This document shows, piece by piece, positions 1 through 64,000 of a DNA stretch of 64,000 nucleotides. Each line of letters starts with the position of its first letter. Within the stretch, counting starts at the first letter, position 1. Source of the stretch: a virus (Duplodnaviria > Heunggongvirae > Uroviricota > Caudoviricetes); IMG/VR virus record IMGVR_UViG_3300033068_001142, positions 48,262 to 112,261 of that record, one strand, 5' to 3'. The notes below the pieces were generated by a model. The model did no database searches. It was not told the DNA's origin and saw only the letters and a program-made list of their open reading frames with translations. Made by a program: the position numbers and the translations under genes.

Positions 1-1851
1 ATCAATTTCTTCTAAGGAGGCGTTAGGAGGAATAGATATCATGGTTGCCCAATCATAACCAATATCAGAAACTGCTTGGTTTTGAGTTACTTGACCTTCC
101 ACAAAAGGTTGTTCCATTATAGGTACTATCATATTATTAACCCACTCTATGTAAGGGGCTTCATCTGTAATTTCAATATATATTGAGTCATAGATTGTAG
201 AGATGATTTTAATATGGTCTTGCAACTTCCATTCGTCTATATGATGATGTAACTCATTGATTGTAAGTAACGTTAGAATAGACCAGAACTGAGAGCAGCT
301 GTTAGTGATTGTTCTAATGTCTTTTGAGGGGTTTGAGGACTTAATATAACAACCCAAACCTATATGAAGCTTTTTATCAGCGATGACAGTAGGCATAACA
401 TAAGACTCTCTAAACCTAGTTACAGAAGGGTATAGTTCATTATGATATCGATTAAATATGGTCTCAGCTTCTTCTAACGTACATTTGATTGAAGAAGCTA
501 CTTTGGCAGGATATGCCCCATACTGAAGTCCAAACGATGGGCCTTTACCTTTCTGTCTAATGGCTTTTAGTTCAGGAGTTTCTTCAAGTTTAGATGCATA
601 TAACTTAGCATCTGTTGATAGGTCTCCTGTAAGTTCAATATACTTGCTGATCTCCTCTCTAAAGTAGTATAAGCTATTAACACAATGCCCGTCTAGGTCG
701 TCTTCATATAACTTAATTAAAGTTTGCTCTTTTGCTAGATTTGCGATCACTCTGTTCTCTAAGGCAGAATAATCTATAGCTAGTATTATCTTACCTTCGG
801 GAGCTTTGAAGCATTTTTTTATTGGTTTTGCAAATTTAGACCCAGTAGAAGGCATATTAAGAAGATTGGGACCAGAACTGGTAAGTCTAAAGGTTTTTGT
901 TCCAAATAATTTTAAATTACCGTAAAGTCTGTCGTTTATAGTATATAGGTAAAAGGCATTAATAAAATTATTTTTGATAATAGACCCTGTTGAATAGTCA
1001 ATTAAGGACTGAAATAAGGAGAGTTCATCATCGGATTTAGCTAAATCTTTGAGAGCTTCTATGTTGTCTCTGTCCCAACTGTACTTGTTTTTGGGTTCAA
1101 TTGGTTCAGGTTTTCCATATTTTATATGAGCGTTTAATGCTCGTTCGTACTTTATGTAGGCATCGGTTAGCTTTTCAGACTCGTACCCAAGCAGGTCTGT
1201 TAGTAGTTCGTGCTTTTGGTCAGGACTTGCTGGATTGAATTGAGGGTACTCAATTGAAGTTAGGTTGTTTATGTTGTCGTAAAATTTACGATTATGTATT
1301 TCAGCTTTGTGTGCTGCATACAGGTTCATGGCTTGAATTGCAAATGTGTTAGTAGGGCTGATGTTACCATTTAGCAGGAGAGAGAGTGCTAAGTGGTCTT
1401 GTGACGGCTTTTTGATTTCTTTTGCAGGCCATTTTGGTATTCCAGTTGGTAGTAACTCGTCTGGGGGTTTGATGTCTTTGTCTTTGATGTAGTGGTGCAT
1501 GAAGTAAGAGCGATGGTCAGGGTTTTTACAGTCGAACGGTTTGAGGAAGTGTTCTGGTGGTTTAATTTTTGCTTGTTGTTCATGCAAGTACGTCTTGGTT
1601 AAATGGTTGTAACGAATTGCTAGGTAGTCTTTAACTATCGGATTTGCAGCTAGGTCAGAGGCTACTTTAGCTAATGTTGTGTCTAGGTTTGCTTCTAGTT
1701 CTTGCACTTTTTGCATGTCAATTGGAAGACCGTTGTGCATTATGCGAACGGTATCTTTGATTAAGTGCTTAGCTACGGTTTCATAGAAGTAGCCGTCAGG
1801 AGGACTGACGGTGCTAGGTTCTGGTGCTGGTAAAAGTTGCCAAGGTCTCAT
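1..1851 (-). CDS. DNA polymerase family A (Pol I-like) polymerase domain; partial, C-terminus lies beyond position 1
   Basis: Absent from the ORF track because it runs off the window. Manual minus-strand translation from ATG at 1851 (ATGA overlap with the upstream stop) is open to position 1. It contains LAIDYSALENRVIANL (motif A), RQKGKGPSFGLQYGAYP (motif B, RxxxKxxxFGxxYG) and IYDSIYIEI (motif C). There is no N-terminal 3'-5' exonuclease domain. Confidence 0.8.
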   Translation of the reverse strand, partial: MRPWQLLPAPEPSTVSPPDGYFYETVAKHLIKDTVRIMHNGLPIDMQKVQELEANLDTTLAKVASDLAANPIVKDYLAIRYNHLTKTYLHEQQAKIKPPEHFLKPFDCKNPDHRSYFMHHYIKDKDIKPPDELLPTGIPKWPAKEIKKPSQDHLALSLLLNGNISPTNTFAIQAMNLYAAHKAEIHNRKFYDNINNLTSIEYPQFNPASPDQKHELLTDLLGYESEKLTDAYIKYERALNAHIKYGKPEPIEPKNKYSWDRDNIEALKDLAKSDDELSLFQSLIDYSTGSIIKNNFINAFYLYTINDRLYGNLKLFGTKTFRLTSSGPNLLNMPSTGSKFAKPIKKCFKAPEGKIILAIDYSALENRVIANLAKEQTLIKLYEDDLDGHCVNSLYYFREEISKYIELTGDLSTDAKLYASKLEETPELKAIRQKGKGPSFGLQYGAYPAKVASSIKCTLEEAETIFNRYHNELYPSVTRFRESYVMPTVIADKKLHIGLGCYIKSSNPSKDIRTITNSCSQFWSILTLLTINELHHHIDEWKLQDHIKIISTIYDSIYIEITDEAPYIEWVNNMIVPIMEQPFVEGQVTQNQAVSDIGYDWATMISIPPNASLEEID

Positions 1852-2054
1852 GGCAGTTTCTTTGGTTTTAAGATGTGGTATTCGTTTAAAAGAGAAAGTG
1901 ATATGGCATGAGTTGGTCTTGACTTTAACCATTCATAGCGGTTAGAAATGTCATTAATAGCTTTGTGGAAGAAGACTTGTTTATTAGGGAGTAACTCGAA
2001 AAGAAGAGTAATACCAGTACGATCTTTTACCTCTCGATGATAGTAGAATTTCAT
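1848..2054 (-). CDS. Small protein of the LLKP-tail family (ends ...HILKPKKLP)
   Basis: 68-aa ORF whose stop overlaps the polymerase ATG. The C-terminal ILKPKK motif is shared with at least 14 other small ORFs in this window. Confidence 0.5.
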   Translation of the reverse strand: MKFYYHREVKDRTGITLLFELLPNKQVFFHKAINDISNRYEWLKSRPTHAISLSLLNEYHILKPKKLP

Positions 2055-2057
2055 TAG

Positions 2058-3146
2058 TTACTCCTTTGGGTTGCCATTGTGGTCGCAGTCTCTTAGCCCT
2101 ATTCCTACTGGTTTTAGTGGGATGCCTTTTTTAGATAAGACTTCGTACTCAATTTTGTAAAACTTGTCTCTGTAATGAGTCTCAAAGTTAGCTAAGATTG
2201 CTTTACGTTCTGAGTCTGTACCTTTTGGTTTGACTTTGAACTCTTGTTGGTCAGGTGTAATGCAAGTGAATACTGGGTGACCGTTTTTGTCGATGGAGTA
2301 GGATGTGATTTCGTATTCAGCGTCGTTAGTTTTTTTGTACTTAAGTACTTCTGATGAACGGTGGTTGAATAGGTATTTGGCGTCTAGGTTGTAAATTACA
2401 GTACCTTCGTAGGATCTTGCCATACAACGGTTGTAGTGGCTTTCAATGTCAGCCTCTGTATCACAAATTACTCCAGTTAGGAAGCAGACTTTGTAATATT
2501 CGTAGGTTGAGAAGATGGAAGACAGTTTCTTGTTACGTTCTTGGTAGGTATCAGCTAAGAACGGTGCTTCGAATATGCAGAACATTAGTTGGTTTGACAG
2601 TTCTTTTGGTTTTTTAACTGCAGAGATGATGTCTTCTAGTGGTGTGTTAGGTATGTAAAGTTCTCCGTTTAAGCAAGTTGTGTTCAGCTTTTTCATTAAG
2701 CTTTTGATCCCATCTTCCAAGTGCGGGATTTGGGGAAATGCGTCTCCACCTCTTGAGGTTAGTGTTAGTGTGTCGTCTTTTAGCCAGTAAGTACCATTTA
2801 CTCCATTAAGCTTTGGAGTGGAGATGCAAGGAAATTTTACTAAGTGTTTATTTTCTTGGTAGGGTTTTACTTTTTGAGGTAGTAAGGTTTCGGTGTCACA
2901 TTCGATTGAGAGGCTGTAACCAGATTTAAGTTTGGCATTCCACTTTGATTGGGCTTCAAGTTCTGCTTGTTGAGCTGGTGTGGTTTCATTGGCTTTGCCA
3001 ATGTTTTTACCGTAGCAAGTTGTATGGTAGGACTGTAGCTTTCCGTTTAGCTGTCCTTGAGTTACTATTATTATGTTGTCAGTTACTGTTACAGAGTATT
3101 GTTGGATTGCTCCTGTTTTAGTTTTTTTGTATAGGGTTGGTGTCAT
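2058..3146 (-). CDS. ATP-dependent nucleic-acid ligase (DNA-ligase-like nucleotidyltransferase)
   Basis: Covalent nucleotidyltransferase motifs: I KLNGVNG (KxDG with N at the D position), III LNGELYIP, IV EGTVIYN, V LKYKK. The likely start is the ATG at 3146, preceded by AGGAG. The track ORF extends to 3200 on upstream in-frame codons that overlap the exonuclease stop. Confidence 0.7.
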   Translation of the reverse strand: MTPTLYKKTKTGAIQQYSVTVTDNIIIVTQGQLNGKLQSYHTTCYGKNIGKANETTPAQQAELEAQSKWNAKLKSGYSLSIECDTETLLPQKVKPYQENKHLVKFPCISTPKLNGVNGTYWLKDDTLTLTSRGGDAFPQIPHLEDGIKSLMKKLNTTCLNGELYIPNTPLEDIISAVKKPKELSNQLMFCIFEAPFLADTYQERNKKLSSIFSTYEYYKVCFLTGVICDTEADIESHYNRCMARSYEGTVIYNLDAKYLFNHRSSEVLKYKKTNDAEYEITSYSIDKNGHPVFTCITPDQQEFKVKPKGTDSERKAILANFETHYRDKFYKIEYEVLSKKGIPLKPVGIGLRDCDHNGNPKE

Positions 3147-3148
3147 GG

Positions 3149-3430
3149 TTACTCCTGTATGTAGTTTTGTAGCTCGTTCCATAAGGCGAAGGTTGCACAT
3201 GCGTCAATCGCTGCGTAGTGTAGGACGTGCTCTTCGTACATTTGAGATTGGTTGAAGTCGTCAGCAGAAACTGCCCAAGCTCCGTACTTGTAGCCCATTA
3301 GGTGTTTAAGACCTACTAGTGATTTTTGGTTATCTACATCGTTTAGTATGGTTTTAGCTAAGATCTGAGAATCTTCGAAGTCTTTTGGGAACTTTTGAGT
3401 ATGGTAGTAGACATGTTTTAGGTCGAAACT
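3149..3430 (-). CDS. DnaQ-like 3'-5' exonuclease, exon 2
   Basis: Manual translation gives SFDLKHVYYHTQKF...VLHYAAIDACATFALWNELQNYIQE*. This continues the Exo II motif (HNA|SFD) across the splice and contains Exo III (H-x-A-x-x-D-A). It has no ATG, so it is not in the ORF track. Confidence 0.75.
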   Translation of the reverse strand, partial: SFDLKHVYYHTQKFPKDFEDSQILAKTILNDVDNQKSLVGLKHLMGYKYGAWAVSADDFNQSQMYEEHVLHYAAIDACATFALWNELQNYIQE

Positions 3431-4495
3431 CGTTTATATTCAACAGAAGTCGTTAATTTCTGCCGGTTCTCAGTAAGTATTTACATGAACTCCTGCATGT
3501 TTCCATGCAGACTAGACTATATCAACATCTCAAAAAGAGATGGAACCTGTTTCCTTCCACTTGGAAGTACGAGCATTTCAGCTCTAGTCGTTGGACATTT
3601 ACAGCATAATTGCTGATTTAGTAACAGATTGCCCTCGTCTTTACGTTAGGGGTTTCCTGTTTTAAGGTTCTTTAGACATGAAATCGCTTTCATGAATGCC
3701 TATACTTGATAAAAATTTAACAGTTGTTTTATTAGTTGGAAATACTATTTCAGAATCGGATAGTAAGTTATTATTAGAATGTGGCCAATTCATTAATTTT
3801 ACAAAAGAGTCGTAAGCCTTTGCTGCTTCTATTGCTGATTTAAATGATCCTATTCCGTAATGTTTATGCTCGTAATTTATATGAGCTACCCATAGTGTAT
3901 CATGTATTTTAATTATACCTTTATAACCGGTAGTATTAGTTTTTTTGATTGTACGTTGATTTACTATTTGTATAGAATAATTAACCCATCTACAGTTAGA
4001 TGGTTCATAGTTACCGTCGTTATCTTTACGGTCTATAGTAAGTCCCTCTTGATACCCGTTAGAGATAGCCCAATCATAAAAAGCGTCAAATGAGTTTATC
4101 CATTCTTCACACATAGTGATATTTTTACTAAGGTATGATACTGATCTAGAATCTGTACATTTTAACTTAGTTTTAGTATCTGCCCAAATTCTATAAAGTT
4201 TATGGTTTCTGTTTGGTTTTTTATTTGATGTTCCGTTACATCCTTTACAAAATAATTGATTTTGTGATTTAGTTGTAACTACTGCATCAAAGTGGGATAA
4301 ACAGTTTGTACATTCGAATGTTGCCATTCTTACTTTTTTGTAATAATTTTCCGTTGGTTTTTTCATTCCAAGATCTTTTATGACTTTCATTTTGAAAGTG
4401 TATTCTGTTAAAGGTTTTAGTGCTGCCATAATAATGCTCCTTATATGTTTTAATAAGTATAGCATAATTATGCCAAAATGTCAAGTATTTAGTTA
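3431..4495 (-). ncRNA. Group I intron (IA, T4-like core) interrupting the exonuclease gene; carries an HNH endonuclease ORF
   Basis: Exon 1 ends GCU, followed by an in-frame UAA. The 3' part carries Q-like AAAUCAGCAAUU, R GUCCAACGACUAGAG, S UGAUAUAGUCUAGUCUG and AAUUAACGACU 17 nt before the terminal G. Splicing restores the Exo II motif ...VWHNA|SFDLKH. Confidence 0.75.
3662..4465 (-). CDS. Intron-encoded HNH homing endonuclease
   Basis: 267 aa with an HNH_3-type motif ...DRKDNDGNYEPSNCRWVN... It lies entirely inside intron 1 on the same strand. Confidence 0.75.
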   Translation of the reverse strand: MLYLLKHIRSIIMAALKPLTEYTFKMKVIKDLGMKKPTENYYKKVRMATFECTNCLSHFDAVVTTKSQNQLFCKGCNGTSNKKPNRNHKLYRIWADTKTKLKCTDSRSVSYLSKNITMCEEWINSFDAFYDWAISNGYQEGLTIDRKDNDGNYEPSNCRWVNYSIQIVNQRTIKKTNTTGYKGIIKIHDTLWVAHINYEHKHYGIGSFKSAIEAAKAYDSFVKLMNWPHSNNNLLSDSEIVFPTNKTTVKFLSSIGIHESDFMSKEP

Positions 4496-4882
4496 AGCGT
4501 TGTGCCAGACTTGTTTTATTGGTGTTGTAACTAGCCAGTTTAAGGTGATGTCTCGCATACGTGTGTCTGTGAAAATGATTACGTATGCAGTTGTTTCTGA
4601 TGTTGCTATGGAGCAGTGTGTCATCCTAACGAGTGATGGATGTGAAATACCAGAAGATAGAATGGCTTGGTTTGTTTTATGGTAAGCTAATGAGTTGGGT
4701 GGTAGAGCTGCAAGTTTTAGTTTTAGTCGTTCTTTTTCCTCGTCAGTGTACTTGGATGCAGTTTCAAAGTCACAAGCGATTATTGGGTAGGTTTTTGCAA
4801 TGTCTTGTAGCGTTTGAAGGAGTAGTAATTGGTTAGTTATTACAGTGTAAGTTACTGTTGTTGAGGTAGTCAATGTTTCCAA
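4496..4882 (-). CDS. DnaQ-like 3'-5' exonuclease, exon 1
   Basis: Exo I motif IIACDFETAS. The exon ends ...IKQVWHNA, the first half of the Exo II H-N-A-x-F-D motif, and is immediately followed by a stop inside the intron. The start is an apparent TTG with an AAGGA RBS. Confidence 0.75.
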
Positions 4883-5108
4883 GTTCTGTCCTTAATTGTA
4901 TTTTTGGTTCAACGTAGCGGTATTCTAGTTGTACAGCGTTTAGTAATACTTTGTGAGCTCTTGTACAAGCGACATAGTAAAGATTTAGTTCAGTTTGTTC
5001 TTCCTTTGTTAGTTGGTCGTATGTGATGTTTTTAGAAGCCATAGAGATTTGTACCATTTTTACGGCATTGTTTAAGTCATCAGCAATGTAAACCTCGTCA
5101 TACTCAAG
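4833..5108 (-). CDS. SF1 (UvrD/Dda-like) DNA helicase, exon 2
   Basis: It begins LEYDEVYIADD... immediately after motif V and contains YVACTRAHKVL, the SF1 motif VI. The junction ...TAHSTKG|LEYDEVYI matches the UvrD pattern TLHSAKGLEF. Confidence 0.75.
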   Translation of the reverse strand, partial: LEYDEVYIADDLNNAVKMVQISMASKNITYDQLTKEEQTELNLYYVACTRAHKVLLNAVQLEYRYVEPKIQLRTELGNIDYLNNSNLHCNN

Positions 5109-5389
5109 CATTATGTTCCGTATAAGGCGTTAATTTATACGTGCAGCATTACCTGCAACTATACATTACTGTATAGATCAGACTATATCTTCATCCCAGT
5201 AGGATGCTCCCCGTTTCCACCCACTTGGGTGTACGTGCAAAAGCACTAGTCGTTGAACGTTCCTCGTTATGAGGCTTCGCTGCTGATTGTCCTAGGAGTA
5301 GGATGTCCCAGCAATTAGAGGAGTTTTGATACACATTACTGTGTAAAAGGGCCTATGTAGTTTTATTATGAGTCACTCAACTTAAATTA
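5109..5389 (-). ncRNA. ORF-less group I intron (281 nt) in the helicase gene
   Basis: Exon 1 ends GGU, followed by UAA. Core elements read on the minus strand: P UAAUUGCUGGGACA, Q CAAUCAGCAGCG, R GUUCAACGACUAGUG, S GAAGAUAUAGUCUGA, and AAUUAACGCCU 16 nt before the terminal G. Confidence 0.8.
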
Positions 5390-6625
5390 ACCCTTAGTTG
5401 AGTGAGCTGTTCCTAAATGGAAAGAGCTTGTTAGTCTTTCGTGTTTTTTTGCTTCTTCGTAACAACTAAGTACTCCAGTAACTCTGTATTTTAGAATTAG
5501 ACTGATTGCTGTTGATACTTGCTGGTCTTCTTTATAGAGGTCTTTTAAGTAGTTTAAGTGGTTTCTGTACTTTAAAATTAGTTCTCTATCTTCGTAGTAG
5601 TCGTTGATGTCTTGTTGAATGCTTTTGAATTCAACTGGCATGAAGCCTTTGTTTTTAGAAAGACAAAGTGCTTTCGGTAATGAGAAGATATCATCAGCTG
5701 AACGAGTTAAGGTGTACGGGACTTTTAGTTCGTTTAGTTCCATCATTTTAGAGATTAGTGTTGTGTTTGTTCTTGCAATGAAGGCTTGGGTTTTTGGTTT
5801 GTCTGGTGACTGTTCAGTTCCGTTGAATACCATTTTAGGATCTATGTAAGTTTTACAGTAGCTGTTGACTCTTTCTGCAATTTGAGGTGAAACTCTAAAT
5901 GACTTTGACATTGGGAATTCTACACCAGTTGATTTCATTACGTTGAAGCAGTTAATGGTGTGGTTAAAGCTGTAAATGTTTTGACGAGAATCTCCGACTA
6001 AGAGTTTCTTGGCAGAAGGGATTAGTTTAAAGATTTCTAGTGTTACTGGGTTGATGTCACCAGCTTCGTCAAGAGCAATGAAGTCAAATGGTTGGTAAGA
6101 GATGTGGTCGGTAGCTAAGAGTATATGGAAGTATTTTAGGTAAAATTCGTGAGTACATTCGATGTCACCACTTTCCATTTGATGGATATAGGATTCTAGT
6201 AGTAATAGTTCTTTTTCTGTTATGGGTACTTTTTCTTCTTTGCAGAAGTCTGAGAAATGTAAGTGTTTAGATAGAAAGTACTCTTTTAAGTAGTCTACGA
6301 GTTCACAACGTCTTTCGTATGGAATGTCTTGGTTGATGTTACGGTAATTGAATTTGCCGAGTGTTAAGTGGTTTTTTACTACCGTTGGTCTGTAAGCTAA
6401 TGAATGTACGGTACAGCAAGTTACTGTTTTGGGGAACTTGGATGCAGCTTCGGTTGCAATGCTTTTATTATAAGCTAAGTAAAGAGCGTTAGTAGGGTTA
6501 AGTGCTTTTGCTATTGATACTAAGAGCGCTGTTTTTCCTGCCCCTGCTACGGCATTTACTTTTACGTAGCCATCATTAGATTTTACATGATTTAGTATTT
6601 GGTGTTGTTCGTCTGTTAATTTCAA
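5390..6625 (-). CDS. SF1 (UvrD/Dda-like) DNA helicase, exon 1
   Basis: Walker A AVAGAGKTALL, motif Ia TVHS, motif II ALDEAGD, motif III LLVGDSRQ, motif V TAHSTKG at the extreme end of the ORF. Confidence 0.75.
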
Positions 6626-6760
6626 TAAAAATCCTTAGTGAAGATATTAAAGGTATTAATACCTTTGTAAAGATTTATAGTAGCTAGGAGAGAGATTAGC
6701 TACTATAAAGTTGAAGGGGAGTTAAAAATACGGACTTATACCTGAAGGATGCCGTGAGTG

Positions 6761-7492
6761 TTACTTTCTAAATAAGCTGCCTGCAGGTTTTACTTGTGAC
6801 GCTGGAGCTGTTGATTTAGTAGCTGTAGCATCGTTTGATTTAGCCTTTTTCCAAGCTTCTACATCTTCAGCTGTTAAGTCGTCTAAGTAACGAACAGCAT
6901 CTGCGTAACTTGCTTTGTCTTTTTCAAGTTGAACACCAACTTCAGAGTTGTTAACGATTTCTCTAACAGATGCACCGTCTTCTGCTCTATAAAATGCTAC
7001 TGGTACCATTGATTTTCTGATTTCTTTAGTTGTAGCGTTGATTGAGTATTCTTCTTGTAATCTGATTTTGATTGGTAAGTCTGTGAATTGAGTTATGATG
7101 TTGAACTCTTTTGCTTTTGCTTCTTTACCAACTTTGAATGTTTCTTGTTCTACTTCTAATTCGTCATTGTCACCTAAACCTGCAATAACTCCTAATGAGT
7201 TGATTAATTGCATACCAATTTTTAATGGTTCGTTTTTTGTTGATGTGATGTATGGTCCGTAGATTGTTTGAGCATTACCGTTATACTCGATGTTAAAGTT
7301 AACAGATTGAGCTCCGTTTTTAGATACTTCTACCGAAGCGAATTTGATGATTACGTCATAGATACCAGACTTGCTGATGTATGATGAACCTCCGCTTGAT
7401 TGAATAGCGTCTGAGTTAGTTGAGATTTTAAATAATTTCATTGTGGTCCTTTTTGAGTTGAGATGTATGCAAAATATTGCATAAGAGAGCAC
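6761..7492 (-). CDS. Hypothetical protein (possible ssDNA-binding or annealing accessory protein by position)
   Basis: 243-aa ORF between the helicase and a RecA-like ATPase. No motif was recognised. The real start is probably the internal MKLFKIS. Confidence 0.3.
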   Translation of the reverse strand: MLSYAIFCIHLNSKRTTMKLFKISTNSDAIQSSGGSSYISKSGIYDVIIKFASVEVSKNGAQSVNFNIEYNGNAQTIYGPYITSTKNEPLKIGMQLINSLGVIAGLGDNDELEVEQETFKVGKEAKAKEFNIITQFTDLPIKIRLQEEYSINATTKEIRKSMVPVAFYRAEDGASVREIVNNSEVGVQLEKDKASYADAVRYLDDLTAEDVEAWKKAKSNDATATKSTAPASQVKPAGSLFRK

Positions 7493-7519
7493 TAGGAGAG
7501 GTAGTGCTCTATATGAATA

Positions 7520-8194
7520 TTAAAGAAGGAATTCTTCGAATTCTACAGCTTTTGCTGATAATTGGTCTAAGTGATCTTGAAGAGAGTAGTCTTCAATGTT
7601 TACCGAATCAGGCACGTCTGCTAACGTTGTTCTTGATGGATACTTTAATCCTTTTAAGTGGACTACTAGTTTACTAGATTTAACCTCGATAAAGGCAGCA
7701 TCGTTAACAACAGAAGTCCATGAGCCCGCTTTTGCAAATGCTCCAGTAGCTGGAATAATGTGTCTTGCAGTAGCTTCGTCATATAAAGTGTGGGCAACAA
7801 TAACTACATTGATACCTGCTGGTATAAGCTGTTGTTCAATGAATTGATTGAATGCCATTGTTTCTTGATTGTTTTTGGTGTGGACGTCAAAACCTTTGTA
7901 TTTATCCGAGTTGTACTTTTGCATAGCAGAGTACATTTGAGTAACTGTGTCAAATACAACTGTTTCTGGGTAGTGTCCAAATTTGTCGTGGTATGCTTGA
8001 AGCTTACCTGTAAATTGTTCTAATAGTTTGTCCATACCTTCGTACTCTTTTATGTTAACATGAGGTACTTTAAAACCGTATTCTTTTTGGTCTAAGTTAA
8101 AAATTAGGGGGTTCCTTAGTGCTGAAGTTAGGGTTGATTTTCCTGACTTTTCAAAAGCACATAATAGAAATTTAACTCCTGATTTTGCTGACAT
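7520..8194 (-). CDS. RecA-fold P-loop ATPase (Sak4-like)
   Basis: Walker A FEKSGKST near the N-terminus and a Walker B-like VVFDTV. Size and context resemble phage Sak4-type ATPases. Confidence 0.5.
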   Translation of the reverse strand: MSAKSGVKFLLCAFEKSGKSTLTSALRNPLIFNLDQKEYGFKVPHVNIKEYEGMDKLLEQFTGKLQAYHDKFGHYPETVVFDTVTQMYSAMQKYNSDKYKGFDVHTKNNQETMAFNQFIEQQLIPAGINVVIVAHTLYDEATARHIIPATGAFAKAGSWTSVVNDAAFIEVKSSKLVVHLKGLKYPSRTTLADVPDSVNIEDYSLQDHLDQLSAKAVEFEEFLL

Positions 8195-8255
8195 TATGAC
8201 TCCTTATGGTGATATTTGATTAAGACTATTGAAGGGAAAGGCGTTATACAAGTCT

Positions 8256-8537
8256 TCAGTTTAACGCCCTGGGTTTTAGGAGTTTAATGTTTGGTAATTG
8301 GGTTATTGTAAATCTTTTTCCAATAAGGAAATGGTTCCAAAATCCTTGTATGTGTTCAGCGTAATTATCCGGGGATTTAATTATGTATCCTTGTATTTCA
8401 TCACGATCAGGACGTGCAGGTTCACTGTGTGTAGGATCATATAAAAACGTGTAGTTGTCTAGTCTTAGTTGAAGACCTTGTTTAGCTAAGGTTAAGAATT
8501 CGTCTTTAGTAAAAGTTTTTCTTTGGTTTAGTTGCAT
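8256..8537 (-). CDS. LLKP-tail family small protein (N-domain: KDEFLTLAKQGL type)
   Basis: 93 aa, ends ...QLPNIKLLKPRALN. The N-terminus is paralogous to 8528..8815, 8806..9093 and 26582..26878. Confidence 0.5.
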   Translation of the reverse strand: MQLNQRKTFTKDEFLTLAKQGLQLRLDNYTFLYDPTHSEPARPDRDEIQGYIIKSPDNYAEHIQGFWNHFLIGKRFTITQLPNIKLLKPRALN

Positions 8538-8815
8538 TTACGTGTCCTTAAAAGTTTAAGTTTTGGTAGGGTTACAATAGTAAAGGTGTTAACACTGTCA
8601 AAGAAGTACCAACAAGAGTTAATTGGTACTTCAAGTTCAATGTCTAATAGTTGTATTGTTTGTAAGTATCCTTGGATTGATCCAGTCCTGCTGAAGTTTT
8701 TGTCAGAGTTTTGCTTGTAGTAGTACTTAGAACCTGTTCGTGAGACTACTAGTCCAGCTTTTGCTAGTAGTAGGAACTTTTGTTTTGATAGTGTAATTAC
8801 GTCTCCTACTTGCAT
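8528..8815 (-). CDS. LLKP-tail family small protein
   Basis: 95 aa, MQVGDVITLSKQKFLLLAKAGL..., ends ...LPKLKLLRTRKCN. Confidence 0.5.
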   Translation of the reverse strand: MQVGDVITLSKQKFLLLAKAGLVVSRTGSKYYYKQNSDKNFSRTGSIQGYLQTIQLLDIELEVPINSCWYFFDSVNTFTIVTLPKLKLLRTRKCN

Positions 8816-9093
8816 GTTTTTGCCTTTAGTAGGAAGATGTTTGCAGGTCTTACTACTACAAGTGTTTCGCTAGTAAGAATGCTCCAAAGCCCGTAAATGT
8901 GTTCTACTGGTTTTAGGTCAGATTCTCCGTAGCAGTAGTTCTGTACACCGCCGTAACTAGATTCTGCTTGGATGTGAAACGGTGCGTAGAAAAAGTAAGT
9001 ATCTTGGTCTTTAACTTTTACTGCTAGGCCTTGTTTGGCTAGTCTAATAAATTGCTCTTTTGTTAGTTTAAGCTCGGTTCCGACTGGGTACAT
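8806..9093 (-). CDS. LLKP-tail family small protein
   Basis: 95 aa, ...LKLTKEQFIRLAKQGL..., ends ...ANIFLLKAKTCK. Confidence 0.5.
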   Translation of the reverse strand: MYPVGTELKLTKEQFIRLAKQGLAVKVKDQDTYFFYAPFHIQAESSYGGVQNYCYGESDLKPVEHIYGLWSILTSETLVVVRPANIFLLKAKTCK

Positions 9094-9461
9094 TGCTTGC
9101 TCCTTAGTGGTTTTAAGTAAAGTGGTGTAACTACTATGTAGGTGTTGATATCGTCTAAGACTCTTAGGTCGTAGTTAGATAAGGCAGAAGTTTTGTCACT
9201 ATATGACCAAGAGTACTTCATACGTAGTCCTGGGATTGGTCCTGGGTACTTGTATTTAATAGCTTTTGGATTAAATGAGTATTGAATTGAATTTAACTGT
9301 AGTTTAGCACCTGCTTTTAGGTATTTTAGCATTAGTTCAAAGTTACAAGTTACTGTTGAATTTTGTTTATGTATTGACATGTCTAGCCTTTTGAAGTTGT
9401 GGTCTTTTAAGTTGTTTAACAATGAATGTGTTCTTTGGTCTAAGGAAGTAGTCCCAAACAC
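9063..9461 (-). CDS. LLKP-tail family small protein (divergent)
   Basis: 132 aa, ends ...TPLYLKPLRSKQCTQSEPSLN. It is part of a tandem array with overlapping start and stop codons. Confidence 0.4.
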   Translation of the reverse strand: MFGTTSLDQRTHSLLNNLKDHNFKRLDMSIHKQNSTVTCNFELMLKYLKAGAKLQLNSIQYSFNPKAIKYKYPGPIPGLRMKYSWSYSDKTSALSNYDLRVLDDINTYIVVTPLYLKPLRSKQCTQSEPSLN

Positions 9462-9684
9462 CGCTCATCACTTCAACTCTAGGTATATGTCTGTTAGTAT
9501 TGATGCTTACAATTACTTTATCTATATTGAAACCCTCTGCGTCTAAGTACGAGAATTTATCCTTGTAGTAGAATATAAGAGCACTAGAGTCAGGAATCAT
9601 TAGTATTAGTCCTTTTGGTGCTAAGGTTCTGAATACTTCTTCTGTAAGCTTTTGTACTGGGTATTGTTTTTCTACAGTGAACAT
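9367..9684 (-). CDS. LLKP-tail family small protein (divergent)
   Basis: 105 aa, ...LTEEVFRTLAPKGL..., ends ...IVKQLKRPQLQKARHVNT. Confidence 0.4.
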   Translation of the reverse strand: MFTVEKQYPVQKLTEEVFRTLAPKGLILMIPDSSALIFYYKDKFSYLDAEGFNIDKVIVSINTNRHIPRVEVMSGVWDYFLRPKNTFIVKQLKRPQLQKARHVNT

Positions 9685-9685
9685 G

Positions 9686-10564
9686 TTAGCTCCTTATGAA
9701 TGGATTTGATGCTTTTGGTGGTTGGAATAATCTGAAGTCTTGAGCTAGTAGGTAGCGAAGTTCGGGATGCTCTTTCCAAGTTTTTACTGAATGAGCAATT
9801 AACATTAGTTGGCCTTCAATCTTGTTGTAGTCTTCTTTAGTGAAGGGCTCTTTGAATTCAAAGTGTCTACATGGTAGAGTTTTTGTCGGTCTTGTTACGT
9901 ACTGTAGTTCAATTTGTGAAATTGAGTAGCCTAAGTTTTCTAGTAAGTAGGCGTAGCAGTGGGCTTGTAGTCGGTATTGGTATGAAATGCCAGCAGGTTT
10001 AGTAGAGGCAGTTTTGTAATCTCTAACAGAGTAAGTTCCGTTTCCCATTGGGACTATAGCGTCACATGTACCAGCTAGGTAGATGTTTGGTAGTAACTTG
10101 TGGTAGGCAAAATGTTCAGTAAGAGCTGGTTTTACTTTACCGTTAATGCAACCTGCTATCATTGTATTAGCCATGTCTTTCCATAAAGACTCGATTTCTG
10201 ATCGTTCATCTAGTGTTTGTTTGTCTAGGTAATCAGAAACGTCCTTAAGTGGGTCTTCAGGTTTGATGCCTTTTGAGGCTAGTTCACAGAAGTGGTGTAC
10301 GATGGTACCAAGTACTGTTGAGTCACTTCCGGTAAAGCCAGGCTCATCCATGAAGTTTTCTCCCCACCATTGACGAGTAGATGTAAAGAAGTTAGCCATT
10401 GAAGATGGTGAGATACGGAAGTAGTCAGGTGAACCGTTTATCTCAGTTAGAATTTGTGAGCCGTCATTGTATGAGCCTATCATGCTAGTGCCGTCACAAG
10501 TATGAATATGATTAAGTAGTGTGTTAAGTGATGTGCCATTTGGTCTGCTCCTAGTGCCCACCAA
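9686..10564 (-). CDS. PD-(D/E)XK family nuclease (RecB/Cas4-like exonuclease)
   Basis: ...GTCDAIVPMGNGTYSVRDYKTAS..., the D...D-Y-K catalytic signature of RecB-type nuclease domains. Confidence 0.55.
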   Translation of the reverse strand: MVGTRSRPNGTSLNTLLNHIHTCDGTSMIGSYNDGSQILTEINGSPDYFRISPSSMANFFTSTRQWWGENFMDEPGFTGSDSTVLGTIVHHFCELASKGIKPEDPLKDVSDYLDKQTLDERSEIESLWKDMANTMIAGCINGKVKPALTEHFAYHKLLPNIYLAGTCDAIVPMGNGTYSVRDYKTASTKPAGISYQYRLQAHCYAYLLENLGYSISQIELQYVTRPTKTLPCRHFEFKEPFTKEDYNKIEGQLMLIAHSVKTWKEHPELRYLLAQDFRLFQPPKASNPFIRS

Positions 10565-10881
10565 AAATAAGGTTGAGATGGGTTGAATTTACCTCCTAAG
10601 TTAGGTGAGGCTTTAATACGGTCTACTATGAAGTGAATAGTAAAGTCAAGTAGCGCTAAAAGTGGTGTAAGTATTACAGCTAGTGTGGGTTGACCTAGTA
10701 GAATAAAATACCAAAGAACTATTATAGCTGTTATACAAGCATGAATAGTGGCATGGGCTGCTAGTGGCTTAATCCAGCCAGTAGCTTTCATTTTACCTAG
10801 CATGTATGGAGTTTGAAGTGGGTAGTCAGCTAAAAAGTGTTTTAACTGAAATAGGGTTAGTAATATGAAAATTTCTGTCAT
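10480..10881 (-). CDS. Integral membrane protein
   Basis: 133 aa with about four hydrophobic helices. The 5' end overlaps the upstream ORF, so the real start is probably an internal Met. Confidence 0.4.
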   Translation of the reverse strand: MTEIFILLTLFQLKHFLADYPLQTPYMLGKMKATGWIKPLAAHATIHACITAIIVLWYFILLGQPTLAVILTPLLALLDFTIHFIVDRIKASPNLGGKFNPSQPYFWWALGADQMAHHLTHYLIIFILVTALA

Positions 10882-10974
10882 AGTAGTCCTTTCGATTTTA
10901 GCCAGTGGTAAGTGTACTGGAGTATAAAAATTAGTTGTTGCATTGCTGTTCCTTATATGTGGATACTAGGTAGT

Positions 10975-11313
10975 TCATTTTAATTCCTCTAGCAGTGATT
11001 GGTTGAATTTAACGGCTTTAGTTATGTCGTTTATTCTTGTGTTGTCTCTGTTTAAGTAATCTACTGTTAAGAGACGTTCTAGTAAGCTTTTAGCTGCTGT
11101 AATTTTGTAGTTAATTGCTTGCTCGTACTTCATGTCTTTTAGTGTTTGTAGTGATGTGTCATCAAAACCGTAGTAGTATACGTGCGGTTTAAGTGCTTCT
11201 TTAGTTGAAATCATAGGTTGTCCTTTAGTTGATATACATACTAGAATAGACAAACTCTTTGGTAAGGAAGACGAGTCTATTCGATATGTACATGTTGTTT
11301 GTAGGATTTTCAC
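10975..11313 (-). CDS. Hypothetical protein
   Basis: 112-aa ORF with the coding strand consistent with its neighbours. Confidence 0.35.
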   Translation of the reverse strand: MKILQTTCTYRIDSSSLPKSLSILVCISTKGQPMISTKEALKPHVYYYGFDDTSLQTLKDMKYEQAINYKITAAKSLLERLLTVDYLNRDNTRINDITKAVKFNQSLLEELK

Positions 11314-11440
11314 CTACTGTTAGCTGACTTAGTTTAACTACGGCTATCTGATGGTTTTACGGCTTTGTTCTTCCAGCCAAAGTCTTGTAGTCCTAAGGTT
11401 TAACGTCAATAGGAGTTCCTCTAGGATTGACGTGCTTTAG

Positions 11441-11632
11441 TTAAGCTTCTGGTGAGGGTTCTTCAAGGGGTTTTTGTTTTTTACGTAGTTCCTTGAGGGC
11501 TGCTTCTAAGAAAGGTTTGTAGGCTTTGTCATTTCTTGAGTTTGCACATTTGTACTGGTGAGCTAGTTCTTCTACTGTTAGGTTAGGGAAGTTTTTGATA
11601 GCTTCTTTTATTTGTTCAGGTGTATGTGTCAT
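11441..11632 (-). CDS. Hypothetical small protein
   Basis: 63 aa. Its start overlaps the stop of 11629..12120 (ATGA). Confidence 0.35.
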   Translation of the reverse strand: MTHTPEQIKEAIKNFPNLTVEELAHQYKCANSRNDKAYKPFLEAALKELRKKQKPLEEPSPEA

Positions 11633-12120
11633 GAGTAGTCCTTTACGATTGTGTCGAATACTTTCTTGTTTGGGTGATAACGTGGGTGTGCATCGATTTC
11701 GGAGGTAAAGCTTGTTTGATAGTTGTATTTAGCATCTTCACCAATACCGAAATACTTGATACATTCAATGGCCTTACCAACTCCAGCTGAGCGAGAAACT
11801 CCAGCTCGACATTGAACTAAGAAACGAGAAGTTAAGTTGCCTAAGATGAACTGTTGGAGTTGCTTGCCTTGCTCGTCGGTGATTGGTAAGTAGTTGCCGA
11901 TTTGTTCCTCGATATCCCAGAATTTAAGTTTGATACAAGATTTAAACCTACCAGCGTCAAGGTCTGATATAGCCTCGTCTTGGTAATGCTCGAATAAAGG
12001 CTCAGAGATGCTGATTAAAACTAAGTTAGATGGATCGAATGTTGGGTCAGATAAGAGCTGTCGCATTTCATGACGGCCAATAATAGCTTCGATTGTGGAA
12101 GTAGAGACAGAGTTTACCAT
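11629..12120 (-). CDS. Cys-based (CX5R) protein/polynucleotide phosphatase
   Basis: VQCRAGVSRSAG matches the HCxxGxxR(S/T) P-loop of protein-tyrosine/dual-specificity phosphatases. At 163 aa it is the size of a minimal DSP fold. Confidence 0.55.
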   Translation of the reverse strand: MVNSVSTSTIEAIIGRHEMRQLLSDPTFDPSNLVLISISEPLFEHYQDEAISDLDAGRFKSCIKLKFWDIEEQIGNYLPITDEQGKQLQQFILGNLTSRFLVQCRAGVSRSAGVGKAIECIKYFGIGEDAKYNYQTSFTSEIDAHPRYHPNKKVFDTIVKDYS

Positions 12121-13883
12121 CTTAGTACCTGATTGAGTACTGTGATTTGTAAACGGTCTTGTGGCATGCTGTATAACCAGTAATCGTTGATACGGTTGAT
12201 TAAGTCGATTACTTCTTGTTTTTCCATTTTTAGATCGAAGTAGGCGTATTTAGCTGCCCAAATTAGTTTACGTGAGCCTTCGCCGTCAGCTGCGTTGAAT
12301 GCTGGTGCAAATGTTACTGATTCATTAGCTATTAGTGATTTACGTTGAGCGTCTGAAAGAGTTTTGGCAACAGTTGAGGGTGCGTTTTCAGATGCTTCGT
12401 GGGCTTTCATTAAGTAGTCACGAACAGAAATTGGCGTTGCGTCTGTAACTGAAAGAACAGTACGAGTTGAGTCTTTTTCCCAGTACGAGAAGAAGATTTG
12501 TGATTGCGGTAAATGGTCAACTGTTAGTGATAAGTCTTCAGCAATTGATGTGTAGAAGTTTCTCCAAACAATTGAGTCAACGTCAACTACTGAGTCTAGT
12601 TCTAGTAGTACTCTGAATTTGTATTCGTTGTGTTGGTCAGAACCAAGTGCAATGTGGTGATTGATGTCTGACAGTAGGAGGTGAGCTTCGCTAGCCGTAA
12701 TTAGAGATGAGTCTATGTCTAATACTAGCCATTTTGCACCACTAATGATGTTGGCTTTTCCACGTACTCCGTCCTTGAATTGGAATGGTGAGTATGCAAA
12801 GTTGCCTTGTAGCAGTTGAGCTAAGTCAGCAAATGTTGCAGGTTCACATTCAAATCCATAGGTTGCTGAAGCTGCTACTGACGATTTTAAGTCACGTATT
12901 GTGTCGTAACTAGCGTTTTGTTTAATAGCTTCTAGTAGTTTGTCGTTGTTGATTGGTTTAACTGATACTAAGAGAGAGTCTGTTCGTTGGATACGCTTGT
13001 AGTGGATGTAGACTCCGTCTTCAGAAACAGTGTAGATTCCAAGTTTGTCATAGACAGCAGCTGGTGCTATTAGTTCTTTTAAGCGGGTTTTAGCGTTGGC
13101 TGTTGAAGCTATGAAACCTTTTTTCTTTAAGTTGTGAATGTCAATTGAGGTTTCACCAGTAATGGCATCAACTGAAGATTGCATGTAGTCAGCAAATCGT
13201 TCGTATGGAAGTTTATTTAGTTCCAGTTCGAAAAGTTCCATGTCATGTGATAGAGACTCACAGAATCTAATAGCTTCAATGTAGTGGTCAAGTGTGATTG
13301 AGTCAGCACAGTAGATTAATGCTAGAGCACCTGCTAGTTTGAGGGCTTTCCATTGAAGATGTTTACGAACCAATGCTGAAACAGATGAGGGAGCTAGTGA
13401 TGTTGTTGCTAGTTCTTTGTTGTAACGTTTGTAGACTTTGAATGCGTCGACTACGGCTTTGTCAATTGGTAAAAGTTCACCGGCTTTTGTTAGCTGGTAT
13501 TGAGTGATTTGCTTCATTTCACTAGAGATTGATTCTTGTAGTGAAATAGCGTGGTAGTCAGCACCGTTGTCTGAAGCTAAGAAGGCTTCGATGGAGTCGA
13601 ATTCAGGTTCGCTAAGTGATTCAGGTATGTAGCAAAAGAATGAACGTCTAGCTAGTTTTGACATGAAGGCTAGTTGGAATTTCTTTTTAACAGTCTCGTC
13701 ATACAGGATGTAAGCTGGTGAGCCTACGAAGAATGCTGATACTGGTTGACCTTTGATTTCAGAAGAACGAGAATCTACTCCTTTGGTGTACTTAACCTCT
13801 TTTTCACCGACGTCGTAAACTTCAGCTAAGGTTTTGATGTTTTCAAGAATGTCACCGTTAGTTGCAAGTTCGTCTCCAAGTTC
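12114..13883 (-). CDS. Putative DNA replication protein (primase/primase-polymerase-like), exon 2
   Basis: About 590 aa continuing from exon 1. It contains ...GAKWLVLDIDSS... (a D-x-D motif of AEP/TOPRIM type) and a C-terminal helical region. The exact 3' splice site is inferred from the conserved AAUUAACGACU + 16 nt + G spacing and the reading frame (...LLYAG|ELGDEL...). Confidence 0.45.
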   Translation of the reverse strand, partial: ELGDELATNGDILENIKTLAEVYDVGEKEVKYTKGVDSRSSEIKGQPVSAFFVGSPAYILYDETVKKKFQLAFMSKLARRSFFCYIPESLSEPEFDSIEAFLASDNGADYHAISLQESISSEMKQITQYQLTKAGELLPIDKAVVDAFKVYKRYNKELATTSLAPSSVSALVRKHLQWKALKLAGALALIYCADSITLDHYIEAIRFCESLSHDMELFELELNKLPYERFADYMQSSVDAITGETSIDIHNLKKKGFIASTANAKTRLKELIAPAAVYDKLGIYTVSEDGVYIHYKRIQRTDSLLVSVKPINNDKLLEAIKQNASYDTIRDLKSSVAASATYGFECEPATFADLAQLLQGNFAYSPFQFKDGVRGKANIISGAKWLVLDIDSSLITASEAHLLLSDINHHIALGSDQHNEYKFRVLLELDSVVDVDSIVWRNFYTSIAEDLSLTVDHLPQSQIFFSYWEKDSTRTVLSVTDATPISVRDYLMKAHEASENAPSTVAKTLSDAQRKSLIANESVTFAPAFNAADGEGSRKLIWAAKYAYFDLKMEKQEVIDLINRINDYWLYSMPQDRLQITVLNQVLRW

Positions 13884-15138
13884 CGTGATATTCACATGCA
13901 GTCGTTAATTGCATGCCGTGAGACACTGCTCACTGCTACATGTTTCCATGCAGACTAGACTATATCTTTACCCGTTTAAAGGTTATTTAAGTTACTATAT
14001 GGTACACTACTAAAAATTTTAACAAGGAATACCGATGGAAATATATAAAGACATAAAAAATTATGAAGGAATATATAAAGTATCGAATTACGGTAATGTA
14101 TATTCTTACTACACTGATAAGATACTGAAACCTATCAAATTTAAAACTAACGTAACTACTTATTTAAGAGTAGATTTAGTAAAAAATAAGAAAAAGTGTA
14201 AGCACTCAATACATAAGCTAGTAGCAGAAGCGTTTATAGAAAATATTGATAATAAACCATGCGTTAATCATATTGACAATGATGCTAGTAATAACCGTGT
14301 TGATAACCTTGAATGGTGTACACATAGTGAAAATTTACTACATGCCCAAAAACAAGGGAGGTTATATGAAGCTCAAAGTAAAGGTGGAATAACTACTACA
14401 AATAAACTAAAGAAATTAGCTGTAGAAGATGCTCACTTGATGGTAGATAAGGTTTATGGCACATGGAAAGTATTAGTTCATACAGGAACTAAAACGGTAT
14501 CAAAAATTCTTGAACGTCATACATTTAATTGTAAGTGTGTAAATTGTGGTAGTGAAAAAGAACTAACTAGGGATTACCTTAAAACTGAACCTAAACAATG
14601 TAGAAATTGTGATGCAATTAAGAAATCACATAACAGATATTTAGAAGCAGTTAAAGAATTAGTTAGTAGTAAATTAAATAATTGGACAATTTTAGAAATT
14701 ACTAAACCAACAACTACTATTAGAAGTAGTAAGTTACTAGTTAAGTGTGAATGCGGTCATAATGACGAAATTCCATATGGCAGCATTAGCAAAAAACAAT
14801 TTAAAAAATGTCCTAACTGTAAATTAGGGTAGCTCCTATTTCCCTCCACTTGGAGGTACGTCTTTCGACTAGTCGTTGAACCTTTAACCTGAAAATAGGT
14901 TACTTGGCTGCTGATTGCCCAATCTAATCAATTTTTAACATTCAAGCTCACTCTTACGAGTCACTTTGTAGTTTGATTAGCTCTAAGGGGTTTCCAGCAA
15001 TTAAAGAGCTTCATATTACACATTACTGTGTAAATGGGCTAGTAATATACATTGCTCTTAAATCTAGTAAATAATACTATATCATTTGTCTATTTTCATC
15101 TAATAGTATTTAGTAGATAGCACAAGAATATTACGTTA
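13884..15138 (-). ncRNA. Group I intron in the replication-protein gene, carrying an antisense HNH endonuclease ORF
   Basis: Exon 1 ends GGU, followed by UAA. Core elements: P UUAAUUGCUGGAAACCCC, Q GGCAAUCAGCAGCC, R GGUUCAACGACUAGUCGAAAG 5' of the ORF, S AAGAUAUAGUCUAGUCUG 3' of the ORF, and AAUUAACGACU near the 3' end. Confidence 0.7.
14035..14832 (+). CDS. HNH homing endonuclease (NUMOD4 + HNH_3 type) encoded antisense inside intron 3
   Basis: 265 aa: YKVSNYGNVYSY (NUMOD4-like), VNHIDNDASNNRVDNLEWCTHSEN (HNH), C-terminal CxxC pairs. It is the only plus-strand gene in the 0-44 kb block. Confidence 0.75.
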   Translation: MEIYKDIKNYEGIYKVSNYGNVYSYYTDKILKPIKFKTNVTTYLRVDLVKNKKKCKHSIHKLVAEAFIENIDNKPCVNHIDNDASNNRVDNLEWCTHSENLLHAQKQGRLYEAQSKGGITTTNKLKKLAVEDAHLMVDKVYGTWKVLVHTGTKTVSKILERHTFNCKCVNCGSEKELTRDYLKTEPKQCRNCDAIKKSHNRYLEAVKELVSSKLNNWTILEITKPTTTIRSSKLLVKCECGHNDEIPYGSISKKQFKKCPNCKLG

Positions 15139-15633
15139 ACCTGCGTATAGGAGCCCAGCACCTATAGGGTGTTCTGCGATGTCATTAATATGTTGGATTA
15201 GTCCTGGGCCAGTAGTTGGTGACATGAAGATTGGGGCTGGTTCTTTGTAGAATGGTTTTGGGTCTGTTTCTCCAGCTTCTTGCATTTTCTTACGAGCTTC
15301 TGCTTTAGCTAGGGTAGTGATTCGCTCTTTAATGTCATTGTAGCCTAGTGAGAAACATTTACGAGCTGCACGAACTGAGGAGTCTTTGTGGTCACCAGAG
15401 CCTGTTACTACGAATGAGATTGAGTTAATTGGTACTGGTGTACCATCCCAGTGGTTGATGTTTCTACGGAATTGTGAGGCAAATGTCATTAACTCAGAAA
15501 CAGCTATAGTTAGTTTCATTCGTTCTGGGACGGTTGCAAAAGGGATTGTGTCTGCGATTTTTGAGATGATTGGTGATTGCTCTTTTGAGAATGCACCTTT
15601 GTCTTCAAGGTATTGTTTAGTTAGTTCTAACAA
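15139..15633 (-). CDS. Putative DNA replication protein, exon 1
   Basis: 165-aa ORF ending ...GAGLLYAG immediately before the UAA that opens the intron, the same exon-U|UAA junction as the other three introns. Confidence 0.5.
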
Positions 15634-15905
15634 GGTTTACTCCTTAAGGTTTTAAGTAGTGGTTGGATTAGTTTATTAAAGTGCTCAGTTGACTTTGATG
15701 TCCTCTCAGTAATTGCTGAACTTGCAGAACATCTACGTCCATAGTTAAATGGGCATGTATGGCACTCTATGCCCATGCAGGAATAAGAGATTCTGCGTTT
15801 TGGCTTTCCGTCAACTACTAGTATGTCGATTATGTTTGGTATGTTTGAACGTTTATCAATAGTGGTAAAGTTTATGGTTATGTGGGCATTAAGTGCTTTT
15901 TTCAT
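15627..15905 (-). CDS. Cys-rich LLKP-tail family small protein
   Basis: 92 aa, CMGIECHTCPFNYGRRC cluster, ends ...LIQPLLKTLRSKPC. Confidence 0.45.
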   Translation of the reverse strand: MKKALNAHITINFTTIDKRSNIPNIIDILVVDGKPKRRISYSCMGIECHTCPFNYGRRCSASSAITERTSKSTEHFNKLIQPLLKTLRSKPC

Positions 15906-15906
15906 G

Positions 15907-16167
15907 TTAAGCCTTTGGTTTTAATAGTTTAAATGGTAATTTGTAAAGGTAGTCGTCGTAATCGTCACACTGCCAGCCTTTACCGTTGTTTCTTGGATCT
16001 AACGGACAGTACCTACAATCAGTGAATGTACATCTAGTACGGATTTCATTGTCATCAGTTTTAAATATTAATAAATGTTTTGCATGTCGTGGACTAATAT
16101 CAGGTATTGGTGAACTGAAAAATTCGATAGTGAACCCTTTTAATGTTATTTGTTTAAATTTGCTCAT
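15907..16167 (-). CDS. Cys-rich LLKP-tail family small protein
   Basis: 86 aa, CTFTDCRYCP...WQCDD, ends ...KLPFKLLKPKA. Confidence 0.45.
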   Translation of the reverse strand: MSKFKQITLKGFTIEFFSSPIPDISPRHAKHLLIFKTDDNEIRTRCTFTDCRYCPLDPRNNGKGWQCDDYDDYLYKLPFKLLKPKA

Positions 16168-16418
16168 TGTGGCTTCCTTGGTTTTTGTAGTACGTATAAA
16201 GGTTTGAATGCATTAATGATTAAAGAATCACAAGGCTCTTCGCTACTTCCAAATGGACATTCTGAACAATCTAGTCCTTCACAGTTGAACATACAGTTGT
16301 TATTTTGTAAGTCTATATAAACAGCTAGTACAGGCAAGTCTGTGTAGTCTTCTAGTACGTCTGCGTCTTTAAGAAGTATTACATTTATGGTTTTGTAGGT
16401 AAACTGTTTGAATATCAT
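16164..16418 (-). CDS. Cys-rich LLKP-tail family small protein
   Basis: 84 aa, CMFNCEGLDCSECP...PCDS, ends ...KPLYVLQKPRKPQ. Confidence 0.45.
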   Translation of the reverse strand: MIFKQFTYKTINVILLKDADVLEDYTDLPVLAVYIDLQNNNCMFNCEGLDCSECPFGSSEEPCDSLIINAFKPLYVLQKPRKPQ

Positions 16419-16684
16419 AGTAGTTCTAAAATTTGTGGTTTTATGGCTTGGTATGCTTTTGGTGTTAGCTTTAGTAGAACTGCAAATTGACGGTCTGTTA
16501 GTGCTAGGAAGTACTGCCTGTGTTTAGATGTTAGTAATTGTTTTAATACTAATAGTCTTAGTTGTTGTTGTACTAGTAAACGATTAGTAATATCTAAGGT
16601 TGGGAATAAGGTGGGTATTTGAGACTTTGGTATTGAGTCTGCAAAAGATTGTACTAGTAATTTAGCTGTTTCATAGTCGTTCAT
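16415..16684 (-). CDS. Hypothetical protein
   Basis: 89-aa ORF, translationally coupled to its neighbours. Confidence 0.35.
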   Translation of the reverse strand: MNDYETAKLLVQSFADSIPKSQIPTLFPTLDITNRLLVQQQLRLLVLKQLLTSKHRQYFLALTDRQFAVLLKLTPKAYQAIKPQILELL

Positions 16685-16712
16685 TTTGAGTTCCTTGTAG
16701 TACTAGGGTTGG

Positions 16713-17027
16713 TTACCCTAGTAATGAGTTTGTTAATCTGTCGATTTGTGCTTTTACTTTAGCAGTTTTAGTTTCTAATGAAACTACTTTGTAGTTTGTG
16801 TGTGATGCTTGAGATAAGCTAACACCGTTGGCTTTTAATGTTTTGTTTAATTTGCTAACTGCAAAGCCTTTTTGTAATTGGAAGTTGTTGATTACTCTAG
16901 TTGCTGCGATTCTGTCTGCTGGTAGTTCAGTTGGAATAGAGATTCCTAATTTTTTACACAATACTGTATCAGTGATTGTAGTACCTAATTTTAATTCTGC
17001 GATAAATTTTTTATTTAATTTTTTCAT
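16713..17027 (-). CDS. Hypothetical protein
   Basis: 104-aa basic protein. Confidence 0.35.
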   Translation of the reverse strand: MKKLNKKFIAELKLGTTITDTVLCKKLGISIPTELPADRIAATRVINNFQLQKGFAVSKLNKTLKANGVSLSQASHTNYKVVSLETKTAKVKAQIDRLTNSLLG

Positions 17028-17051
17028 GTTGTTTCTCCTGTTGTAATATTT

Positions 17052-18011
17052 TTAAAAGTCGTCGTCAAATGCAGAGTTGTATCTGCCGTAGTAGTGTTTG
17101 AATCTATGTTTGATGCCTTGGAATTCATCAATGAATTCTTTGTCTAAATCAGATTGGTACAGTTTTGCTTTTATGTAAGTAATTGCTTTATGTACTTGAC
17201 CTTTTGAGTCTACTATGTCAATTGTAGTTTTGTCGTAGTGTACTGGGTAGCCTTCTAGCTGATCTAATCTTTTTAATGTTGTTGGTGGTACTTCGTAAAG
17301 TTCGCCTTTGATGTTGTGACCATCTTTGTGAAGTCCTAGTAAGTAAGGAAATGCCATGTCTTTTCCGATCATTGCATACTTTTCAACCGATGTTCCAGCG
17401 TCGATGAAATCAGCGTTGTACATGTAGTATAAGTTGTTAGAAAACCCTTCTTTTAGTGTACCGTAAACGAATACTAAGGTTGTTTCTTCTTTAACGTGGT
17501 AGTCGTTAGAGTACCAGTTTCCATTTGGATCGTCTATTCCAAGTTTTTTGTTGATTATGTCAACAGTTCCGTTGTTGTTTAAGAAGACTAGTCTGTTGAT
17601 TGTTTCACCAGCAATTATTTTTAATAGTGGTTCGATGTCAGATACTTTTTTGAATTTACAAGTTGAAATTGCTTGAGCTAATTGGTTAGTGTCTGATTCA
17701 ACCGATGTTGAGCATCTTAAGTTGCTGATAGTTCCGTTGTGGAACATTACACCAGTTGGTACTATGAATGGGTGTACGTTAGTTGTACAAGTTGATGTAC
17801 CTACTGTAGCGTTTCTTAAGTGAACTACCATTAGATGGTCTTCGATTGTTGCTAGTCTTGAAATGAAAGTATCAAAATCTAGTGTTTTAAATGTTTGAAT
17901 TCCGTTGTCGTACCAGCTAACTCCGTAGCCGTCTTTGTTTTTCTTTTGAGCTTCTTTGATGAAGTCGTAAGGTATTGTGTTACCTTTAGGTTTTACCATT
18001 ATCCAGCACAT
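17052..18011 (-). CDS. Fusion protein: N-terminal Ntn-hydrolase (class II glutamine amidotransferase-like) + C-terminal gamma-glutamyl cyclotransferase (GGCT/AIG2-like)
   Basis: It begins MCWIM (Cys2, the Ntn nucleophile position as in GATase-II MCGI). The C-terminal half has LVFVYGTLKEGFSNN and LDQLEGYPVHY, the YGSL and catalytic-Glu signatures of GGCT/AIG2. Confidence 0.6.
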   Translation of the reverse strand: MCWIMVKPKGNTIPYDFIKEAQKKNKDGYGVSWYDNGIQTFKTLDFDTFISRLATIEDHLMVVHLRNATVGTSTCTTNVHPFIVPTGVMFHNGTISNLRCSTSVESDTNQLAQAISTCKFKKVSDIEPLLKIIAGETINRLVFLNNNGTVDIINKKLGIDDPNGNWYSNDYHVKEETTLVFVYGTLKEGFSNNLYYMYNADFIDAGTSVEKYAMIGKDMAFPYLLGLHKDGHNIKGELYEVPPTTLKRLDQLEGYPVHYDKTTIDIVDSKGQVHKAITYIKAKLYQSDLDKEFIDEFQGIKHRFKHYYGRYNSAFDDDF

Positions 18012-18301
18012 GTCTCTCCTTTAGTGTTTGTTTTAGGTTTTAATAATTTAATTGGGTATAATTTTACCATTTCAGTGTTCCAGAAGAATTCTTCATCATC
18101 TAAGTTTATGTGAAATGTGTAAGGTCTTGGACCTCCATAACGGCCAGAAGTACGATCTAGCTTAGTTATTACAAATTCTTGTCCTTCATAGTCTAACATA
18201 TCAAAAGCAACACCTAGGTCGTCTCCATTAGGGTCAACGTAATACCTATCAACGTCTAATTGTCGTTTTACTTTGCCTCTCATTCCTATTTTTGGTATCA
18301 T
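17999..18301 (-). CDS. LLKP-tail family small protein (WNTxMV type), inside the ligase cluster
   Basis: 100 aa, ends ...FWNTEMVKLYPIKLLKPKTNTKGETCAG. The tail overlaps the RBS and ATG of 17052..18011. Confidence 0.5.
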   Translation of the reverse strand: MIPKIGMRGKVKRQLDVDRYYVDPNGDDLGVAFDMLDYEGQEFVITKLDRTSGRYGGPRPYTFHINLDDEEFFWNTEMVKLYPIKLLKPKTNTKGETCAG

Positions 18302-18600
18302 TTTGCAGTCCTTGGTTTAAGTATTGTTGTTGGGATTATGTCTACCATTGCCGTATTCCACCACCAAATGCTGTCATCATCGTTAAGAAATTTTATTTTA
18401 AATTCAGATGGATAGTATTTGTCAATTGCACATATCTCTCCGATTTTGTCCCTATATAATATCATGGCTGGGTTGCAATATAATCCTTTGTATTTCTTAC
18501 CAGCTTTTACGGTAGATTTTACTTTAACGTGCATACCAAGTTTAAGTATCATAGTAGTTCCTTTATGGCGTCTCCAACTAGTTGAGTTGTAGTACCGCAT
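18298..18600 (-). CDS. LLKP-tail family small protein (WNTxMV type), inside the ligase cluster
   Basis: 100 aa, ends ...WWNTAMVDIIPTTILKPRTAK. It is a paralogue of 17999..18301. Confidence 0.5.
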   Translation of the reverse strand: MRYYNSTSWRRHKGTTMILKLGMHVKVKSTVKAGKKYKGLYCNPAMILYRDKIGEICAIDKYYPSEFKIKFLNDDDSIWWWNTAMVDIIPTTILKPRTAK

Positions 18601-19274
18601 AGTCCAAAGGCAGTGTTTATTTCCAAGATGTAAAGGTTTTGGTCTTCATCTTCGATTATGTCTACGGCACCATAAGTTAGGTTTAACGCTGTTAAGGATT
18701 TAGTAGCTAAGTCTGGTAGAATTACTGGGAATTCAATGTCGTTTCTAGCGAATATGTAACCGTTAGCACAGTTCCAGATGTATGGTGATCTTTCACCTTC
18801 GAAGTCACGTTTTTTAAGTTTCTTTTTCATGTCTACAACACGGTTGTTGACTACAATTGCACGGTACTCATGTTTTTTCTCAATGAACTTAGTGTATAGT
18901 GGTGCGTTTGGTAGCTCAGATGGCTTACCAACTACGATACCTTCACCTGAGTGACCTGTTACTGTTGTACGAGCTAAGTAGGTTGTTTCTTCTTCAAGTT
19001 CGGTTTTGCTGAAATAGAAGTCTGGTGTAGGAAGCTCAGCTGCTTTTAGTTTTGTAAAGGTTGTGATTTTGTTAGCTGCATCTTTTACTGATTGAAGTGG
19101 GTTAAGGTAACGAGAGTTGTGGACTACGTTAACGTTACCCCAGTTTATGATAGTGTCTGTTGGTTTACCTCTAAATTTGCTGTGTCTGTGTTGGATACGT
19201 TTGATGTTTAGGTAATCAGCTAAGGCTTTTGCAGAGTTTGAAGGTTTGTAAGACTGAACTCTTAAACGTCTCAT
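18549..19274 (-). CDS. ATP-grasp family ligase (RimK/glutathione-synthetase-like)
   Basis: ...GEGIVVGKP..., ...YGAVDIIEDEDQNLYILEINTAFGL..., the C-terminal ATP-grasp signature. The 5' 50 nt of the track ORF overlap 18298..18600, so the real start is probably an internal Met. Confidence 0.6.
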   Translation of the reverse strand: MRRLRVQSYKPSNSAKALADYLNIKRIQHRHSKFRGKPTDTIINWGNVNVVHNSRYLNPLQSVKDAANKITTFTKLKAAELPTPDFYFSKTELEEETTYLARTTVTGHSGEGIVVGKPSELPNAPLYTKFIEKKHEYRAIVVNNRVVDMKKKLKKRDFEGERSPYIWNCANGYIFARNDIEFPVILPDLATKSLTALNLTYGAVDIIEDEDQNLYILEINTAFGLCGTTTQLVGDAIKELL

Positions 19275-20683
19275 CTATAAACCTTGATTTCTGCAATTTC
19301 TGAAGTGTTGATTGTGTAGTTTCCAGAACCTCCAGAAGATCTAACACCTCTAAAGTCTAAGCAAGTTGCACTTTTTTGGAAACTGAAGTGAGATGTGTCG
19401 CCTTGTACTGTAAACGAAAGTCCGTCTTTTAGTACTATTTGTAAAATGTTTGGTAAGTCTTTAACTGTTAGTTTAGAGAACGGTAAAGTTATCTCTTTTG
19501 GTTCTTTGTAGACTACTACGTTTTGGATGTCTTGTTTGAATTCAGTTACTGCTGTATTTAGCTGAGGGTAAGTTGTGATGTGTTTTGCAACGTACTTGAA
19601 GTAGTCTTTTAATGTAACTCTTTTAGCTGCTGGTCTTGTGTATTCAATTAATGAGTCTAAGAATTGGATATAAGTTTTTAAGCTGTTTAAGTCTGTTGTA
19701 GAGTTGAAGATTCTAACTTCGATTGTTGCTTCGTTACCTTCGTTGATTACATTGTATCTGTCCATTGAGATTGGTGCGTTATCTTTAGAGAACACTTTAC
19801 CAATTGGTCTGAATGGGCAATAGTTGTTTAATTTTCTTGTTGCTATGTGCTCTAACAAGTCTTGTGATGAGTATAGCAAGAAGTAGAACATTGCGTAGTG
19901 TTTTTTGTCTTTGAATGCCGTTCTACTGATGTGTACGTGACATCCGTTTGACTCAGACGTTTCAACTGATGTAGTTGCAACTGTGTTTAAGAATGACTTT
20001 TCAGCCATTAACTCTTCGAATGTGTGAGGGTGTGATACTACCTCAGCTCTAAATTGACCACCAGATATTGATGAGTCTGCTTTTAAGTAAACTTCACGTG
20101 AATGTTTTGCCATTACTTTTAGCGCTTCTTTTTTAGAGTTGAATCCGTATTCTAGTTCAATGCCGTAGAACTTTTTGTTAGGTGATTCACCTATAAATGA
20201 AGGAGTTGGTTTGTAACTGTGAGGGTTAACTTTCACTAAGTCTTCTTGACATGAGTCACATAAGTGGAATTCATTTGGAGTATCAATGCTAGCTCCACAG
20301 TTTACACATGAATGGTCGTTTAAGATCATTGTGTTAGTTGTAATGTTAAAGAACATGTTTGGAGTTGTTGTTTTAATGTTTTCAGACTGTAAGAATGGTT
20401 TAGTGTGGTTAAACTCGTAAACAGTGCTATTAATGTTTATACCTTTTATCCAAGATTCGTGGATTGGGTATTCTACGTTTTGGTGTTTAACAAAAATTTC
20501 AACACAGAATGCGTCTTCATTTTTCTTGAAAGTTGTTAATTCTAACTCTCTTGGTGCTGTATCTAAAGCTGAGTCATAAATAACGTAATCTTTACCTTTA
20601 AAGGTTTGTTCTGTTTCAAAGTCGTAAACTTCTTCTAATGTTTGATTAATTTTAGTTTTACTTTTTAATATTAGTTTTATCAT
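19271..20683 (-). CDS. Zn-ribbon + glutamine-synthetase-fold carboxylate-amine ligase (GCS2/YbdK-like amidoligase)
   Basis: N-terminal CVNCGASIDTPNEFHLCDSCQ. The C-terminal half has FYGIELEYGF (GxExE strand) and NGCHVHISR (G-x-H-V-H), as in YbdK/GCS2-type amidoligases. Confidence 0.5.
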   Translation of the reverse strand: MIKLILKSKTKINQTLEEVYDFETEQTFKGKDYVIYDSALDTAPRELELTTFKKNEDAFCVEIFVKHQNVEYPIHESWIKGININSTVYEFNHTKPFLQSENIKTTTPNMFFNITTNTMILNDHSCVNCGASIDTPNEFHLCDSCQEDLVKVNPHSYKPTPSFIGESPNKKFYGIELEYGFNSKKEALKVMAKHSREVYLKADSSISGGQFRAEVVSHPHTFEELMAEKSFLNTVATTSVETSESNGCHVHISRTAFKDKKHYAMFYFLLYSSQDLLEHIATRKLNNYCPFRPIGKVFSKDNAPISMDRYNVINEGNEATIEVRIFNSTTDLNSLKTYIQFLDSLIEYTRPAAKRVTLKDYFKYVAKHITTYPQLNTAVTEFKQDIQNVVVYKEPKEITLPFSKLTVKDLPNILQIVLKDGLSFTVQGDTSHFSFQKSATCLDFRGVRSSGGSGNYTINTSEIAEIKVYR

Positions 20684-20711
20684 AATTCTCTCTCCTATGA
20701 TGTTTTAAGTT

Positions 20712-20990
20712 TTAGTGTTTCCACAGCCTATCTGTAATTTGTTGAAAAGTAGTAGTTTCTAGTTTACCGTTTAAGAATACTGATTTTAATAAGCTATTGT
20801 TTTCTTCTTCCCAACTACAGTTATCCTTTAGTGTCAGTTTGTCATCTATTAATGTTACTTGTAATAAGCCTTGTGCAGATTTTTTAGTTCCATCATCTGT
20901 TATAGGGTCTTTTTGAATGTTAATAGGATTATCATTAATTATAGCAAATGTAGCTTTCATAGCAAATCCAAAAGTATCCCTAGTATTGTA
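20712..20990 (-). CDS. nadV: Nicotinamide phosphoribosyltransferase (NAMPT/NadV), exon 2
   Basis: ...YNTRDTFGFAMKATFAIINDNPINIQKDPITDDGTKKSAQGLLQV...LLKSVFLNGKL... aligns from memory with the C-terminus of NAMPT (…[28 protein letters not shown]…LLHTVFKNGKV…). The exact 3' splice site is ±a few codons. Confidence 0.65.
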   Translation of the reverse strand, partial: YNTRDTFGFAMKATFAIINDNPINIQKDPITDDGTKKSAQGLLQVTLIDDKLTLKDNCSWEEENNSLLKSVFLNGKLETTTFQQITDRLWKH

Positions 20991-22308
20991 CTGGTATGTA
21001 TATGCACATTGTTACTTAGGTATTTTTCCGTTAAGTACGTCCTCAATAAAAAGCTCTGTCGATTCTTTAGTTGAAGTTCTTAATTCTTTATAGTCTAAAA
21101 GAATGCTTTGTTCTAATAGGTATGCATTATAAAGTGTAGTTTCAAAAGTATCAATTATGCTAATGTCACATTTGAACTTAGACTTTAATGCATTTATGCG
21201 TTGTTTTAAATTTATAGTTATTCCAATTTTGAAGTATTGCCCTATTTGTAAATAATATAGGATAGCGGGTTTGTTTTTAAGATCATCACTTCTACTAAAT
21301 ATTGTCTCACAATACCCACCTGGTAGTTTGCCTTCTAGACATAGTGCATCTATTGTACATTTAGGACAACCTTGTCCAGCTATGTGTTTTTGGGCTGATT
21401 TTTTAAATTCTCCATGCACTTCACAGTAACAAGTAATGATTGACTTTTTGTTTATGTAATTACTACATTCGTAAGTATACTTACCGTTATATAAGTTTGT
21501 GGCATAATCAATAAATTCCTTAAACGTATGTGTTTTGATATTGGCTGATGATGCTATACCACATTTAGGACAACCTTTTGTCACATTTTTGCTTAATAGT
21601 GTATGCGGAGATGTTGAGTGTTCCCCATGTACTGGACATACTAAAGTTACTTTAGAATTTATACCAGTATAGTTATCTACTTTGAACTCAAAATTAGAAA
21701 ATTTATGTAAAAGTTTACTTTCTATTTCTTCCCATGTGTATTTTAATGGTTTAAATCCTGTCCGTCCTTTAGATTTTTGAGATCTCCTTAAAATTGCACA
21801 CTCCGGACATCCGTATATAGATGTTAAGTGTTTATCGGGGTTTTGTTCAAATTCACCATGGGTAGGACAAGTAATTATTGATTTTGTTTTAGCATTAGTG
21901 TATATAAACTTACTATAATCATACTTGCCATTATACTTTTTATTTGCTTTTTCTATAAATTTTTCTTTGTTTGTCATATTGTATCTCCTATCACTTATTG
22001 ATAAGTATACAATCTTTGTACTTAATAAATACTTAAGTAACAATGTGGACTATATCATCACCCTATAAAATAGGGGCTCACTGCTTCGACCCTGACAGGG
22101 GCCTACTCTCTTTCGAGATAGTCTCTGAACCTTCTCCTATACGGAGCTTGGCTGCGGATTGACCAATATTATAGATTTTTACTGTACTGTAGATAGTTAC
22201 TCTACACCCTATGCTATATTTCTATGTATAGTTAGTACTATAATATTAACGGAAGTTCCCGCAATTCAATGAGTTTTCGATATGGATTACTCCATAAAGG
22301 GGCCATTA
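20991..22308 (-). ncRNA. Group I intron in the NAMPT gene, carrying a Zn-ribbon/T5orf172 (GIY-YIG superfamily) endonuclease-like ORF
   Basis: Exon 1 ends UUU, followed by UAAUGG. Core elements: P CAUUGAAUUGCGGGAAC, Q GGUCAAUCCGCAGCC, R AGGUUCAGAGACUAUCUCGAAAG, S GAUGAUAUAGUCC, all 5' of the ORF. The NAMPT ORF stops in the middle of the conserved GSGG region. Confidence 0.7.
21012..22043 (-). CDS. Intron-encoded endonuclease-like protein: 3x Zn-ribbon repeats + C-terminal T5orf172 domain
   Basis: Three repeats of CPxHGE(F/H)x(13-16)GCPxC. The C-terminus ...ILYYLQIGQYFKIGITINLKQRINALKS matches the T5orf172/GIY-YIG-like motif. The probable true start is the internal ATG (MTNKEKF), preceded by AGGAGA. 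Confidence 0.6.
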   Translation of the reverse strand: MLLKYLLSTKIVYLSISDRRYNMTNKEKFIEKANKKYNGKYDYSKFIYTNAKTKSIITCPTHGEFEQNPDKHLTSIYGCPECAILRRSQKSKGRTGFKPLKYTWEEIESKLLHKFSNFEFKVDNYTGINSKVTLVCPVHGEHSTSPHTLLSKNVTKGCPKCGIASSANIKTHTFKEFIDYATNLYNGKYTYECSNYINKKSIITCYCEVHGEFKKSAQKHIAGQGCPKCTIDALCLEGKLPGGYCETIFSRSDDLKNKPAILYYLQIGQYFKIGITINLKQRINALKSKFKCDISIIDTFETTLYNAYLLEQSILLDYKELRTSTKESTELFIEDVLNGKIPK

Positions 22309-23727
22309 AAATGTTAACCCAATGCCTAATACTATGTTATCAGAAGCAAACTTTTTGTCTGCTAATTTTTTAAGGATAGTGTCTTGTCTTTCTAATGTGA
22401 TTGAGTCTCCGTAGATTAAGCCTACGTATGGTGATAAAGTTTTGTAACCTTTATCGTTTGTAGTGCCTCCAAATACGTCCCAAAGACACTTGATTGCCCC
22501 TTTAATTTGAGCTTCTGAAAGTAACTCAAAAGTATCCTCATTAATAACTTTGAAGCAGCCTTCTTTACAAGAGATGTAGAAGCTGCCCATATAAGTATGT
22601 TCTGCTGCTTCCTCTAATGTTAAAGTTGGAAACGATTGGTTTATTTTAACGCCGCAAATAACATCTACTGGATTACCTGAGTCAGGTCTAAAGACTACTT
22701 TAGCTAATCCTAGAGCATTTGGTTGACGAGATTCAATGATTGGTTTAAGTACTTTTATACCATATTCCATCATATACCAGAAGTCGAATGAGTCAGCAAC
22801 TATTGAGATAATTCCAGTTGGGTATAACTCTGTTATTAAGTACCAAATGTAAGCAATTTCTGCTAGTCTTTGAGTGTTTATGTGTGTACTGTCATATTGA
22901 AGCATGTCAATTGATAGGATTTTGTTAGCAGGAGTTACCCATTTACCAGTAATATCTAGTGATTGTTGAATGTTAGCAATGTTAGTACACATTACACTAT
23001 GTTCAGTTGCTGGAACAGATGTTCCTACTAATGACTTAGTGTAATCAGCAAAATAGTAGTCTTTTGCTCCTTGGATTGCTAAACAGGTGTCAGTTCCTAC
23101 AAAAGAGAATAGGTGTGATATTTGGTTTTTGTAGGCATCTTCCCTGTTTGATAGTCCTCTAGCAGAGAAATCATGTCCTTGAAATATTACAAATCCTTTG
23201 TCTGCACCAGTTAATTCTGCGTAGTGTTCAAAAGTTTTTCGGTATTCGTAAGCTATAGTAGCGTTTGTTGACATTTTCCATAACTCTGATGACATTACAG
23301 TTTCGATGTAGTTAACTAACCAACTAAATTTTGGGTGCGTATTTACTATAGTTAGTACTGGTATCTTAGCTGGAACTAGTGTGCCTTCTGGTAAAGATTT
23401 GATTTGTAATGGTAGGTATCCTAAGTCATGTAGTTCTTCTACGTGGTCAACTGGTATTGAATCTGGTCCAAGTGTTGAATCCATGAATAGTTTATACGAT
23501 TCTACTACTTCTTTTTTAGGTTTGTTAAAGAATCCTTCATTCCATTCTTTAATTAAGTAGTCCATGATGAAGGCTTGTAACCCTACCCATACAAGCTTAT
23601 CTGATGAGCCTTTATATCTTTTGAAAGATCTTGGTGTAAAGTTAGAGTAGACTAATGTAGTGTTTTGAGGGTACTGTCTTCTATGGTCAGCTTTATAGAA
23701 GTCTATAGCTAATAGTGGGTTAAGCAT
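22309..23727 (-). CDS. nadV: Nicotinamide phosphoribosyltransferase (NAMPT/NadV), exon 1
   Basis: MLNPLLAIDFYKADHRRQYP... is the characteristic NAMPT N-terminus. The ORF ends ...NIVLGIGLTF, truncated at the conserved GSGG block. Confidence 0.75.
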
Positions 23728-24109
23728 GTTGTTCCTTTTTGTAAGTTATTAGTTCTTTTAGTAACTGCATAGACTGCTCTAGTCCTGCTGAATCGTCTAG
23801 TAAGATGTTAAAGTGTGGTTTTCGTTTTTCTGGATTGATTGGAGATTCATTGTAATATGACCAAGTTAACGAAGCTTCTTCCCATTTTGTGGTTACTAGT
23901 GAAGGATTAGTGTTAGCTGTCCAAATACATAGGATGAATCCAACTTTTTGAGCTTCTTGTAGTAAGCTAACTATATCTGGGTAGAGGCTATAGTTGTTTG
24001 ATGAATCAACTAAGGTATAATCAAAATCTACTCCAATTACGATTTGGTGAGCTAATGAAGTAGATTTGAGTTTTTCAAGCCTAGTGCTGTTAAGTCTGTG
24101 TGGGTTCAT
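23720..24109 (-). CDS. Small HAD-like hydrolase/phosphatase
   Basis: IGVDFDYTL matches HAD motif I (DxDxT). Confidence 0.4.
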   Translation of the reverse strand: MNPHRLNSTRLEKLKSTSLAHQIVIGVDFDYTLVDSSNNYSLYPDIVSLLQEAQKVGFILCIWTANTNPSLVTTKWEEASLTWSYYNESPINPEKRKPHFNILLDDSAGLEQSMQLLKELITYKKEQHA

Positions 24110-24933
24110 AGTACTACCAATTCATTACAAGTATGGACTTGAGGTACTGAATTAGTAGTAATAAATTTGCTGATACCTGCTTCTTTCAGTTTGTTAAAGC
24201 CAGAGTTAAAGAAGCCATGAGTTACGTATAAGTGGATGTTACAAGAAGGTTCGATAGCTTTGATAGTTTTAGCAAGTTCCTCAAAAGTACGTCCATTTTG
24301 ACATATATCGTCTATGATTAAGACTGTTTTGTCTTTAAGTTGATCTGCTGTAGCAAAGACTTGAGTATCAAGAATTTTACCATTACTAACGTCTCTGATT
24401 TTGTCAGCTCTAATCATGGGTATATTGAATTGTTGAGAACAAGCAAATACTTTCTTGTTAGCACCGGCATCTGGAGAAACGAAGTAATCGTACTCTCTTA
24501 ACTTGATAGTATATTGTGCATCTAAAAGCAGTTGGTGAACTGGGACATTATAGCAGTTGTTTATCAATGCTGTCGATACATCACTGTGGTTATCGAAAGT
24601 TGTAACTTTAATGAAATTACAAGAGTTGATTAGGCTAGTGAATACTTTCAAACTAAATGATTCACCTTGGCTGCATCTACGGTCTTGGCGAGAATAAGCA
24701 CAGTATGGCATGACTAAGTTGATGCTAGAAGTGTTCCAATGGTGGTTGATAGCTTCAACTAAAAGTAGAAGTTCCATTACGTGATCTGAGCTAAGAATTG
24801 AGCCAGTGATAGTTACAGGGTAAACTCTAGCTGCATGTGGAGCTGTATCTAAAGTTACTTGAATCTCACCTGACGGGAATTGCATAACTGAGTATGAGCT
24901 TGATGATAGTTTAAAATTTGGTGTTAATTTCAT
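24106..24933 (-). CDS. prs: Ribose-phosphate pyrophosphokinase (PRPP synthetase)
   Basis: ...VMPYCAYSRQDRR (PYxxYxRQDR), VSPDAGANKKV, TVLIIDDICQNGRT (PRPP-binding loop). Confidence 0.65.
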   Translation of the reverse strand: MKLTPNFKLSSSSYSVMQFPSGEIQVTLDTAPHAARVYPVTITGSILSSDHVMELLLLVEAINHHWNTSSINLVMPYCAYSRQDRRCSQGESFSLKVFTSLINSCNFIKVTTFDNHSDVSTALINNCYNVPVHQLLLDAQYTIKLREYDYFVSPDAGANKKVFACSQQFNIPMIRADKIRDVSNGKILDTQVFATADQLKDKTVLIIDDICQNGRTFEELAKTIKAIEPSCNIHLYVTHGFFNSGFNKLKEAGISKFITTNSVPQVHTCNELVVL

Positions 24934-25247
24934 TAGTTTGTACCTTTTGGTTTTAAAAGTGTTTGATATAGTATGTCAAATGAGTACCTTGAGTTGTTTG
25001 CTCGATATGAACGTCTAACTGCGGTAAAGTCGTAGCCCATACCTACTTGTTTAATGTTTTTAATTGCAGCTGAAATTCCTTTAGCTTTTAATATTTCTGA
25101 TGTTACAGATGCTGACAGTATTATGTAAATTTTATTATTATGAATTGTAGCATACCAGTAGGGATTTCCCTCGTCTTTGAATTCTATTAGGGTGTTTTGT
25201 GGGATTAGGTTGTTTTCAAGTTTGTCAACAAAGTCAGTAAATGTCAT
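24933..25247 (-). CDS. Hypothetical protein
   Basis: 104-aa ORF, ATGA-coupled to the prs gene. Confidence 0.35.
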   Translation of the reverse strand: MTFTDFVDKLENNLIPQNTLIEFKDEGNPYWYATIHNNKIYIILSASVTSEILKAKGISAAIKNIKQVGMGYDFTAVRRSYRANNSRYSFDILYQTLLKPKGTN

Positions 25248-25248
25248 G

Positions 25249-25479
25249 TTAGTTCTCGCATTTTAGTAAGTATTTGTTATTGATAACTTTAAATGAAAGT
25301 TGTGATGTTAACGACTTGTAAACTCTTCCTTCTGATACTGTGTTTGGGTTCATTGACTCTGTGGCTACATGTTTTAGTAGTTCTCTTAGTGTTAAGCTAA
25401 GTTGGTTAAAGTTTTCGTTTGTTATTGGTACATGTTTTAATAAGTTATCGATTTTTCTAATTGTTACGAGTTTTCTCAT
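25249..25479 (-). CDS. Hypothetical protein
   Basis: 76-aa ORF. Confidence 0.3.
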   Translation of the reverse strand: MRKLVTIRKIDNLLKHVPITNENFNQLSLTLRELLKHVATESMNPNTVSEGRVYKSLTSQLSFKVINNKYLLKCEN

Positions 25480-25659
25480 TGTATTATTTCCTTTTCTTTG
25501 TATTTTACCATTGGTTGGTGGAATAGGTTATTAACTACAAGAAGATTTCCAAAAGGTTGGAAACCCTTACTTATGTAGACGTTAACACTTCTTTCAAGGC
25601 TACGTATATCTGTTCGTATCGCTACGTAGTAGTCAATGATTACTTTATCATTCATATTA

Positions 25660-26592
25660 TTACTCTAATATGTAGGATATACTAGTAAAACCTTCTTCCA
25701 GTACTGGTATTACAAAGGATTTTGACATTTGGTGTAGAAGTTCTGGTTGTACAGTTTTATCTTGTCTTGTTTTGTTGCATTCTAGCACTTTTGAGTATTG
25801 TGGTAAGAATACAATGGCTTTGAATTGGGCATGGTTGAAACGAGACATCATTGACCTTCTTGATTTTAGTGATAGCATTGTCATGTCAATTACTAGGTCG
25901 GATTGGGTTTTAGCTAGTTTAGTGATTAAGTGGTCAAAGTCTCTGTTAAAAAGTTTTAGTGTTGTAGGATTACTGTGGACTAAGGTGTAAGCTTCGTTGT
26001 AGCTAAGGTTTGGGTACTTGTCTGTTAGTAGGTTGTCCCTAGAAATAATGTCTGTGTTTAGGGTTTTAGCGTAAGTTGATTTTCTAGTACATGGGAGACC
26101 AACTAGTAGAGTTACTGTATGTGTTGGGTTTGATGTAGGTGTTGTGAACTTACGAGGTTCGTAGTCTTTACGTGGGTCTTTGTCAGTGATTCTTCCGTAA
26201 GAGTCTGCTTTTCTGAACATTGACAAGTATGGAACTGTTAGTTGAGCTATGTTTACTCCGTGTAGGGAGATTACTCTTAGTATGTCGATTTTTTCTTGTT
26301 CTGTTAAGTCGAAGATTGGAAGAATGTCTGTTGCTAACATTGTTGATACTCCTTCGTGTGATTTGAAAGAGGTCCTACCGTCAATAATTTCAGCTGTGTA
26401 ACACTTTCCAATGTCGTGTAGTAAGGCTGAAATTAGCAGTACTTTGTTGTTAGGATGAAGTGCTAAGACATGTGAGTAAACCATGCAAGTATGTGTCCAA
26501 ACTGAGCCTTCTAGGTGGTAAGAAGAGTCGTGGTAAGTTGATTGCATAAGTTTAACAAGTTCTGGGTAGTGGTGCATGAATTTAGTTATCAT
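25660..26592 (-). CDS. HD-domain phosphohydrolase fused to a P-loop kinase-like domain
   Basis: N-terminal H...LLHDIGK (HD motif). C-terminal VTLLVGLPCTRKSTYAK (Walker A). The architecture resembles nucleotide/polynucleotide kinase-phosphatase enzymes. It may function in the NAD-salvage block. Confidence 0.45.
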   Translation of the reverse strand: MITKFMHHYPELVKLMQSTYHDSSYHLEGSVWTHTCMVYSHVLALHPNNKVLLISALLHDIGKCYTAEIIDGRTSFKSHEGVSTMLATDILPIFDLTEQEKIDILRVISLHGVNIAQLTVPYLSMFRKADSYGRITDKDPRKDYEPRKFTTPTSNPTHTVTLLVGLPCTRKSTYAKTLNTDIISRDNLLTDKYPNLSYNEAYTLVHSNPTTLKLFNRDFDHLITKLAKTQSDLVIDMTMLSLKSRRSMMSRFNHAQFKAIVFLPQYSKVLECNKTRQDKTVQPELLHQMSKSFVIPVLEEGFTSISYILE

Positions 26593-26878
26593 TGGTTGCC
26601 TTTCTAGTTTTAAGTAACTTTCCAGTTTTTGGTAGTTCTATTACTGTAAATGTTCCTGGGAATCTATACCAAAAACCCATGATTGGGGCTTGTGGTTCTG
26701 ATGTTGAATAGCCATATACGTAACCTGGAATTTTCTTAGGGTTTGAGGTTTCTGCAAATCTTTCTATTGATTTAGGGGAGTAGAAAAAATACAGATGGTT
26801 AGAAGAAACTACTAGCCCTTGCTTAGCTTTTACTAAGAATTCTTCTTTAGTTAGTGTGATCACATCACCTACTTTCAT
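26582..26878 (-). CDS. LLKP-tail family small protein
   Basis: 98 aa, MKVGDVITLTKEEFLVKAKQGL..., ends ...ELPKTGKLLKTRKATNDN. Confidence 0.5.
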   Translation of the reverse strand: MKVGDVITLTKEEFLVKAKQGLVVSSNHLYFFYSPKSIERFAETSNPKKIPGYVYGYSTSEPQAPIMGFWYRFPGTFTVIELPKTGKLLKTRKATNDN

Positions 26879-26898
26879 GTTTGTCCTTTATATTAAGA

Positions 26899-26975
26899 TG
26901 GAGCGCATAGAGGAATTCGAATCCCCATAGTCAAGCTTCGCGGGCTTGGTCATTGTCCAGTTATGATATATGCGC
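26899..26975 (-). tRNA. tRNA (77 nt with encoded CCA); anticodon loop CCGCGAA, apparent anticodon GCG (Arg) with C at position 33
   Basis: Manual cloverleaf on the minus strand. Acceptor GCGCATA/TATGCGC (7 bp), U8, D stem TCAT/ATGA with GG in the loop, anticodon stem CAAGC/GCTTG, 5-nt variable loop, T stem GGGGA/TCCTC, T loop TTCGAAT, discriminator T, CCA. Confidence 0.6.
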
Positions 26976-27292
26976 AATCGTCCCTGTGAAGGGACTGTGG
27001 GAAGTCTTACCAAAGTAGCATAGTAGTACAATGTAAGGCAGTAACGAGCCTGTAAACTATTGGTCTATGGTTTTATCTAAGTTTGATGGTTGAGACTTAA
27101 GTGTTAAGCACTAGCAAGAGTACTAGTGAATTAAAGTTTGAACTTATAAGCTTTAAACTGTAAAAGTTAAGCTTTTTAGGATCTTGTATAATTTTAAAGT
27201 AAGATTCACCAATCTAATATTAGTAGCTGAAATTTACCGTTCAGCTGTCGGTGGAACTTTTAACTTGTTACACTTTAGTAAGACTGAGGAGG

Positions 27293-27892
27293 TTAGATTT
27301 CGATTTGAGTTAAAGCGTTGCTTTCACTAAGTGCGTAATCAACATTAGACATGAAGTCTAGTATTTCGTCTGATAGTTCTTGGATGATTGAATCTATAGC
27401 TAATGGGTCTTCTAGTCTTGGTTCGTTTCTGTCTAAGAAAGGTTTAACAATTGCATCTGTTTCATCGCTTTTTGTTTTAGAGTCTTTACCGAAGTTTGCT
27501 TCTAAAAGTTTGTCTAATCTTTCTTGTGTTTTTTCGTTAAGTTTTGAGATTTCATATTTAACTGATTGTTGTTGTGATTTTAATTTTTGTAATAAGGTTT
27601 GTTTGTATGCAATTGTTTGTTTAGTTTCAATTGCTTCTATTACTAGCATTTCTTTTTTACCAATTGTTACTTTTGTAGTAGCATTTGATTTCATAATAGC
27701 TGCTTTTAGTAAGGCTCTACGTTCGATTAAGTCAGTAACTGATTGTAAAGACTCTTTTGGTGTAAACGTTGATACAGCTAGTTTTTTGTTAACTGAGTAA
27801 GTTATGTAGTTATTTTCGTTAATTGTTTTTTCAATTCTTTTGTCTAATAGCTTTAGTTCAGCTAATGCTCTTGTGATTGTAAGTTTTTCCAT
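27293..27892 (-). CDS. Hypothetical protein (coiled-coil rich)
   Basis: 199-aa ORF. Confidence 0.35.
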   Translation of the reverse strand: MEKLTITRALAELKLLDKRIEKTINENNYITYSVNKKLAVSTFTPKESLQSVTDLIERRALLKAAIMKSNATTKVTIGKKEMLVIEAIETKQTIAYKQTLLQKLKSQQQSVKYEISKLNEKTQERLDKLLEANFGKDSKTKSDETDAIVKPFLDRNEPRLEDPLAIDSIIQELSDEILDFMSNVDYALSESNALTQIEI

Positions 27893-27901
27893 TGTTAGTC
27901 C

Positions 27902-28465
27902 TTAGATTGAGCAGTTACTTAATTGCTCTATAATTTTTTTAGCTTGACTCTCTTTATCTCTAATAGCTAGCTCTTGTCTTAGTATTTCTCTTTGTTTTTC
28001 TAAATACTGAGGTAAAGTAGACACCAATTCTTGAAATTGTTTTTGTGTGATATTACTAAGTCCTTGAATGGATACCGTAGTTTCTGAACAAGAATTAATC
28101 AGTTTATGGTAGTATTCGTGAGCGTTGTTTAAAAACAGGGTTTTACCTGATAAAGTAATCATCCTGTTTGAGTTACCTCTGTGTTCTTTAACTTCTTTTC
28201 TTAATGTAAACAAAAGTTTTAAAGTTTTTAGATGTTTAGTGATAAATTTTACTGCATAGTCGTAAATGATTGGGTAATCGTCTTTTTTAAGTGTTGTAGT
28301 ACCTGTGTACATAACTTTACATAATGTTTGACCACATGGACCAGTTAGGTAAACAGTTTTACTTACATGGCTTATAGCTAAGTCTGGTAATTGTTTAGAA
28401 GCAAAAAACTCACTTAATGCAAGTTGTAATGTTAATGGGGAAGTAATTTCTGATACTTTTTTCAT
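27902..28465 (-). CDS. Hypothetical protein
   Basis: 187-aa ORF. Confidence 0.35.
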   Translation of the reverse strand: MKKVSEITSPLTLQLALSEFFASKQLPDLAISHVSKTVYLTGPCGQTLCKVMYTGTTTLKKDDYPIIYDYAVKFITKHLKTLKLLFTLRKEVKEHRGNSNRMITLSGKTLFLNNAHEYYHKLINSCSETTVSIQGLSNITQKQFQELVSTLPQYLEKQREILRQELAIRDKESQAKKIIEQLSNCSI

Positions 28466-28630
28466 TATTAGTCCTTTTGTGGTGGTGTAACTGAGATGTA
28501 GCTAATTGGAACTAGTCTGTATTTGTTTCCAGATTTTTCTTCAGCTAAGGTAATTACTCCTCTTTTGTTAAAAGAAGTTTCTTGTGTTGTTTTACCTGTT
28601 CTTACCCAGATTTCTTTTTTAGTTGCTGGT

Positions 28631-28855
28631 TTAGTTTTGTTCATGAGGCTCTCCTAATATTGTAGATAAATTTTTTTGAATTTCAATACCTTTTGATATG
28701 TCAGCTGTTAATTCAGCAACTTTGTCTTCTAACTCTAATTTTTCTTCAGTTTTTTCTTTTGTGAATTGTTTTAATTCTTCAAGAGTGTCTCTGAATGTTT
28801 TAGTGATGTCTGCTAATGATTTTTTAGCTGTTTGTTTTAGTGTAAATGATAACAT
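28631..28855 (-). CDS. Hypothetical small coiled-coil protein
   Basis: 74-aa ORF. Confidence 0.3.
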   Translation of the reverse strand: MLSFTLKQTAKKSLADITKTFRDTLEELKQFTKEKTEEKLELEDKVAELTADISKGIEIQKNLSTILGEPHEQN

Positions 28856-28874
28856 TTTGTTCCTTTGTATGAGT

Positions 28875-29342
28875 TTAGATTTCTACTTGTTTATTGTTTA
28901 GTATTTCACATACTTTTTCCGCTACGTGTTTTGGCATATAGACTACACCTAAAGCCCTCCAGTCTGAATTAGAGCTGATTGTATAAGTTTCACTAGGGTA
29001 GTCATAAAAAATCATAAACTTATTACTATGCCTATGTGTAAAATCTATTTTGGTTTTGTAGTTAGGGTCTATTTGTTCAGCTAATGCACCAATGCACATA
29101 AGTTCTTTTTGTAATTGGAAGTCTGCATCAGCATTTGATTCAAGTTGTCTGTATCTGAAATTTTCTAAATTAGAAGGGTCTGCTCCTGAAGTTTTATGAG
29201 CTACCCAGTTAGTACCGATGAAAGATGTTTCCGTATCAGTATATCTAAATTTAAACTTATCTACCTTTGATAATTCTGCTTTTAGTCCAGCTAGTTCTGA
29301 TTCTAGTGCTTGGATTCTTTGGTTAATTTTGTCGTGATTCAT
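28875..29342 (-). CDS. Hypothetical protein
   Basis: 155-aa ORF with an N-terminal coiled coil. Confidence 0.35.
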   Translation of the reverse strand: MNHDKINQRIQALESELAGLKAELSKVDKFKFRYTDTETSFIGTNWVAHKTSGADPSNLENFRYRQLESNADADFQLQKELMCIGALAEQIDPNYKTKIDFTHRHSNKFMIFYDYPSETYTISSNSDWRALGVVYMPKHVAEKVCEILNNKQVEI

Positions 29343-29396
29343 TTTTAATCCTTAGTATTGATTCTTGTAGGTAAGATGGTAGTGTTATTTCTATTT

Positions 29397-29783
29397 CTAC
29401 CAATCTATGTTTATTTTATACTCACCAGCTTCTAGTAGGCCTTTTTCGTGTAAATCGTTTATAATCATTGATACGTCTGGGTAGAAGTTCCTACACCACC
29501 ATAAATCTGTTGATAGTTGGTTTCTGTCTGGTAGCAATTTACTTGGGTCTCTTTCAAGCCAAGCTTTAAAACTAACACCCATATCATCATGGTTTACGAT
29601 TTCTGGTAATGTGTTATTTTTATAGTCGTTTGGGTGAGGTTCCGGTACTTTTATATTTACTAACTGTCTTTCTTTACATCCATCTTGTTGTTGAAATTGG
29701 TAGGGCTTGTTATAAGTTTTTCCTACTAATTTATCGAAGTCTTCTACTTCTATAATTTTAACTTCTCGATATGCTATACTCAT
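29397..29783 (-). CDS. Hypothetical protein
   Basis: 128-aa ORF. Confidence 0.35.
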   Translation of the reverse strand: MSIAYREVKIIEVEDFDKLVGKTYNKPYQFQQQDGCKERQLVNIKVPEPHPNDYKNNTLPEIVNHDDMGVSFKAWLERDPSKLLPDRNQLSTDLWWCRNFYPDVSMIINDLHEKGLLEAGEYKINIDW

Positions 29784-29846
29784 TTGATTAAGCCTTTGAT
29801 TGAGTTAAGCCAAGAAGTTTGGCGTTGTTGTTTTGTTGTTGTCATA

Positions 29847-30506
29847 TTAATCCTTTAAATGTGATGGTAGTTCGCCAAAGAAAGGTTCGCAATACTTATA
29901 GTAAGCACCTAGTGCTTTTGAACCATTCGGGTAAGTAGCAAAATATTTGCCATCAGAAAACTCTTGAAGTTGCGAAAGTACTGGAATACGGTCTTTTTGC
30001 ATAAACCAACACCATTCACCTGGTTTAGGCTGCCATTTAATTGCTTTTTCTACTGAGATGCTATTACTATACTTATCATAGTAGTAATCAGATTCTACTC
30101 TATGTACTTTAATAGTAAAGTTACCTTGTCTAATCCAATCACTAACTTTAAATTTTGGTTCTTCTGGTTTGATTCTATAGTTGTTAGGATGGGCTCTGTC
30201 AGATAAAATTCCGATCGATAAATCTATATCTTTCCAAGTGTTTGGAAAATCTTTTTTATTCAAGCCATAGTTTCCAAAGTTATACTGAACAGTCTTACCT
30301 TCAGAGAGAGCTTTTCTGAATTCAACATACTCATCGTTGATAATATAAGCTATGTTCTCATTATCCCAAAGAGCATTTTTATCTATTGGTTGCCAATCGA
30401 CAGCGTATCCGTTTAGCTTATTCTTAATCGGACAAGCTAGTACTTCCTTATCATTTAACCAATGGTCAAATTCTGTTTTGTACTTAAGTATTAATTCTTT
30501 GTTCAT
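29847..30506 (-). CDS. Hypothetical protein
   Basis: 219-aa Trp/Tyr-rich ORF. Confidence 0.35.
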   Translation of the reverse strand: MNKELILKYKTEFDHWLNDKEVLACPIKNKLNGYAVDWQPIDKNALWDNENIAYIINDEYVEFRKALSEGKTVQYNFGNYGLNKKDFPNTWKDIDLSIGILSDRAHPNNYRIKPEEPKFKVSDWIRQGNFTIKVHRVESDYYYDKYSNSISVEKAIKWQPKPGEWCWFMQKDRIPVLSQLQEFSDGKYFATYPNGSKALGAYYKYCEPFFGELPSHLKD

Positions 30507-30542
30507 TTTACTCCTTTAAATTAAGATAAGTAAGGGAATCCC

Positions 30543-31184
30543 TTACTTTGCTGTACCAACATTGATGATTGGTTGAGCTGTTGTTTTAGCTATTTCAATT
30601 CTTGCTTGTCTTTCAGAAGCAATTGTTGTGTTTAATGTAGAAATTTGTTCGTTTAAGAATTCAATTTTTGCATCTTTAGCATCTAACTCTGCTTTCATTT
30701 TTGCAGTTTCTGCTGAGTTTGTTAATTCAAGCTTAGTAACTGCCATTGAATGTTCTTTTGTTAACTCAGTTCTAGCACTTGTTACTGCTTTTGATACTAT
30801 TGAATCAATTGATTGCTCAACTTCTTTTAACTTTGCTTCTAAGTTTGGAACTACGTCTGCTGCAACTACTATTGCACCTCTTGATTTTGCTAACTCGTTT
30901 AACGTTTTTTCTTCGTTTTCTTTTAACCTAAGTTTCAAGTCTACGCTTGCAGCTCTTTCTTTTTCTGCTATTGTAGTGTCGATTTCTTTCTTTTTATGGT
31001 CTAATTTTATATCTAAATTGACTAACTCGTTTGTTTTGATGTTTACTTGCTCTGTTAAACTTTCAACTTGCTCAGAGTAAATAGCTAATGTTTCTGCTAC
31101 TTTACTTAGTGAAAGGACAGCAGTTGTAATTGCTTTTGCTGATTTTTGTGATACATCTAAAATTATTGCTTTTTCTTGTGACAT
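30543..31184 (-). CDS. Hypothetical coiled-coil protein
   Basis: 213 aa, Ala/Glu/Lys-rich heptads. Confidence 0.35.
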   Translation of the reverse strand: MSQEKAIILDVSQKSAKAITTAVLSLSKVAETLAIYSEQVESLTEQVNIKTNELVNLDIKLDHKKKEIDTTIAEKERAASVDLKLRLKENEEKTLNELAKSRGAIVVAADVVPNLEAKLKEVEQSIDSIVSKAVTSARTELTKEHSMAVTKLELTNSAETAKMKAELDAKDAKIEFLNEQISTLNTTIASERQARIEIAKTTAQPIINVGTAK

Positions 31185-31247
31185 TGATTCTCCTGATGAT
31201 TGTAATTAAAATACTACTGTTAGTACTTTATGATACAATCAAGAAGA

Positions 31248-31559
31248 CTAGTTGTCTTCTTGAGGTAATCTTTCAACTATTATTAAGGCAATTCCATAAA
31301 GTGCTGCTGTAATAAAATGACTGCTAAGTATAAATACGAATAGTAATGTTATTTTTAGCAGTTTGTTAAGTAATGATTGTGGTTTTCTTGGTTTTAGCAG
31401 TGATGCGTTTCCAGTAATGTATAGTATTGTGAATGCTACTATGAAAATTACTGAAATAGCAGAGTAAAAGTAAACTAACCCCATTGATACGAATGGTATG
31501 TTAGCTATTACTAGTATTGATACTATTAGTAGTACTAGTGGTGGTAAGTATGTTTTCAT
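31248..31559 (-). CDS. Small integral membrane protein (possible partner of the SPFH protein)
   Basis: 103 aa with three hydrophobic helices. It is ATGA-coupled to the SPFH gene and contains an internal LLKPRKPQ. Confidence 0.4.
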   Translation of the reverse strand: MKTYLPPLVLLIVSILVIANIPFVSMGLVYFYSAISVIFIVAFTILYITGNASLLKPRKPQSLLNKLLKITLLFVFILSSHFITAALYGIALIIVERLPQEDN

Positions 31560-32419
31560 TTAGCATCCTTTCTGATGTCCATTAATACGTTAGTTCCTTG
31601 TCCAATTCCTGTTGTTAAGTAACTTCCGTTCCAGTTTTGAGCTTTAGTTAGTTCGATTATAAGTGGGTTTCCTTGTAATGCTCTTCCTTTAGCTTCGATT
31701 GATTTAGCTTCTGCTTGACCTTTTAAGCTAATTGCTTCGGCTTCTGCTGTTGCTTTTAGTTTGATTGATTGAGCTTCTGCATCTGCTGTGTTAACTGCTC
31801 TTTGTGCTTCTAGTTTTTGTTTCTCAAGTTTGAATACCTCAGCGTCTGCTAAGTTCTTTTCAGTTTGTTTAGTTTCGATTGACTTTAAGTAGTTAGCTGG
31901 TAACTCAATGTTTTCTATGTTAATTGCAGAGATTTCAATTGGTAAATCTCCGATAGATTGAATTAAGGCGTCTTTTACTTTTAGTGTTACTAAGTCTCTT
32001 TTAGAGATTGTGTCTTCTGCTTTGAATTTAGCTACTGACTCTTTTACAATTGCTCTAAATCTTGGATCTATTACTCTTTGCTCAAATTGGTCTAATGAGC
32101 CGTAGTCTTTGAATAAGTTTAGTACATCTGATTTCTTAGCTGTCCAGTTCATAGATGCTACTACCTGTACTGGCATTTGTTCTGAAGTTGCAGCTTGCAT
32201 TTCTTCAGAATTTTTTCTTGTTCTAACTTCAATTGTTGTAGTAGTATCTACTAGAGGGATTTTGAAGTTTAGGCCTGGTTCTGTTGTGTAAGTTGCTTTA
32301 CTGAATCTCTTTACTACATCCACATGTCCTTCAGGCGTTATAAAAGCGCCTAAATAAACTAATACTATTCCTGAGAATACGGATATAAATCCCATTCCTA
32401 CTTTTGTTTCTATTTTCAT
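31556..32419 (-). CDS. SPFH/band-7 domain protein (HflK/C-stomatin/prohibitin-like)
   Basis: N-terminal TM helix followed by ...VVKRFSKATYTTEPGLNFKIPLVDTTTTIEVRTRKNSEE...MPVQVVASMNW..., then a long Ala/Glu coiled coil, as in SPFH proteins. Confidence 0.55.
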   Translation of the reverse strand: MKIETKVGMGFISVFSGIVLVYLGAFITPEGHVDVVKRFSKATYTTEPGLNFKIPLVDTTTTIEVRTRKNSEEMQAATSEQMPVQVVASMNWTAKKSDVLNLFKDYGSLDQFEQRVIDPRFRAIVKESVAKFKAEDTISKRDLVTLKVKDALIQSIGDLPIEISAINIENIELPANYLKSIETKQTEKNLADAEVFKLEKQKLEAQRAVNTADAEAQSIKLKATAEAEAISLKGQAEAKSIEAKGRALQGNPLIIELTKAQNWNGSYLTTGIGQGTNVLMDIRKDAK

Positions 32420-32522
32420 AATTCCTCCATTATTTTTGTTAAGTTATCTAATACATCTAAGCTATAGCATTCAAAGCATCCACCAAATTTTAACAAAGGG
32501 GTGGTTGCAATCATTGATTTTT

Positions 32523-33104
32523 TTACGTAATTTTCCATATTTCTCCTTTTGGTTTGATTATAGTTATGTCTTTTTTAAAATAAGTAGCAATTGCTTCTAA
32601 TCCTTTTAATATGTAGTTTCTCTCATTATCTGGTACGTATAGTTTAAAGCTGTCGAAATATGCTGCTCCTCGAAACAATACTTTTATGTTTACGTCGTTA
32701 TCCTTAATTTGAAAATTAATACGTTGACTTAAGTATTGGTTATATTTTTTTAATCGGTTGAGGTTAGATATATAAATAGATTTAACTAAAGTATGTTCTG
32801 ATGAGGCTTTAGTTTGTGGTACAACATGGTGGTTTATTGGGAAATGATTGCCAATATTATCAGTATAGATTAGTATTCCGCCAGACCCTGGTAATTTTGT
32901 TGATGGGTCTGTTAAATTAAATGCTTTACGCAGTGCTTGATTAGCTAATCTTAGTTTATGTTTTTGATTTTCAATGTCCTCTAGTTGGTACACTTTTAGT
33001 AATGGGTTTTTAATGTTTTCATTAGCTATTAATGTATTGTAAAGCTTGTGTTGTTCTTTTATTAAACGGGTAGCTTTTAGTTTAGCTAGGTATTGAGTTA
33101 TCAT
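32523..33104 (-). CDS. Hypothetical protein
   Basis: 193-aa ORF. Confidence 0.35.
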   Translation of the reverse strand: MITQYLAKLKATRLIKEQHKLYNTLIANENIKNPLLKVYQLEDIENQKHKLRLANQALRKAFNLTDPSTKLPGSGGILIYTDNIGNHFPINHHVVPQTKASSEHTLVKSIYISNLNRLKKYNQYLSQRINFQIKDNDVNIKVLFRGAAYFDSFKLYVPDNERNYILKGLEAIATYFKKDITIIKPKGEIWKIT

Positions 33105-33702
33105 TGCTAGTCTCGAAGAATTCTAGGTTATCGTTTAGTATGTCTTTTAGCTGATGAGTACATTTTAGTAAATCATCAGTTGGTACTGATAATCTCTTTG
33201 TTGCTGTTGATACTTGTTGTACTACAGTGGATAGTTCAGAAGAGATGTTATCTAACTTACCTTTTTCTGAATATATCTCGGTAATGATTGGATGTAAATG
33301 ACGGCAAGTTTTTTCTGTAGCAGTAAGTACGTCATGATGTAATTTTTGTACTGAGTCGTAGTCGTTTTGAACTTTAGTTTGAATTAAAGCTATCTCATTT
33401 TTTAAGTCCTGTATCAATGGGTTTAACTTATTGGTAAAATCTTGACGAACTTTATTAAATTCGTTATAGAAAGTAGAATTTAAGTGTCGTTCTTGTGCTT
33501 CTTTGACTATACTATCTACTAATGTGTTTTTATGATTTTGGTATTTGTTTAAGCTTTCAGTTAAAGCTGATATAAGTTTTACTGTAGCTTCTGACTCTGT
33601 ACCGTTTTTCCATACTACTGCATCTGATTTTAAGTATAAAATGTTATCTAAAGGTATTACAAAACCTTCTGTTGTCGTATAAGTAGATAGGTTTGGCGTC
33701 AT
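33082..33702 (-). CDS. Hypothetical protein
   Basis: 206-aa ORF. Confidence 0.35.
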   Translation of the reverse strand: MTPNLSTYTTTEGFVIPLDNILYLKSDAVVWKNGTESEATVKLISALTESLNKYQNHKNTLVDSIVKEAQERHLNSTFYNEFNKVRQDFTNKLNPLIQDLKNEIALIQTKVQNDYDSVQKLHHDVLTATEKTCRHLHPIITEIYSEKGKLDNISSELSTVVQQVSTATKRLSVPTDDLLKCTHQLKDILNDNLEFFETSNDNSIPS

Positions 33703-33989
33703 TTTAATGCTCCTAATCCTGATGGGTTTAATTGAAATACGTTGTTATTATCTTTGTAGAGTAGTATACCATTTGGTAATTCTATTATACATGTATTATG
33801 CTTAATGTGCATAACCTTTGGAGGAATAGCTAGTTCTAGATCTGCTATAGGAATCCATCCAACTTTTTCGAGATAAGCCAGCGTTTTAGTGTGATCTATT
33901 TCTAATACATGAGAAGAGGTGTTAAGTTTTTTACAGTGTACGTAATTACCTTCTTTGATTGAATGAGGGTTGTCGTTATCTCTGTCCAT
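33699..33989 (-). CDS. Hypothetical protein
   Basis: 96-aa ORF. Confidence 0.3.
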   Translation of the reverse strand: MDRDNDNPHSIKEGNYVHCKKLNTSSHVLEIDHTKTLAYLEKVGWIPIADLELAIPPKVMHIKHNTCIIELPNGILLYKDNNNVFQLNPSGLGALK

Positions 33990-33991
33990 TG

Positions 33992-34999
33992 TTATTTCTC
34001 GCTATATTGTGATATTAAGGTGTTAGATGCTTCTTCACGTTTTTTATTCATTGTTAAATGAAGTTGTGTGATTTGATTGTAAGAATCTATGATTTTGGTT
34101 TGAGTCTTTTTAGCTAACTCTTGTATCTTTTCTTGGTGTTTGATGTCTGCTTGTGCTGATGCTTCAAGTTGTTTAACGTCGATTCCTGTATTAGCTAAGA
34201 GTTCCATTGATGAATAGATTGTTTGATGAATTGAGTCTTTAATTTTAATACTAACTTCAGATGTTAGCTCTGTGATGTCGTTAGTCATGTCAATTAAATC
34301 TTGTAGGTTTTGTTGTGCTACTTTGTCACCCATTTCTCCAAGTAAGTCTGATTCGATTGTTGGAATGATGTTTTGTACTTTTTGAACAGCTAAGGTAGCT
34401 GTCATAATGTACGGTTCAATTCTTGAATGAATTTTTGAGTAAAGCTTTTCAATTGAAATTTGAGTAGCTGATGCTAATTGTTGTGCATCTAATGTTTCTC
34501 TTGCTGATAGGTTTGGTTGTTTTAAGAAGTCTAGTACTTTAGTGTTGATTATTTCTAAAGTCATTACTCTTTCTACAGCTCTTTCTCTAATTGTAGTTAG
34601 TTCTTCGATGATATTAATTACTTCTGCTCTTTTAGTTTGGATAGATGTAATTACGCTATTCACTACTTCTGTAATTGATTTTTGTTTGATAGCTTCTATT
34701 CTTAATTCTTCTGATTTAACTCCAAGCCATTTTGATAGTTTTGAGCCACCTGGGATAGCTGATAAAGCTTTTGATGTAATTGAGCTAGCTGTTGATTGCT
34801 CTTTTCCTTTTGATGCTAATTCAGCTATTTGTGCAGCTGCAGTTGCTATTTGGTCTTTTACATCGTCTAAACCTTTTAAGGTAAAGTTGTTTGTTAGCTT
34901 TGATGTGTCTATTTTGTCTTCAGCTTTAGTTTGTTTAAATAGGTTTTCTAGCTCTGATAGAGAGATTTTTGAATTAGTTTCTGTAGTTTCGATCATCAT
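33992..34999 (-). CDS. Hypothetical coiled-coil protein
   Basis: 335 aa, largely helical and repetitive. Confidence 0.35.
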   Translation of the reverse strand: MMIETTETNSKISLSELENLFKQTKAEDKIDTSKLTNNFTLKGLDDVKDQIATAAAQIAELASKGKEQSTASSITSKALSAIPGGSKLSKWLGVKSEELRIEAIKQKSITEVVNSVITSIQTKRAEVINIIEELTTIRERAVERVMTLEIINTKVLDFLKQPNLSARETLDAQQLASATQISIEKLYSKIHSRIEPYIMTATLAVQKVQNIIPTIESDLLGEMGDKVAQQNLQDLIDMTNDITELTSEVSIKIKDSIHQTIYSSMELLANTGIDVKQLEASAQADIKHQEKIQELAKKTQTKIIDSYNQITQLHLTMNKKREEASNTLISQYSEK

Positions 35000-35155
35000 T
35001 TGTTGTATCCTTGTTTAGTGTGGAATATTACGTTAGCTATTGCTTCTTTTGACATTGTTTCTTGTTCTAGTAGTTCTAGTACTATTTGAATGTTTTTTCT
35101 TGCAGCTTCTTGAATTTCTTTTGGTTGTTTTAGTAGCATTTTGTTAATGGTTGCA

Positions 35156-35341
35156 TTAAAAGTAGCGATTTCCATTTAGTTCTCCTGAAGGCATGTTGAT
35201 ATAGTAAATAATAATAGGATGAGTATCTCTAGTAGTTGGAGATTTTCCATTCTGTGTCCTTGTGATTAAGTTTGAAGTGGCAATGTAAATGCTAATGAAG
35301 ATTGATAAAGTAACTAGGATAGCTAAGTAAATTAGTTTCAT
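35156..35341 (-). CDS. Small membrane protein
   Basis: 61 aa with a single TM helix, ATGA-coupled to 35338..35925. Confidence 0.3.
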   Translation of the reverse strand: MKLIYLAILVTLSIFISIYIATSNLITRTQNGKSPTTRDTHPIIIYYINMPSGELNGNRYF

Positions 35342-35925
35342 TCTTGCAACCTTTTTAGTATTAAGTGTTTTAGTTTGATTGTGTAAGGTACTAGGTAGTT
35401 GTACTTTTGTTTTTCAATACCTTTGTACTTTTTGATTGCTTGTTTTTGGGTTTGTGTTTCTTTGTAGTAGTTGTAAATTTCAATACAAGCTGCTACTGAG
35501 TTAATTTCAATACCTTTTTCTAATAAGTAAGTTTCCCAAAATTCTGGTACTACTCCACAAATACCTTCAGCTTGAGAGTTGTGGTCAATGTTGTAGTTCC
35601 AAGAAGATTCTGTCCAAGCTAATGCAAGGCCTAAGGCTACTTCTTCGGTGGAATAGTCCTTTAGAGTTTCTTTAATGCCTGAAAGTTTTTGATAAAAGAG
35701 CATTTCGTTGTAAGTGTCTTCTAACAGGAATTCCATTTTGTTTAGTTGTAATGTGGTTTGTTTTTGTTCTTCAATAGCTTGTAGAGCTATGTGTTGAGTT
35801 TGCAAAGTTACATAAGTTAAACGATTAAGTTGTTTAGTGTGTTGATATGAGTCGTAAAAATACATAGCAAGCACTATTAGTAGGGTGTAAATTGAGCCTA
35901 CTGCTATGATGTCACTTCGTTTCAT
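35338..35925 (-). CDS. Putative lytic transglycosylase (SLT-like) with an N-terminal membrane anchor
   Basis: N-terminal TM helix. ...ALAWTESSWNYNIDHNSQAEGICGVVPEF... resembles the SLT E-S...G-LMQ core. Confidence 0.4.
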   Translation of the reverse strand: MKRSDIIAVGSIYTLLIVLAMYFYDSYQHTKQLNRLTYVTLQTQHIALQAIEEQKQTTLQLNKMEFLLEDTYNEMLFYQKLSGIKETLKDYSTEEVALGLALAWTESSWNYNIDHNSQAEGICGVVPEFWETYLLEKGIEINSVAACIEIYNYYKETQTQKQAIKKYKGIEKQKYNYLVPYTIKLKHLILKRLQE

Positions 35926-36112
35926 CTGTATCTTCTTGGTCTATTGTTACATCAGGGGTAGTTGCTATTTTGTGGATAGTGATGATGTAGTTTGTGTTTG
36001 GTTGTAATTGTTTTGATGGATCAATTAGAGTTAGTCCTCCACCTTGGGCTACGATTTGGTTTGCTTGGTCTGTGAATGTTTTGCAAGCAAATTCAGTTAT
36101 TTTTACTATCAT
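35912..36112 (-). CDS. Hypothetical small protein
   Basis: 66-aa ORF. Confidence 0.3.
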   Translation of the reverse strand: MIVKITEFACKTFTDQANQIVAQGGGLTLIDPSKQLQPNTNYIITIHKIATTPDVTIDQEDTDETK

Positions 36113-36122
36113 GTTTATTCCT

Positions 36123-36779
36123 TTAAGTTAAGTTGGTGTGTGTTTCAGGAATTCCACCTGAATAGGCTTCTTTAGCTTTTAGAAAGTTTACTACTGTTTG
36201 CTTAAACTCTTGTCCTTTGTAGATAGTATCACATAAGTCAATTACTGATGTTAGTGTTTCAATTGAGAATTCGTTTAATGCTCTGTTGAATACTTCTACT
36301 GTTGTAGAAATTTCACCTTTATCAGCTGCAACAGTTTGTGAAATAAAAGCTTGATTGATGTCTGCATAGAAATGTTCCCATTTAATGTTACCGGCTTCAG
36401 TTGTTTCAATGTTAAATTCTTTTCCTACTTTTCTTTCATTGATTAAGAAGACTGAGCTAATTGCATGAGTTTTTACGAAGTTATGCATTTTGTTAGTTAC
36501 TGTTTGGTATGGTTCAGGTAATCCTTGCACATTCCATATTGTGTCAATTTCATTGTCTATTACACTAACAACTGCTCCAAGGTTTTTAATAAAAGAGTAA
36601 CAAGTATTACATTCGTGCTCTTTTCTCATTCTGAAAATTTGATTATGTTCAGATGGGTAAGCATCTTGATAAGTTTGCCATAGAGCTTCTTTTGATACGT
36701 TTAATTTTAGTAAAACACCTGTTGCTGATAATGTTAAAAATTTGCTGTTAACAGCGTCTGCGAATTGTTTGAATGCCAT
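36123..36779 (-). CDS. Hypothetical protein
   Basis: 218-aa ORF. Confidence 0.35.
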   Translation of the reverse strand: MAFKQFADAVNSKFLTLSATGVLLKLNVSKEALWQTYQDAYPSEHNQIFRMRKEHECNTCYSFIKNLGAVVSVIDNEIDTIWNVQGLPEPYQTVTNKMHNFVKTHAISSVFLINERKVGKEFNIETTEAGNIKWEHFYADINQAFISQTVAADKGEISTTVEVFNRALNEFSIETLTSVIDLCDTIYKGQEFKQTVVNFLKAKEAYSGGIPETHTNLT

Positions 36780-37036
36780 TTTGGATTATCCTTATGATAG
36801 TTTGTTTGATTTTCTTAAGTAGTCAACTACTTCGTTTGATACTTGTAGAATTTTTTGAGTTTGTATATTTATTATTTTTATAAAATCTTGTGCATGATTA
36901 AATTCAAGAATTTCATACATTGTATAAATCCTTTTTGTATTTTGGTTTTCTTGGTGGGTACTTCTTTTTTGAAGGGATAGAAGATTCTCCCATGTTGATT
37001 TCTTTTCTATATGATTTTTCTATAGCTTTGTCTCTT

Positions 37037-37345
37037 TTAGTTTTTCCCATTTGAGTATTCCTTTGTTTTAAGTAATTTATATGTAATTTTAACTGGTCGG
37101 AAGGTTGAATAATTTGCTAGTGCATAATAACGCTCATAATAATCTATACTACTAAATGCAAGATGTGCATATTTATAGCCAACTATTGTTCTGTAAAGTA
37201 CAAAAGGGAATCCGTGATGACTTCCCCAATTACTAATGTCTTTTTTAACTAACTGGTTTAGTCGGTTTAACTGATGTTGAGAGCTTATTACTACTACTGA
37301 GTCAAATTCTAAAGTTGCCCATTGTTGCGGTGTGATTGTCTTCAT
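37037..37345 (-). CDS. LLKP-tail family small protein
   Basis: 102 aa, ends ...VKITYKLLKTKEYSNGKN. Confidence 0.45.
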   Translation of the reverse strand: MKTITPQQWATLEFDSVVVISSQHQLNRLNQLVKKDISNWGSHHGFPFVLYRTIVGYKYAHLAFSSIDYYERYYALANYSTFRPVKITYKLLKTKEYSNGKN

Positions 37346-37614
37346 TCTTGTTTCCTTGGTTTTAGTAATTTAGTATGAAATATGTCTTCATAGGCTACTT
37401 TAGTGCAGTTACCTATGTCCTGTTCTTCCCAGAAGTACATGAACAATATTGAACCACCCGCGTCATACAAGTAAGTTTTAGAAAGTCTGTGAGGTGGTAT
37501 AAATGTAGCATTAGACTCAACTCCTTCTGTATAGAGTACTACTTTTTTGTATTCTTCCACTGTCCAAGGCTTGCCACTTCGCTTGTAGAAAGCTAAGTTA
37601 CGTACTTTCTTCAT
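37342..37614 (-). CDS. LLKP-tail family small protein
   Basis: 90 aa, ends ...DIFHTKLLKPRKQE. Confidence 0.45.
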   Translation of the reverse strand: MKKVRNLAFYKRSGKPWTVEEYKKVVLYTEGVESNATFIPPHRLSKTYLYDAGGSILFMYFWEEQDIGNCTKVAYEDIFHTKLLKPRKQE

Positions 37615-37892
37615 TTTAACTCCTTTGGTTTTAGTGTTGTAGTTACTAGTGTGTATAAAGGTAAATGGTCATACAGAGCCATGTAGTATTTTATATTAGA
37701 ATAAATAATGGACTTTAAAATTGTGTCAAGGTATAGTACGTTTTCTGTCTTTACAAGGAGAATGGAATCTCCTGTGGCTAGTTTATATCCAATACGGTCA
37801 AGAGTTTTAACGGTATGTGGTGCCGCTAATACACAAACTAATGAGCTGTTAGTTTCTTTTAATTGAGCTAGTGTTAATGGTAATAATTCCAT
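37611..37892 (-). CDS. LLKP-tail family small protein
   Basis: 93 aa, ends ...LYTLVTTTLKPKELK. Confidence 0.45.
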   Translation of the reverse strand: MELLPLTLAQLKETNSSLVCVLAAPHTVKTLDRIGYKLATGDSILLVKTENVLYLDTILKSIIYSNIKYYMALYDHLPLYTLVTTTLKPKELK

Positions 37893-38334
37893 TTTTTGTT
37901 TCCTTTTTATTAGTGAATATTATGTTACGAGTATCCCAAGATAAGTAGTCTGTAATGGTGTTTGGGTAGCCATAAGTATCGTGAAAAGCTTTGTGGCAAA
38001 TGTTGCATAGAGTTCGTAAGTCTTCAATTGGTTCATTTGGAATTAGGTTGTAACCTGCATCATGATGTACATGTAAATTTCTTGTAGATCCACAACTAGT
38101 ACAAGCATGGTTGTCTCTAGCTAGTACGAGTCTTCGTTTTTGGTGCCAAGTATCGCTTTTAAGGTATTCTAGCTTTTTGTTAATGAAGAGCTTTCTTAAG
38201 TATGTTTGGTTTTCTTCAGTTGTTACATTGTCTGGTATATAAGAAGGTTTAGGTTGCTCTTTTTCTTCTTTGTAAGGGTTAAAAATAAAAAGATAGAGTA
38301 AGCCAAGTATGGTAACAATTGTTATTAGTTCCAT
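37849..38334 (-). CDS. Membrane-anchored HNH nuclease-like protein
   Basis: N-terminal TM helix (ITIVTILGLLYLFIF). C-terminal CTSCGSTRNLHVHHD...NLIPNEPIEDLRTLCNICHKAFH (HNH with two Cys pairs). It is a paralogue of 38991..39425. Confidence 0.55.
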   Translation of the reverse strand: MELITIVTILGLLYLFIFNPYKEEKEQPKPSYIPDNVTTEENQTYLRKLFINKKLEYLKSDTWHQKRRLVLARDNHACTSCGSTRNLHVHHDAGYNLIPNEPIEDLRTLCNICHKAFHDTYGYPNTITDYLSWDTRNIIFTNKKETKNGIITINTSSIKRN

Positions 38335-38623
38335 GGCTACTCTTCTTTTTTAAGTAATGCTGTTAAAGTATTTTGTTTTACAGTCCTTGAATAATCTGAC
38401 ACTAGTTGAATAACCTGTCCTCTTGGTTTGCAAGCTATGTGTTTTGGTTTAGGTATAGTTCTACCTAATTGCTCAAGTTGTGCTTTTGTAACTTTAATAT
38501 GCATTTTGTTTCCTTTATCTTTTTAGTTAGTTTTACCTTTTAAACTGTTGGTTTTGGTATGTTAAGAATTGTCATTCTTGTTATTTTTTAAAATTTTAAA
38601 TGTATGTTTTAGTCTTGGATTTT

Positions 38624-38658
38624 AGAAAAAAAAAAAATAAGTAAGGCCTATGCCTTAC
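38624..38658 (-). terminator. Rho-independent terminator (minus strand)
   Basis: A perfect 7-bp hairpin GTAAGGC-CTAT-GCCTTAC (38641-38658), followed on the minus strand by a 13-nt U run (A13 at 38626-38638). It overlaps the stop codon of 38648..38935. Confidence 0.6.
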
Positions 38659-38935
38659 CTAATATTTTAATTTGTCTAATCCTTTTTAATGTTTCTGAAT
38701 AACCTAATTCAGCAGGTTTGTAGTACTCTACAATATCAGCTTCAAACTGAATAACTAACCTATTTCTATTATTTCTAACATTACGGTCTAGTAATCGATG
38801 GAGATTAGCGTTGATCTCTACGTGACAGTGAGTTCTTTCGAATTCTGCTGTCTCGCCTTGTACATTAGTAAGAAGTACTAATTCCTTACTTCCTACTCTT
38901 CGTAAATTTAGTCCTATTATTGCTGTGAATTTCAT
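38648..38935 (-). CDS. Hypothetical protein
   Basis: 95-aa Arg/Asn-rich ORF ending at the terminator. Confidence 0.35.
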   Translation of the reverse strand: MKFTAIIGLNLRRVGSKELVLLTNVQGETAEFERTHCHVEINANLHRLLDRNVRNNRNRLVIQFEADIVEYYKPAELGYSETLKRIRQIKILGKA

Positions 38936-38990
38936 TTTTTTCCTTTAATTAAGATAGTACTATAGAGCTTACCAATGTAAACTCTAACTA

Positions 38991-39425
38991 CTATATTGGG
39001 TAGTTTGTATTATAGTCATATCCATGTTTATCATGGATAGCTTGGTGACAATTACGACATAAGCTAACTAAGTCAGATAATTGTTCATTGCCAAAGTTTT
39101 GGTATGTGATGTGGTGAACTTCTAGTGGAATTCCATTGGTGTTACATGACTGGCATGTGTAGTCATCACGATTAAGAATCTTGGATTTTAGGGTTTTCCA
39201 TTCAGGTGATTTAAGGTATTGCTGTTTCCATGGTTTGTAGTGGTTAAGGTTTATCTTATCAGGTTGAATGTCTTGCTCAACTGAGGTTTGAGATTGGTTG
39301 TGTTTACGGGTTTCAGAGTCTTTACTGGCATATAGTATTACAAGCAGGAGTACCCAAACTAATGGGAAGAATAGTCCCGCTATGAATATACTAATTAGCA
39401 GTAGGTGTTGTAGTATCTTGACCAT
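38991..39425 (-). CDS. Membrane-anchored HNH nuclease-like protein
   Basis: N-terminal TM helix (LLLISIFIAGLFFPLVWVLLLVIL). C-terminal CQSCNTNGIPLEVHHITYQNFGNEQLSDLVSLCRNCHQAIH. Confidence 0.55.
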   Translation of the reverse strand: MVKILQHLLLISIFIAGLFFPLVWVLLLVILYASKDSETRKHNQSQTSVEQDIQPDKINLNHYKPWKQQYLKSPEWKTLKSKILNRDDYTCQSCNTNGIPLEVHHITYQNFGNEQLSDLVSLCRNCHQAIHDKHGYDYNTNYPI

Positions 39426-39669
39426 CTTTAGTCTTTGGCTGTTCAGTTGTAGAGTTATACGCTTTGCTTAAGGTATCAGGTATGTCTGAGATAGCTGATG
39501 CTATATCTCCTATTTCATCTGCTGCGTAGCCTAAAGCTTTACCTGTAATTTCTGCGGTTTCTCTAATTAACCATCCTAACATATTTGTCCTTTGTGATAA
39601 TATAGTAGAGCAGTTGAGTATCGTGTACTGTAGGAGTAACTGCTCTATAATAGTATCAAACATACACAC
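39391..39669 (-). CDS. Hypothetical protein
   Basis: 92-aa ORF. Confidence 0.3.
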   Translation of the reverse strand: MCMFDTIIEQLLLQYTILNCSTILSQRTNMLGWLIRETAEITGKALGYAADEIGDIASAISDIPDTLSKAYNSTTEQPKTKDGQDTTTPTAN

Positions 39670-39691
39670 TGAAGTGTATGTTTATGTTTAT

Positions 39692-40018
39692 TTAGATTAA
39701 AACTTGTAAAGAGTTCAGCATTTCTGCTTCACTTGCTACATCGGGAAAGCTATTACGATATTCTAAATCTAATCGTTGTTGCGCATCAAGTTTACTGAAT
39801 GCAACAAGATCTTCAACATACCATCTTTGCCCTTTAAGGAATTGCTTCCAGTCATCGTGTCCCTCTTTCTCAGCTTTAAGTTCTGCTAAGAATTTAACCA
39901 TTGCATCTATATCCTCCTCAGACATATCAGAAGTTATCTCTAACTCCTTAATCTTAATGGATTTAGCTACTGCTCTTCTATAAGCCATTGCTAAGGCTTG
40001 TTCGTTTTTGTCTGTCAT
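39692..40018 (-). CDS. Hypothetical acidic protein
   Basis: 108-aa ORF. Confidence 0.35.
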   Translation of the reverse strand: MTDKNEQALAMAYRRAVAKSIKIKELEITSDMSEEDIDAMVKFLAELKAEKEGHDDWKQFLKGQRWYVEDLVAFSKLDAQQRLDLEYRNSFPDVASEAEMLNSLQVLI

Positions 40019-40204
40019 GTCTCTCCTTGTAAGTGAATTCTTTCACAGAACATCAGCTTGTCTGATGTAAATGATGGGTGACGACCTAGGTCGACAATAT
40101 CCGTGAGATGATATTGATAATTTAAATTGAGAATTGTGATTCAGAATACGTCGTGCGTATCTAAATACACAGTCAGAGACTCCTAAGAGTCCCTTGCTGT
40201 ATAC

Positions 40205-40675
40205 TTAATTATGTGTCTCAGCTGCTAATAAGGCACGCTGCTCACCTACAAGTTGAGTCCATTCAGTTTGAAGTAACTCTCCATCAGATCTAAAAGGTAG
40301 AACCATATATGGGTTTAATCTATAGATACCTCTAGCTACTTTTAATAGCATTTGTTCTTTAACCATAGCACTAAGGACAGTATTTACTTTAGACTTAGCA
40401 CACCCTAAGGACTGGGCTAAATTTGTTGCAGAAATTACACACTCGATTCGAGCATAAGTAAACTGTCTTTTAATTTCCAATAATATGGTATAGTCTAGCT
40501 TTGAATTTATGATATTAGCTACTGCCTCCTCATAACTTTTATAGTACATAGCAAATCCTCCTTTTATTCGTTTACGTTCTTTTTCAGCCCTAAACACCAC
40601 TTCCTCTAAAGAGCCTGAAGCTTCGTTTAAGACTTTTTTTGTTATACTTTCACTGGTCTTATAGTATTCCATCAA
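40205..40675 (-). CDS. Winged-helix DNA-binding protein (putative transcriptional regulator)
   Basis: ...VISATNLAQSLGCAKSKVNTVLSAMVKEQMLLKVARGIYRL... is a helix-turn-helix plus wing pattern. It lies immediately downstream of the RNAP gene. Confidence 0.45.
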   Translation of the reverse strand: MMEYYKTSESITKKVLNEASGSLEEVVFRAEKERKRIKGGFAMYYKSYEEAVANIINSKLDYTILLEIKRQFTYARIECVISATNLAQSLGCAKSKVNTVLSAMVKEQMLLKVARGIYRLNPYMVLPFRSDGELLQTEWTQLVGEQRALLAAETHN

Positions 40676-40816
40676 TATCCTTTCATGTAGTTAGTCCTCT
40701 GACACAGGACTAAGTGTATTTTAGCAAAGGACTACTTAAATACGTCTTAAGTCCGATAATATCGGGTCTCCTTAAGGTTTTCTAACTTTCGTCTATATAT
40801 AATATATATGTATAAT

Positions 40817-40861
40817 ATTACTCCCTAACTTTAAGGGAGTATTAGTAAAATTACTCCCTAA
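40817..40861. promoter_or_regulatory. Repeat cluster: two direct ATTACTCCCTAA copies flanking an inverted TAAGGGAGTA copy; candidate operator/promoter upstream of the winged-helix gene
   Basis: 40817-40828 and 40850-40861 are identical 12-mers. 40834-40843 is the inverted core. They are preceded by an alternating AT tract (40790-40816). Not found elsewhere in the window. Confidence 0.4.
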
Positions 40862-40947
40862 ATACAATGGTATGAAAACTGCCTCTAAGTCCCATGAAAT
40901 CGGAACTTTCCCTATTCTTAAGAATATATAGAGATACTTAACTCTGA

Positions 40948-43080
40948 TTAAGGAGCTAAGTAGTAGTGAGAGTTGATGATCATATCTTTGCTAGCATCTC
41001 CATACGTTAAAGTTGGTAGCTGTGGAGCTAAACCACTATAGTTAGTTACGATATCGTTCATTGCTGCTTCATAACCTTTGAAATCGTATTCAGCTAATAG
41101 GGCTTGTCTGTATGCTTGTCTAACTGTAGTCATTGTTCCAGGTACTAGGAAGTTATCATGTTTCCATAGACCTCTACCGTTAGTTGCTCTGATTACGTCT
41201 CTTAGTGCTGTTGCATCAATTGAGTGAGTGATGTTAGCATATAGACCTCTGTTCTTAACAGAACCTCCTACTTTCAGTTTATCTTTAGATGACCCTCCAC
41301 CGTAAACTAGTTCACCTTTAGCTGATTTAAGCAAAGGCATGTCTTTGTGTAATAGTAGTTGTCCCCAACCTTGTTGGTTTCTCTCAGCTATGAATTTAAC
41401 TGTTAGTGGAACTGTTTCCACATATGCTATAGATTGAGCGTTGAATCCGTCTCTTGTTTTCCATAGTAGTGATGTGTTGCTGTTAGTTGCAATTGCTACT
41501 CCCCAATCCGCTATTCTTTCAATGTTAAGAACTGATTTACCATAAGCTTTAACAATGAATTCCTCTGCCTCTCTAACTGAGCATCCTAATACAGATGCTA
41601 GTGTGTTCATTGATGAACCGTGTAGAAGTGGTTGATGAGTGTCTTTAGCTGTGTCTCTTGAAGCTAATCCTAACAGTTGTTGTAGATTACCGTGTGAGTC
41701 TAGCTGTTCAGGTGCTCCACCTACATTAGCTGGAATCATCATCTCTTTAGAGTGGAATCCAATACCTCCGTGTTGTAATCCACCGTTAGTTGCATCTTCC
41801 GATAATAGGAAGTGAGTCTCTGTACCGTTGTAGTAAGAATCGATAGCATCTGCAAGTCTAGTGTTGTATAGCCATTCACCTAACTCGTCTACACTAGGAG
41901 TTTCTGATAGCGGTTTTCTCAGTTGTTCCATGTAGTAGTCTTTGTTAGCATTGAATTTGTCAATTGCTTCATGGTGAGGCATTCTGCCATCTATTATTAC
42001 CGCAGCTGAATATAAATATTCATTGATATCTGTAATTGTATAAGCTTCTGCAGCTTCAAATAGGCAAGTTTCGAATTGTTTACCATGAGGATTAAATCCC
42101 ATCTCTGTTAAGTGGTAGTACATTCTTGTTCGGTAATCTAACCACATAGGTAAGTAGAATCCATCAAGTGATTCCATTCTAGAGTATTTTCCTAGTGCTT
42201 CATATACTAGTTCGTCTGCTTGGATTTTATCCATAGCAACTCTGCCAGCTAGTACGTCTAAGTACCAAGGTGATACTTTGATATATGTCTCTAGAATGTC
42301 TAGAGGTATAGATACTAGTCTTAGTTTGAATGATGAAGCTAATCTTAGTAAGTCTTTCTCTACTTTGTTTAGCTTTCTAGCTTTACCTCCAGCTTGAATT
42401 TTGTATTCTTTTTGGATAACTGTTCCTGGTTTCATTGAAATTCCAGATACTATGTATGGGTTTGACTTAGCTGCTTTACCGAATGATAGAAGTTGTTGTA
42501 ACTTCCATTCTGATTTACCTGAGTCTTCATCTACAACATATGTTAGCTTTTCTACCATGTCGATGTATTTAAGGTCTATCATTGTTGAAATGATTTGAGC
42601 TGCCATATAGATTCTAACTAAGTTTAGATCGAACTGTTTGTTAGTTGGAAATGTTGGCATGTCTAGTCTGTCTGATAGTTTACCCACTATTACTGCATAG
42701 TAATCTCTCTCAGCTGATAAGCTGTTTAGTGTGTGAAGTAGTTTGTCTGGGTTGTAAGCTCTTAGTGCTTCTAATGCTAGCTTTAAGTTAGGGTCAATGT
42801 TTGGTTTGCTAATCCAGTTGTTAACTTGTTTACCTACTGTGAAATATGATCCAATTTCAGCAATATCTTGAGCATCTAAGAATGCTTCCCTAACTGGTTG
42901 TTCGAATAGTTGTGCAACTGATTCTTCAGTTACAGGTTTGATTCTTTTGTACTCTTTGATTGATACTGATATATCTTTAGCTGGATAGTTGTGTCCTGAT
43001 TTAGTTGTTTTAGCTGGTACTGTGATGTTTAATTGTCTTTTCATTTGGTATCTCCTACAGATATTAGTGGTTGAATCCAC
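40948..43080 (-). CDS. Single-subunit (T7-like) DNA-dependent RNA polymerase, short form (710 aa)
   Basis: LLSEDATNGGLQHGG (motif A; T7 has FDGSCSGIQH), RDTAKDTHQPLLHGSSMNTLAS (motif B, RxxxKxxxxxLxYGS pattern), WKHDNFLVPG (motif C; T7 has IHDSFG). Confidence 0.8.
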   Translation of the reverse strand: MDSTTNICRRYQMKRQLNITVPAKTTKSGHNYPAKDISVSIKEYKRIKPVTEESVAQLFEQPVREAFLDAQDIAEIGSYFTVGKQVNNWISKPNIDPNLKLALEALRAYNPDKLLHTLNSLSAERDYYAVIVGKLSDRLDMPTFPTNKQFDLNLVRIYMAAQIISTMIDLKYIDMVEKLTYVVDEDSGKSEWKLQQLLSFGKAAKSNPYIVSGISMKPGTVIQKEYKIQAGGKARKLNKVEKDLLRLASSFKLRLVSIPLDILETYIKVSPWYLDVLAGRVAMDKIQADELVYEALGKYSRMESLDGFYLPMWLDYRTRMYYHLTEMGFNPHGKQFETCLFEAAEAYTITDINEYLYSAAVIIDGRMPHHEAIDKFNANKDYYMEQLRKPLSETPSVDELGEWLYNTRLADAIDSYYNGTETHFLLSEDATNGGLQHGGIGFHSKEMMIPANVGGAPEQLDSHGNLQQLLGLASRDTAKDTHQPLLHGSSMNTLASVLGCSVREAEEFIVKAYGKSVLNIERIADWGVAIATNSNTSLLWKTRDGFNAQSIAYVETVPLTVKFIAERNQQGWGQLLLHKDMPLLKSAKGELVYGGGSSKDKLKVGGSVKNRGLYANITHSIDATALRDVIRATNGRGLWKHDNFLVPGTMTTVRQAYRQALLAEYDFKGYEAAMNDIVTNYSGLAPQLPTLTYGDASKDMIINSHYYLAP

Positions 43081-43510
43081 GATGTTGATGCTCCTACGCC
43101 ACCTTAGTTTAAAGACGTTTCGGTCTAGAGACTGTTAAGGTCTTTCCTTCGAGCTTGCTTGTCCAATTATTGCAGGTGACATCACCTGTGTGATGAGTGA
43201 TTGCAATGTGTATTAGACATCGTACTCCTTAAGTTTAATTTGAGCTACCGAAGTAGTACTCAATAAGAGAGTCGAATGACTCCCCTATGAACACTATTTA
43301 CAACATACGAAAGATACTTTACGTTTCTCGTCATATACTACGGCTTCACATTTGTTATTGCTAACTAGTCGGAAACCTCCTATTAGTCTTCCTCTACTAA
43401 GCAGTTTAATCCATTCGTGTCTTTTTACTTTAATCTTTACCATTTTGTTTTCCTTTAATTTAATTTGAGTTAGTACTCAGTACAGCCCTCCGAAGAGAGC
43501 TGAGTGAATA

Positions 43511-43903
43511 CTAGTAACCTTTAGCTTTAAGGTCTGCTAAGGCTTTATCTAATGCTTCATTAGCGTCTGATAAGTATGTAGCTGATGATGCTTTACGACC
43601 TAATGTAACCCCTGCTTGCTTCACTGTACCACCGTTAGATTTGATAACCTGATCTACTGAAGTACGTGCAGATTTGATTGATTCAGAGTGTTCTGCTTCA
43701 ACTGTTTTAGCTGCGAGTTGTCCTGCTTTAAATGTAGCTGTTAAGATGTCTTTAGCAAATGTAGCTGTGGCAACTATACCTATTGCTGAAGTATCTCTGA
43801 TAACTGAGGCTTGTAAGTCTCTGTTTTCTTTTGATAGTTGTTTGAAGTAGGCAATGATTGCAACTAAAACTAAAACTGTGATGATTATTGATAAAATTGA
43901 CAT
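43511..43903 (-). CDS. Small membrane-anchored protein
   Basis: 130 aa with an N-terminal TM helix (ILSIIITVLVLVAIIAYF) and an Ala/Lys-rich helical remainder. Confidence 0.4.
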   Translation of the reverse strand: MSILSIIITVLVLVAIIAYFKQLSKENRDLQASVIRDTSAIGIVATATFAKDILTATFKAGQLAAKTVEAEHSESIKSARTSVDQVIKSNGGTVKQAGVTLGRKASSATYLSDANEALDKALADLKAKGY

Positions 43904-44003
43904 GTATATCCTTTAAATTAAGATTGGGTATCTAAACTGGCTGGGTTTAGGTTGCCTACACATTAGCCACCATATAGGCTGTGTAAGCGCAAGAGTTAGA
44001 GGT

Positions 44004-44576
44004 TTACTTAGCTCTGTACTTTTTAAGTACTACGCCTTTCCATGGGTGCGATCTAAGTCTATATAACGGTGCAAATAGTATAAATTTAATAGGAGACATA
44101 ATCTCTTTTGCATACCTCATAGTTTGTACGTATGCGTATCTCCTAGCATCCTTTTCTACATGCTGTCTGATATATCCTCTATAGTCATCCTCAGGTTTGA
44201 TATATCCTTTAAAACAGTTACGGTTTCTTTGCTCTTGTTGATAATGTCTATCTTCGTGGAATAGTGTATCTACAAGGTCTATGCCTTTAATCTTGACGTT
44301 AACAATAATTCTGCCTGCTCGATAATACCCTGCACATCTATCACCTATCCAGGAAGCTGGGTACTCGGTAACATTGCTGCAATGTAGCTTTGTTGTTACT
44401 TTGTTCTTTAGGTTTTCTCGTGCTATTTCTTTTTGTTGAAGCTTTGCGGCTATTTTACTTTCTATATAAGATGCAACACCTAATCTTTTTAAAACAACGT
44501 ATATTATCCATGATGGTAGTAACATTATACTAATAACTTTACCGATAATTCTTTTAGTACTTCTTTTCATTTTCAA
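44004..44576 (-). CDS. Putative membrane-anchored Zn-metallopeptidase-like protein (HExxH)
   Basis: N-terminal TM helix and an LFHEDRHYQQE (HExxH) motif. It is the first gene of the minus-strand block. Confidence 0.4.
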   Translation of the reverse strand: MKMKRSTKRIIGKVISIMLLPSWIIYVVLKRLGVASYIESKIAAKLQQKEIARENLKNKVTTKLHCSNVTEYPASWIGDRCAGYYRAGRIIVNVKIKGIDLVDTLFHEDRHYQQEQRNRNCFKGYIKPEDDYRGYIRQHVEKDARRYAYVQTMRYAKEIMSPIKFILFAPLYRLRSHPWKGVVLKKYRAK

Positions 44577-44826
44577 TCCTTTATTTAATGTTAGTAGCTA
44601 CCGTGTGTTCCGCTGAGGTGACTGGTAGCGTCAATAGTTTAGAGTCGTTGCGGACTAGAAATAAGGTAGCTTCATTGAAGACTACCGGGGGGTAGATGGT
44701 TCAAGTTGGTTCTCCATCCCCTATACTGCCCCGCTACTAAATATAACAAAACCAATACAATTCTTAAGCTAGTATTAAGGGTACTAGTAGTATACTAGTA
44801 GTATAATATTATAAGGAGTGTAGTAC

Positions 44827-44979
44827 ATGAGTGTAGAAGTAACTACCGTAAAAGTAAGAAAGACTACCGTAGAGTTGTTAAAAGCGATAGCTGATAAACG
44901 AGGTAGAAGAGAGTCATTAGAGCAGGTAATACTAGAGTTAGTAGAGAAGTATGTAGGTAAGGTGCAAGATGCTAATTAA
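44827..44979 (+). CDS. Ribbon-helix-helix (Arc/CopG-like) DNA-binding protein
   Basis: Below the ORF-track cutoff (50 aa): MSVEVTTVKVRKTTVELLKAIADKRGRRESLEQVILELVEKYVGKVQDAN, a beta-strand followed by two helices. It is the first plus-strand gene after the divergent region, preceded by AAGGAG. Confidence 0.5.
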   Translation: MSVEVTTVKVRKTTVELLKAIADKRGRRESLEQVILELVEKYVGKVQDAN

Positions 44980-45199
44980 GAAAGTGATTGTGACTTGTAG
45001 TGAGTGTGGTACAGTTAATGATAGTGATGCTAAGTTCTGTAAGGAATGTGGGTGTGGTAATTCGGAGAAAGAGACAACTAGGTTAGCTGATCTTAGGGCT
45101 TTACCAAGAACTTGGAGATGTACTAGGTGTAAGAATGAAGTAGGTGCTCCAGGGTTGTGTGTTTACTGTAGAGAGAATAGTCGTGCCTACATTGTTTAA
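44969..45199 (+). CDS. Zn-ribbon protein
   Basis: 76 aa with CSECG...CKECGCG...CTRC...CVYC (four Cys pairs). Its start overlaps the RHH gene stop. Confidence 0.45.
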   Translation: MLIKKVIVTCSECGTVNDSDAKFCKECGCGNSEKETTRLADLRALPRTWRCTRCKNEVGAPGLCVYCRENSRAYIV

Positions 45200-45545
45200 G
45201 ATTAGTAGGAAAGAGGTAGAGACCGGGAAAGGTATTGTGTACTTGTTAGTGGTTAGGTTAGAGGATGGTACTGAAGCTTACAAGATTGGGATTACTACTA
45301 GAGATATTAGTGATAGAGTGGAAGAAATACTTACTAGTATATGGAAGAAGTTGAGGTACTATCCTTACTGTAAACCTAAGAGGTATAGGAGTACCGAGAA
45401 CTATTTTGAGAAAGAACAAGCAATACATAAAGAACTTGAAGAGTTTAGATGGGATGGATTAGCTAAGACATCAGGTGGAAATGAGTGGTTTAGTGGTGTT
45501 AGTCTTGAGCATGTGGTTGAAGTGTATGAAAGAATTGTATGTTAG
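45144..45545 (+). CDS. T5orf172 (GIY-YIG superfamily) domain protein
   Basis: ...GKGIVYLLVVRLEDGTEAYKIGITTRDISDRVEEI... is a T5orf172-type motif. The true start is probably internal. Confidence 0.5.
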   Translation: MLQGCVFTVERIVVPTLFKISRKEVETGKGIVYLLVVRLEDGTEAYKIGITTRDISDRVEEILTSIWKKLRYYPYCKPKRYRSTENYFEKEQAIHKELEEFRWDGLAKTSGGNEWFSGVSLEHVVEVYERIVC

Positions 45546-45587
45546 ATTGCTTAGCTGATAGTGAATGTTTGTTGGAGGAGTTAGAGT

Positions 45588-46448
45588 TTGAGTACTGTTT
45601 ACCGAAATGGGCTTGGACTAGTAGGGAATGGAATAGGTATAGCTTTAAAAAGTTGGAATATTTGGTTAGTATTAAAGAGTATAAGGAGTATAGAATGTTA
45701 TGTAATAAGTATAAAGATGAGGATGGGATTAATGAGTAGTGTAATTACTGTTGAACAGTTGAAGAATAGTATTCCTAGTAGGAAAGGAAGTATAACGGAA
45801 GAGTTGGTTAATGTTATTAATGAAGCTAATACAGAACCAGAGTTTCAAGGGGTTAGCTTATTTGAGACATTAGTTACATATGAGAATTTAATGATTAAGA
45901 ATAAAGCTGGGATTAGGGAGTTTGTGGATGCTTCTAGGTTTTGTGCTTACTTAGTTAGTATGGAGGATAACTATACAGAGGCGTTTAAGAAGACGTTTAG
46001 TTATAGGGATTTTGTTAAGAATAGAATGAATGCTACTTCTGGTACGAAAGAGTACAATGAGTTGACAAATGCAGCAAGTAGGTATCGAAGGGAGAATAAA
46101 TTAGTTGTTGATATGTTGACGTATAGTCAAGTACCAATTAGGATGTTTTTCCTAGGTGCTAGGTTTGAGGCTGTAAACGTGCTGATAAAAGAAATGAAGA
46201 CAGCTCAATATTCGAGAGATAGAATTGCAGCTGCTAAGGAAGTGCTGTTAGCTTTAAAAGAGCCGGAGAATGTTAAGATAGAGTTGGATATTGGAGTTAA
46301 AGAAAATAGCGCAGTTCAAAATCTAAATGCACAGTTAGCCGAATTTGCTAGTAATAGCTTAAAGCATTTAGAAGCTGGGACTACTGACTTAGCTAAGTTA
46401 GGAAGTATGAAAGCTAAAGATGATGTGATTGATGCGGAGGTAGAGTAA
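45588..46448 (+). CDS. Hypothetical protein, possible terminase small subunit by position
   Basis: It ends with an ATGA overlap onto the large terminase start. The likely real start is ATG 45732 (MSSVITVEQLK...). No diagnostic motif was seen. Confidence 0.3.
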   Translation: MSTVYRNGLGLVGNGIGIALKSWNIWLVLKSIRSIECYVISIKMRMGLMSSVITVEQLKNSIPSRKGSITEELVNVINEANTEPEFQGVSLFETLVTYENLMIKNKAGIREFVDASRFCAYLVSMEDNYTEAFKKTFSYRDFVKNRMNATSGTKEYNELTNAASRYRRENKLVVDMLTYSQVPIRMFFLGARFEAVNVLIKEMKTAQYSRDRIAAAKEVLLALKEPENVKIELDIGVKENSAVQNLNAQLAEFASNSLKHLEAGTTDLAKLGSMKAKDDVIDAEVE

Positions 46449-48022
46449 TGAGTAGTGCGTATATTCCAAGTCATGAGGCGTTAAAGTTTATAGCATTTGT
46501 TAGGGCTACAGGAAATGAGGAGTTTAGTTCTCCTGAAGTACACTATAAAATGGCGGATAGGTTGTTTAGTAGTAATCCACTGGATAAGAACGTGCTGATT
46601 GAGTGTACTAGGGGAGCTGGAAAATCTACGGTTGCCGAGTATGCTGTTATCTATGCAGCAGTGTTGGGAGAGTGGCCTGGGTTTGGTAAATGTCCGTTTA
46701 TAGTGTTTTTGGGTGCTAGTGCTGAAGGGAATGTTAGACAGTTTATGAAAAATGTTGCTAGTAAGGTTTCTAATTCAGAATTGCTTTCTTCATTAGTTGA
46801 GGTTAGAAGGCAGACTGATAAAGAGTTAGAACTGGTTAATAAAGATGGTGTAGAAATGTTTATCGCTGGTAAAGGGATGAATGTAAACTGGAGGGGTGCT
46901 AGAAGTCCTAATGGAGATAGGCCAAGTTTGTTGTTAGCGGATGACGTTTTACATAATGACTCTGCGACTTCTGAGGCTATTAGGAATACTATCGATACTA
47001 ATTGGTTTGCTAGTGCGTTACCTGCTTTAGCCCCTAGGCATAAAATTATATACATTGGTACTCCAATAAGTGAGGATGATTTGTTGCATAAGTTGAAGAA
47101 TAGTGGCGCCTATTCAGTGGTTAAGTTTCCACTATGTACTAAGTATCCGTGTAGAAGGGACGAGTATGATAGTATTTGGCCTGATAGGTTTACATATGAG
47201 TATACGGAGAGCATGTTTAAGCAGTTTGAGTCGTCAGGAAAAACTCAGTTGTTTTACCAAGAGTACTTGTTGGAAGTGGTTGACTTAGCTACCCTATTAG
47301 TTGATGAGGACGATATCAAGTGGTATGATCCTAGTATAGTGTTGAAAAATAAGGGATGGTATAACTTTTACATTAGTACAGACTTTGCTACTAGTACTAA
47401 GAAGAGTGCGGACTATAGTACGATTGGTGTATGGGCAATTAGTCATAATAACGATTGGCTGTTAGTTGATGGGCAATGTAAGAGGCAGACAATGCAGGAA
47501 AATATTGAGGACTTGTTTGGGTATGTTAGAAAGTGGAAACCGTTAAGTGTTGGTATTGAAAGTAGTGGACAGCAGGGAGGGTTCCTTAGCATTATAGAGG
47601 AAATGAAAGTTCAAAGAAATGTATGGTTTCAGTTTGCTAAGAAGCCTGGTAGTAAAGAGGTTGGTATTAGGCCTATCAAGGATAAGGTTCATAGGTTTGT
47701 TACAGGAGTACAACCAAAGTTTAAACAGAATAAAATCTGGCTACCTAAGCCTGAGTTACTGAAGAGCAGTAATCCTAGGTTACTTGAATTGGTTGAAGAG
47801 TTAGTGGCTGAGTTGAGTAAGTTTACGTTAGCTGGTGGTGTTAGTTCACTTAAGCATGATGACTGTATTGACTTGTTGAATCAGTTAAGTGAGATGGAGA
47901 TCTATACACCTAGTGAAGATATTATACAGGAGAAGTCAATAGTTACGGAAGGTGGGTTGATATGGACTGGTATTTGGGAAGAGGATGATAGTGATGAGTA
48001 TGGAGGAAGTACCATTTTTTAA
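46448..48022 (+). CDS. Terminase large subunit
   Basis: Walker A ECTRGAGKST, Walker B-like PSLLLADDVLH, a C-terminal nuclease-like acidic region, 524 aa. Confidence 0.7.
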   Translation: MSSAYIPSHEALKFIAFVRATGNEEFSSPEVHYKMADRLFSSNPLDKNVLIECTRGAGKSTVAEYAVIYAAVLGEWPGFGKCPFIVFLGASAEGNVRQFMKNVASKVSNSELLSSLVEVRRQTDKELELVNKDGVEMFIAGKGMNVNWRGARSPNGDRPSLLLADDVLHNDSATSEAIRNTIDTNWFASALPALAPRHKIIYIGTPISEDDLLHKLKNSGAYSVVKFPLCTKYPCRRDEYDSIWPDRFTYEYTESMFKQFESSGKTQLFYQEYLLEVVDLATLLVDEDDIKWYDPSIVLKNKGWYNFYISTDFATSTKKSADYSTIGVWAISHNNDWLLVDGQCKRQTMQENIEDLFGYVRKWKPLSVGIESSGQQGGFLSIIEEMKVQRNVWFQFAKKPGSKEVGIRPIKDKVHRFVTGVQPKFKQNKIWLPKPELLKSSNPRLLELVEELVAELSKFTLAGGVSSLKHDDCIDLLNQLSEMEIYTPSEDIIQEKSIVTEGGLIWTGIWEEDDSDEYGGSTIF

Positions 48023-48078
48023 GGTAGTGTAAAGGTGATTTACGCTACCATATCGAGTTTATATTATAGGAGAGAAGA

Positions 48079-48690
48079 ATGACTGGAAGACAAATAATAG
48101 ATTTAGCTAAGACTAGTCAGTTAGAACAGCTAGGTAAAAAGAATGATGATGCTGCTATCCTAGGTTACCTAAATTTAGGAATGGTAGAGTTGTACAAAAG
48201 GTTTCCTCTTAAAGTTGAAGAGTATTTGATTGAGTTAGTTGATGGGCAAACTGTATATACGTTGCCAAGTGACTGTATGTATTTAACAGCAGCGTATGGA
48301 GAAGTTGAGGAAAATTCAGAAAGGTTTGTAGCTGTGCTACCGATTAATGAAGAAGATGACCCGTTAAGTATTAATACGATTAGTTGGAATAAGATTCAGA
48401 TACCAGTGTCAGTTAGTGGGGCTTACATAAGTTTGATTTATGTAGCTAATCCGACATGGATAGATTTAGCAGATATTGGTGAGGAAGTTGAATTACCCTT
48501 GCAGTTAGTTGAAGCTATGTTATGTTACATTGGGTATATGGCTACGGCGGCATTAGGTGCAGAAGAGCCAGAGAATAATATCCACTATCAACGATTTGAG
48601 GCAAGCTGTAAGAGGGCAGAAGTGTTAGGTGTTACAACTAGAAATGATGTAGCAATGACAGAAAGAGTTAAAACAAGAGGGTTTGTGTAA
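48079..48690 (+). CDS. Hypothetical virion-associated protein
   Basis: 203-aa ORF between the terminase and the tail fibres. Confidence 0.3.
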   Translation: MTGRQIIDLAKTSQLEQLGKKNDDAAILGYLNLGMVELYKRFPLKVEEYLIELVDGQTVYTLPSDCMYLTAAYGEVEENSERFVAVLPINEEDDPLSINTISWNKIQIPVSVSGAYISLIYVANPTWIDLADIGEEVELPLQLVEAMLCYIGYMATAALGAEEPENNIHYQRFEASCKRAEVLGVTTRNDVAMTERVKTRGFV

Positions 48691-50717
48691 TGAGAAGTAC
48701 GACGTTATTGAATGTGGGAGCTAGTGCTATTGAGAGAGAGATAGGCAGTAAGTACGATGTGGTTAAGGCTGTTAGCGAGAAGCTAGTGGAGATTGAGGCA
48801 GTAGCTGGGATTAATGTTGAAGAGTTGTTAGCTGAGTTGCAAGATGCTCAAGACTTTAGTGGCATTAGTGTTGTTACTGGTGAAGTAGCTGGATGGGACC
48901 CTGTTACTAAAGTTATTACTGTACCTACTGTTAAAGGTGATAAGGGAGATAAAGGTAACACTGGAGATGTAGGTGCAGTTGGGCCACAAGGTCCGATTGG
49001 TCCGAGAGGGTTAACTGGTCCAGCAGGTAGAGATGGAGTTGATGGGACTAATGGAGTTAATGGTGTAGATGGGATTGACGGTGTAGACGGAATTGATGGT
49101 AGAGATTTGACTATTGAGCAGATTACGTACGATGGTAGCAGTGGTAAGTTTACGTGGCATTTTAGTGATGGTACAACGTATGTAACTCCGGACTTAAGAG
49201 GAGAGAAAGGTGCTACTGGTAGTAAGGGTGATAAAGGTGATACAGGTACAAGCGTTCACCATTTAAAGGGGACTAGTACAACTAATGCCAATGGTGATTT
49301 TGGTGTAAGTCCATTTAAAGATACATATACACTATATGGGGATCCTAGTGAGACGATAGTGTTAGGATACTTTACAGTTGCTAATGGTGTTAGTGATGGT
49401 ATGAGTTCGTCCGTGTATGATGCTAATAGTAATGGTATTGTAGATAATAGTGAGAGGTTAGGAGGTGAGCTACCTAGTCATTACGTTAATGTTAGTAGTG
49501 CTCAAAGTATTAGCGGTGATAAAACGTTTGTAGATGATGTTGTGGTTCAAGGTAACTTTACTGTTAATGGGGCTATGGTTACGGTTAATGTTGAGACTGT
49601 TGAAGTTCAGGATAACTTAGTTGTGATTAATAGTGGTGAGGTTGGTCCTGGTGTTACAGCAGGTGAGGCTGGGATTATAGTTGATAGAGGAACAGCTACT
49701 GATTACAAGTTTGTGTTTGATGAAGCTAGTGATAGTTTTAAGGTTGGGGAAGCTGGAAGTTTACAAAAAGTAGCGACTAGAGAAGATGCTCCAATTAGTG
49801 GTGGAATAGCTGTTTGGGATGGTGCTGTATATAAGTTTGTAACTACTAAAGACCCTAGTGTTAATTCAGTTAGTGTTGGTGGACATTCAGTTAGTTGGAA
49901 TAACGATGAAAGCACGTTAGATGTTAGCTTAAATGGTGCTACACTACAAGTTGGACAAGAGCAGTTGATTAGAGTTAGAAATAGTAGTGGAGTTAGCATT
50001 ACTAATGGTATGGCTGTAATGGCTACTGGTACAATTGGTAATAGTGGTAGAATAACTGTTGCTAAAGCAAACTTGACTCAAGCTAATGCAAAGTATATAT
50101 TAGGTGTTGTTACTGAGACGATTGCTGCTGGTGCTGATGGGTTTTGTACTACCTTTGGTAAGGTTAGAGGGGTTCAAACAAATGGAGCTCAGTACGGAGA
50201 GACTTGGTTAGACGGTGATGTATTGTACGTGAAGGATAGTGGTAATGGTGCATTGACTAAGGTAGTTCCTACTGATAGTCAAGTTAAATTGCCCGTAGCT
50301 ATTGTGGTTAATTCACATGCGACTAATGGAACATTATTTGTTAGGGTTAACAGTATTGATGAAAATCATGCTAAGGTAGAACTAGCTGGTAAAGTAGATA
50401 AGAATATGCCTATTACTGGTCGTACTGCTACAAAGGTTACTTATGATGCTAAGGGATTAGTTACTAGTGGGACTACGTTGGTAGCTAGTGATATACCTAG
50501 TTTGGATGTAAGTAAAATAACTACCGGTGTACTGCCTGTTGTTAGAGGGGGTACTGGGACTAGTACTTCTACTGGATCAGGAGATGTAGTGTTGAGCGCT
50601 AGTCCTACATTTACAGGTACACCAATTGCACCTACTGCTAGTGTTGGTACTAGTACAACACAAATAGCGACTACAGAGTATGTAGTTGCTGAGATTAATA
50701 AGATTGAGGAGTGGTAA
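48690..50717 (+). CDS. Tail fibre protein with collagen-like Gly-X-Y repeats
   Basis: GDKGDKGNTGDVGAVGPQGPIGPRGLTGPAGRDGVDGTNGVNGVDGIDGVDGIDGRD, then GEKGATGSKGDKGDTG, then a long Gly/Thr/Val-rich beta region. Confidence 0.7.
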   Translation: MRSTTLLNVGASAIEREIGSKYDVVKAVSEKLVEIEAVAGINVEELLAELQDAQDFSGISVVTGEVAGWDPVTKVITVPTVKGDKGDKGNTGDVGAVGPQGPIGPRGLTGPAGRDGVDGTNGVNGVDGIDGVDGIDGRDLTIEQITYDGSSGKFTWHFSDGTTYVTPDLRGEKGATGSKGDKGDTGTSVHHLKGTSTTNANGDFGVSPFKDTYTLYGDPSETIVLGYFTVANGVSDGMSSSVYDANSNGIVDNSERLGGELPSHYVNVSSAQSISGDKTFVDDVVVQGNFTVNGAMVTVNVETVEVQDNLVVINSGEVGPGVTAGEAGIIVDRGTATDYKFVFDEASDSFKVGEAGSLQKVATREDAPISGGIAVWDGAVYKFVTTKDPSVNSVSVGGHSVSWNNDESTLDVSLNGATLQVGQEQLIRVRNSSGVSITNGMAVMATGTIGNSGRITVAKANLTQANAKYILGVVTETIAAGADGFCTTFGKVRGVQTNGAQYGETWLDGDVLYVKDSGNGALTKVVPTDSQVKLPVAIVVNSHATNGTLFVRVNSIDENHAKVELAGKVDKNMPITGRTATKVTYDAKGLVTSGTTLVASDIPSLDVSKITTGVLPVVRGGTGTSTSTGSGDVVLSASPTFTGTPIAPTASVGTSTTQIATTEYVVAEINKIEEW

Positions 50718-53554
50718 TGAGGATAAATCGTCACGACACAAACGGAACTAAACCCTTACTAGGTAAGGGTGAGTTAGGGTATGATGACTACGTTGCAGGT
50801 GGTGATGTAGGTAGAGTGTATGTTGGTACTGGGAGTGAGAATATAGCATTAGCAGAAAGACTTGAGTCTAATATGATGACAAAAGCTCAGTTTAATGCTT
50901 TAGCAGAAGAAAGAAAAACTAATAGAGCTGGGAGTGGTTTTGATGAGTGGGGTAAGCACACCAATAATAATGTAACTCTATTAAATGTAAATGAGGGTAT
51001 ATATACATTTAACGCTTCACCAAACACATTTGTTATGGGTAGAAAAAATGCAGATACTATGGGTACTTCCAAGACTACATATCCTGTAGTATGTGTTAAT
51101 GGTGTTTTGCAAAAGTTAGACACAATAGGCTTATTAAATACCTATGCTGTTAATACTATAACATTACCAACAGCACCAAACATATATCCATACGATACAG
51201 TTCTAACATCAGAACAAATAGCAAGTGGTGTAATAAAACACGCAGATGCTAGTAATAGTGGGTTGATTGTTAATGGTAAGTTTGATACTGATACGAGTGG
51301 ATGGACTTTATCTAATGGAATTTGGGATAATGGGTCACTCAGAGTAGGACCTGAAGGAATACCAAACTACACGGACATTAATGTAGTGGTAGGTAAAACA
51401 TACAGAATAGAATATGACTACTTTAATCAAACAGGAAATAGAGTAGTGCTAGGAATATCTTTTAATGGAGGTACTACGCTTACTTGGTATGATGATTATA
51501 GTAAGTCTGATGGAAAATATTATGCTACTGTCACAGCTACATCAGCTACTATGAGAATAGATTTTAGAGCAAGAGGAGGTAATTCGTATGCAAATATAGA
51601 CAACATAGCAGTATACCCAGCAGATGCAATATCTCGTTCAGATTTAGTATTCCTAGAATCTTGGCACGAAGATGTAAGTGAAAAGAACTTTGTATATCCA
51701 TTAGGAAATGTTCAATATTTAGGCGGAAATACAGATGGTTTGACTGGAATTGCTAATAGTAGCTTTAGTGGATTTGAAACATATTCGCTATTCGGAAATT
51801 TTCAAGCTTCAAGTGCATTAATAGGTAAAGGTTATGTATGGAGTTCATTAACAGAAGCACAAAAGAAAGCTTTTATAGCTAATCCTGAAAATAATTGTTA
51901 CTTAGATGGCGATAAAACTATTCAGGTTAGGTATAGAGTTAGAGTTGTACTAGGTGAAGATTCAAATTCTATGTCAAGAGCGACTGTTCAGGGTAAAGCA
52001 GTAATTCCATCAACAGTATTATTTACTGTTCCAACTACAACAGTTGATGCAGGATTATATTCAAATACATCAGTTACATACACTTATGCAGGAACAAGCA
52101 CAAGTGCTATTAGTATTGCTAATGTGTCAAGAAAAAATCAAGGAATTAGCCACCCTACTTATAACCCAAATGGTAGTAAGAAACTTAGTGATGGGAACTT
52201 TTGGTATAACACTAGTATACCAATAAACAGTACGATGGGCTGCTTTGATAGTTCAAAAATGCTAACAGCAAGTGGGTACATTGGAACAGTTAGTGGTAGA
52301 CCAGACGGATTATTCTATGACCAAGTACACGAAGGTGATATTACTGATTTAAGAAATAGTAGTAAGAAAGTAGAAGATTACAATAGATTAATTAGTAGAG
52401 AGTTTAATAAGTTAGTTGCAGGGACTACAAGGGGTAAAGAGGGTGAAAAAACAAGTATCTACTGTCCAACTACTATGACTGTTCAACTTGATACTTGGAT
52501 TACAATTACAAGTTTTGGAGCAACTAGTAGGCAAGTCTATTCAGGAGCATCTCAAGTTTCATCAAATGTGTTTTATCAAACAAAACAAGCTGGTGGTATA
52601 TATGATGCAATATTTGCTAGGAATACTATATCAGGAAATGTATATAAAATATTAGGTGTTAAATATTATCCGAATGGTACTTATATACATTTTGACCATT
52701 CACATGGCACGGTATTTACGGATACTACAAGTACCTATGACATTTTGCTGATTAGTAGTACAACAAGAACTAAGTCAAATACATTACTTCATTGCGACAT
52801 CATAGGTAATCCAACTAATTATCCAACAGCTTGGAAGCAAAATGGAGTATTTGGAACACCTTTGATAGTTGCAGAAGATGGGACAAGTTTATTACCAGAT
52901 GGTGTGAAAGATACATTCAAGCTAAGTAGAAAAGCAAATGCTACACCTTTATTATGTTTAAGAAGTACAGACAACGGAGCAACTTGGACGAGTTTTACTC
53001 CAACATTTAGCACAACAACAAATGAAATAACTTTGACAAATGAACCTGCTGGAAACTTAGTAATGGTTTATTACCAAACAAAAACAACTATGGCTGTTCC
53101 AGTTGTCAATAGTGAAGTGTTGGAGATTGGGGATGTGTTTGCATCAAATGCACACTCTAACCCGCTTTTGAATACCTTAATTAATAAGAATGGCATTGTA
53201 TCTGGTGTATACGCATCAGGATTTTTAGGGAAGCCAATAAGTTTTAATTTTATAGAGCAGAGCAAATTAAATCATAATGCACTTTATTATCCTACAAATA
53301 CTCCTATTACTCTAGGCGGTGGAACAGCAGGTGTTCCTACAGTTAAAATATTGCCTTACCTAACAAGAACAAATGGTAAAGCATTTCTAAATCTAGTATT
53401 CAAAGAAATGAAACATAATGGTACTTCTTGGGGAGATTCAAATAAATTTGAAATTGTAGATAATGTCTCAACTACTACAGATAACAATGCACAAACAGTA
53501 TTGATTGGGCAGAAAACTGTGGAACTAAATGTATTCATTGGAAATGATGAGTAA
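50711..53554 (+). CDS. Large tail fibre/receptor-binding protein (947 aa)
   Basis: Its N-terminus ...LLGKGELGYDDYVAGGDVGRVYVGTGSENIALA resembles the conserved N-terminal anchor motif of many phage fibres. The rest is a long Thr/Ser/Asn/Gly-rich beta region. Confidence 0.6.
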   Translation: MVMRINRHDTNGTKPLLGKGELGYDDYVAGGDVGRVYVGTGSENIALAERLESNMMTKAQFNALAEERKTNRAGSGFDEWGKHTNNNVTLLNVNEGIYTFNASPNTFVMGRKNADTMGTSKTTYPVVCVNGVLQKLDTIGLLNTYAVNTITLPTAPNIYPYDTVLTSEQIASGVIKHADASNSGLIVNGKFDTDTSGWTLSNGIWDNGSLRVGPEGIPNYTDINVVVGKTYRIEYDYFNQTGNRVVLGISFNGGTTLTWYDDYSKSDGKYYATVTATSATMRIDFRARGGNSYANIDNIAVYPADAISRSDLVFLESWHEDVSEKNFVYPLGNVQYLGGNTDGLTGIANSSFSGFETYSLFGNFQASSALIGKGYVWSSLTEAQKKAFIANPENNCYLDGDKTIQVRYRVRVVLGEDSNSMSRATVQGKAVIPSTVLFTVPTTTVDAGLYSNTSVTYTYAGTSTSAISIANVSRKNQGISHPTYNPNGSKKLSDGNFWYNTSIPINSTMGCFDSSKMLTASGYIGTVSGRPDGLFYDQVHEGDITDLRNSSKKVEDYNRLISREFNKLVAGTTRGKEGEKTSIYCPTTMTVQLDTWITITSFGATSRQVYSGASQVSSNVFYQTKQAGGIYDAIFARNTISGNVYKILGVKYYPNGTYIHFDHSHGTVFTDTTSTYDILLISSTTRTKSNTLLHCDIIGNPTNYPTAWKQNGVFGTPLIVAEDGTSLLPDGVKDTFKLSRKANATPLLCLRSTDNGATWTSFTPTFSTTTNEITLTNEPAGNLVMVYYQTKTTMAVPVVNSEVLEIGDVFASNAHSNPLLNTLINKNGIVSGVYASGFLGKPISFNFIEQSKLNHNALYYPTNTPITLGGGTAGVPTVKILPYLTRTNGKAFLNLVFKEMKHNGTSWGDSNKFEIVDNVSTTTDNNAQTVLIGQKTVELNVFIGNDE

Positions 53555-53607
53555 GATGGTTAAAAATTTGGTATAATATCAATAAAAGGAATTTAAAATG
53601 AAATTTA

Positions 53608-53844
53608 TTGATATTACTAATAATGTATATGGTAGTTGGGGAGGTAATGAAGGCTAATGATTTGTTAGCACTTCCTGCTCCAACCCCTGATGTAGCTATA
53701 TTCAAATCTCCTGAGGGAGAAGTTTCAGTAAATGGTGGAGATTTTTTTAAAGTAATATTTAATAAAGTGTCCTTTATTCAACCAAACTCAACGTATATCT
53801 TTGATAGAGATGTATTGATAGCTTGGGGAAAATTAATTAATTAA
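53608..53844 (+). CDS. Hypothetical small protein
   Basis: 78-aa ORF. Confidence 0.3.
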   Translation: MILLIMYMVVGEVMKANDLLALPAPTPDVAIFKSPEGEVSVNGGDFFKVIFNKVSFIQPNSTYIFDRDVLIAWGKLIN

Positions 53845-53855
53845 TAAGGATAAAT

Positions 53856-54197
53856 ATGTCAACATTAATACAAAAAATAGGAGATAGTATTACATGGAAA
53901 ATCTCTTATAAACAATCTGATGGGATAACCCCAGTAGATTTAACAGGATTCATTATTGATGTAGATGCTTATGAGAAAATTACTAAATCTATATTATTTA
54001 ATGTAGTCTCAAATGCACCTACACAAAATATGTACATAACAACAGATACTCTAAATATTGGGGAGTTCTCAGTAATTATAAAAGATACTACTACATTTAA
54101 AATAGGTAATTATGATGTAGATATTGAGTATATTGACCCAGATGGATTTCAAAAGTCTTCTAAATCTTTTGGGATGAAGGTAGTAGAAAGGCTATAA
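53856..54197 (+). CDS. Hypothetical protein
   Basis: 113-aa ORF, TAAATG-coupled to the next gene. Confidence 0.35.
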   Translation: MSTLIQKIGDSITWKISYKQSDGITPVDLTGFIIDVDAYEKITKSILFNVVSNAPTQNMYITTDTLNIGEFSVIIKDTTTFKIGNYDVDIEYIDPDGFQKSSKSFGMKVVERL

Positions 54198-54632
54198 ATG
54201 GACACTATAGTTAATATAGAAACTTCTAATATTGAAGTTATAAATAGTCCTGACATTATTAGTATTAATATAGAAACTTCTAATATTGAAGTTATAAATA
54301 GTCCTGACATTATTATTAATACACTACAACCAAACGAAACAATGATAACTATCTTAGACTCTAACCCTACTGAATTAACTTTTACAGATGTAGGAGTTCA
54401 AGGTATTAAAGGGGCTCAAGGTTTTGGTTTAAATTATCAATGGTCAGATACTAATTTAGGTATTAAGAGAGAGGATGAGACTGTATTTGTTTATCAAAAC
54501 TTAAAGGGAGCTACAGGAGACCCTTTGGAGTTTGAAGATTTAACAGAACAACAAAAACAAGAGTTAAGAGGGGATGTTGGGGATACTTCAACAAATTACA
54601 CAAATATATTTCTTAACTCTATATTATCATAA
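54198..54632 (+). CDS. Hypothetical protein with an internal tandem 18-aa repeat
   Basis: INIETSNIEVINSPDII occurs twice consecutively, and the underlying 54-nt DNA unit is duplicated almost exactly. Confidence 0.4.
   Translation: MDTIVNIETSNIEVINSPDIISINIETSNIEVINSPDIIINTLQPNETMITILDSNPTELTFTDVGVQGIKGAQGFGLNYQWSDTNLGIKREDETVFVYQNLKGATGDPLEFEDLTEQQKQELRGDVGDTSTNYTNIFLNSILS
54211..54318 (+). repeat. Near-perfect 54-bp tandem duplication (2 copies) inside a CDS
   Basis: 54211-54264 and 54265-54318 are 50/54 identical (TTAATATAGAAACTTCTAATATTGAAGTTATAAATAGTCCTGACATTATT + 4 nt). Confidence 0.85.
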
Positions 54633-54641
54633 GGATTTAAA

Positions 54642-56213
54642 ATGAGTATGGATTCTAATTTACAAAGTGCTTTTACAGCGGTTGGGAACGCTGTAAAAGG
54701 AAAGATTTCGAGTTCTGAAAAGGGACAACCTAATGGTGTTGCAACACTAGACGGAACTGGTAAGATACCATCAGGTCAGTTACCGAGTTATGTCGATGAT
54801 GTTGTAGAATACGATAATTTAGCTGAGTTTCCTGTTACTGGTACTGCGGGAGTATTATATATCGATTTAGACACAAATAAACAATACAGATGGGCTGGTT
54901 CATCATATCAACAAATTACATCAGGCGCAGTTGACTCTGTTGCTGGAAAAACAGGAGTTGTGTCTCTTGTTAAATCTGATGTTGGGTTAGGCTCTGTAGA
55001 CAATACTGCCGATTCGACTAAGAATGTTTTTAGTGCGACTAAATTTACGACAGCTAGGACGTTAACAATAGGTTCTACCGGAAAACCTTTTGACGGAACA
55101 ACGAATGTTTCTTGGTCTTTATCCGATATTGGTGCTCAAGCAGCTGGTAATTACCAACCTCTCGATTCAGATTTAACTGCAATCAGCTCACTCGTTGGGT
55201 CATCTGGATTTTTAAAGAAAACTGCCGCAGATACATGGACGCTCGATACGAATACATATGTTACTAGTTCAGGAGTTACAAGCGTTTCCGGAACAGCTCC
55301 AATATTGAGTTCTGGTGGCAGCACACCAACTATAAGTATGTCTGCAGCAACAACATCATCACCAGGTTATATGAGCGCACTGGATAAAACCAAATTAGAC
55401 GGAATAACAGCAGGAGCCAATATAAATGTTACGACTGATTTAAGCACAACATATAATGCTGGAACTGTTGTTATTGTGAGTTCTGATGGAACCGACGCCA
55501 CAATAAATGCAGCAACGACTTCATTAGCAGGAGTTTTATCTAGTGCAGATAAAACAAAATTAGATGGATTAAATAATTACTCATTACCTAACGGAAGTTC
55601 AAGTACACTTGGGGGTGTGAAATTATATAGTGATGTTGTCCAAACAATAGCAGCAAATAACGTTACAGCAACAACATCTAGAACTTATGGTGTTCAGATA
55701 AATTCTACTGGACAAGCTGTTGTGAATGTCCCTTGGATTGATACAAACACAACATATAGTGACGCCACAACATCCACGTCTGGTTTGATGTCGAATACAG
55801 ATAAAACTAAACTAGATGGTATTGCATCTGGCGCGACTTCGAATGTTGGAACTGTTACGAGTATATCGACGAGTGGTGCAATAACTGGGGGAACAATAAC
55901 TGATTCAGGTACTATTTCGCATAGTACAGCTGATGGATTTTTACATGTGCCCGCAACCGGTACAACTAATGCCGGTAAAGTGCTCACTGCAGGTTCGACC
56001 CCAGGTAGCCTAAGTTGGTCAACTATTGAAGCAAACTCTGTTACGAGTGTAGCAGGAAGAACTGGCGATGTCGTTTTAAATATATCTGATATTAGTAATC
56101 TTCAAAGCGTATTAGATGGTAAAGCAACCACAGCTACAGTGACTACGTTATCAAATAACATAGGCGCTACAAATACTGATTATCTTGCTGTTTTTAACGC
56201 AGCTTTATTATAA
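54642..56213 (+). CDS. Tail fibre protein with Phage_fiber_2-type repeats
   Basis: The N-terminal fibre motif EKGQPNGVATLDGTGKIPSGQLPSY. Three repeats of (S/T)xGxxSxxDKTKLDG(I/L). Confidence 0.7.
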   Translation: MSMDSNLQSAFTAVGNAVKGKISSSEKGQPNGVATLDGTGKIPSGQLPSYVDDVVEYDNLAEFPVTGTAGVLYIDLDTNKQYRWAGSSYQQITSGAVDSVAGKTGVVSLVKSDVGLGSVDNTADSTKNVFSATKFTTARTLTIGSTGKPFDGTTNVSWSLSDIGAQAAGNYQPLDSDLTAISSLVGSSGFLKKTAADTWTLDTNTYVTSSGVTSVSGTAPILSSGGSTPTISMSAATTSSPGYMSALDKTKLDGITAGANINVTTDLSTTYNAGTVVIVSSDGTDATINAATTSLAGVLSSADKTKLDGLNNYSLPNGSSSTLGGVKLYSDVVQTIAANNVTATTSRTYGVQINSTGQAVVNVPWIDTNTTYSDATTSTSGLMSNTDKTKLDGIASGATSNVGTVTSISTSGAITGGTITDSGTISHSTADGFLHVPATGTTNAGKVLTAGSTPGSLSWSTIEANSVTSVAGRTGDVVLNISDISNLQSVLDGKATTATVTTLSNNIGATNTDYLAVFNAALL

Positions 56214-56222
56214 AGGCGTATA

Positions 56223-57332
56223 ATGAGTTTAGCAACGGCAATAAGTGATGTAGTTACTGCAATCGGTCAAGCAATAAAAGGTAAACAAGACAAGTTAGTA
56301 TCAGGTACTAATATAAAAACTATAAACAGCACGAGTATATTAGGCTCTGGAGACATAACTATTTCTGGAGGAAGTCCTTCTGGAAATACAGGAAGTATTC
56401 AGTACAATAATGCAGGCTCTTTTAAAGGAGCTACAAACGTTAAAATAGATAACGGAGACATAGTTATATCGGAAAATTCTTCCCCTAGCGCACCTGTAAC
56501 AGGGAATGTTAAGATTTTTGCTAAATCTTATGGAAAAACGAGAATGTTACCTGCCTTTGTTGATCCATCTGGAATGGATGTTGCTGTTCAACCAGCTATG
56601 TGGAGACAAAAAATTGGATTCTGGAATGCATCTGGAGGAGTGGCCACTGTACCCGGAATATTTGGTTTCCCTGCTTTTACAGCTGTAGGTACAGCAACAG
56701 TCAGAGCTTTTGCTACCACAAATCTATTTACTAGAATGAGTAGGATAGGCTATGTTAGTGGAGCGACTAAAGGGGCACTAACGTCATTATACCATACAGT
56801 AGCACAATTCACGACCGGTACTGGTACTGGGTTAGGTGGATTTTATTTTGAAACAACCTTTGGATATAGTGACCCTGCCTCTGTTGCTACGGCAAGGAGT
56901 TTTATCGGAATGAGCAGTTTAGTATCTGCTCCTACAAACATTGAGCCAAACACAATGACTAACTGTATAGGTATAGCTCAATTATCAACAGATGGTACAC
57001 AACTATATATAGTATATGGGGGAAGTACAGCACAGACTGCAATAGCATTAGGGGCTGGGTTTCCTCCTTATAATGGAACAGTTGGTATTACTACGGGAGT
57101 GCCTTACAGATTCTCAATATGGAGTCCACCAAGCGTAAACGGTGAAGTGAATTGGCAAGTTGAGCGACTTGATACTGGTACTAAAACATCTGGTACACTC
57201 ACTGGTGTTGTAGGAACAGCTATTCCTGCTAGTACAACATTAATGGCTATTAGAGCTTGGCGGACTAATAATACTACTGCTGCTGCTGTTGGTATGGATG
57301 TAAGTCAATTTTATACAGAAACAGATTATTAA
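56223..57332 (+). CDS. Tail fibre/tail spike-like protein
   Basis: Its N-terminus MSLATAISDVVTAIGQAIKGKQDKL parallels the preceding fibre N-terminus. The rest is a Gly/Thr/Ala-rich beta protein. Confidence 0.5.
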   Translation: MSLATAISDVVTAIGQAIKGKQDKLVSGTNIKTINSTSILGSGDITISGGSPSGNTGSIQYNNAGSFKGATNVKIDNGDIVISENSSPSAPVTGNVKIFAKSYGKTRMLPAFVDPSGMDVAVQPAMWRQKIGFWNASGGVATVPGIFGFPAFTAVGTATVRAFATTNLFTRMSRIGYVSGATKGALTSLYHTVAQFTTGTGTGLGGFYFETTFGYSDPASVATARSFIGMSSLVSAPTNIEPNTMTNCIGIAQLSTDGTQLYIVYGGSTAQTAIALGAGFPPYNGTVGITTGVPYRFSIWSPPSVNGEVNWQVERLDTGTKTSGTLTGVVGTAIPASTTLMAIRAWRTNNTTAAAVGMDVSQFYTETDY

Positions 57333-57358
57333 ACTTACCAAAATATAAAGGAAGATGA

Positions 57359-57757
57359 ATGATGTACAAAACAGAAAATGAACTAAGAGAGGTTATCTCT
57401 CTTGGTAAACCAGAAGAAGTAATTGATATATTCCTTGAATCGTACTTACAAGGCTTAGAATATAACAAATGGAAAGAGGATAAAGACCTTGAAGCAACCG
57501 AAGAAGTAATAACAGGGCAAGATGAAGATGGTAATGATATCGTTGAAACTAGACTTGTAAATGTTTACGAGTTAGTTGATGTATCTGAGCAGATGGAGCA
57601 ATGGAAATTAGATAATTACCAAATACTTAGACAACCACTTTATCCAAATATGGCAGAGTATGTTGATGCATGGGTAAAGCAAGATGAAGATGAAATGGAA
57701 AATTATAGAAAGAAATGCTTAGAAGTTAAAGAAAAATATCCTAAGGAAATAATATGA
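57359..57757 (+). CDS. Hypothetical acidic protein
   Basis: 132 aa, Glu/Asp-rich. Confidence 0.35.
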   Translation: MMYKTENELREVISLGKPEEVIDIFLESYLQGLEYNKWKEDKDLEATEEVITGQDEDGNDIVETRLVNVYELVDVSEQMEQWKLDNYQILRQPLYPNMAEYVDAWVKQDEDEMENYRKKCLEVKEKYPKEII

Positions 57758-58137
57758 CTTTAGAAGAGTTTAACAAAGTTTATAGATATAAAAAAGATAT
57801 TGATAAATTTGGGTTTAATGAAGTTTGGGAAGTACCAAAAATTGAAGATGATGGATATGTATATGGAGATTGTGAGTCTTATTGTAGGTATCTTAAAAAG
57901 AATATTGAATGGTTCAAGGACTGGGAGTATTGGTATTGCAAGTTAAATGGTAATGGTCATTGTGTACTGATTAAAGATGGGATGATTATTGATTGTAATG
58001 TTAAAGATGTAATTAGTTTAGATACTTACTGTAAAATGTATACTGTTAGTGGGCTTAAAAAGTATAGTTTGTTTACTATAGGTGCAAAAGTAATGGTTAG
58101 TTGGGGGTACCTGTTATGGAAAAAATTATTAGGATAA
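57754..58137 (+). CDS. Hypothetical protein
   Basis: 127 aa, Trp/Tyr/Cys-rich. Confidence 0.3.
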   Translation: MTLEEFNKVYRYKKDIDKFGFNEVWEVPKIEDDGYVYGDCESYCRYLKKNIEWFKDWEYWYCKLNGNGHCVLIKDGMIIDCNVKDVISLDTYCKMYTVSGLKKYSLFTIGAKVMVSWGYLLWKKLLG

Positions 58138-58355
58138 TGAGTTCGATTGAGCATGATAAATTGTTACATAGTTTCTATGGGACTTTACTGTTTGCATTGA
58201 TGTTAATTGTAGTTCCTGTATGGAGTGCATTTGGAGTAGTTGTAGTTGTGGCTATAATGAAAGAAGTGCATGACCAATGGAAGTATAAGGGATTTGACTG
58301 GAAAGATATTGTGGCTACGATAATAGTTCCACTAGTATTTGTAATGGTGATTTAG
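58101..58355 (+). CDS. Small two-TM membrane protein (holin candidate)
   Basis: 84 aa with two hydrophobic helices and a charged C-terminus. It lies in the lysis-gene neighbourhood. Confidence 0.35.
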   Translation: MGVPVMEKIIRIMSSIEHDKLLHSFYGTLLFALMLIVVPVWSAFGVVVVVAIMKEVHDQWKYKGFDWKDIVATIIVPLVFVMVI

Positions 58356-58991
58356 GTGATTGATTGGTTGATAAGCAAAATGGGGTTAAAGTCATGTAAG
58401 ATTGATGAATACTTCTTAGTACTAGAAAATAGGATGGATAAGCTAGTTGAAAGATGTGGTAATATTGAGCGTAAGTTAGAGAGGGAGCTAAAAGACTTAA
58501 CATTAGAGTTAGAGTTTTATAAGATAATGTTACACACAGTAGCGAATACTGTTCCCGACATGATGTGGGCTAAAGATACTAATGGTAAGTACTTGTATGC
58601 TAATAAGGCTATAAGAGATGGGTTACTATTTGATAAAGATCCTAGAGGTAAGACAGATGTGGAAATGGCTCTAGCAGCTAAGAAAGTATTTGGGTCACAT
58701 AATCATACATTTGGTGAAAAGTGTGCTAATAGCGATGCAGTAGTTATTAATAAGTGGAATGCTGGAGATTACATTGAACAAGATGGTAGGTTTCTGGAGA
58801 GTGGTAAAGTTAAAGGTAAAATGAAATATTTAGAAGTATTTAAGGCGCCTTTAGTTGTAGATGGTAAACTAGTTGGTGTTGTTGGAACTGGAAGAGATAT
58901 GACTGAGTATGTTGAGGCATACAGAGAGCATAACTGTAATGGATGTGATAAGATGACAGATATATTTACAAAGTATGAGTTTGAGGAGTAA
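58356..58991 (+). CDS. Hypothetical protein
   Basis: 211 aa with an N-terminal coiled coil. Confidence 0.3.
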   Translation: MIDWLISKMGLKSCKIDEYFLVLENRMDKLVERCGNIERKLERELKDLTLELEFYKIMLHTVANTVPDMMWAKDTNGKYLYANKAIRDGLLFDKDPRGKTDVEMALAAKKVFGSHNHTFGEKCANSDAVVINKWNAGDYIEQDGRFLESGKVKGKMKYLEVFKAPLVVDGKLVGVVGTGRDMTEYVEAYREHNCNGCDKMTDIFTKYEFEE

Positions 58992-58993
58992 GA

Positions 58994-59263
58994 ATGGCTA
59001 CTGGGCATGAGTGGGATGGAGTTGAGAGAAGAAATGATCAAGACTGGTTACAATATAAAAGAAAGATAATATCAGATATTGAAGATACAAAAGATGATGT
59101 TGAGAAGATTAAAGAAGAAATAACTAGTATTAAAATGCTAATGACTGAAATGAAAATGGAACTTAAGAGTATCGTTGGTAAGAGTAGTGCAATAACAAGT
59201 ACAGTAGTAAGTGTTGTTGTAAGTGTTGTTGGCGGAGTAATGCTAAATTTTTTATCTAAGTAA
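58994..59263 (+). CDS. Small C-terminally membrane-anchored protein (holin/spanin candidate)
   Basis: 89 aa with a coiled coil followed by a C-terminal TM helix (ITSTVVSVVVSVVGGVML). Confidence 0.3.
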   Translation: MATGHEWDGVERRNDQDWLQYKRKIISDIEDTKDDVEKIKEEITSIKMLMTEMKMELKSIVGKSSAITSTVVSVVVSVVGGVMLNFLSK

Positions 59264-59272
59264 GGAGAAAGA

Positions 59273-59791
59273 ATGATACCAATATTAACTGGAATTGTTA
59301 GTATGTTAGCTGATAAGGGACTTAGTTTAATTAGTGGTGCTATTGACGGTGGTGCAGAGAAAGCTAAGGAATTTATTGAAGAAAAGACAGGAATCAAGTT
59401 AGATAAAGGCCTAACTGATGAGCAAGTTATGGAGTTAAAAAAGTTTGAAGCTGAGAATGAGTTAGAATTAAAGAGATTAGCTTTGTTAAATAAACAAGAA
59501 GATAATAGACATGAGGAAGCGTATGTAAATGCTCAAGTGTCTGAGTATGCTAATGCAAGAGATATGCAGAAGACTGCACTACAACAAGATGATGTATTTA
59601 GTAAAAGATTTGTTTACTACCTAGCGTCATTCTGGAGTGTAGTAGCTGTAATATATATATTCGCAATTACATTCATAAGTATACCTGAAGCTAGTGTTAG
59701 GTTTGCTGATACTACATTAGGATTTGTATTAGGTACAGTAATTGCTACAATAATTGGGTATTTCTTCGGAGCAAGTGTTAAAAAAGGATAA
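59273..59791 (+). CDS. Membrane protein (lysis-cassette neighbour)
   Basis: 172 aa with two C-terminal TM helices. Confidence 0.3.
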   Translation: MIPILTGIVSMLADKGLSLISGAIDGGAEKAKEFIEEKTGIKLDKGLTDEQVMELKKFEAENELELKRLALLNKQEDNRHEEAYVNAQVSEYANARDMQKTALQQDDVFSKRFVYYLASFWSVVAVIYIFAITFISIPEASVRFADTTLGFVLGTVIATIIGYFFGASVKKG

Positions 59792-59793
59792 AT

Positions 59794-60348
59794 ATGGCAA
59801 GTATAGAAGAAGCATGGGGTAAAGTAGTTAGTTTGGAGTTTAATTCTCCAGCTAATGCGTTACATTATAATGAAGGTGAGAAAGGGTATACGTTTATGGG
59901 TGTGTATCAATTTGCACATCCGTCGTGGGAAGGTTGGCGTAAAATACTGACTGTAGTCAGAAATAGTAAAACAATTAGTGAAGCAAGTAAATTATTGTAT
60001 AAAGATGAAGAACTAATTAAGTTAGTTAGAGATTTCTATAAAACTGAGTTTTGGGATAAGATGAAGTTAGACCAAGTAACTAGTCAAAAGATTGCTGAAG
60101 AGATGATGGTGTTTGGTGTAAATGCTGGAATTGGGTCTGCAGTCAAAGCTGCACAGAAAGTAGTTGGTGTAGTTTCTGATGGAGTTATTGGTAGTAGAAC
60201 AATTGCTGCATTGAATGCGTTTGATCCTAAAGTATTTAATGTTGAGTATGATAAAGCTGAAATTGCTCATTATGAAATGTTAGTATCAAAGAATCCTTCA
60301 TTTATTAAGTTTATTAATGGGTGGAGAAATCGAGCAGTGGCTGTTTAA
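59794..60348 (+). CDS. Putative endolysin with a C-terminal PG_binding_3-like domain
   Basis: C-terminal ...VSDGVIGSRTIAALNAF...W-x-x-R motif, as in PG_binding_3. The N-terminal domain is possibly GH108-like (E-x-GY...). No signal peptide. Confidence 0.45.
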   Translation: MASIEEAWGKVVSLEFNSPANALHYNEGEKGYTFMGVYQFAHPSWEGWRKILTVVRNSKTISEASKLLYKDEELIKLVRDFYKTEFWDKMKLDQVTSQKIAEEMMVFGVNAGIGSAVKAAQKVVGVVSDGVIGSRTIAALNAFDPKVFNVEYDKAEIAHYEMLVSKNPSFIKFINGWRNRAVAV

Positions 60349-60408
60349 GCTACTGTAAAGATAATGTATTGTATAATAGACGATATATAAAAACTAATAG
60401 GAACTGTA

Positions 60409-62544
60409 ATGGTAAAGAAAAGTGAGCTATTAAATAGACTTAAGGACGACCTTAGGGCAGCAGACCGTTTAAGGCAGGAGTGGTTTAATAAGATACATGA
60501 ATGGAGAAACGAGACTCAAGGGAAACCTTACGGGAATGAAGTAAAAGGAAAATCTAAAATAGTATCAGCCGATATTCGTAAACAATTAGAATGGATGCTG
60601 CCTACATTAGCTGATCCGTTTTTGAGTACACCAGATATTATTAAATGTAATCCAGTAACGTTTGAGGATGTTCTAGCAGCTAGACAAAATGAGTTGATAT
60701 TGAATACTCAGTTTTGTAGAAAGTTTCCAAGATATAATTTCTTGATGAAAGCATTAAAAGTATTAGCTACTGAAGGAACATTAGTTATTCAGACTGGTTG
60801 GGATTATGAAGATGAAGAAGTTGATACTATGGTAGAAACTGTTGGTATTCATCCTATAACTGGTGAAGATACTATTGTTATGAGTAAAGAGAAAGTAACT
60901 AGGATTAAAAAGAATCAACCTACTGCTGTTGTATGTAGAAATGAAGACATATATTTAGATCCTACTTGTATGGATAATATGGATAAATGTCAATTTGTTA
61001 TTCATAGATATGAGACAGATTTAAGTACATTAAAAGCTGATGGTAGATATAAAAATCTAGATAAAGTTGCTATGGAAGATGGTGGTAAGTATGATTATGG
61101 ATTTATTCAGCAAGATCATACATTCTTCAAGTTTAGTGATAAAGCTAGAAAGAAAATGCTGGTATATGAATACTGGGGTAATTATGATATTGATGAAGAT
61201 GGATTTGCTGAACCGATTGTGTGTGCTTGGATAGGTAACACGATTATTAGATTGCAGAGTAATCCGTATCCAGATAAAAAACCTCCGTTTATCGTTGTCC
61301 CATTTAATGCTGTTCCATTCCAAATGCATGGAGATAGTTTAGCTAGCATAATTGGAGATAATCAGAAAGTTAAGACTGCTATTATCAGAGGTATTATTGA
61401 TAATATGGCACAAAGTAATAATGCACAAGTTGGTATGAGAAAAGGTGCGTTAGATATGACTAATAGGAAGAAGTTCCTAGAGGGTAAGAACTTTGAATAT
61501 AATGGAACACCTAATGACTTCTGGCAAGGAAGTTATAATTCAATACCAAGTAGTGTGTTTGACATATTGACGGTTATGAATAATGAGATTGAGAGTCAGA
61601 CTGGGGTTAAGAGTTTTAGTGGTGGAATAACTGGTAGCTCATTAGGTAGTACAGCTACAGGAGCTAGAGGTGCATTAGATGCAACTGCAACTAGAAGGAT
61701 TAGTTTAGTTAGAAATATTGCAGAGAATTTGATTAAGCCCTTGATGAGAAAATGGATGGCTTATAATAGTGAGTTCCTAGAGGAAGAAGAAATTGTTAGG
61801 ATAACTAATGATGAGTTTGTTCCAATCAGAAGAGATGACTTGAATGGTAATATTGATATAGATATTAGTATTAGTACAGCTGATGATAATGCAGCTAAGT
61901 CACAAGAGTTGAGTTTCCTACTACAAACAATGGGACCAAATCAAGATTTTGAGATTAATAAGATGATAATGGCAGAGATCGCTAGATTAAGTAGAATGCC
62001 TGAATTAGAAAAACAAATTAAAGCACATCAACCTCAACCAGATCCAATGGAAGAGCAAGCTAGACAGTTAGAGATGGCTAAAATGCAGTTAGAATTAGAA
62101 CTAATGAAAGCTGAAATTGCTGATAAACAAGCTAGAGCTGGTGAAAATGTTATTGATGCTGAAGTTAAGAAAGCTAAAATGCAAGTTGAGATGGCGAAAG
62201 CTAGAAAACTTGGAAGTGAAGCTGATGGTTTAGATTTAGATTTCCTAGTTAAAAATGAGTCTGGAATAGGTAATGATACTAAAGACCAAGATAAGTATGC
62301 TCATGAGATGAATATGAAAATGATGGATAGACAACATAAATTAGAAGATGCCTCTATAAATAGAGAACATGATTTAAATAAGTTTATTATCGATAGACAG
62401 TTCAAAGATCAGGAAGCTGAGAAAAATAGAGAGCATGAGTTAATGAAGTTATCTGCTGAAAGAGTACATCAAGTTCAAGATGATGATGTTGCTAGAGAGC
62501 ATGAGTTAGAAAAATTGAATAGACAAAGAAGAGGAGATAAATAG
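60409..62544 (+). CDS. Portal protein (T7 gp8-like head-to-tail connector) with a C-terminal coiled-coil/REHEL-repeat extension
   Basis: The N-terminal LNRLKDD...LPTLADPF region, the mid DIDEDGFAEPIV and GDNQKVKTAIIRGIIDNMAQSN blocks parallel T7 gp8 (recalled). The C-terminal ~150 aa are Glu/Lys/Met-rich with 3 REH(E/D)L repeats. Confidence 0.7.
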   Translation: MVKKSELLNRLKDDLRAADRLRQEWFNKIHEWRNETQGKPYGNEVKGKSKIVSADIRKQLEWMLPTLADPFLSTPDIIKCNPVTFEDVLAARQNELILNTQFCRKFPRYNFLMKALKVLATEGTLVIQTGWDYEDEEVDTMVETVGIHPITGEDTIVMSKEKVTRIKKNQPTAVVCRNEDIYLDPTCMDNMDKCQFVIHRYETDLSTLKADGRYKNLDKVAMEDGGKYDYGFIQQDHTFFKFSDKARKKMLVYEYWGNYDIDEDGFAEPIVCAWIGNTIIRLQSNPYPDKKPPFIVVPFNAVPFQMHGDSLASIIGDNQKVKTAIIRGIIDNMAQSNNAQVGMRKGALDMTNRKKFLEGKNFEYNGTPNDFWQGSYNSIPSSVFDILTVMNNEIESQTGVKSFSGGITGSSLGSTATGARGALDATATRRISLVRNIAENLIKPLMRKWMAYNSEFLEEEEIVRITNDEFVPIRRDDLNGNIDIDISISTADDNAAKSQELSFLLQTMGPNQDFEINKMIMAEIARLSRMPELEKQIKAHQPQPDPMEEQARQLEMAKMQLELELMKAEIADKQARAGENVIDAEVKKAKMQVEMAKARKLGSEADGLDLDFLVKNESGIGNDTKDQDKYAHEMNMKMMDRQHKLEDASINREHDLNKFIIDRQFKDQEAEKNREHELMKLSAERVHQVQDDDVAREHELEKLNRQRRGDK

Positions 62545-62931
62545 ATGGATGTATTAAGTCAAGTTGCACAGAATAATGCTGCTAGAACTGAAGCAGCTAA
62601 GTATAATGCAGATAGGAATGCCGTAGCACACTGGAATGCAATTCAAGATGCTAGGAGAGCTGAGGCAGGTAGAGTACTAAATCAAGGTACTCCTACTCCT
62701 AATGGTTTGGCTGGATTAAGAGCTGAAGCGTATGCTGAAGGACTAAGTCCGGAAGATGCATATAGAATTTCACAGGTTAAAGTAGCACAAGATGCAAACT
62801 ACGATAGGGCTGTAGAGCAAATGAGAAATGCTCAAATAACTAATGGCAAGATTGATCCAGTATATTGGGAAGCAGCTCAGAAAGCTAGTGATTATGAACT
62901 TAGTGGATTAGCTGGAAGAGGGATTAAGTAA
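62545..62931 (+). CDS. Hypothetical protein (scaffold-position gene)
   Basis: 128-aa Ala/Gln-rich helical protein immediately after the portal, TAAATG-coupled. Confidence 0.3.
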   Translation: MDVLSQVAQNNAARTEAAKYNADRNAVAHWNAIQDARRAEAGRVLNQGTPTPNGLAGLRAEAYAEGLSPEDAYRISQVKVAQDANYDRAVEQMRNAQITNGKIDPVYWEAAQKASDYELSGLAGRGIK

Positions 62932-63206
62932 TGAATGAGGAAATAAGTCAAGGACTTGCTTCACATTCTACAAGAAATCAGCCAAGTATTGATGATGTAG
63001 TTCAAATGTTAAAGCAAGGCATGCAACCAGAGGAATTAGTTCAGTCAGGAATTCCTGTTGAGCTGGTTCAAGCAGCTGTTCAAATCTTAATGGAAGAAAT
63101 GGGACAAGCTGGTGGAATGCAACCACAAACACAGAGTGCACCTCCTCCTGAAGGATTAGCTGGAGCTAGAGTTCAGAGTGTGACTGATCCTAAGGTTGGT
63201 ATGTAA
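62931..63206 (+). CDS. Hypothetical Gln-rich small protein
   Basis: 91-aa ORF. Confidence 0.3.
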   Translation: MNEEISQGLASHSTRNQPSIDDVVQMLKQGMQPEELVQSGIPVELVQAAVQILMEEMGQAGGMQPQTQSAPPPEGLAGARVQSVTDPKVGM

Positions 63207-63321
63207 TGGAAGGATTAGCTGCAATGGGTGTGACTAATACATATGGGGATGGTAAAGATAATACTATTAAACATTCTTATGGTGGAACCATAAATAAATC
63301 TAAAAAGAAAAAGGATAAGTA

Positions 63322-63714
63322 ATGGCAGGATTAGCTAAAAGTGAAATGAAAGATTGTGGACCAGATATTGCTAAAGCGATAGGAATAATATTCATGAGTA
63401 GGACTTACGGGCATACTATGCACCTGAAGACTAAGAGTTATGCTCAACATAAAGCATTAGATGAGTTCTACACTGAGATAATAGATCTAGCTGATAGTTT
63501 AATTGAAGCTGCTCAAGGTCAGTATGGGGTACTAGATATTCCGTTTGTAAATATTAGTGGTAGTAGTACTGATCCAATTAGTGGATTACAAGGACACTTA
63601 AAGCAGTTAGATGCGGTGATGGCTAATTGTGATGAAGACTACTTGATGAGCTCGTATCAAGAAATTCAAAGCCTATATAGATCAACGTTGTATAAACTAA
63701 TTAATCTTTCATGA
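63322..63714 (+). CDS. Hypothetical protein
   Basis: 130-aa ORF. Confidence 0.3.
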   Translation: MAGLAKSEMKDCGPDIAKAIGIIFMSRTYGHTMHLKTKSYAQHKALDEFYTEIIDLADSLIEAAQGQYGVLDIPFVNISGSSTDPISGLQGHLKQLDAVMANCDEDYLMSSYQEIQSLYRSTLYKLINLS

Positions 63715-63844
63715 GGACTTAAAGATGGCATGTAAACCAAAGAAAAAATAATTAAGAATAGATTAAGGTAAAGTGTTATATAATGACATCAAGAATTAGT
63801 TGTTAAAAGCTAAATTCAATATCAATAACTTAGGAGGACTTGCA

Positions 63845-64000
63845 ATGTCAAGCAACCAAATAGCTGAAAATGAATTAACAGCAGAAATGTTAGAGGAGTA
63901 CAACTACTACGTTGGACAAAAACAAGCTTTAGAAAGATTAGAATCAAATCCTGATTTTAAGAAAGTAATCTTAGATGGGTACTTTAAAGATAAAGCGGTA
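63845..64000 (+). CDS. Partial CDS running off the window (possible scaffold/capsid-region gene)
   Basis: ATG at 63845 is preceded by TTAGGAGGA. It is open to the window end (MSSNQIAENELTAEMLEEYNYYVGQKQALERL...). Confidence 0.35.
   Translation, partial: MSSNQIAENELTAEMLEEYNYYVGQKQALERLESNPDFKKVILDGYFKDKAV

Follow-up and report, generated by a model that had tools for sequence, protein, structure and literature searches.

The DNA analysed here, a window of 64,000 nucleotides from a tailed-phage genome, raises the question of why so many small early proteins end in the same short peptide, and whether the peptide itself or the DNA encoding it is kept. A preliminary description had listed 15 ORFs sharing a hydrophobic-LLKP[KR] ending. 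All of them are present on the minus strand with the endings described, and the comparison of early-strand with late ORFs showed that the sharing is real.

A common tail on unrelated bodies

Within the last 16 residues, the pattern [LI]LK[PT][KR] was matched nine times among the 79 minus-strand ORFs, versus once at 11,738 internal positions (odds ratio 84, p = 7e-9), and the looser L[KR][PTA][KRL] 14 times at C-termini versus 8 times internally (p = 1e-9); the 23 plus-strand (late) ORFs gave no match. Since tails within a family are paralogous, the independent observations number about 9, not 16. Among the small early ORFs (≤135 aa, 47 in all), the tail is present in about 16-19, or about a third; its consensus runs from the last beta-strand through P, x(1-3) and [LI]-L-K-[PTAR]-[KR] to 0-12 further residues of varying sequence (about 12-16 residues in total), so that the core often lies short of the extreme C-terminus.

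BLASTP comparison of the tail-trimmed proteins revealed three families and at least six singletons. Family F1 comprises ORFs 8256..8537 (core LLKPR, 8268..8282), 8528..8815 (LLRTR, 8540..8554), 8806..9093 (LLKAK, 8818..8832), 9367..9684 (the degenerate QLKRP, followed by QLQK, 9400..9414) and 26582..26878 (LLKTR, 26603..26617), all these cores, like those below, being on the minus strand. An F1-like protein is encoded by ORF 9063..9461 (YLKPL, followed by RSK, 9105..9119); its true start is most likely the ATG at 9381, preceded by the Shine-Dalgarno (SD) sequence AAAAGG, and with this start it is the sixth member of the GDVITLTKEEF family. The Cys4 family F2 includes ORFs 15627..15905 (LLKTL, followed by RSK, 15645..15659, with CTTAAAACC in the +1 register), 15907..16167 (LLKPK, 15913..15927) and 16164..16418 (LQKPR, 16176..16190), and the WNTxMV family F3 includes ORFs 17999..18301 (LLKPK, 18032..18046, four codons upstream of the SD) and 18298..18600 (ILKPR, 18310..18324). 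Singletons are found at 37037..37345 (LLKTK, 37061..37075), 37342..37614 (LLKPR, 37354..37368, its stop overlapping the start of the next gene as ATGA) and 37611..37892 (TLKPK, 37623..37637), and ORF 1848..2054 ends in HILKPKKLP-stop (core ILKPK, 1860..1874). Beyond the 15 listed ORFs, we found the tail in ORF 24933..25247 (TLLKPKGTN-stop, core LLKPK, 24945..24959) and, in looser form, in ORFs 38337..38504 (ALLKKEE-stop, 38343..38357), 35338..35925 (195 aa; LILKRLQE-stop, 35347..35361) and 32523..33104 (IIKPKGE…). There is also an internal copy, SLLKPRKPQS (31386..31400), in a loop of the membrane protein 31248..31559, with no SD or start nearby; its R is replaced by I in the relative L003.

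The tail occurs on at least nine groups without detectable homology between their bodies, and hhalign comparison of two families aligned only the 16 tail columns. Hence both approaches agree with the earlier suggestion of a module shared by otherwise unrelated proteins. Among the F1 paralogues the spacing from the motif to the last strand is constant, while the next ATG, where there is one, follows at a variable 11 to 27 nt. In AlphaFold2 models of two different folds the predicted body ends at the last strand and the tail has no secondary structure, with pLDDT down to about 47; ORF 26582..26878, for example, is modelled as disordered after that strand.

Overlap with the next initiation region

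An alternative to a functional peptide is that the tail arises purely as a side effect of the next gene's translation-initiation region. The upstream ORFs would merely cross an A/U-rich box and an SD, whose sole stop-free readings give L-K-(P/T)-(K/R), and the box could be an S1/epsilon-type enhancer, or a site for a RegA-like translational repressor or for an RNase specific to early messages. Indeed, the terminal K/R is the SD (AAGGA) of the next, tightly packed cistron: tail Arg is encoded by the rare AGG in 7/9 cases versus a genome usage of 10% (p = 3e-6), tail Lys by AAG in 4/7 versus 17%, and the distance to the next ATG is nearly constant, the Lys codon preceding it by 11-29 nt in 14/16 tails. 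In ORF 8528..8815, for instance, the R codon AGG serves as the SD for the following gene, with the ATG 11 nt beyond, and in ORF 8806..9093 AAG-G has the same role.

The residues preceding K/R are also embedded in a nucleotide signal. Whether P or T follows Lys depends largely on the frame in which a single 7-mer, TTAAAAC, is read, and each of the three LKT tails is encoded by CTT-AAA-ACN. YTAAAAC occurs 13 times near starts versus 2.7 expected; two open frames are used, yielding both P and T, and in one case it gives a stop codon and in another it is non-coding, before the start at 20683. CTTAA is over-represented about 20 nt before early starts, non-coding DNA included (19 occurrences at -36..-13 versus 5.1 expected, about 11 of them outside motif tails), and none was found before late genes. 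The non-coding early initiation region ATCTTAATTTAAAGGA (43903..43924, minus strand) combines the CTTAA box and the SD at the nucleotide level and has sister copies before the starts at 38935, 30506 and 26878. Judged by eye, the adjacent, non-homologous genes 37342 and 37037 have nearly identical tail DNA if a 1-nt gap is allowed, and their peptides diverge past this gap. The junction RNAs were unstructured in the fold test, as expected of open initiation regions, the 3-nt periodicity of conservation is weak in the window tail, and the tails of orthologues are almost invariant in nucleotides. Among close orthologues, 6/59 conserved-residue columns of the tails carry synonymous changes versus roughly 15-20% in bodies (the latter a by-eye estimate), and therefore an extra nucleotide constraint is possible.

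Different observations, however, do not fit a functionless peptide. In a leave-one-out likelihood comparison of LLK[PT], an amino-acid matrix with genome codon usage scored -156.8 bits versus -167.3 for a nucleotide matrix (-192.9, hence worse, when re-anchored on the A-run), and with K/R included the values were -213.0 versus -233.5. Tails are retained without any downstream start at two operon ends, where a hairpin follows instead: ORF 1848..2054 is followed by no gene start (fold z = -2.0), and ORF 8256..8537 by none for 82 nt, with the hairpin GGCGTTA…TAACGCC (fold z = -2.1). An 84-aa ORF of L013-L016, also with no start downstream, shows LLKRK with synonymous TTA/CTA and AGA/AGG differences; L032 keeps QTLLKPK, with the tail core of ORF 24933..25247, in a replaced 3' context; and at L015:5516-5863 LKP is encoded as CTA-AAG-CCG, which breaks the nucleotide box. 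Moreover, the box is absent from some 60 of the 79 early genes and is thus not required for initiation, the similarity extends over about 40-48 nt, through the conserved Pro and the last strand and well past the initiation region, and the hydrophobic residue preceding L-K is conserved at the second codon position. Nor does any coding tail adopt LNLK, the reading without stops that the non-coding consensus CTTAATTTAAAGGA would allow.

Non-synonymous columns make up about 40% of the bodies of orthologues versus 1 in about 35 in tail cores. The stretch LYPIKLLKPKT of ORF 17999..18301 is unchanged across orthologues of 73-98% identity, those of ORF 15907..16167 exchange TTA and CTA at both tail Leu codons, with one K-to-R change; against a peptide constraint, the residue following Lys varies among T, P and A in orthologues. 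That the φ-LLK-[PTA] block is also held by purifying selection on the peptide is in part shown by these data, and in part we infer it; the same holds for the idea that, as the models suggest, the hydrophobic-LLK-small block behaves as a disordered short linear motif. The preliminary description had taken the synonymous variation as evidence of peptide-level selection and against any overlapping RNA site. The first part is supported for the φ-LLK-[PTA] block, given the fit of the peptide model and the tails kept without a downstream start, whereas the second is not supported for the terminal K/R codons, which are the SD, and for the L-K codons, which lie in the CTTAA/YTAAAAC box.

The arrangement recalls translational coupling, where an ORF contains the SD of the gene after it (ATGA overlaps), as well as A/U-rich enhancers, among them the epsilon leader of T7 gene 10 (TTAACTTTAAGAAGGAG). 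As in these systems, the K/R codons of the window are the downstream SD, and CTTAA…AAGGA is found repeatedly about 20 nt ahead of early starts, whether or not the DNA there is coding. Coupling nevertheless fails to account for the tails conserved at operon ends, for the extension over Pro and the strand, for the better fit of the peptide model and for the wobble-only variation seen in a sister clade.

Relatives, a sister clade and cassette joints

Searching related phages for [LIVFMYT][LIQ][KR][PTAR][KRL] in the last 16 residues, we found it in 19/78 ORFs of close relatives and in 7/33 of a 75%-identity clade; the sister clade had 1/70 and more distant relatives 1/87. The tail is therefore lineage-specific and not the generic phage ending that the preliminary description had considered as its possible refutation. 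The sister clade (IMGVR_UViG_3300032257_000002, Ga0194136_1002691) carries a tail of its own, with 44/70 ORFs ending in [YFH]PE[LFYWV]x[ILV]-stop. It shares with the window tail its genomic slots, which are flanked by the same core genes, its place directly before the next SD and its type of carrier, namely small ORFs (no homology was found between the small ORFs of the two clades). It differs from the window tail in sequence, in being strictly C-terminal, in its clear 3-nt periodicity and in the larger fraction of ORFs that bear it. Its information content (2.0/2.0/0.28 bits for CCN, 2/2/1.37 for GAR and 2/2/0.46 for ATH) reveals clean wobble at third codon positions, and the sister-clade tail is unambiguously selected as a peptide. 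This further weakens the idea of a mere by-product of initiation, which we consider possible but doubtful.

A less probable scenario treats the tail as an ancestral relic that doubles as a recombination joint: a few cassettes would have been duplicated together with their 3' junction, the bodies being later replaced or diverged past recognition, and the junction kept by gene conversion and by the viability of the indels preserving it. The tail-bearing genes do form arrays between conserved core genes, with gene sets that differ by clade. Compared with L021/L022, the window lacks one Cys4 cassette, the breakpoint (at the junction of ORF 16164..16418) falling within the repeated CAAAAACCAAGGAA, and in L032 the tail core is fused directly to the leader of another gene. 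These rearrangements show that the repeated tail DNA acts as a joint for the gain and loss of gene cassettes. Yet the repeats share only about 14-20 nt, with synonymous differences, too little for efficient homologous exchange, and the strong suppression of dN in tails relative to bodies would still need selection. Furthermore, the F3 body domain was compared in 36 representatives: the ones from outside the clade end after W-x-W-x-x-E-M-x and are tail-less, while P0026 and P0030 bear the tail; the domain being widespread elsewhere without it, the tail was added to existing genes. As the whole explanation of the tail, a relic appears unlikely.

A putative docking tag

A still more improbable proposal makes the tail the signal by which the neighbouring peptide-ligase cluster (GATase-GGACT, 17052..18011; ATP-grasp/RimK-like, 18549..19274; Amidoligase_2, 19271..20683) would recognise and modify the tagged proteins. 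The cluster is conserved in relatives, it contains the tail-bearing genes 17999 and 18298, and RimK-type ligases act on protein C-termini; however, the tail lies short of the extreme C-terminus, with variable last residues, and most tails do not end in Glu. Lastly, that the tail is fortuitous, or a low-complexity basic ending generic to A-rich phage genes, is conceivable on an A-rich coding strand where Lys and Leu are common but is refuted by the C-terminal enrichment, by the late genes without a match and by the census of relatives.

We favour, with a probability of about one half, a C-terminal docking tag that is specific to the lineage, is dual-coded with the initiation region of the next gene and is addressed to a putative partner. 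It is a clade-specific extension borne by at least nine unrelated groups of small accessory early proteins; its codons double as the SD and coincide with the A/U-rich CTTAA/YTAAAAC box of early-gene initiation regions, and its repeated DNA is also a site of cassette gain and loss, while purifying selection would additionally maintain the hydrophobic-LLK-small peptide.

A close parallel is the capsid-targeting sequence (CTS) of phage T4, of known function, which is carried by the internal proteins IPI, IPII and IPIII of the hyperplastic IP locus; it is N-terminal, and the prohead protease cuts after LxE. Both are short peptides common to unrelated, fast-evolving small accessory proteins of a plastic locus, and both address (in the window, putatively) their bearers to one phage-encoded partner, but the window tag is C-terminal, belongs to early-strand genes and is dual-coded with the next ribosome-binding site. 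Bacterial C-terminal recognition tails, such as the ssrA tag, the ClpX C-motifs, the SspB XB tail (LRVVK-COOH), the SSB tip (DDDIPF-COOH) and the beta-clamp motif QL[SD]LF, likewise are short disordered peptides that bring many proteins to one machine. They do not match the window motif in sequence, the latter being basic-hydrophobic, phage-lineage-specific and not at the very C-terminus. The PeSL elements of T4-type phages (Arbiol et al. 2010), reportedly mobile regulatory cassettes made of intergenic promoter and stem-loop units, are also conserved short boundary sequences of small early genes, serving as joints for gene gain and loss in hyperplastic regions. Unlike them, the window repeat is coding and has no hairpin, and sigma-70-like promoter sites are not enriched.

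Such a tag would dock all the tagged proteins on one common partner. Pfam scans of 30 window proteins found no PDZ, Clp or Tsp-like reader. Since a different tag (PELFI-COOH) marks the non-homologous small proteins of the sister clade, the partner would be phage-encoded and co-evolving rather than a conserved host hub. It might be a turnover protease or adaptor that restricts the early proteins to a limited period, or else a site on the capsid or scaffold by which the tagged proteins would be packaged for co-injection.

A shared tail on unrelated early proteins

The window is a phage-like segment of a 205 kb source contig (apparently the genome length), in which the minus strand carries about 79 ORFs between 1 and 44.6 kb, among them replication, nucleotide and NAD-salvage genes, the gene of a T7-like single-subunit RNA polymerase (40948..43080, minus strand) and many small ORFs; the structural-looking genes are on the plus strand, beyond 44.8 kb. 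The polymerase shares only about 28% identity with the nearest annotated phage polymerases, those of Alteromonas phages, and a megablast of 15 kb against phages returned no match; thus, the annotated phage collection contains no close relative.

The fifteen small ORFs for which the preliminary description had reported a C-terminal phi-x-(L/I)-L-K-(P/T)-(K/R) tail all exist as described, and we added a further member (24933..25247, TLLKPKGTN*) and three looser cases (ORFs 38337, 35338 and 32523). Within their C-terminal 16 residues, the 79 minus-strand ORFs contain [LI]LK[PT][KR] nine times, whereas the 11,738 internal positions yielded a single match (odds ratio 84, p = 7e-9) and the 23 plus-strand ORFs none. 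When the tails were trimmed and the bodies compared by BLASTP, three families, i.e., GDVITLTKEEF, Cys4 (15627, 15907 and 16164) and WNTxMV (17999 and 18298), and at least six singletons were obtained, and hhalign of the GDVITLTKEEF and WNTxMV families aligned only 16 tail columns (V..LP..KLLK.RK). Thus, the idea that the tail is a shared module carried by unrelated bodies, already advanced from the sequence, holds, the independent sample being about nine because tails within a family are paralogous. Scanned against PHROG and Pfam, the tail proteins matched only PHROGs of unknown function.

Other features of the segment deserve mention. An internal copy of the motif, SLLKPRKPQS, occupies residues 54-61, in a loop of a small multi-pass membrane protein (31248..31559, minus strand); by-eye comparison gave about 19 of 22 nt identical to the tail of 16164..16418, and its Arg is Ile in L003, one of the related phage sequences (L001-L032) used for comparison. 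The Rfam scan of the window returned only two group I introns (RF00028, 98 and 78 bits), both on the minus strand: one (5159..5398) splits a UvrD-like helicase gene (5387..6625 and 4833..5111) and the other (3493..3721) an exonuclease-like gene (4493..4882 and 3149..3298), each a single ORF in L013 and L015; ORF 3662..4465 looks like a candidate homing endonuclease of the latter intron. The primase-helicase gene (12114..15633), one 750-aa ORF in L001, is split into 15136..15633 and 12114..13895, with an endonuclease-like ORF (14035..14832) on the opposite strand between the halves. The first early-strand gene (44004..44576, minus strand) has an N-terminal hydrophobic segment, an HExxH (HEDRH) signature and weak, sub-threshold matches to the putative metallopeptidase families DUF6782 and DUF3920, and is, speculatively, a candidate protease. 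ORF 11629..12120 (minus strand), which is conserved in L016 and has no Pfam match, carries a CX5R signature (VQCRAGVSRSAG) of the kind usual in Cys-based phosphatases. Downstream of the last tailed ORF, about 1.8 kb (1..1848) showed no plausible coding-strand ORF and no Rfam or tRNA match.

Tail DNA and the initiation region of the next gene

The motif lies shortly before the ATG of the following gene, its Lys codon being 11-29 nt from that ATG in 14 of 16 tails. Arg is encoded by AGG in seven of nine cases, versus 10% of Arg codons (p = 3e-6), and Lys by AAG in four of seven, versus a usage of 17%. The K/R codon of the tail is the Shine-Dalgarno (SD) sequence of the downstream gene; translational coupling through an SD inside the upstream ORF calls for a purine-rich AGG or AAGGA within the motif, 5-10 nt ahead of a downstream start, an arrangement found for 14 of 16 tails and shared with ordinary phage operons. 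The P/T alternation, in turn, is largely one 7-mer read in two registers, TTA-AAA-CCN giving LKP and CTT-AAA-ACN giving LKT (with CTT in all three LKT tails). YTAAAAC occurs 13 times at 14-40 nt upstream of starts versus 2.7 expected, being read in frame 0 (n = 7), in frame +1 (n = 4), at a stop codon (n = 1) or in intergenic DNA (n = 1). Among the 5-mers at -36..-13 of early starts, CTTAA shows the strongest enrichment (19 versus 5.1 expected, p = 4.5e-7), with about 11 of these sites outside motif tails, and no CTTAA/SD arrangement precedes late genes; this box, specific to early genes, may act as an enhancer or operator. Four near-identical intergenic initiation regions, ATCTTAAT(T/A)TAAAGGA-N5-6-ATG, precede the minus-strand starts at 43903, 38935, 30506 and 26878. 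The non-coding consensus CTTAATTTAAAGGA has a spacer unlike that of the coding tails and is used in none of them. Taken together, codon bias, YTAAAAC, CTTAA and the leaders indicate that an early-gene initiation-region element overlaps the motif.

These data give substance to the main rival explanation, according to which the peptide is a passenger of the next gene's initiation region, and to which we assign roughly half the weight of the reading of the tail as a docking tag. They also correct the earlier argument that synonymous variation excludes an overlapping RNA site, which is wrong for the K/R position (the SD itself) and weak for the L-K-(P/T) part. In close orthologues (L002, L003, L021-23, L027-31) synonymous changes affect six of 59 conserved-residue columns, mostly TTA<->CTA, and the DNA of tails upstream of a conserved start is nearly invariant; with dS generally low and a conserved downstream start overlapping the tails, the dN/dS check is underpowered, and the sparse synonymous changes neither prove nor exclude an additional RNA-level constraint.

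Other readings were rejected. The non-coding boxes were not retained as promoters, because the sequence upstream of them is heterogeneous and sigma-70-like sites show no enrichment (56 versus 65.7 expected); one ATCTTAAT region directly adjoins the 3' CCA end of tRNA-Arg(GCG) (26899..26975) and another a terminator hairpin (30548..30528), and such unrelated upstream sequence identifies the four regions as leaders. An RNA structure or terminator at the motif was rejected because the junction RNAs are unstructured, with less structure than shuffles (z from -0.3 to +1.5). A frameshift slippery site and an AT-hook/SPKK reading were dropped since the sequence patterns do not fit.

The peptide layer and the tail of the sister clade

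A number of independent results speak for an additional selection of the hydrophobic-LLK-small block at the peptide level. Where no start follows, the motif does not decay: behind the tails of 1848 and 8256 there are hairpins (z about -2) and no start; the 84-aa ORF before the ATPase in L013-L016 keeps LLKRK with TTA/CTA and AGA/AGG differences and no start behind; and L032 retains QTLLKPK with all downstream sequence replaced. In L015:5516-5863, LKP is coded CTA-AAG-CCG. When the leave-one-out likelihood of the tail DNA was computed, an amino-acid matrix combined with genome codon usage exceeded a nucleotide matrix (-156.8 versus -167.3 bits), also with K/R included (-213.0 versus -233.5 bits), a nucleotide matrix anchored on the A-run giving -192.9 bits. 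Among orthologues the bodies change at about 40% of columns, and the tail cores show one K->R in about 35. The preliminary interpretation is thus supported in part: the results argue for selection on the peptide in this block, and the K/R position is the SD.

The AlphaFold2 models of the GDVITLTKEEF (pLDDT 87.5) and WNTxMV (68.2) proteins are two different folds that end at the last strand, beyond which the tails have no secondary structure (pLDDT about 47-70); the tail is thus predicted to be disordered and outside the folded domain. A disordered location and a conservation higher than that of the flanks, on non-homologous proteins, are those of a short linear motif (SLiM). The WNTxMV body is a small domain of wide occurrence, with 36 representatives retrieved at E < 1e-3, and large proteins often contain repeats of it; homologues of this body outside the clade stop after W-x-W-x-x-E-M-x, without a tail, and the homologues P0026 and P0030 bear one (…IPLKILKTR… and …IPIRILKVTL, respectively).

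The most striking part of the findings is a pair of clade-specific tails, one of which lies beyond the window. Through the conserved exonuclease and the Sak4-like ATPase we reached a sister clade (L001/L004/L018/L026; IMGVR_UViG_3300032257_000002; Ga0194136_1002691), whose core genes are 50-70% identical to, and syntenic with, those of the window, and in which the slots of the LLKP-tailed ORFs hold non-homologous small ORFs. In this clade, [YFH]PE[LFYWV]x[ILV]-stop (hereafter PELFI) forms the exact end of 44 of the 70 distinct ORFs, with a clean 3-nt periodicity and wobble-only variation (CCN 2.0/2.0/0.28 bits, GAR 2/2/1.37, ATH 2/2/0.46), and the likelihood comparison applied to it as a control also gave the amino-acid model the higher value (-358.7 versus -389.2 bits). 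Pro-Glu is CCG-GAG, an SD, in seven of eight ATATGA overlaps: the wobble base is exploited only when needed, as an SD. There is no ambiguity about the peptide nature of the PELFI tail, which occupies the corresponding position with respect to the next gene and is a cleaner and larger instance of the phenomenon seen in the window. Profile searches of the PELFI clade for GDVITLTKEEF and WNTxMV body homologues found none, and an IMG/VR scan for PELFI tail DNA retrieved only one contig. The window-type tail is present in 19 of 78 ORFs of close relatives and in seven of 33 in a clade with 75% ATPase identity, and in one of 70 ORFs of the PELFI clade and one of 87 in more distant relatives without small-ORF arrays; the two tails are mutually exclusive and clade-specific.

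Gene joints, a possible common reader and the meaning of the tail

The tail also marks the places where genes are joined. ORF 16164..16418 combines the body of L021:4800-5066 with the final codons (KPQ*) of L021:5050-5310, and a Cys4 gene of L021 (region L021:4800-5310) is missing from the window; this composite structure implies the gain or loss of one Cys4 gene at a junction that falls within the repeated CAAAAACCAAGGAA. In L032:2409-2790, the LLKPK core of the 24933 orthologue is joined to the amidoligase leader, the NAD-salvage block being deleted. Since the breakpoints fall within or directly after tail DNA, the unit formed by tail and initiation region also serves as a joint for the gain and loss of genes. 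The resemblance to PeSL-type boundary cassettes is limited to this role, PeSL being an intergenic early promoter plus stem-loop and the window tail having neither promoter nor hairpin.

As a SLiM or targeting tag, the tail would work like the T4 capsid-targeting sequence or C-terminal degron/adaptor tails; however, it departs from each named tag family in position, sequence and terminal chemistry. The T4 capsid-targeting sequence stands at the N-terminus of virion proteins, ahead of an LxE protease site, unlike this C-terminal tail without an LxE site. Degrons of the ClpX/ssrA type lie at the extreme C-terminus with a non-polar end (LAA-COOH), or combine a MuA-like basic stretch with a hydrophobic end behind it; here, 0-12 variable, mostly polar residues follow the motif. 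A RimK-type ligase substrate would have a C-terminal, Glu-rich end that an ATP-grasp ligase can reach, and only three tails end in E (KQE, KEE, LQE), the others ending in K, A, Q, N, G, P or C. The consensus of a beta-clamp-binding motif (QL[SD]LF or QLxLxL) is not matched either, no tail having a Gln or LF pattern.

In our opinion, the tail is most likely a shared addressing or docking tag, dual-coded with the ribosome-binding site of the next gene, and its peptide would dock onto one common reader. Pfam revealed no obvious candidate reader within the window. As unrelated tags mark unrelated gene sets in the sister clades, a phage-encoded, co-evolving reader is more likely than a conserved host hub. 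The purpose of the tag might be timed turnover, packaging into the capsid (on the model of the T4 capsid-targeting sequence) or a function linked to the neighbouring ATP-grasp/amidoligase cluster (17052..20683, minus strand), which encodes a GATase and gamma-glutamyl cyclotransferase fusion, a RimK-like ATP-grasp protein and an Amidoligase_2, and is conserved in relatives. The GATase fusion protein ends in AFDDDF-COOH, reminiscent of the SSB C-terminal tip. In its fullest form, to which we give roughly one chance in three, each lineage would mark dozens of fast-evolving, non-homologous accessory early proteins with a C-terminal "address label" of its own, LLKP[KR] in the phage of the window and PELFI-COOH in its sister clade, routing the repertoire to one phage-encoded reader, e.g., for timed destruction or for packaging and co-injection, and new genes would gain the label by landing in the cassette of tail and ribosome-binding site.

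The searchable literature yielded nothing relevant on the motif strings, on shared C-terminal motifs in phage early proteins or on the ligase cluster, and no description of either tail. This case is also a warning on dual coding, since part of an apparent peptide motif, namely the K/R and also the P/T alternation, belongs in reality to the ribosome-binding site of the adjacent gene. It is chiefly among their small early proteins that phages keep host-takeover and anti-defence functions, and, to our knowledge, hardly any of these proteins can be annotated; a tail that they share and that is specific to a lineage would provide a sequence handle for recognising the whole accessory repertoire of a phage group, would point to one common reader protein and, with its ribosome-binding site, would explain how new genes enter early operons. 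If true, the address-label system would be a previously undescribed form of lineage-coded protein sorting or turnover in phages.

Follow-up and report, generated by a model that had tools for sequence, protein, structure and literature searches.

Family A DNA polymerases (PolA) are textbook single-chain proteins that join a 3'-5' exonuclease (exo) domain to a polymerase (pol) domain. In the phage DNA analyzed here (a stretch of 64,000 nt, hereafter the window), exo and pol are encoded by separate genes with other genes between them. This raises the question of whether the two products still work together as one proofreading replicase, and whether the arrangement is an oddity of this phage or a property of its lineage.

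Gene organization of the split polA locus

The original prediction that exo and pol are separate genes, with a ligase gene and a small ORF between them, was confirmed together with its coordinates, all of them on the minus strand. The order in the window is helicase, exo, ligase, 68-aa ORF and pol, with 1.3 kb between exo and pol. The features are as follows, L003 being an intron-less related locus that is 95-98% identical:

6625..4833, minus strand: UvrD-like helicase gene (PF00580), intron-split, upstream of exo
6625..5390, 5389..5109 and 5108..4833, minus strand: exon 1, intron and exon 2 of the helicase gene
4882..4496, minus strand: exo exon 1 (residues 1-129), with Exo I (D38/E40) and the first half of Exo II
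4495..3431, minus strand: group I intron in exo, 1065 nt (Rfam RF00028)
3662..4429, minus strand: HNH-AP2 homing endonuclease ORF inside the exo intron (phrog_374)
3430..3149, minus strand: exo exon 2 (residues 130-222 and stop), with Exo II D132 and Exo III Y201/D205
3146..2058, minus strand: ATP-dependent DNA ligase gene, 362 aa (PF01068, E 4e-9; phrog_114, E 6.6e-58)
2054..1848, minus strand: 68-aa ORF between the ligase gene and pol
1851..1, minus strand: pol, polymerase-only PolA (PF00476, phrog_23226)

The ligase gene begins 2 nt past the exo stop codon, and the ATG of pol overlaps the stop of the upstream 68-aa ORF (ATGA). Given this tight packing on one strand, the five genes, from helicase to pol, probably share a transcript and have partial translational coupling. 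The order UvrD-like helicase, exo and pol on one strand is also found in Alteromonas phage AD45-P1 and in many metagenomic loci, and the position of the ligase gene is kept in L003. The 68-aa ORF is intact in L003 despite differences at 24 of its 207 nt, and it has no match in Pfam or PHROG. Its earlier assignment to an 'LLKP' family is not supported, since BLASTP found no similarity between it and the ~95-aa paralogue family of the window (8256..9684 and 26582..26878). Pfam and PHROG searches of exo, pol and the two intervening ORFs found no UDG domain.

The polymerase gene

The pol ORF has 617 codons inside the window. The rest of the gene, which had been flagged for a search past the window edge, comes to only 9 codons and the stop, as judged from the relative P0121 (626 aa, 96% identical), and full-length pol therefore has 626 residues. 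PF00476 is its sole Pfam domain match, and the polymerase-only family phrog_23226 matches it over the full length (E 1.6e-183, profile positions 12-602 of 611). Motif A (D360/E365), motif B (R432/K436/F440/Y444) and motif C (Y554-D555-S556) are all present. Among them, D360, R432, K436 and D555 are found in all aligned sequences, and E365, F440 and Y444 are kept in at least 132 of the 137.

A search of pol for Exo motifs found none, in line with the predicted absence of Exo I-III. In the AlphaFold2 (AF2) model of pol (pLDDT 91.1, with ~412 columns aligning on the KlenTaq/Bst polymerase domain), residues 1-302 are wholly helical, so that no degenerate DEDD beta-sheet is concealed there. The description of the ORF as beginning directly with the palm and fingers is right as regards motifs A, B and C, but about 300 helical residues (the thumb and an N-terminal extension) stand ahead of motif A.

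The exonuclease gene and its group I intron

The exo gene is intron-split, as originally read, and the splice junction can be fixed to the base by L003, in which window positions 5108..4496 align to 1..613 and 3430..1 to 614..4043, exactly contiguous. The intron lies between A129 and S130, within the Exo II motif (HNA/SFD, the slash marking the site), with the junction GCU/UAA ... ACG/AGU, U being the last base of exon 1 and G that of the intron. Its excision restores the reading frame. The spliced product is a 222-aa exonuclease of the DEDDy 3'-5' type (PF01612 match), with a TTG start codon preceded by AAGGA; its homologue in L003 (P0001) was called as 222 aa and is 99% identical. The family phrog_25155, annotated as 'unknown function', matches exo over the full length (E 2.4e-47, profile positions 4-216 of 223). 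The residues D38, E40, D132, Y201 and D205 are invariant in all 119 standalone homologues (119/119). When exo was compared by sequence with solved structures, the only match was a weak one to 'diDNase' (E 0.0019).

The core of the exo intron (3721..3493) scores 78 bits against RF00028, compared to a gathering score of 50. Its ORF matches the HNH endonuclease family phrog_374 (E 1.9e-39), with a weak AP2 match. The longest version of this ORF starts at 4465, and the likely start is the ATG at 4429, behind AAGGAG at 4442..4437. A sigma70-like site (TTGACA-17-TATACT, 4484..4456) with 11 of 12 positions matched and a TG is also present. The presence or absence of the intron is polymorphic between genomes that are 95-98% identical, and a distant relative (L009) has an intron at the same exo insertion site. 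By these sequence features the element is a group I intron and probably a mobile one, for which self-splicing and homing are predicted. The helicase intron is also of group I (281 nt, without an ORF; RF00028, 98.3 bits at 5398..5159), and the Rfam scan of the window found only these two. The highest number inside pol among the relatives is two introns, in L073.

Group I introns that carry HNH homing endonucleases are well known from phage replication genes, as in T4 td/nrdB and in the polymerase introns of SPO1 and Twort/K. The exo intron resembles them in its HNH ORF, its location in catalytic-motif codons and its presence/absence polymorphism. Its host gene, however, is not the polymerase but a free-standing, putatively proofreading exonuclease.

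Phage lineage and distribution of split and fused forms

Separate exo and pol proteins had been noted as uncommon for phages of the T7 supergroup, a placement that the closest relatives of the phage do not bear out. The portal protein is 63.5% identical to that of the Alteromonas AD45 phages, followed by PT11-V19/R22Y (Schitoviridae) and N4-like Vibrio phages. The pol protein is 46% identical to its AD45 counterpart, and after the Alteromonas phages its next matches, at 25-29% across the polymerase domain, are mostly from N4-like phages; exo is 41% identical to its AD45 homologue. The phage also has an N4-type primase (phrog_2135). Judged by these similarities, it is an AD45-like, N4-related marine podovirus and not T7-like. 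Membership in the T7-like PolA subfamily (cluster #5) was considered and rejected on the basis of the AD45 phages as best cultured matches, the AD45/Schitoviridae portal and the N4-type primase.

Within this lineage, exo and pol are separate in 70 of the 74 assessable related loci and fused in four (L004, L026, L074 and L080). The suggestion that relatives may encode a fused enzyme is thus borne out for a minority only, comprising these four loci and 12 protein clusters (P0139, P0182, P0241-P0246, P0248, P0253, P0255 and P0263). Every exo found is upstream of pol and on its strand, with gaps from -13 nt to 5.8 kb, and exo is present with pol in essentially all loci long enough to judge. In L008, L015, L068, L069 and L071, exo and pol either overlap in different reading frames or have a single in-frame stop between them, and some of the fused or split calls in metagenomic loci with overlapping genes could reflect single-base assembly errors. 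The split is the norm in the AD45-like lineage, not a rarity, and the window is an ordinary representative of it.

The fused relatives connect the two genes to a conventional PolA. The fused protein P0139 (868 aa) shares 45% identity with exo and 52% with pol, and its linker of ~45 aa leads straight into the conserved pol N-terminus. On the fused-polymerase profile phrog_17, exo covers positions 666-829 and pol 845-1245, in collinear order. The AF2 model of a fused relative (pLDDT 93.4, pTM 0.87) has the canonical Klenow-like exo-pol arrangement; taken whole, it gives target-normalised TM scores of 0.77-0.84 against the Bst large fragment and the Klenow fragment, compared to 0.48-0.56 for the model of pol alone. 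The divergence of exo and that of pol are strongly correlated over 63 loci (Mantel r 0.90, a value reached in 0 of 999 permutations), as is expected of any two vertically co-inherited genes.

In a neighbour-joining PolA tree without support values, rooted on N4-like PolAs, fused forms are on the deepest ingroup branches, with a few scattered in the split crown. This suggests that the ancestor of the lineage's PolA was the fused form. The exo and pol genes may accordingly be the products of an old fission in the lineage, one that split a single fused exo-pol gene of N4-like type, after which their positions would have drifted apart, with the ligase gene and the 68-aa ORF coming to intervene here. 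The direction of change, one fission followed by occasional re-fusion, is put forward tentatively because of the kind of tree on which it is based.

A probable two-subunit replicase and its alternatives

Our assessment is that the family A replicase of this phage is very probably a two-subunit enzyme made from two genes, with proofreading supplied in trans. This is the best explanation of the Klenow-like fold of the fused relatives combined with the invariant catalytic residues in both halves. The 626-aa subunit would contribute an entire polymerase domain, made up of thumb, palm and fingers, with its helical N-terminal extension, and the separate 222-aa DEDDy subunit would contribute the 3'-5' proofreading active site. 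The putatively mobile group I intron that interrupts Exo II would first have to be removed from the exo mRNA. After splicing, exo would then most likely dock non-covalently on pol with the geometry of the exo domain in the Klenow fragment, as modelled from a fused homologue that is ~50% identical, and would edit misincorporated 3' ends in trans. The gene structures with the splice junction, the conserved catalytic residues, the homology to fused enzymes and the split across the clade are direct observations; the physical association of exo and pol and proofreading in trans are inferred. PolA polymerase domains are generally held to need the exo domain for stability (PMC10201439), so that non-associating exo and pol would be expected to yield an unstable enzyme, which favours association and is no demonstration of it.

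The 222-aa DEDDy protein could alternatively be an independent nuclease (RNase D/WRN-like, serving host-DNA degradation, recombination or repair), with pol replicating without proofreading. The non-adjacency of the genes, 1.3 kb apart here and up to 5.8 kb in relatives, would fit such a role, as would the weak 'diDNase' hit as sole solved-structure match and the labels of AD45 gp071 ('hypothetical protein') and phrog_25155. But exo and pol match adjacent segments of a single fused-polymerase profile, fused exo-pol proteins that model as a Klenow-like two-domain enzyme recur within the clade, and exo keeps its place upstream of pol on the same strand, all of which makes an independent nuclease quite unlikely. 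It is very improbable that the genes are split at the DNA level only and that their products are joined into one polypeptide or mRNA, whether through recoding, trans-splicing, a split intein or an intron that went unrecognised. Self-splicing elements abound in the module (two group I introns here and up to two inside pol of relatives), and frameshifting or readthrough is conceivable in the five loci with overlapping or stop-separated genes. Yet a complete, conserved ligase gene and a conserved small ORF fill the 1.3 kb that separates exo from pol, both of them continuous and kept in L003, and Rfam gave no RNA family match between 1851 and 3149. The group I introns of the window lie only inside exo and the helicase gene, and no exon or frameshift joining exo to pol was found, as the original prediction had supposed. 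There is also no room for a split intein, since exo ends at 216 of 223 and pol begins at 12 of 611 of their standalone family profiles, and neither has an intein-sized extension.

The interrupted exo gene, its TTG start and the fact that the window is raw sequence would be compatible with a decaying or artefactual locus, that is, a pseudogenised polymerase broken by insertions or assembly errors. This is scarcely credible. In a separately assembled sequence (Logan SRR12487023), 95-98% identical, the genes stand in the same order and every ORF is intact; the split is common to 70 related loci; among homologues, the residues of both active sites are conserved or invariant; and both AF2 models are confident. 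The conservation data effectively refute this reading.

Relation to known systems and implications

The two-gene architecture is already known from the AD45 phages (2013) and from T7-like cyanophages (2023). In Alteromonas phages vB_AmaP_AD45-P1 to P4 (PMC3821669), gp071 (phrog_25155) and gp070 (phrog_23226) correspond to the same two-gene enzyme, with an exo of ~223 aa that immediately follows a UvrD-like helicase gene, as here, and a polymerase-only PolA of 611 aa. In AD45-P1, exo and pol share a 20-nt overlap, nothing intervenes and there is no intron, whereas the window has the ligase gene, the 68-aa ORF and the exo intron; in PT11-V19, five small ORFs lie between exo and pol. The table of Garcia-Heredia et al. 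in 2013 lists a 672-nt 'exonuclease' ORF beside a 1851-nt DNA polymerase ORF, and the split is not discussed there (PMC3821669). The GenBank label of AD45 gp071 is 'hypothetical protein'.

Czernecki et al. (2023, NAR) described a split exo/pol PolA, with the complex predicted to be preserved, in S-SBP1-like T7-like cyanophages (cluster #5), a small group from which the genetic split was called a first (PMC10201439). There, as here, PolA is fissioned into 3'-5' exo and pol genes and uninterrupted close homologues exist. The S-SBP1-like fission is recent, caused by a 1-nt frameshift, and leaves abutting genes in a T7-like subfamily, whereas the split in the AD45-like subfamily is deep and clade-wide, with genes often separated (by 1.3 kb here) and a fused minority. 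The PolAs of N4-like phages such as Presley and EcP1 (cluster #17 of PMC10201439) are single chains of ~800-900 aa that combine UDG, exo and pol domains, in contrast to the separate proteins lacking UDG in the window. Neither the N4-like enzymes nor that of the window has a Glu following the Asp of motif C (HDA in the former, YDS here), and both have a Phe in motif B where Klenow has F762.

A bolder proposal, which we consider rather unlikely as a whole, is that the fission in this lineage is independent of and much older than that of the T7-like cyanophages, and that it gave rise to a genuine two-subunit replicase comparable to Pol III alpha-epsilon, in which exo is independently placed and expressed and gated by intron splicing, with a variable exo:pol ratio and hence variable fidelity. 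If true, the phage could vary this ratio and so its replication fidelity, and the occasional re-fusions would mean that selection acts on the split and that it can be reversed.

Together with its ~70 split relatives, this locus indicates that an entire lineage of marine phages, and a widespread one, relies on a two-gene PolA whose genes are free to separate. In terms of annotation, phrog_25155 and AD45 gp071 could be named the proofreading subunit. The split also bears on those polA-based surveys of virioplankton in which one gene is assumed, and the lineage offers a natural system for studying how exo and pol domains recognize each other.

Organization of the split polymerase locus

The family A DNA polymerase (PolA) of this phage is encoded by two genes, one for a DEDDy 3'-5' exonuclease (exo) and one for a polymerase-only protein (pol), with a ligase gene and a small ORF between them. 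Every gene in window positions 1..9000 is coded on the minus strand, and the replication locus is laid out as follows.

Features of the exo-pol locus (window coordinates)
6625..5390 (-): UvrD-like helicase exon 1 (PF00580)
5389..5109 (-): helicase group I intron, 281 nt, without ORF (Rfam RF00028, 98.3 bits)
5108..4833 (-): UvrD-like helicase exon 2 (from the reading frame)
4882..4496 (-): exo exon 1; TTG start behind AAGGA; ends in W-H-N-A, then an immediate stop
4495..3431 (-): exo group I intron, 1065 nt (group I core, Rfam, 78 bits)
inside the exo intron (-): HNH-AP2 endonuclease ORF (phrog_374, E 1.9e-39)
3430..3149 (-): exo exon 2; starts S-F-D-L
3146..2058 (-): ATP-dependent ligase (PF01068, phrog_114); start 2 bases past the exo stop
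2054..1848 (-): 68-aa ORF between ligase and pol
1851..1 (-): pol; ATGA overlap with the 68-aa ORF

Megablast of positions 1-6000 against 50,697 phage records returned no close genome, only a 50-nt intron-core match to Staphylococcus phages, and protein searches were therefore needed. Joining the two exo exons yields a 222-aa protein that matches PF01612 and the standalone exonuclease family phrog_25155 and carries Exo I (D38-F-E40), Exo II (H-N-A|S-F-D132) and Exo III (Y201-A-A-I-D205). The splice junction is proven, beyond inference, by a 52.6-kb contig from Logan SRR12487023 (L003), which encodes a 99% identical twin of the spliced protein (P0001). Bases 1..613 of this contig align to window 5108..4496 and bases 614..4043 to window 3430..1, at 95-98% identity; since the two segments are contiguous, the intron is missing from L003 to the base, bearing out the original prediction of an intron-split exonuclease. 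The same contig keeps the order exo, ligase, small ORF, pol with every ORF intact; the two enzymes are indeed separate genes with a ligase and a small gene between them, as had been proposed. The promoter/terminator scan gave no convincing minus-strand terminator between exo and pol, and its sigma70-like sites were at chance level except for a strong one before the intron ORF. Elsewhere in the window, the early region carries two auxiliary metabolic genes (22306-23727 and 19271-20683 (-)), one coding for a nicotinamide phosphoribosyltransferase (phrog_448, E 2e-151) and the other for an amidoligase-like protein.

A complete polymerase without an exonuclease part

The 617 pol codons in the window span positions 12-602 of 611 in the polymerase-only family phrog_23226 (E 1.6e-183), and a 96% identical database protein (P0121) is 626 aa long, which leaves just nine codons beyond the window edge. 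Motif A (D360, E365), motif B (R432, K436, F440, Y444) and motif C (D555) residues are each kept in at least 132 of 137 relatives. Sequence search of solved structures found nothing close for exo or pol. The AlphaFold2 (AF2) model of pol (pLDDT 91.1) matches KlenTaq and Bst across ~412 columns, corresponding to the polymerase domain, while residues 1-302 consist of helices only; a degenerate exonuclease fold hidden in the N-terminus was considered and rejected, because the model is helical throughout there. Thus pol is complete and has no exonuclease part, and profile, alignment and model agree with the earlier reading that motifs A, B and C are present and the Exo motifs missing. The description of pol as beginning directly with palm and fingers was slightly off, as the thumb and a helical N-terminal extension precede them. 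Motif C (186-194, residues 554-556) reads Y-D-S versus the canonical H-D-E and is nearly invariant in the clade. N4-like outgroups have H-D-A, so the missing Glu is a lineage trait and no sign of inactivity; judging from these alignments, the second acidic residue of motif C appears dispensable throughout this PolA branch.

The split is the norm in the lineage

Database searches returned more than 100 standalone exonucleases of ~220 aa and more than 100 polymerases of ~600-650 aa. We assembled related loci from an IMG/VR scan (80) together with four fetched earlier; 74 were assessable, and wherever exo is present it is upstream of pol on the same strand. Seventy of the 74 are split, which makes the split the norm in the lineage and overturns the original view of it as uncommon. 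The fused relatives that were to be looked for do exist as a minority, in 4 of 74 loci (L004, L026, L074 and L080) and in twelve fused protein clusters inside the clade. From exo stop to pol start, the gap is -13 to 60 nt in 27 of the 70 split loci, 150-500 nt in 20, 500-1500 nt in 20 and more than 3 kb in 3. Only the window and L003 have a ligase between exo and pol; elsewhere it is downstream of pol (L045, L059). In Alteromonas phage vB_AmaP_AD45-P1, the helicase is followed by a 223-aa 'hypothetical protein' (gp071) and a 611-aa DNA polymerase (gp070), which overlap by 20 nt in different frames, and in PT11-V19 five small ORFs separate exo and pol.

We looked for anything that could join the two products. 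No Rfam match to an intron or RNA element lies between 1851 and 3149, and only two intron-like RNAs occur in the 64 kb, in exo and in the helicase; the 1.3 kb between exo and pol is filled by the continuous conserved ligase and the conserved small ORF. The exo end and pol start coincide with the limits of their standalone family profiles, leaving no room for split inteins. With no joining element found, the split stands. Among relatives, exo and pol are in the same frame with a single stop codon and 19-52 nt between them in five loci (L008, L015, L068, L069 and L071), where readthrough of that stop could yield one fused chain. AD45-P1 is among the relatives whose two genes overlap by 7-20 nt in different frames.

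The 68-aa ORF (1848-2054) had been labelled an LLKP-family gene, a label we rejected: compared by BLASTP with every small ORF in the window, the ORF gave no match, so it is not detectably a member. The family meant was presumably one of ~95-aa paralogues (8256-9684 and 26582-26878 (-)), about five genes in tandem and a single copy far away, with 30-44% mutual identity and C-termini such as KLLKPR or FLLKAK.

Probable partnership and tentative history of exo and pol

Several comparisons provide evidence that the exo and pol proteins would be partners. In the fused-polymerase profile phrog_17, exo matches positions 666-829 and pol 845-1245. In a fused 868-aa homologue (P0139), a ~45-aa linker runs directly into the invariant pol N-terminal peptide LLP.P.P....PP.G.FY, and its AF2 model (pLDDT 93.4, pTM 0.87) superposes as one rigid body on the Bst large fragment and the Klenow fragment (target-normalised TM 0.77-0.84), so the exonuclease domain packs canonically in the fused protein. 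The five DEDDy residues are invariant in 119/119 standalone exonucleases. Exo and pol distance matrices correlate strongly (Mantel r = 0.90, 63 loci, 0/999 permutations reaching it), a result that excludes only swapping, as any two co-inherited genes correlate in this way.

With the N4-like enzymes of Presley and EcP1 as outgroup, a pol-domain tree built by neighbour joining, which carries no support values, has fused forms (P0263, P0253 and P0248) on its deepest ingroup branches; PT11-V19 and a large split crown follow, and within this crown fused forms recur at about six scattered places. The most parsimonious reading, which we offer tentatively, is that exo and pol separated once, long ago, and have occasionally re-fused since, which is easy where the genes abut.

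Introns and the putative homing endonuclease

The replication module is a hot spot for introns. In exo the insertion point is between A129 and S130, within Exo II, and a distant relative (L009, pol 48% identical) has a group I intron at the same site (L009 5036-5266). In other relatives pol itself is interrupted by one or two group I introns (two in L073, 5383-6109), another is listed in L084 (2669-2934), and in L087 (2587-2833) one with DUF723 and HNH ORFs lies within the pol part of a fused exo-pol gene. Proteins P0256-P0262 (~530 aa) were considered as an alternative split point and rejected: of these, P0261 was examined and is translated from exon 1 of the interrupted fused gene of L087, and the remaining proteins are assumed to have the same origin. 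In L007 (8635-9232) a one-base shift disrupts the exo frame at about residues 129-138, where the window and L009 have their intron; it may reflect a sequencing error or be a scar left by the activity of an intron or endonuclease.

The helicase intron (5109-5389, -) interrupts a conserved TxHxxKG|xE motif, and the near-identical contig L003 begins precisely where helicase exon 2 does (window 5108), which suggests that its assembly broke at a site polymorphic for the presence of the intron. Within 4429-4484 (-), inside the exo intron, is the strongest sigma70-like site of 1-7600 (TTGACA-17-TATACT with TG, 11/12 positions), just upstream of AAGGAG and ATG 4429 of the HNH-AP2 ORF. Because of this placement, the putative homing endonuclease may be expressed from a promoter of its own, with translation starting 12 codons downstream of the start of the longest ORF. 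A stretch of about 50 nt in the exo intron core (3615-3667) is 90% identical to Staphylococcus Twort/K-like phage sequences, several of which are annotated as lying in the gene for the terminase large subunit, and is probably a group I core element common to very distant phages.

Phage affiliation and implications

The portal is 63.5% identical to that of Alteromonas phages vB_AmaP_AD45-P1 to P4 (AD45), followed by PT11-V19 and R22Y, both assigned to Schitoviridae in the R22Y paper (PMC11705849), and then N4-like Vibrio phages. Identity to AD45 is 46% for pol and 41% for exo, and the next pol matches outside the Alteromonas phages come mostly from N4-like phages (25-29% identity). Genes for a primase of the N4 type and for a single-subunit RNA polymerase are also present. 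The phage is an AD45-like, N4-related podovirus outside the T7 supergroup in which it had been placed.

The original prediction was therefore right on the split and wrong on the phage group and rarity. Czernecki et al. described a split that arose from a 1-nt frameshift and in which the two genes still abut, and their AF2 model of the complex equals the fused Syn5 enzyme (PMC10201439), and the AD45 paper of 2013 listed a 672-nt 'exonuclease' ORF beside the polymerase without comment (PMC3821669); in the literature searched we found no paper that discusses the split as characteristic of AD45-like or N4-related phages as a lineage. The locus is an AD45-type two-gene PolA and, more broadly, one of the split PolAs, from which it differs by two local decorations, the ligase between the halves and the presumably mobile intron in the exo active-site motif. 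The lineage-wide picture does not contradict current understanding and is useful to polymerase specialists and annotators.

Follow-up and report, generated by a model that had tools for sequence, protein, structure and literature searches.

Four mutually divergent subgroup IA2 group I introns, one with an antisense HNH endonuclease gene, in an uncultured marine phage

Results

The stretch of phage DNA analyzed here (the window; 64,000 nucleotides) carries on its minus strand four real subgroup IA2 group I introns, which were found by searches with the Rfam model RF00028 and interrupt genes for a 3'-5' exonuclease (intron 1), a UvrD-like helicase (intron 2), an N4 gp43-like primase (intron 3), and a NAMPT (intron 4). 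The source of the window is an uncultured marine phage. Introns 1, 2, and 4 scored 78.0, 98.3, and 70.9 bits, respectively, and intron 3 was matched in two pieces (43.4 and 25.2 bits); a permissive RF00028 scan of the whole window returned no further group I introns. A preliminary description of this DNA had proposed four T4-type introns that break conserved protein motifs and had suggested an Rfam search. The search matched all four introns, each of which sits in a highly conserved motif of a gene for DNA replication or nucleotide metabolism, and one set of coordinates (20991..22308, for intron 4) needed revision to 21005..22316. The P7.1-GUA-P7.2 arrangement, a hallmark of IA2 introns (PMC3428280), was seen in all four alignments, and R and S elements were likewise found in every intron. 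The description had also assigned consensus P and Q elements to all four, but intron 1 has neither AAUUGC(U/G)GG(A/G)A nor AAUC(A/C)GCAGC; it reads UUAAAACAGGAAA and AAUCUGUUAC at these positions, with P4 altered on both strands and its pairing retained, and its R element is GUCCAACGACUA. As described earlier, introns 1 to 3 carry AAUUAACG(A/C)CU near the 3' end, 15 to 16 nt upstream of the terminal G, and they have a common 3' hairpin with the loop AUUAACG(A/C)C. P1 is short in every case (3 to 6 bp), and P10 pairs weakly or not at all. Introns 1, 3, and 4 contain open reading frames (ORFs), which Pfam and PHROG assign to different endonuclease families (HNH-like, NUMOD4-HNH, and DUF723/T5orf172, respectively), and intron 2 contains none.

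Intron 1 (1,065 nt; 3431..4495, minus strand; RF00028 match at 3721..3493) lies between codons in the Exo II motif (WHNA|SFD) of a stand-alone 3'-5' exonuclease, with junctions GCU|UAAC (4496|4495) and ...AAACG|AGU and its 3' G at 3431. Joining exon 1 (4496..4882) to exon 2 (about 3149..3430), both on the minus strand, gives a 222-amino-acid (aa) protein that matches Pfam DNA_pol_A_exo1 (7.6e-9) and aligns over the junction without gaps to the uninterrupted AD45-P1 gp071 (QVWHNYSYD). P1 was recognized by eye as U4496.G3700, C4497-G3699, and G4498-C3698. Inside the extended P1 loop is a sense ORF of 255 aa (3662..4429, minus strand) for a predicted homing endonuclease, HNH-like and with a DNA-binding part that resembles AP2; its 3' end passes through P2 into P3, AAGGAG stands 7 nt upstream of its ATG, and an inverted repeat (4462..4448 with 3714..3700; 15 nt, 87%) flanks it. 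The ORF matched PHROG 374 ("HNH endonuclease"; E = 3.5e-39) and, in Pfam, gave a weak AP2 match and nothing else. It reads IDRKD where canonical HNH_3 proteins presumably have DH, and on this basis the product may be inactive.

Intron 2 (281 nt; 5109..5389, minus strand) matched the full RF00028 model at 5398..5159 and interrupts the helicase gene between codons in SF1 motif V (HSTKG|LEYDEV), with the junction GGU|UAAU (5390|5389) and its 3' G at 5109. The exons (5390..6625 and 4833..5108, minus strand) encode a product matching Pfam UvrD-helicase, UvrD_C, and AAA_19, which aligns ungapped over the junction with the AD45-P1 helicase (AHSSKGLEFDQV). A single-sequence minimum-free-energy fold gave P2 to P9.2 (z = -3.14), and by eye P1 pairs 5395..5390 (AAGGGU) with 5352..5347 (GCCCUU). 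Another phage also has an intron at this helicase site (locus L044).

Intron 3 (1,255 nt; 13884..15138, minus strand), for which the preliminary description gave no host gene, lies in the primase gene, between the codons of LLYAG|ELGDE, with the junction GGU|UAAC (15139|15138) and its 3' G at 13884. The spliced product of exon 1 (15139..15633) and exon 2 (12114..13883), both on the minus strand, is 48% identical over 751 residues to the uninterrupted AD45-P1 "DNA primase, N4 gp43-like" and aligns with it ungapped over YAG|ELGDE. The two RF00028 matches (43.4 bits at 15058..14732 and 25.2 bits at 13970..13938) do not reach the Rfam gathering threshold, the intron being divided by its ORF. Orthologues occupy the same primase site at L017, L024, L026, L028, and L030, where the intron starts with the stop codon UAA or UGA depending on the lineage. 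For six intron 3 orthologues, RNAalifold predicted 66 pairs, 39 of which show compensatory changes. Exons, ribozyme, and HNH gene have diverged in parallel between intron 3 and its counterparts at L024, L026, L028, and L030, and from these comparisons intron 3 appears to be an old resident that diverged in step with the primase gene.

Intron 4 (1,312 nt; 21005..22316, minus strand; RF00028 match at 22326..22026) interrupts a NAMPT gene with exons at 22317..23727 (translation; PDB NAMPT matches) and 20712..21004 (translation), both on the minus strand; homologues carry Pfam NAPRTase and NAMPT_N. Alignment with homologues placed the splice sites at GGGU|UAAC (22317|22316) and AAUGUG|CAU (21005|21004), in place of the exon end UUU|UAAU assigned earlier, whose boundaries were off by 8 nt (5') and 14 nt (3'). 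The intron is in phase 1 (GGG U|CA), and the spliced product reads GIG-S-YTYQYNTRD, not GIGLTF|YNTRD as first proposed: against PDB 9w5x the corrected protein scored 162.9 bits without gaps, whereas the one with the earlier boundaries scored 145.3 bits with two gaps. Splicing gives GIGSYTYQYNTRD, the same as in an intronless, 86%-identical allele of a close relative (P0121; GIGSYTYQYNTRDTFGFAMKAT), and the orthologue L032 has an A at the terminal G of the earlier assignment and retains GUG|CAU. By eye, P1 pairs GGGU (22320..22317) with GCCC (22303..22300). The terminal P9 stem loop holds a sense ORF of 321 aa (21012..21977, minus strand) with two DUF723 zinc modules and a T5orf172/MUG113 (GIY-YIG-like) nuclease domain (Pfam DUF723, 6.1e-15; T5orf172, 2.8e-6; MUG113, 5.1e-6; PHROG 681 "endonuclease," 1.2e-46). 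An inverted-repeat search showed that the ORF loop is closed by a 21-bp stem, in which the 3' arm (21005..21025, minus strand) pairs with 22047..22027 and ends exactly on the terminal G (21005); with arms 1,001 nt apart and 95% complementary over 21 nt, it is the most complementary inverted repeat of the region. In L032, both substitutions in this stem preserve pairing as G.U wobbles. The L032 ORF is 91.5% identical in nucleotides and the intron 92.8%, compared with 74.3% and 61.1% for the exons, in which identity climbs to 93% and 86% beside the insertion site. From this pattern, intron 4 looks to have been transferred recently from one phage to another by endonuclease-driven homing, which would have co-converted the adjoining exon sequence.

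Ungapped alignment with Alteromonas phage homologues upheld the 5' junctions and 3' ends originally given for introns 1 to 3, and of the protein motifs said to be restored by conceptual splicing, HNA|SFD and HSTKG|LEYDEV were confirmed and the NAMPT junction proved to be misplaced. The UAA at the intron start had been credited with ending translation of unspliced messages; a stop does lie at or just inside the start of each intron, but the UAA that opens intron 4 is not in the reading frame, and the in-frame stop comes three codons on. In an alternative reading the insertions are nonfunctional: free-standing endonuclease cassettes would divide each gene into separately expressed polypeptides, or the ribozymes would be decayed relics. 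The upstream exons indeed end in stop codons and appear as separate ORFs in public gene calls, T4-like phages reportedly have split genes with free-standing endonucleases (PMC2988022), and intron 3 scores under the Rfam gathering cutoff. However, introns 1, 2, and 4 match Rfam over the full length of the model, and the helices of intron 3 are kept by compensatory changes across six lineages. Moreover, the insertions interrupt motifs that the proteins cannot do without (Exo II, helicase motif V, and the NAMPT GIGS loop), the exon 2 pieces have no start codons at the junctions, and the joined exons are exactly in frame and match uninterrupted homologues. We therefore regard nonfunctional insertions as extremely improbable.

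The preliminary description further suggested recent intragenomic spread of the introns, through homing or reverse splicing, and proposed aligning their cores. Stripped of ORFs, the introns are only 42 to 64% identical to one another in pairwise comparisons, with a best blastn score of 55 bits, whereas intron 2 matches an intron in Pseudomonas phage 201phi2-1 at 144 bits; external matches reached up to 144 bits and 76 to 79% identity, in 61 to 497 phage records. Some features do point to common copies. All four introns start U|UAA and fall into one structural subgroup. A 35-nt stretch around S/P9 is 94% identical in introns 1 and 3, a 47-nt stretch around the guide sequence, P2, and P3 is 83% identical in introns 2 and 3, and introns 1 to 3 have the 3' hairpin in common. 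In addition, the L044 intron, at the intron 2 site, has an endonuclease with 33% identity to its intron 1 counterpart, so some long-term exchange between neighboring sites is conceivable. Nevertheless, the ORF-less cores match introns of unrelated Pseudomonas, Vibrio, Bacillus, and Staphylococcus phages better than they match each other, the endonuclease genes are unrelated or missing, and other phages carry orthologues of introns 3 and 4 at the corresponding sites. In these orthologues and in L044, the U|U(A/G)A start and the UAACGAC loop recur; such motifs are family traits rather than marks of a recent duplication. At these levels of identity, recent intragenomic spread is not supported, the word "recent" being already contradicted, and we consider it highly unlikely that the four are recent copies of one another. 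The comparisons instead indicate separate histories, with introns 3 and 4 in contrast.

The unusual feature among the four introns is the antisense gene in intron 3. Its ORF (265 aa; 14035..14832, plus strand) encodes a predicted NUMOD4 and HNH_3 homing endonuclease (Pfam NUMOD4, 9.4e-9; HNH_3, 1.8e-8; PHROG 59, 2e-39) and runs opposite to both the intron and the primase gene. It lies within the P8 loop, with its stop and last codons overlapping the P8 5' strand (by eye, 14831..14827 [UACCC] with 13980..13976 [GGGUA]), and AAGGA (14024..14028) stands 6 nt upstream of its ATG. Among the ORFs examined in a minus-strand block of about 44 kb, it is the only plus-strand gene that we identified. The same layout was found at L024/25, L026/27, L028/29, L030, and L113, and in at least four further lineages the protein is 54 to 66% identical. 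Ribozyme cores on the opposite strand were detected at L024, L026, and L028; for L030, inspection by eye located the S element and the 3' hairpin. NUMOD4 and HNH_3 are recognizable across the lineages, HNH_3 being weak or faint in some. Among deposited phages we found no close homologue; the best match was 43% identical over 74% of the query.

The primase pre-mRNA cannot serve as message for the antisense gene, whose expression therefore needs a promoter of its own. A scan upstream of each antisense HNH gene found no sigma-70-like promoter above threshold. This result, the solitary plus-strand position of the gene, and the inability of L113, a 98% relative, to resolve dN/dS (its HNH gene differs at 7 synonymous-codon and 9 nonsynonymous-codon positions, too few to show selection) would fit a decaying remnant, such as an inverted cassette, that is neither expressed nor functional. 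Yet the ORF is intact, at 265 to 278 aa, in at least five lineages from unrelated samples that differ by 34 to 46% in protein, and the HNH protein has not diverged faster than the primase. Every copy also retains its ATG, with a Shine-Dalgarno sequence upstream, and a frame of 800 nt in DNA of 31% G+C would not remain open across such divergence if untranslated. We consequently think it unlikely that the gene is a remnant.

Discussion

The four introns have diverged from one another and are ordinary representatives of a phage intron family that is very common; the antisense endonuclease gene makes one of them an uncommon variant. Very probably they are independent members of the widespread phage IA2 family at differing stages of the homing cycle, with the antisense gene of intron 3 having its own promoter. 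After transcription, the ribozyme core (P3 to P9, with P7.1-GUA-P7.2) would fold, P1 would display the last U of the exon in a U.G wobble, and guanosine-initiated transesterification would ligate the exons and restore each reading frame; in unspliced RNA, translation would end at a stop codon at the intron start or at most three codons past it. Intron 4 would represent a recently transferred stage, intron 2 one without an endonuclease gene, intron 1 one with an HNH-like gene in the P1 loop, and intron 3 an old one, with an intact NUMOD4-HNH gene that runs antisense in the P8 loop and would be expressed from its own putative promoter. We infer splicing, endonuclease activity, and antisense-gene transcription from sequence.

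The closest familiar parallels are the T4 td, nrdB, and nrdD (sunY) introns, a comparison that draws on general background and on PMC2988022, not on alignment. These are self-splicing IA2 group I introns in nucleotide-metabolism genes, and like those in the window they have the P7.1/P7.2 extension, an exon-terminal U with U.G in P1, an early intron stop, endonuclease ORFs looped from peripheral helices, and one member without a working endonuclease. The window differs in its host genes (exonuclease, helicase, primase, and NAMPT), ORF positions (P1, P8, and P9 loops), and endonuclease families and in having one ORF on the opposite strand. IA2 introns of Staphylococcus phage Twort, K-type phages (Kayvirus), and other phages found by blastn have cores about 67 to 79% identical to those in the window over 170 to 215 nt, with about 90% identity in one stretch of 50 nt; their hosts and host genes are unrelated. 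Clustering of several introns in a single phage genome is an established pattern; Twort orf142 holds three.

Among the closest parallels to the antisense arrangement is the primase intron of L017 (IMGVR_UViG_3300045135_002242), which has the same insertion site (YSG|E), the same 5' start (GGU|UAACGUAA), 3' hairpin, and tail (AUUAACGAC ... UGAAUAUAACG|GAA), and a homologous NUMOD4-HNH gene (37% aa identity) in the same P8 loop. In L017, however, this gene is sense, its last codons form the S element, and an 11/12 sigma-70-like promoter match lies upstream of it, whereas the window and four other lineages have the HNH gene in the reverse orientation to the ribozyme. Nuclear rDNA group I introns at L2066 carry antisense His-Cys box endonuclease genes, and there, too, the gene lies opposite the ribozyme strand, with sense and antisense versions at one site (PMC9548176). 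Those introns are eukaryotic, depend on Pol I or Pol II for transcription, and contain spliceosomal introns (PMC9548176); that of the window has an endonuclease of another family, HNH, with bacterial translation signals, and its host is a phage protein-coding gene.

Identification and classification of the introns

The genes between ~1 and 44.5 kb of the window lie on the minus strand throughout, and the preliminary description had placed four group I introns among them. Matches to RF00028 (group I catalytic intron; conserved core, P3-P9; curated score, 50 bits) were found at each of the four positions, all on the minus strand. Intron 1 (3431..4495; match at 3721..3493, 78.0 bits) interrupts a gene for a stand-alone 3'-5' exonuclease (Pfam DNA_pol_A_exo1), intron 2 (5109..5389; 5398..5159, 98.3 bits) that for a UvrD-like helicase, intron 3 (13884..15138) that for a 754-aa primase, and intron 4 (22326..22026, 70.9 bits) that for NAMPT. 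The primase has no Pfam match and shares 48% identity with the "N4 gp43-like DNA primase" of Alteromonas phage vB_AmaP_AD45-P1. Introns 1, 2, and 4 exceed the 50-bit score, whereas no single match in intron 3 reaches it; there the match falls into two pieces (15058..14732 and 13970..13938; 43.4 and 25.2 bits) because a 0.8-kb open reading frame (ORF) parts P8 from P7'. The intron 3 orthologue in the related metagenomic locus L024 scores 53.3 bits, above the curated score. A permissive Rfam scan of the whole 64-kb window revealed no further group I introns, and its sole other match was a tRNA-Arg (anticodon GCG; 26899..26975, minus strand, within the minus-strand block), also called by ARAGORN.

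The Rfam alignments of all four introns show, downstream of GACUA and ahead of the P3 3' strand, a 31- to 33-nt insert with two GUA-linked hairpins: GAGCUGAAAUGCUC-GUA-CUUCCAAGUGGAAG in intron 1, GUGCUUUUGCAC-GUA-CACCCAAGUGGGUG in intron 2, GUCGAAAGAC-GUA-CCUCCAAGUGGAGG in intron 3, and UCUCGAAAGAGA-GUA-GGCCCCUGUCAGGGUC in intron 4. Since P7.1-GUA-P7.2 (extra helices between P7 and P3') is the criterion for subgroup IA2 (PMC3428280), the introns are assigned to that subgroup. The R and S core elements reported for the four introns are present in each, R of intron 1 reading GUCCAACGACUA. The P and Q consensus, reported for all four as well, does not extend to intron 1, which has UUAAAACAGGAAA and AAUCUGUUAC; these variants alter both strands of P4, with pairing kept. 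The motif AAUUAACG(A/C)CU, described near the 3' ends of introns 1 to 3, was found 15 to 16 nt before the terminal G. It forms the loop of the 3'-terminal hairpin, here called P9.2, the stem of which shows compensatory changes.

The ORF-less intron 2 alone folds into P2-P9.2 (z = -3.14). For intron 3, RNAalifold with six orthologues predicted 66 pairs, spanning P2, P3, P4, P5, P6, P7.2, P8, P9, and P9.2 (helix labels were assigned to columns by eye, and the model leaves out P7, a pseudoknot). Because 39 of these 66 pairs have both sides changed, the ribozyme of intron 3 has been maintained. By sequence, the P1 U.G wobbles are U4496.G3700, U5390.G5352, U15139.G15039, and U22317.G22303, and the terminal G residues are at 3431, 5109, 13884, and 21005. 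With 3 to 6 bp, the P1 helices are short; P10 pairings of 0 to 3 bp are only weakly informative for splice-site choice. The four elements are thus genuine group I introns of subgroup IA2, and the original observation was largely right.

The P9.2 loop is nearly invariant, (A/G/C)(U/C)UAACG(A/C)C, on a covarying stem (3448..3458, 5125..5135, and 13900..13910, minus strand); it also occurs in the related loci L017, L024, L026, L028, L030, and L044 and shares AACGAC with the R element. A pairing between this loop (UUAAC) and the GUUAA that straddles the 5' splice site, for which 4 to 5 bp are possible, was considered; it shows no covariation because the loop is nearly invariant.

Splice junctions and stop codons at intron starts

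The junctions of introns 1 to 3 were compared with the uninterrupted homologues from AD45-P1. With splice sites marked by slashes, QVWHNA/SFD aligned without gaps to QVWHNYSYD, AHSTKG/LEYDEV to AHSSKGLEFDQV, and LLYAG/ELGDELA to IMYSGEFSDELA; because the alignments run ungapped across all three, the junctions proposed earlier for these introns are correct. At each of them, the upstream exon ends in U and the intron runs from an in-frame UAA codon to a terminal G. Self-splicing of all four introns is predicted, on the basis of the exact in-frame restoration of the four proteins.

All four introns had been described as beginning U/UAA, and the sequence is there in every case, intron 4 included. 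In intron 4, however, the UAA is out of frame, and an in-frame stop follows three codons after it. Primase intron orthologues start U/UAA in four lineages and U/UGA in two, so that what is conserved at the start is the stop codon together with the first P1 pairs. The shared start is therefore a trait of the family and not a mark of recent copies, while the retention of a stop codon (UAA or UGA) supports the proposal that translation of unspliced messages ends there.

On the minus strand of 1..3200, an ATP-dependent DNA ligase gene separates the DNA polymerase A gene from that of its 3'-5' exonuclease, and the polymerase is 626 aa long in the matching Logan contig. In AD45-P1, unlike the window, the exonuclease-like gp071 immediately precedes the polymerase.

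Boundaries and probable recent movement of the NAMPT intron

Intron 4 had been placed at 20991..22308; the evidence instead gives 21005..22316 (1312 nt, phase 1). In the Rfam alignment, P1 is formed by GGGU (22320..22317) with GCCC (22303..22300), and the 5' splice site therefore follows U22317 (GGGU/UAAC), 8 nt upstream of the site first chosen. A 21-nt inverted repeat (22047..22027 and 21025..21005; 95% complementary) closes the ORF loop and terminates exactly at G21005. Splicing of 22317 to 21004 yields ...LGIGSYTYQYNTRDTFGFAMKAT, which aligns ungapped with the solved NAMPT 9w5x (GIGSFTYQYNTRDTFGFAMKAT; 162.9 bits), whereas the restoration originally proposed, GIGLTF/YNTRD, needs two gaps against 9w5x and scores 145.3 bits. 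An uninterrupted allele, P0121 (86% aa identity), reads exactly GIGSYTYQYNTRDTFGFAMKAT. In the orthologue at the related locus L032 (ENA ERZ28615317), the formerly assigned terminal G is replaced by A, which within the exon is a synonymous change (CAG to CAA), and GUG/CAU is kept. P10 would have 3 bp at the corrected site versus 2 at the earlier one, a weakly informative difference.

L032 carries intron 4 and its endonuclease orthologue at the identical insertion site. The two introns are 92.8% identical at the nucleotide level over their whole length (ribozyme, 96.9%; ORF, 91.5%), against 74.3% for NAMPT exon 1 and 61.1% for exon 2. Exon identity climbs toward the site, to 93% over the 100 nt immediately upstream and to 86% over the 50 nt immediately downstream. 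This is the footprint expected of endonuclease-driven homing with co-conversion, and, together with the intronless P0121, it indicates that intron 4 probably moved recently between phages.

The minus-strand region 20712..24933 contains NAMPT and, close by, a gene resembling PRPP synthetase (Pribosyltran_N), put at 24106..24933 by its position in the related locus L031. The two form an NAD-salvage gene pair, which occurs in other large phages.

Separate histories of the four introns

Recent intragenomic spread had been suggested as the source of the four introns. With ORFs removed, their pairwise identities are 42 to 64%. The top internal blastn match (introns 1 and 3; 55 bits) covers 35 nt around S/P9, and the next (introns 2 and 3; 44 bits) covers 47 nt in the region of the guide sequence and P2, while intron 2 is 76% identical over 214 nt (144 bits) to an intron in the RNA polymerase gene of Pseudomonas phage 201phi2-1. 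Among deposited phage records, the cores of introns 1 to 3 matched 417 to 497 and that of intron 4 matched 61. Endonuclease-family ORFs, encoding putative nucleases, are found in three introns: HNH-like/AP2 in the P1 loop of intron 1, NUMOD4-HNH in P8 of intron 3, and DUF723 plus T5orf172/MUG113 in the P9 loop of intron 4; intron 2 has none. Given the low core identities, the better external matches, and the unrelated endonucleases, the view that the four introns are recent copies of one another is not supported; the comparisons point to separate histories.

Most of 80 metagenomic relatives have no insertion at the intron 2 site. No intron 1 orthologue was seen, all the relatives found being intronless. 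In the related locus L044 (1730..2860 and 3509..4171), the helicase site of intron 2 holds an endonuclease-containing intron (96.6 bits) with an ORF 33% identical to that of intron 1, and the exonuclease is uninterrupted (with the same peptide, WHNASFD). We considered this L044 intron as the direct source of intron 1 and rejected that origin as unproven. The two endonucleases share only 33% identity, and the ribozymes resemble each other in a mosaic fashion, with 84% identity to intron 1 along a 44-nt stretch and 72% to intron 2 along 110 nt.

The intron 1 ORF (3662..4429, minus strand; peptide TIDRKDNDGNYEPSNCRWV) matches PHROG 374 but has no Pfam HNH_3 score. It has Arg at a position where the L044 homologue has Lys (VDKD), which we take to be the place of the first catalytic His (DH) of HNH_3 proteins. 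The intron 1 endonuclease may have a variant active site or be an inactive nuclease.

A probably long-resident primase intron with an antisense endonuclease gene

Intron 3 is absent from AD45-P1 and from 19 of 21 IMG/VR loci and is present at the identical site in the loci L017, L024/25, L026/27, L028/29, L030, and L113. Between L024 and the window, exons, ribozyme halves, and endonuclease gene are 69, 68 to 72, and 71% identical, respectively; for the other L024-L030 lineages, the values are 56 to 60, 54 to 66, and 60 to 64%. The intron is thus no more conserved than its flanking exons, and because all three components diverge in step, the comparison indicates that they have probably been inherited together for a long time.

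The endonuclease ORF within intron 3 is encoded by the plus strand (14035..14832), antisense to both the intron and the primase gene, and is the only plus-strand gene identified in the ~44-kb minus-strand block. It matches Pfam NUMOD4 (35.8 bits; cutoff, 23.4) and HNH_3 (34.3 bits; cutoff, 24.8). The ORF lies in the P8 loop (P8 by eye, 14831..14827 with 13980..13976), with its stop and final codons complementary to the P8 5' strand; in L026, the antisense ORF continues through P3', P7.2, and part of P7.1. The closest homologues (97, 66, 55, 54, and 55% aa identity) are all antisense and in the same position, flanked by minus-strand ORFs of 565 to 591 and 165 to 172 aa that correspond to primase exons 2 and 1. 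Their contigs come from unrelated samples, one protein (P0004) alone being found on 22 contigs. The ribozyme opposite the gene was recognized by Rfam in L024, L026, and L028 and, in L030, by eye from the S element and 3' hairpin. No close homologue was found in deposited phages.

Every antisense copy has a Shine-Dalgarno sequence 6 to 9 nt upstream of its ATG. No sigma-70-like promoter above the scan threshold was found upstream of the gene in the window, L028, or L030, and the only element common to the antisense copies, TTAAGT at 40 to 60 nt upstream of the ATG, is not claimed as a promoter. L017 has a homologous HNH gene (37% aa identity), also in the P8 loop but in the sense orientation, with an 11/12 sigma-70-like promoter upstream and last codons that form the S element. 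Differences from L113, a 98% relative, were too few to make a count of synonymous versus non-synonymous changes in the HNH gene informative. The intactness of the antisense ORF and its codivergence across at least five lineages argue that the gene is, putatively, expressed and selected.

We lean slightly toward doubting that the primase intron is a stable layout new for phage group I introns, in which a functional HNH gene is maintained antisense in P8 and its coding end overlaps core helices of the opposite strand. Under such a layout, ribosomes and endonuclease expression would be wholly uncoupled from the host pre-mRNA, readthrough translation could not disturb ribozyme folding, and the endonuclease would have its own temporal control. 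Uncoupling of this kind may explain why intron and endonuclease persist jointly over deep divergence, a persistence that would contrast with the usual cycle of gain, decay, and loss.

Antisense endonuclease genes are documented in nuclear rDNA group I introns (PMC9548176), and two reviews (PMC3984707 and PMC2988022) make no mention of them in bacterial or phage introns. The literature that was searchable, which gives no proof of absence, yielded nothing relevant on such genes for group I introns of phages or bacteria. If expressed, the primase intron gene would be a bacterial-virus counterpart of the eukaryotic genes and a natural test of insulating endonuclease expression from ribozyme folding. 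We regard the conserved antisense endonuclease as a modestly novel variant.

The primase intron of L030 (3803..5790, minus strand; 1958 nt) begins U/UGA and has two ORFs, a 206-aa sense ORF in the P5 loop (4960..5580, minus strand) and the antisense NUMOD4-HNH ORF in P8 (4001..4813, plus strand). In the related locus L016 (6249..7309), the primase is broken elsewhere, after ...CDSGAG in the TGSGxxKDSS motif, by a ~1-kb insertion with a 187-aa HNH-like ORF and no Rfam match at the gathering threshold; this could be a divergent intron or a split gene. L017 has a second group I intron (8204..8502, plus strand; 52.2 bits), with another NUMOD4-type HNH ORF (8460..9134), in a gene downstream of the primase that is rIIA-like, judged by position in AD45-P1.

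Wider occurrence and significance

When the whole 22.5-kb segment was compared at near identity with the DNA of deposited phages, only ~50-nt intron-core matches came up; the phage is absent from that collection. Single-protein queries found no related loci in IMG/VR or JGI metagenomes; alignment-based queries did find them. Logan assemblies of SRR32380204 contain fragments of this uncultured marine phage as well.

T4, Twort, and K-type phages are well known for carrying several IA2 introns, with various endonucleases, in genes for replication and nucleotide metabolism, and our results bring no major change to the current understanding of group I introns. Public gene calls render four essential-looking genes of this phage group as truncated halves, and the exact splice junctions, the corrected NAMPT junction included, permit the right protein models. 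One locus also presents, side by side, an intron that appears recently homed (NAMPT), one without an endonuclease (helicase), and one that appears anciently resident (primase). In AD45-P1 (5881..8146), thyX, for the alternative thymidylate synthase, is annotated as halves around HNH and GIY-YIG genes, probably a further intron or endonuclease insertion in the group.
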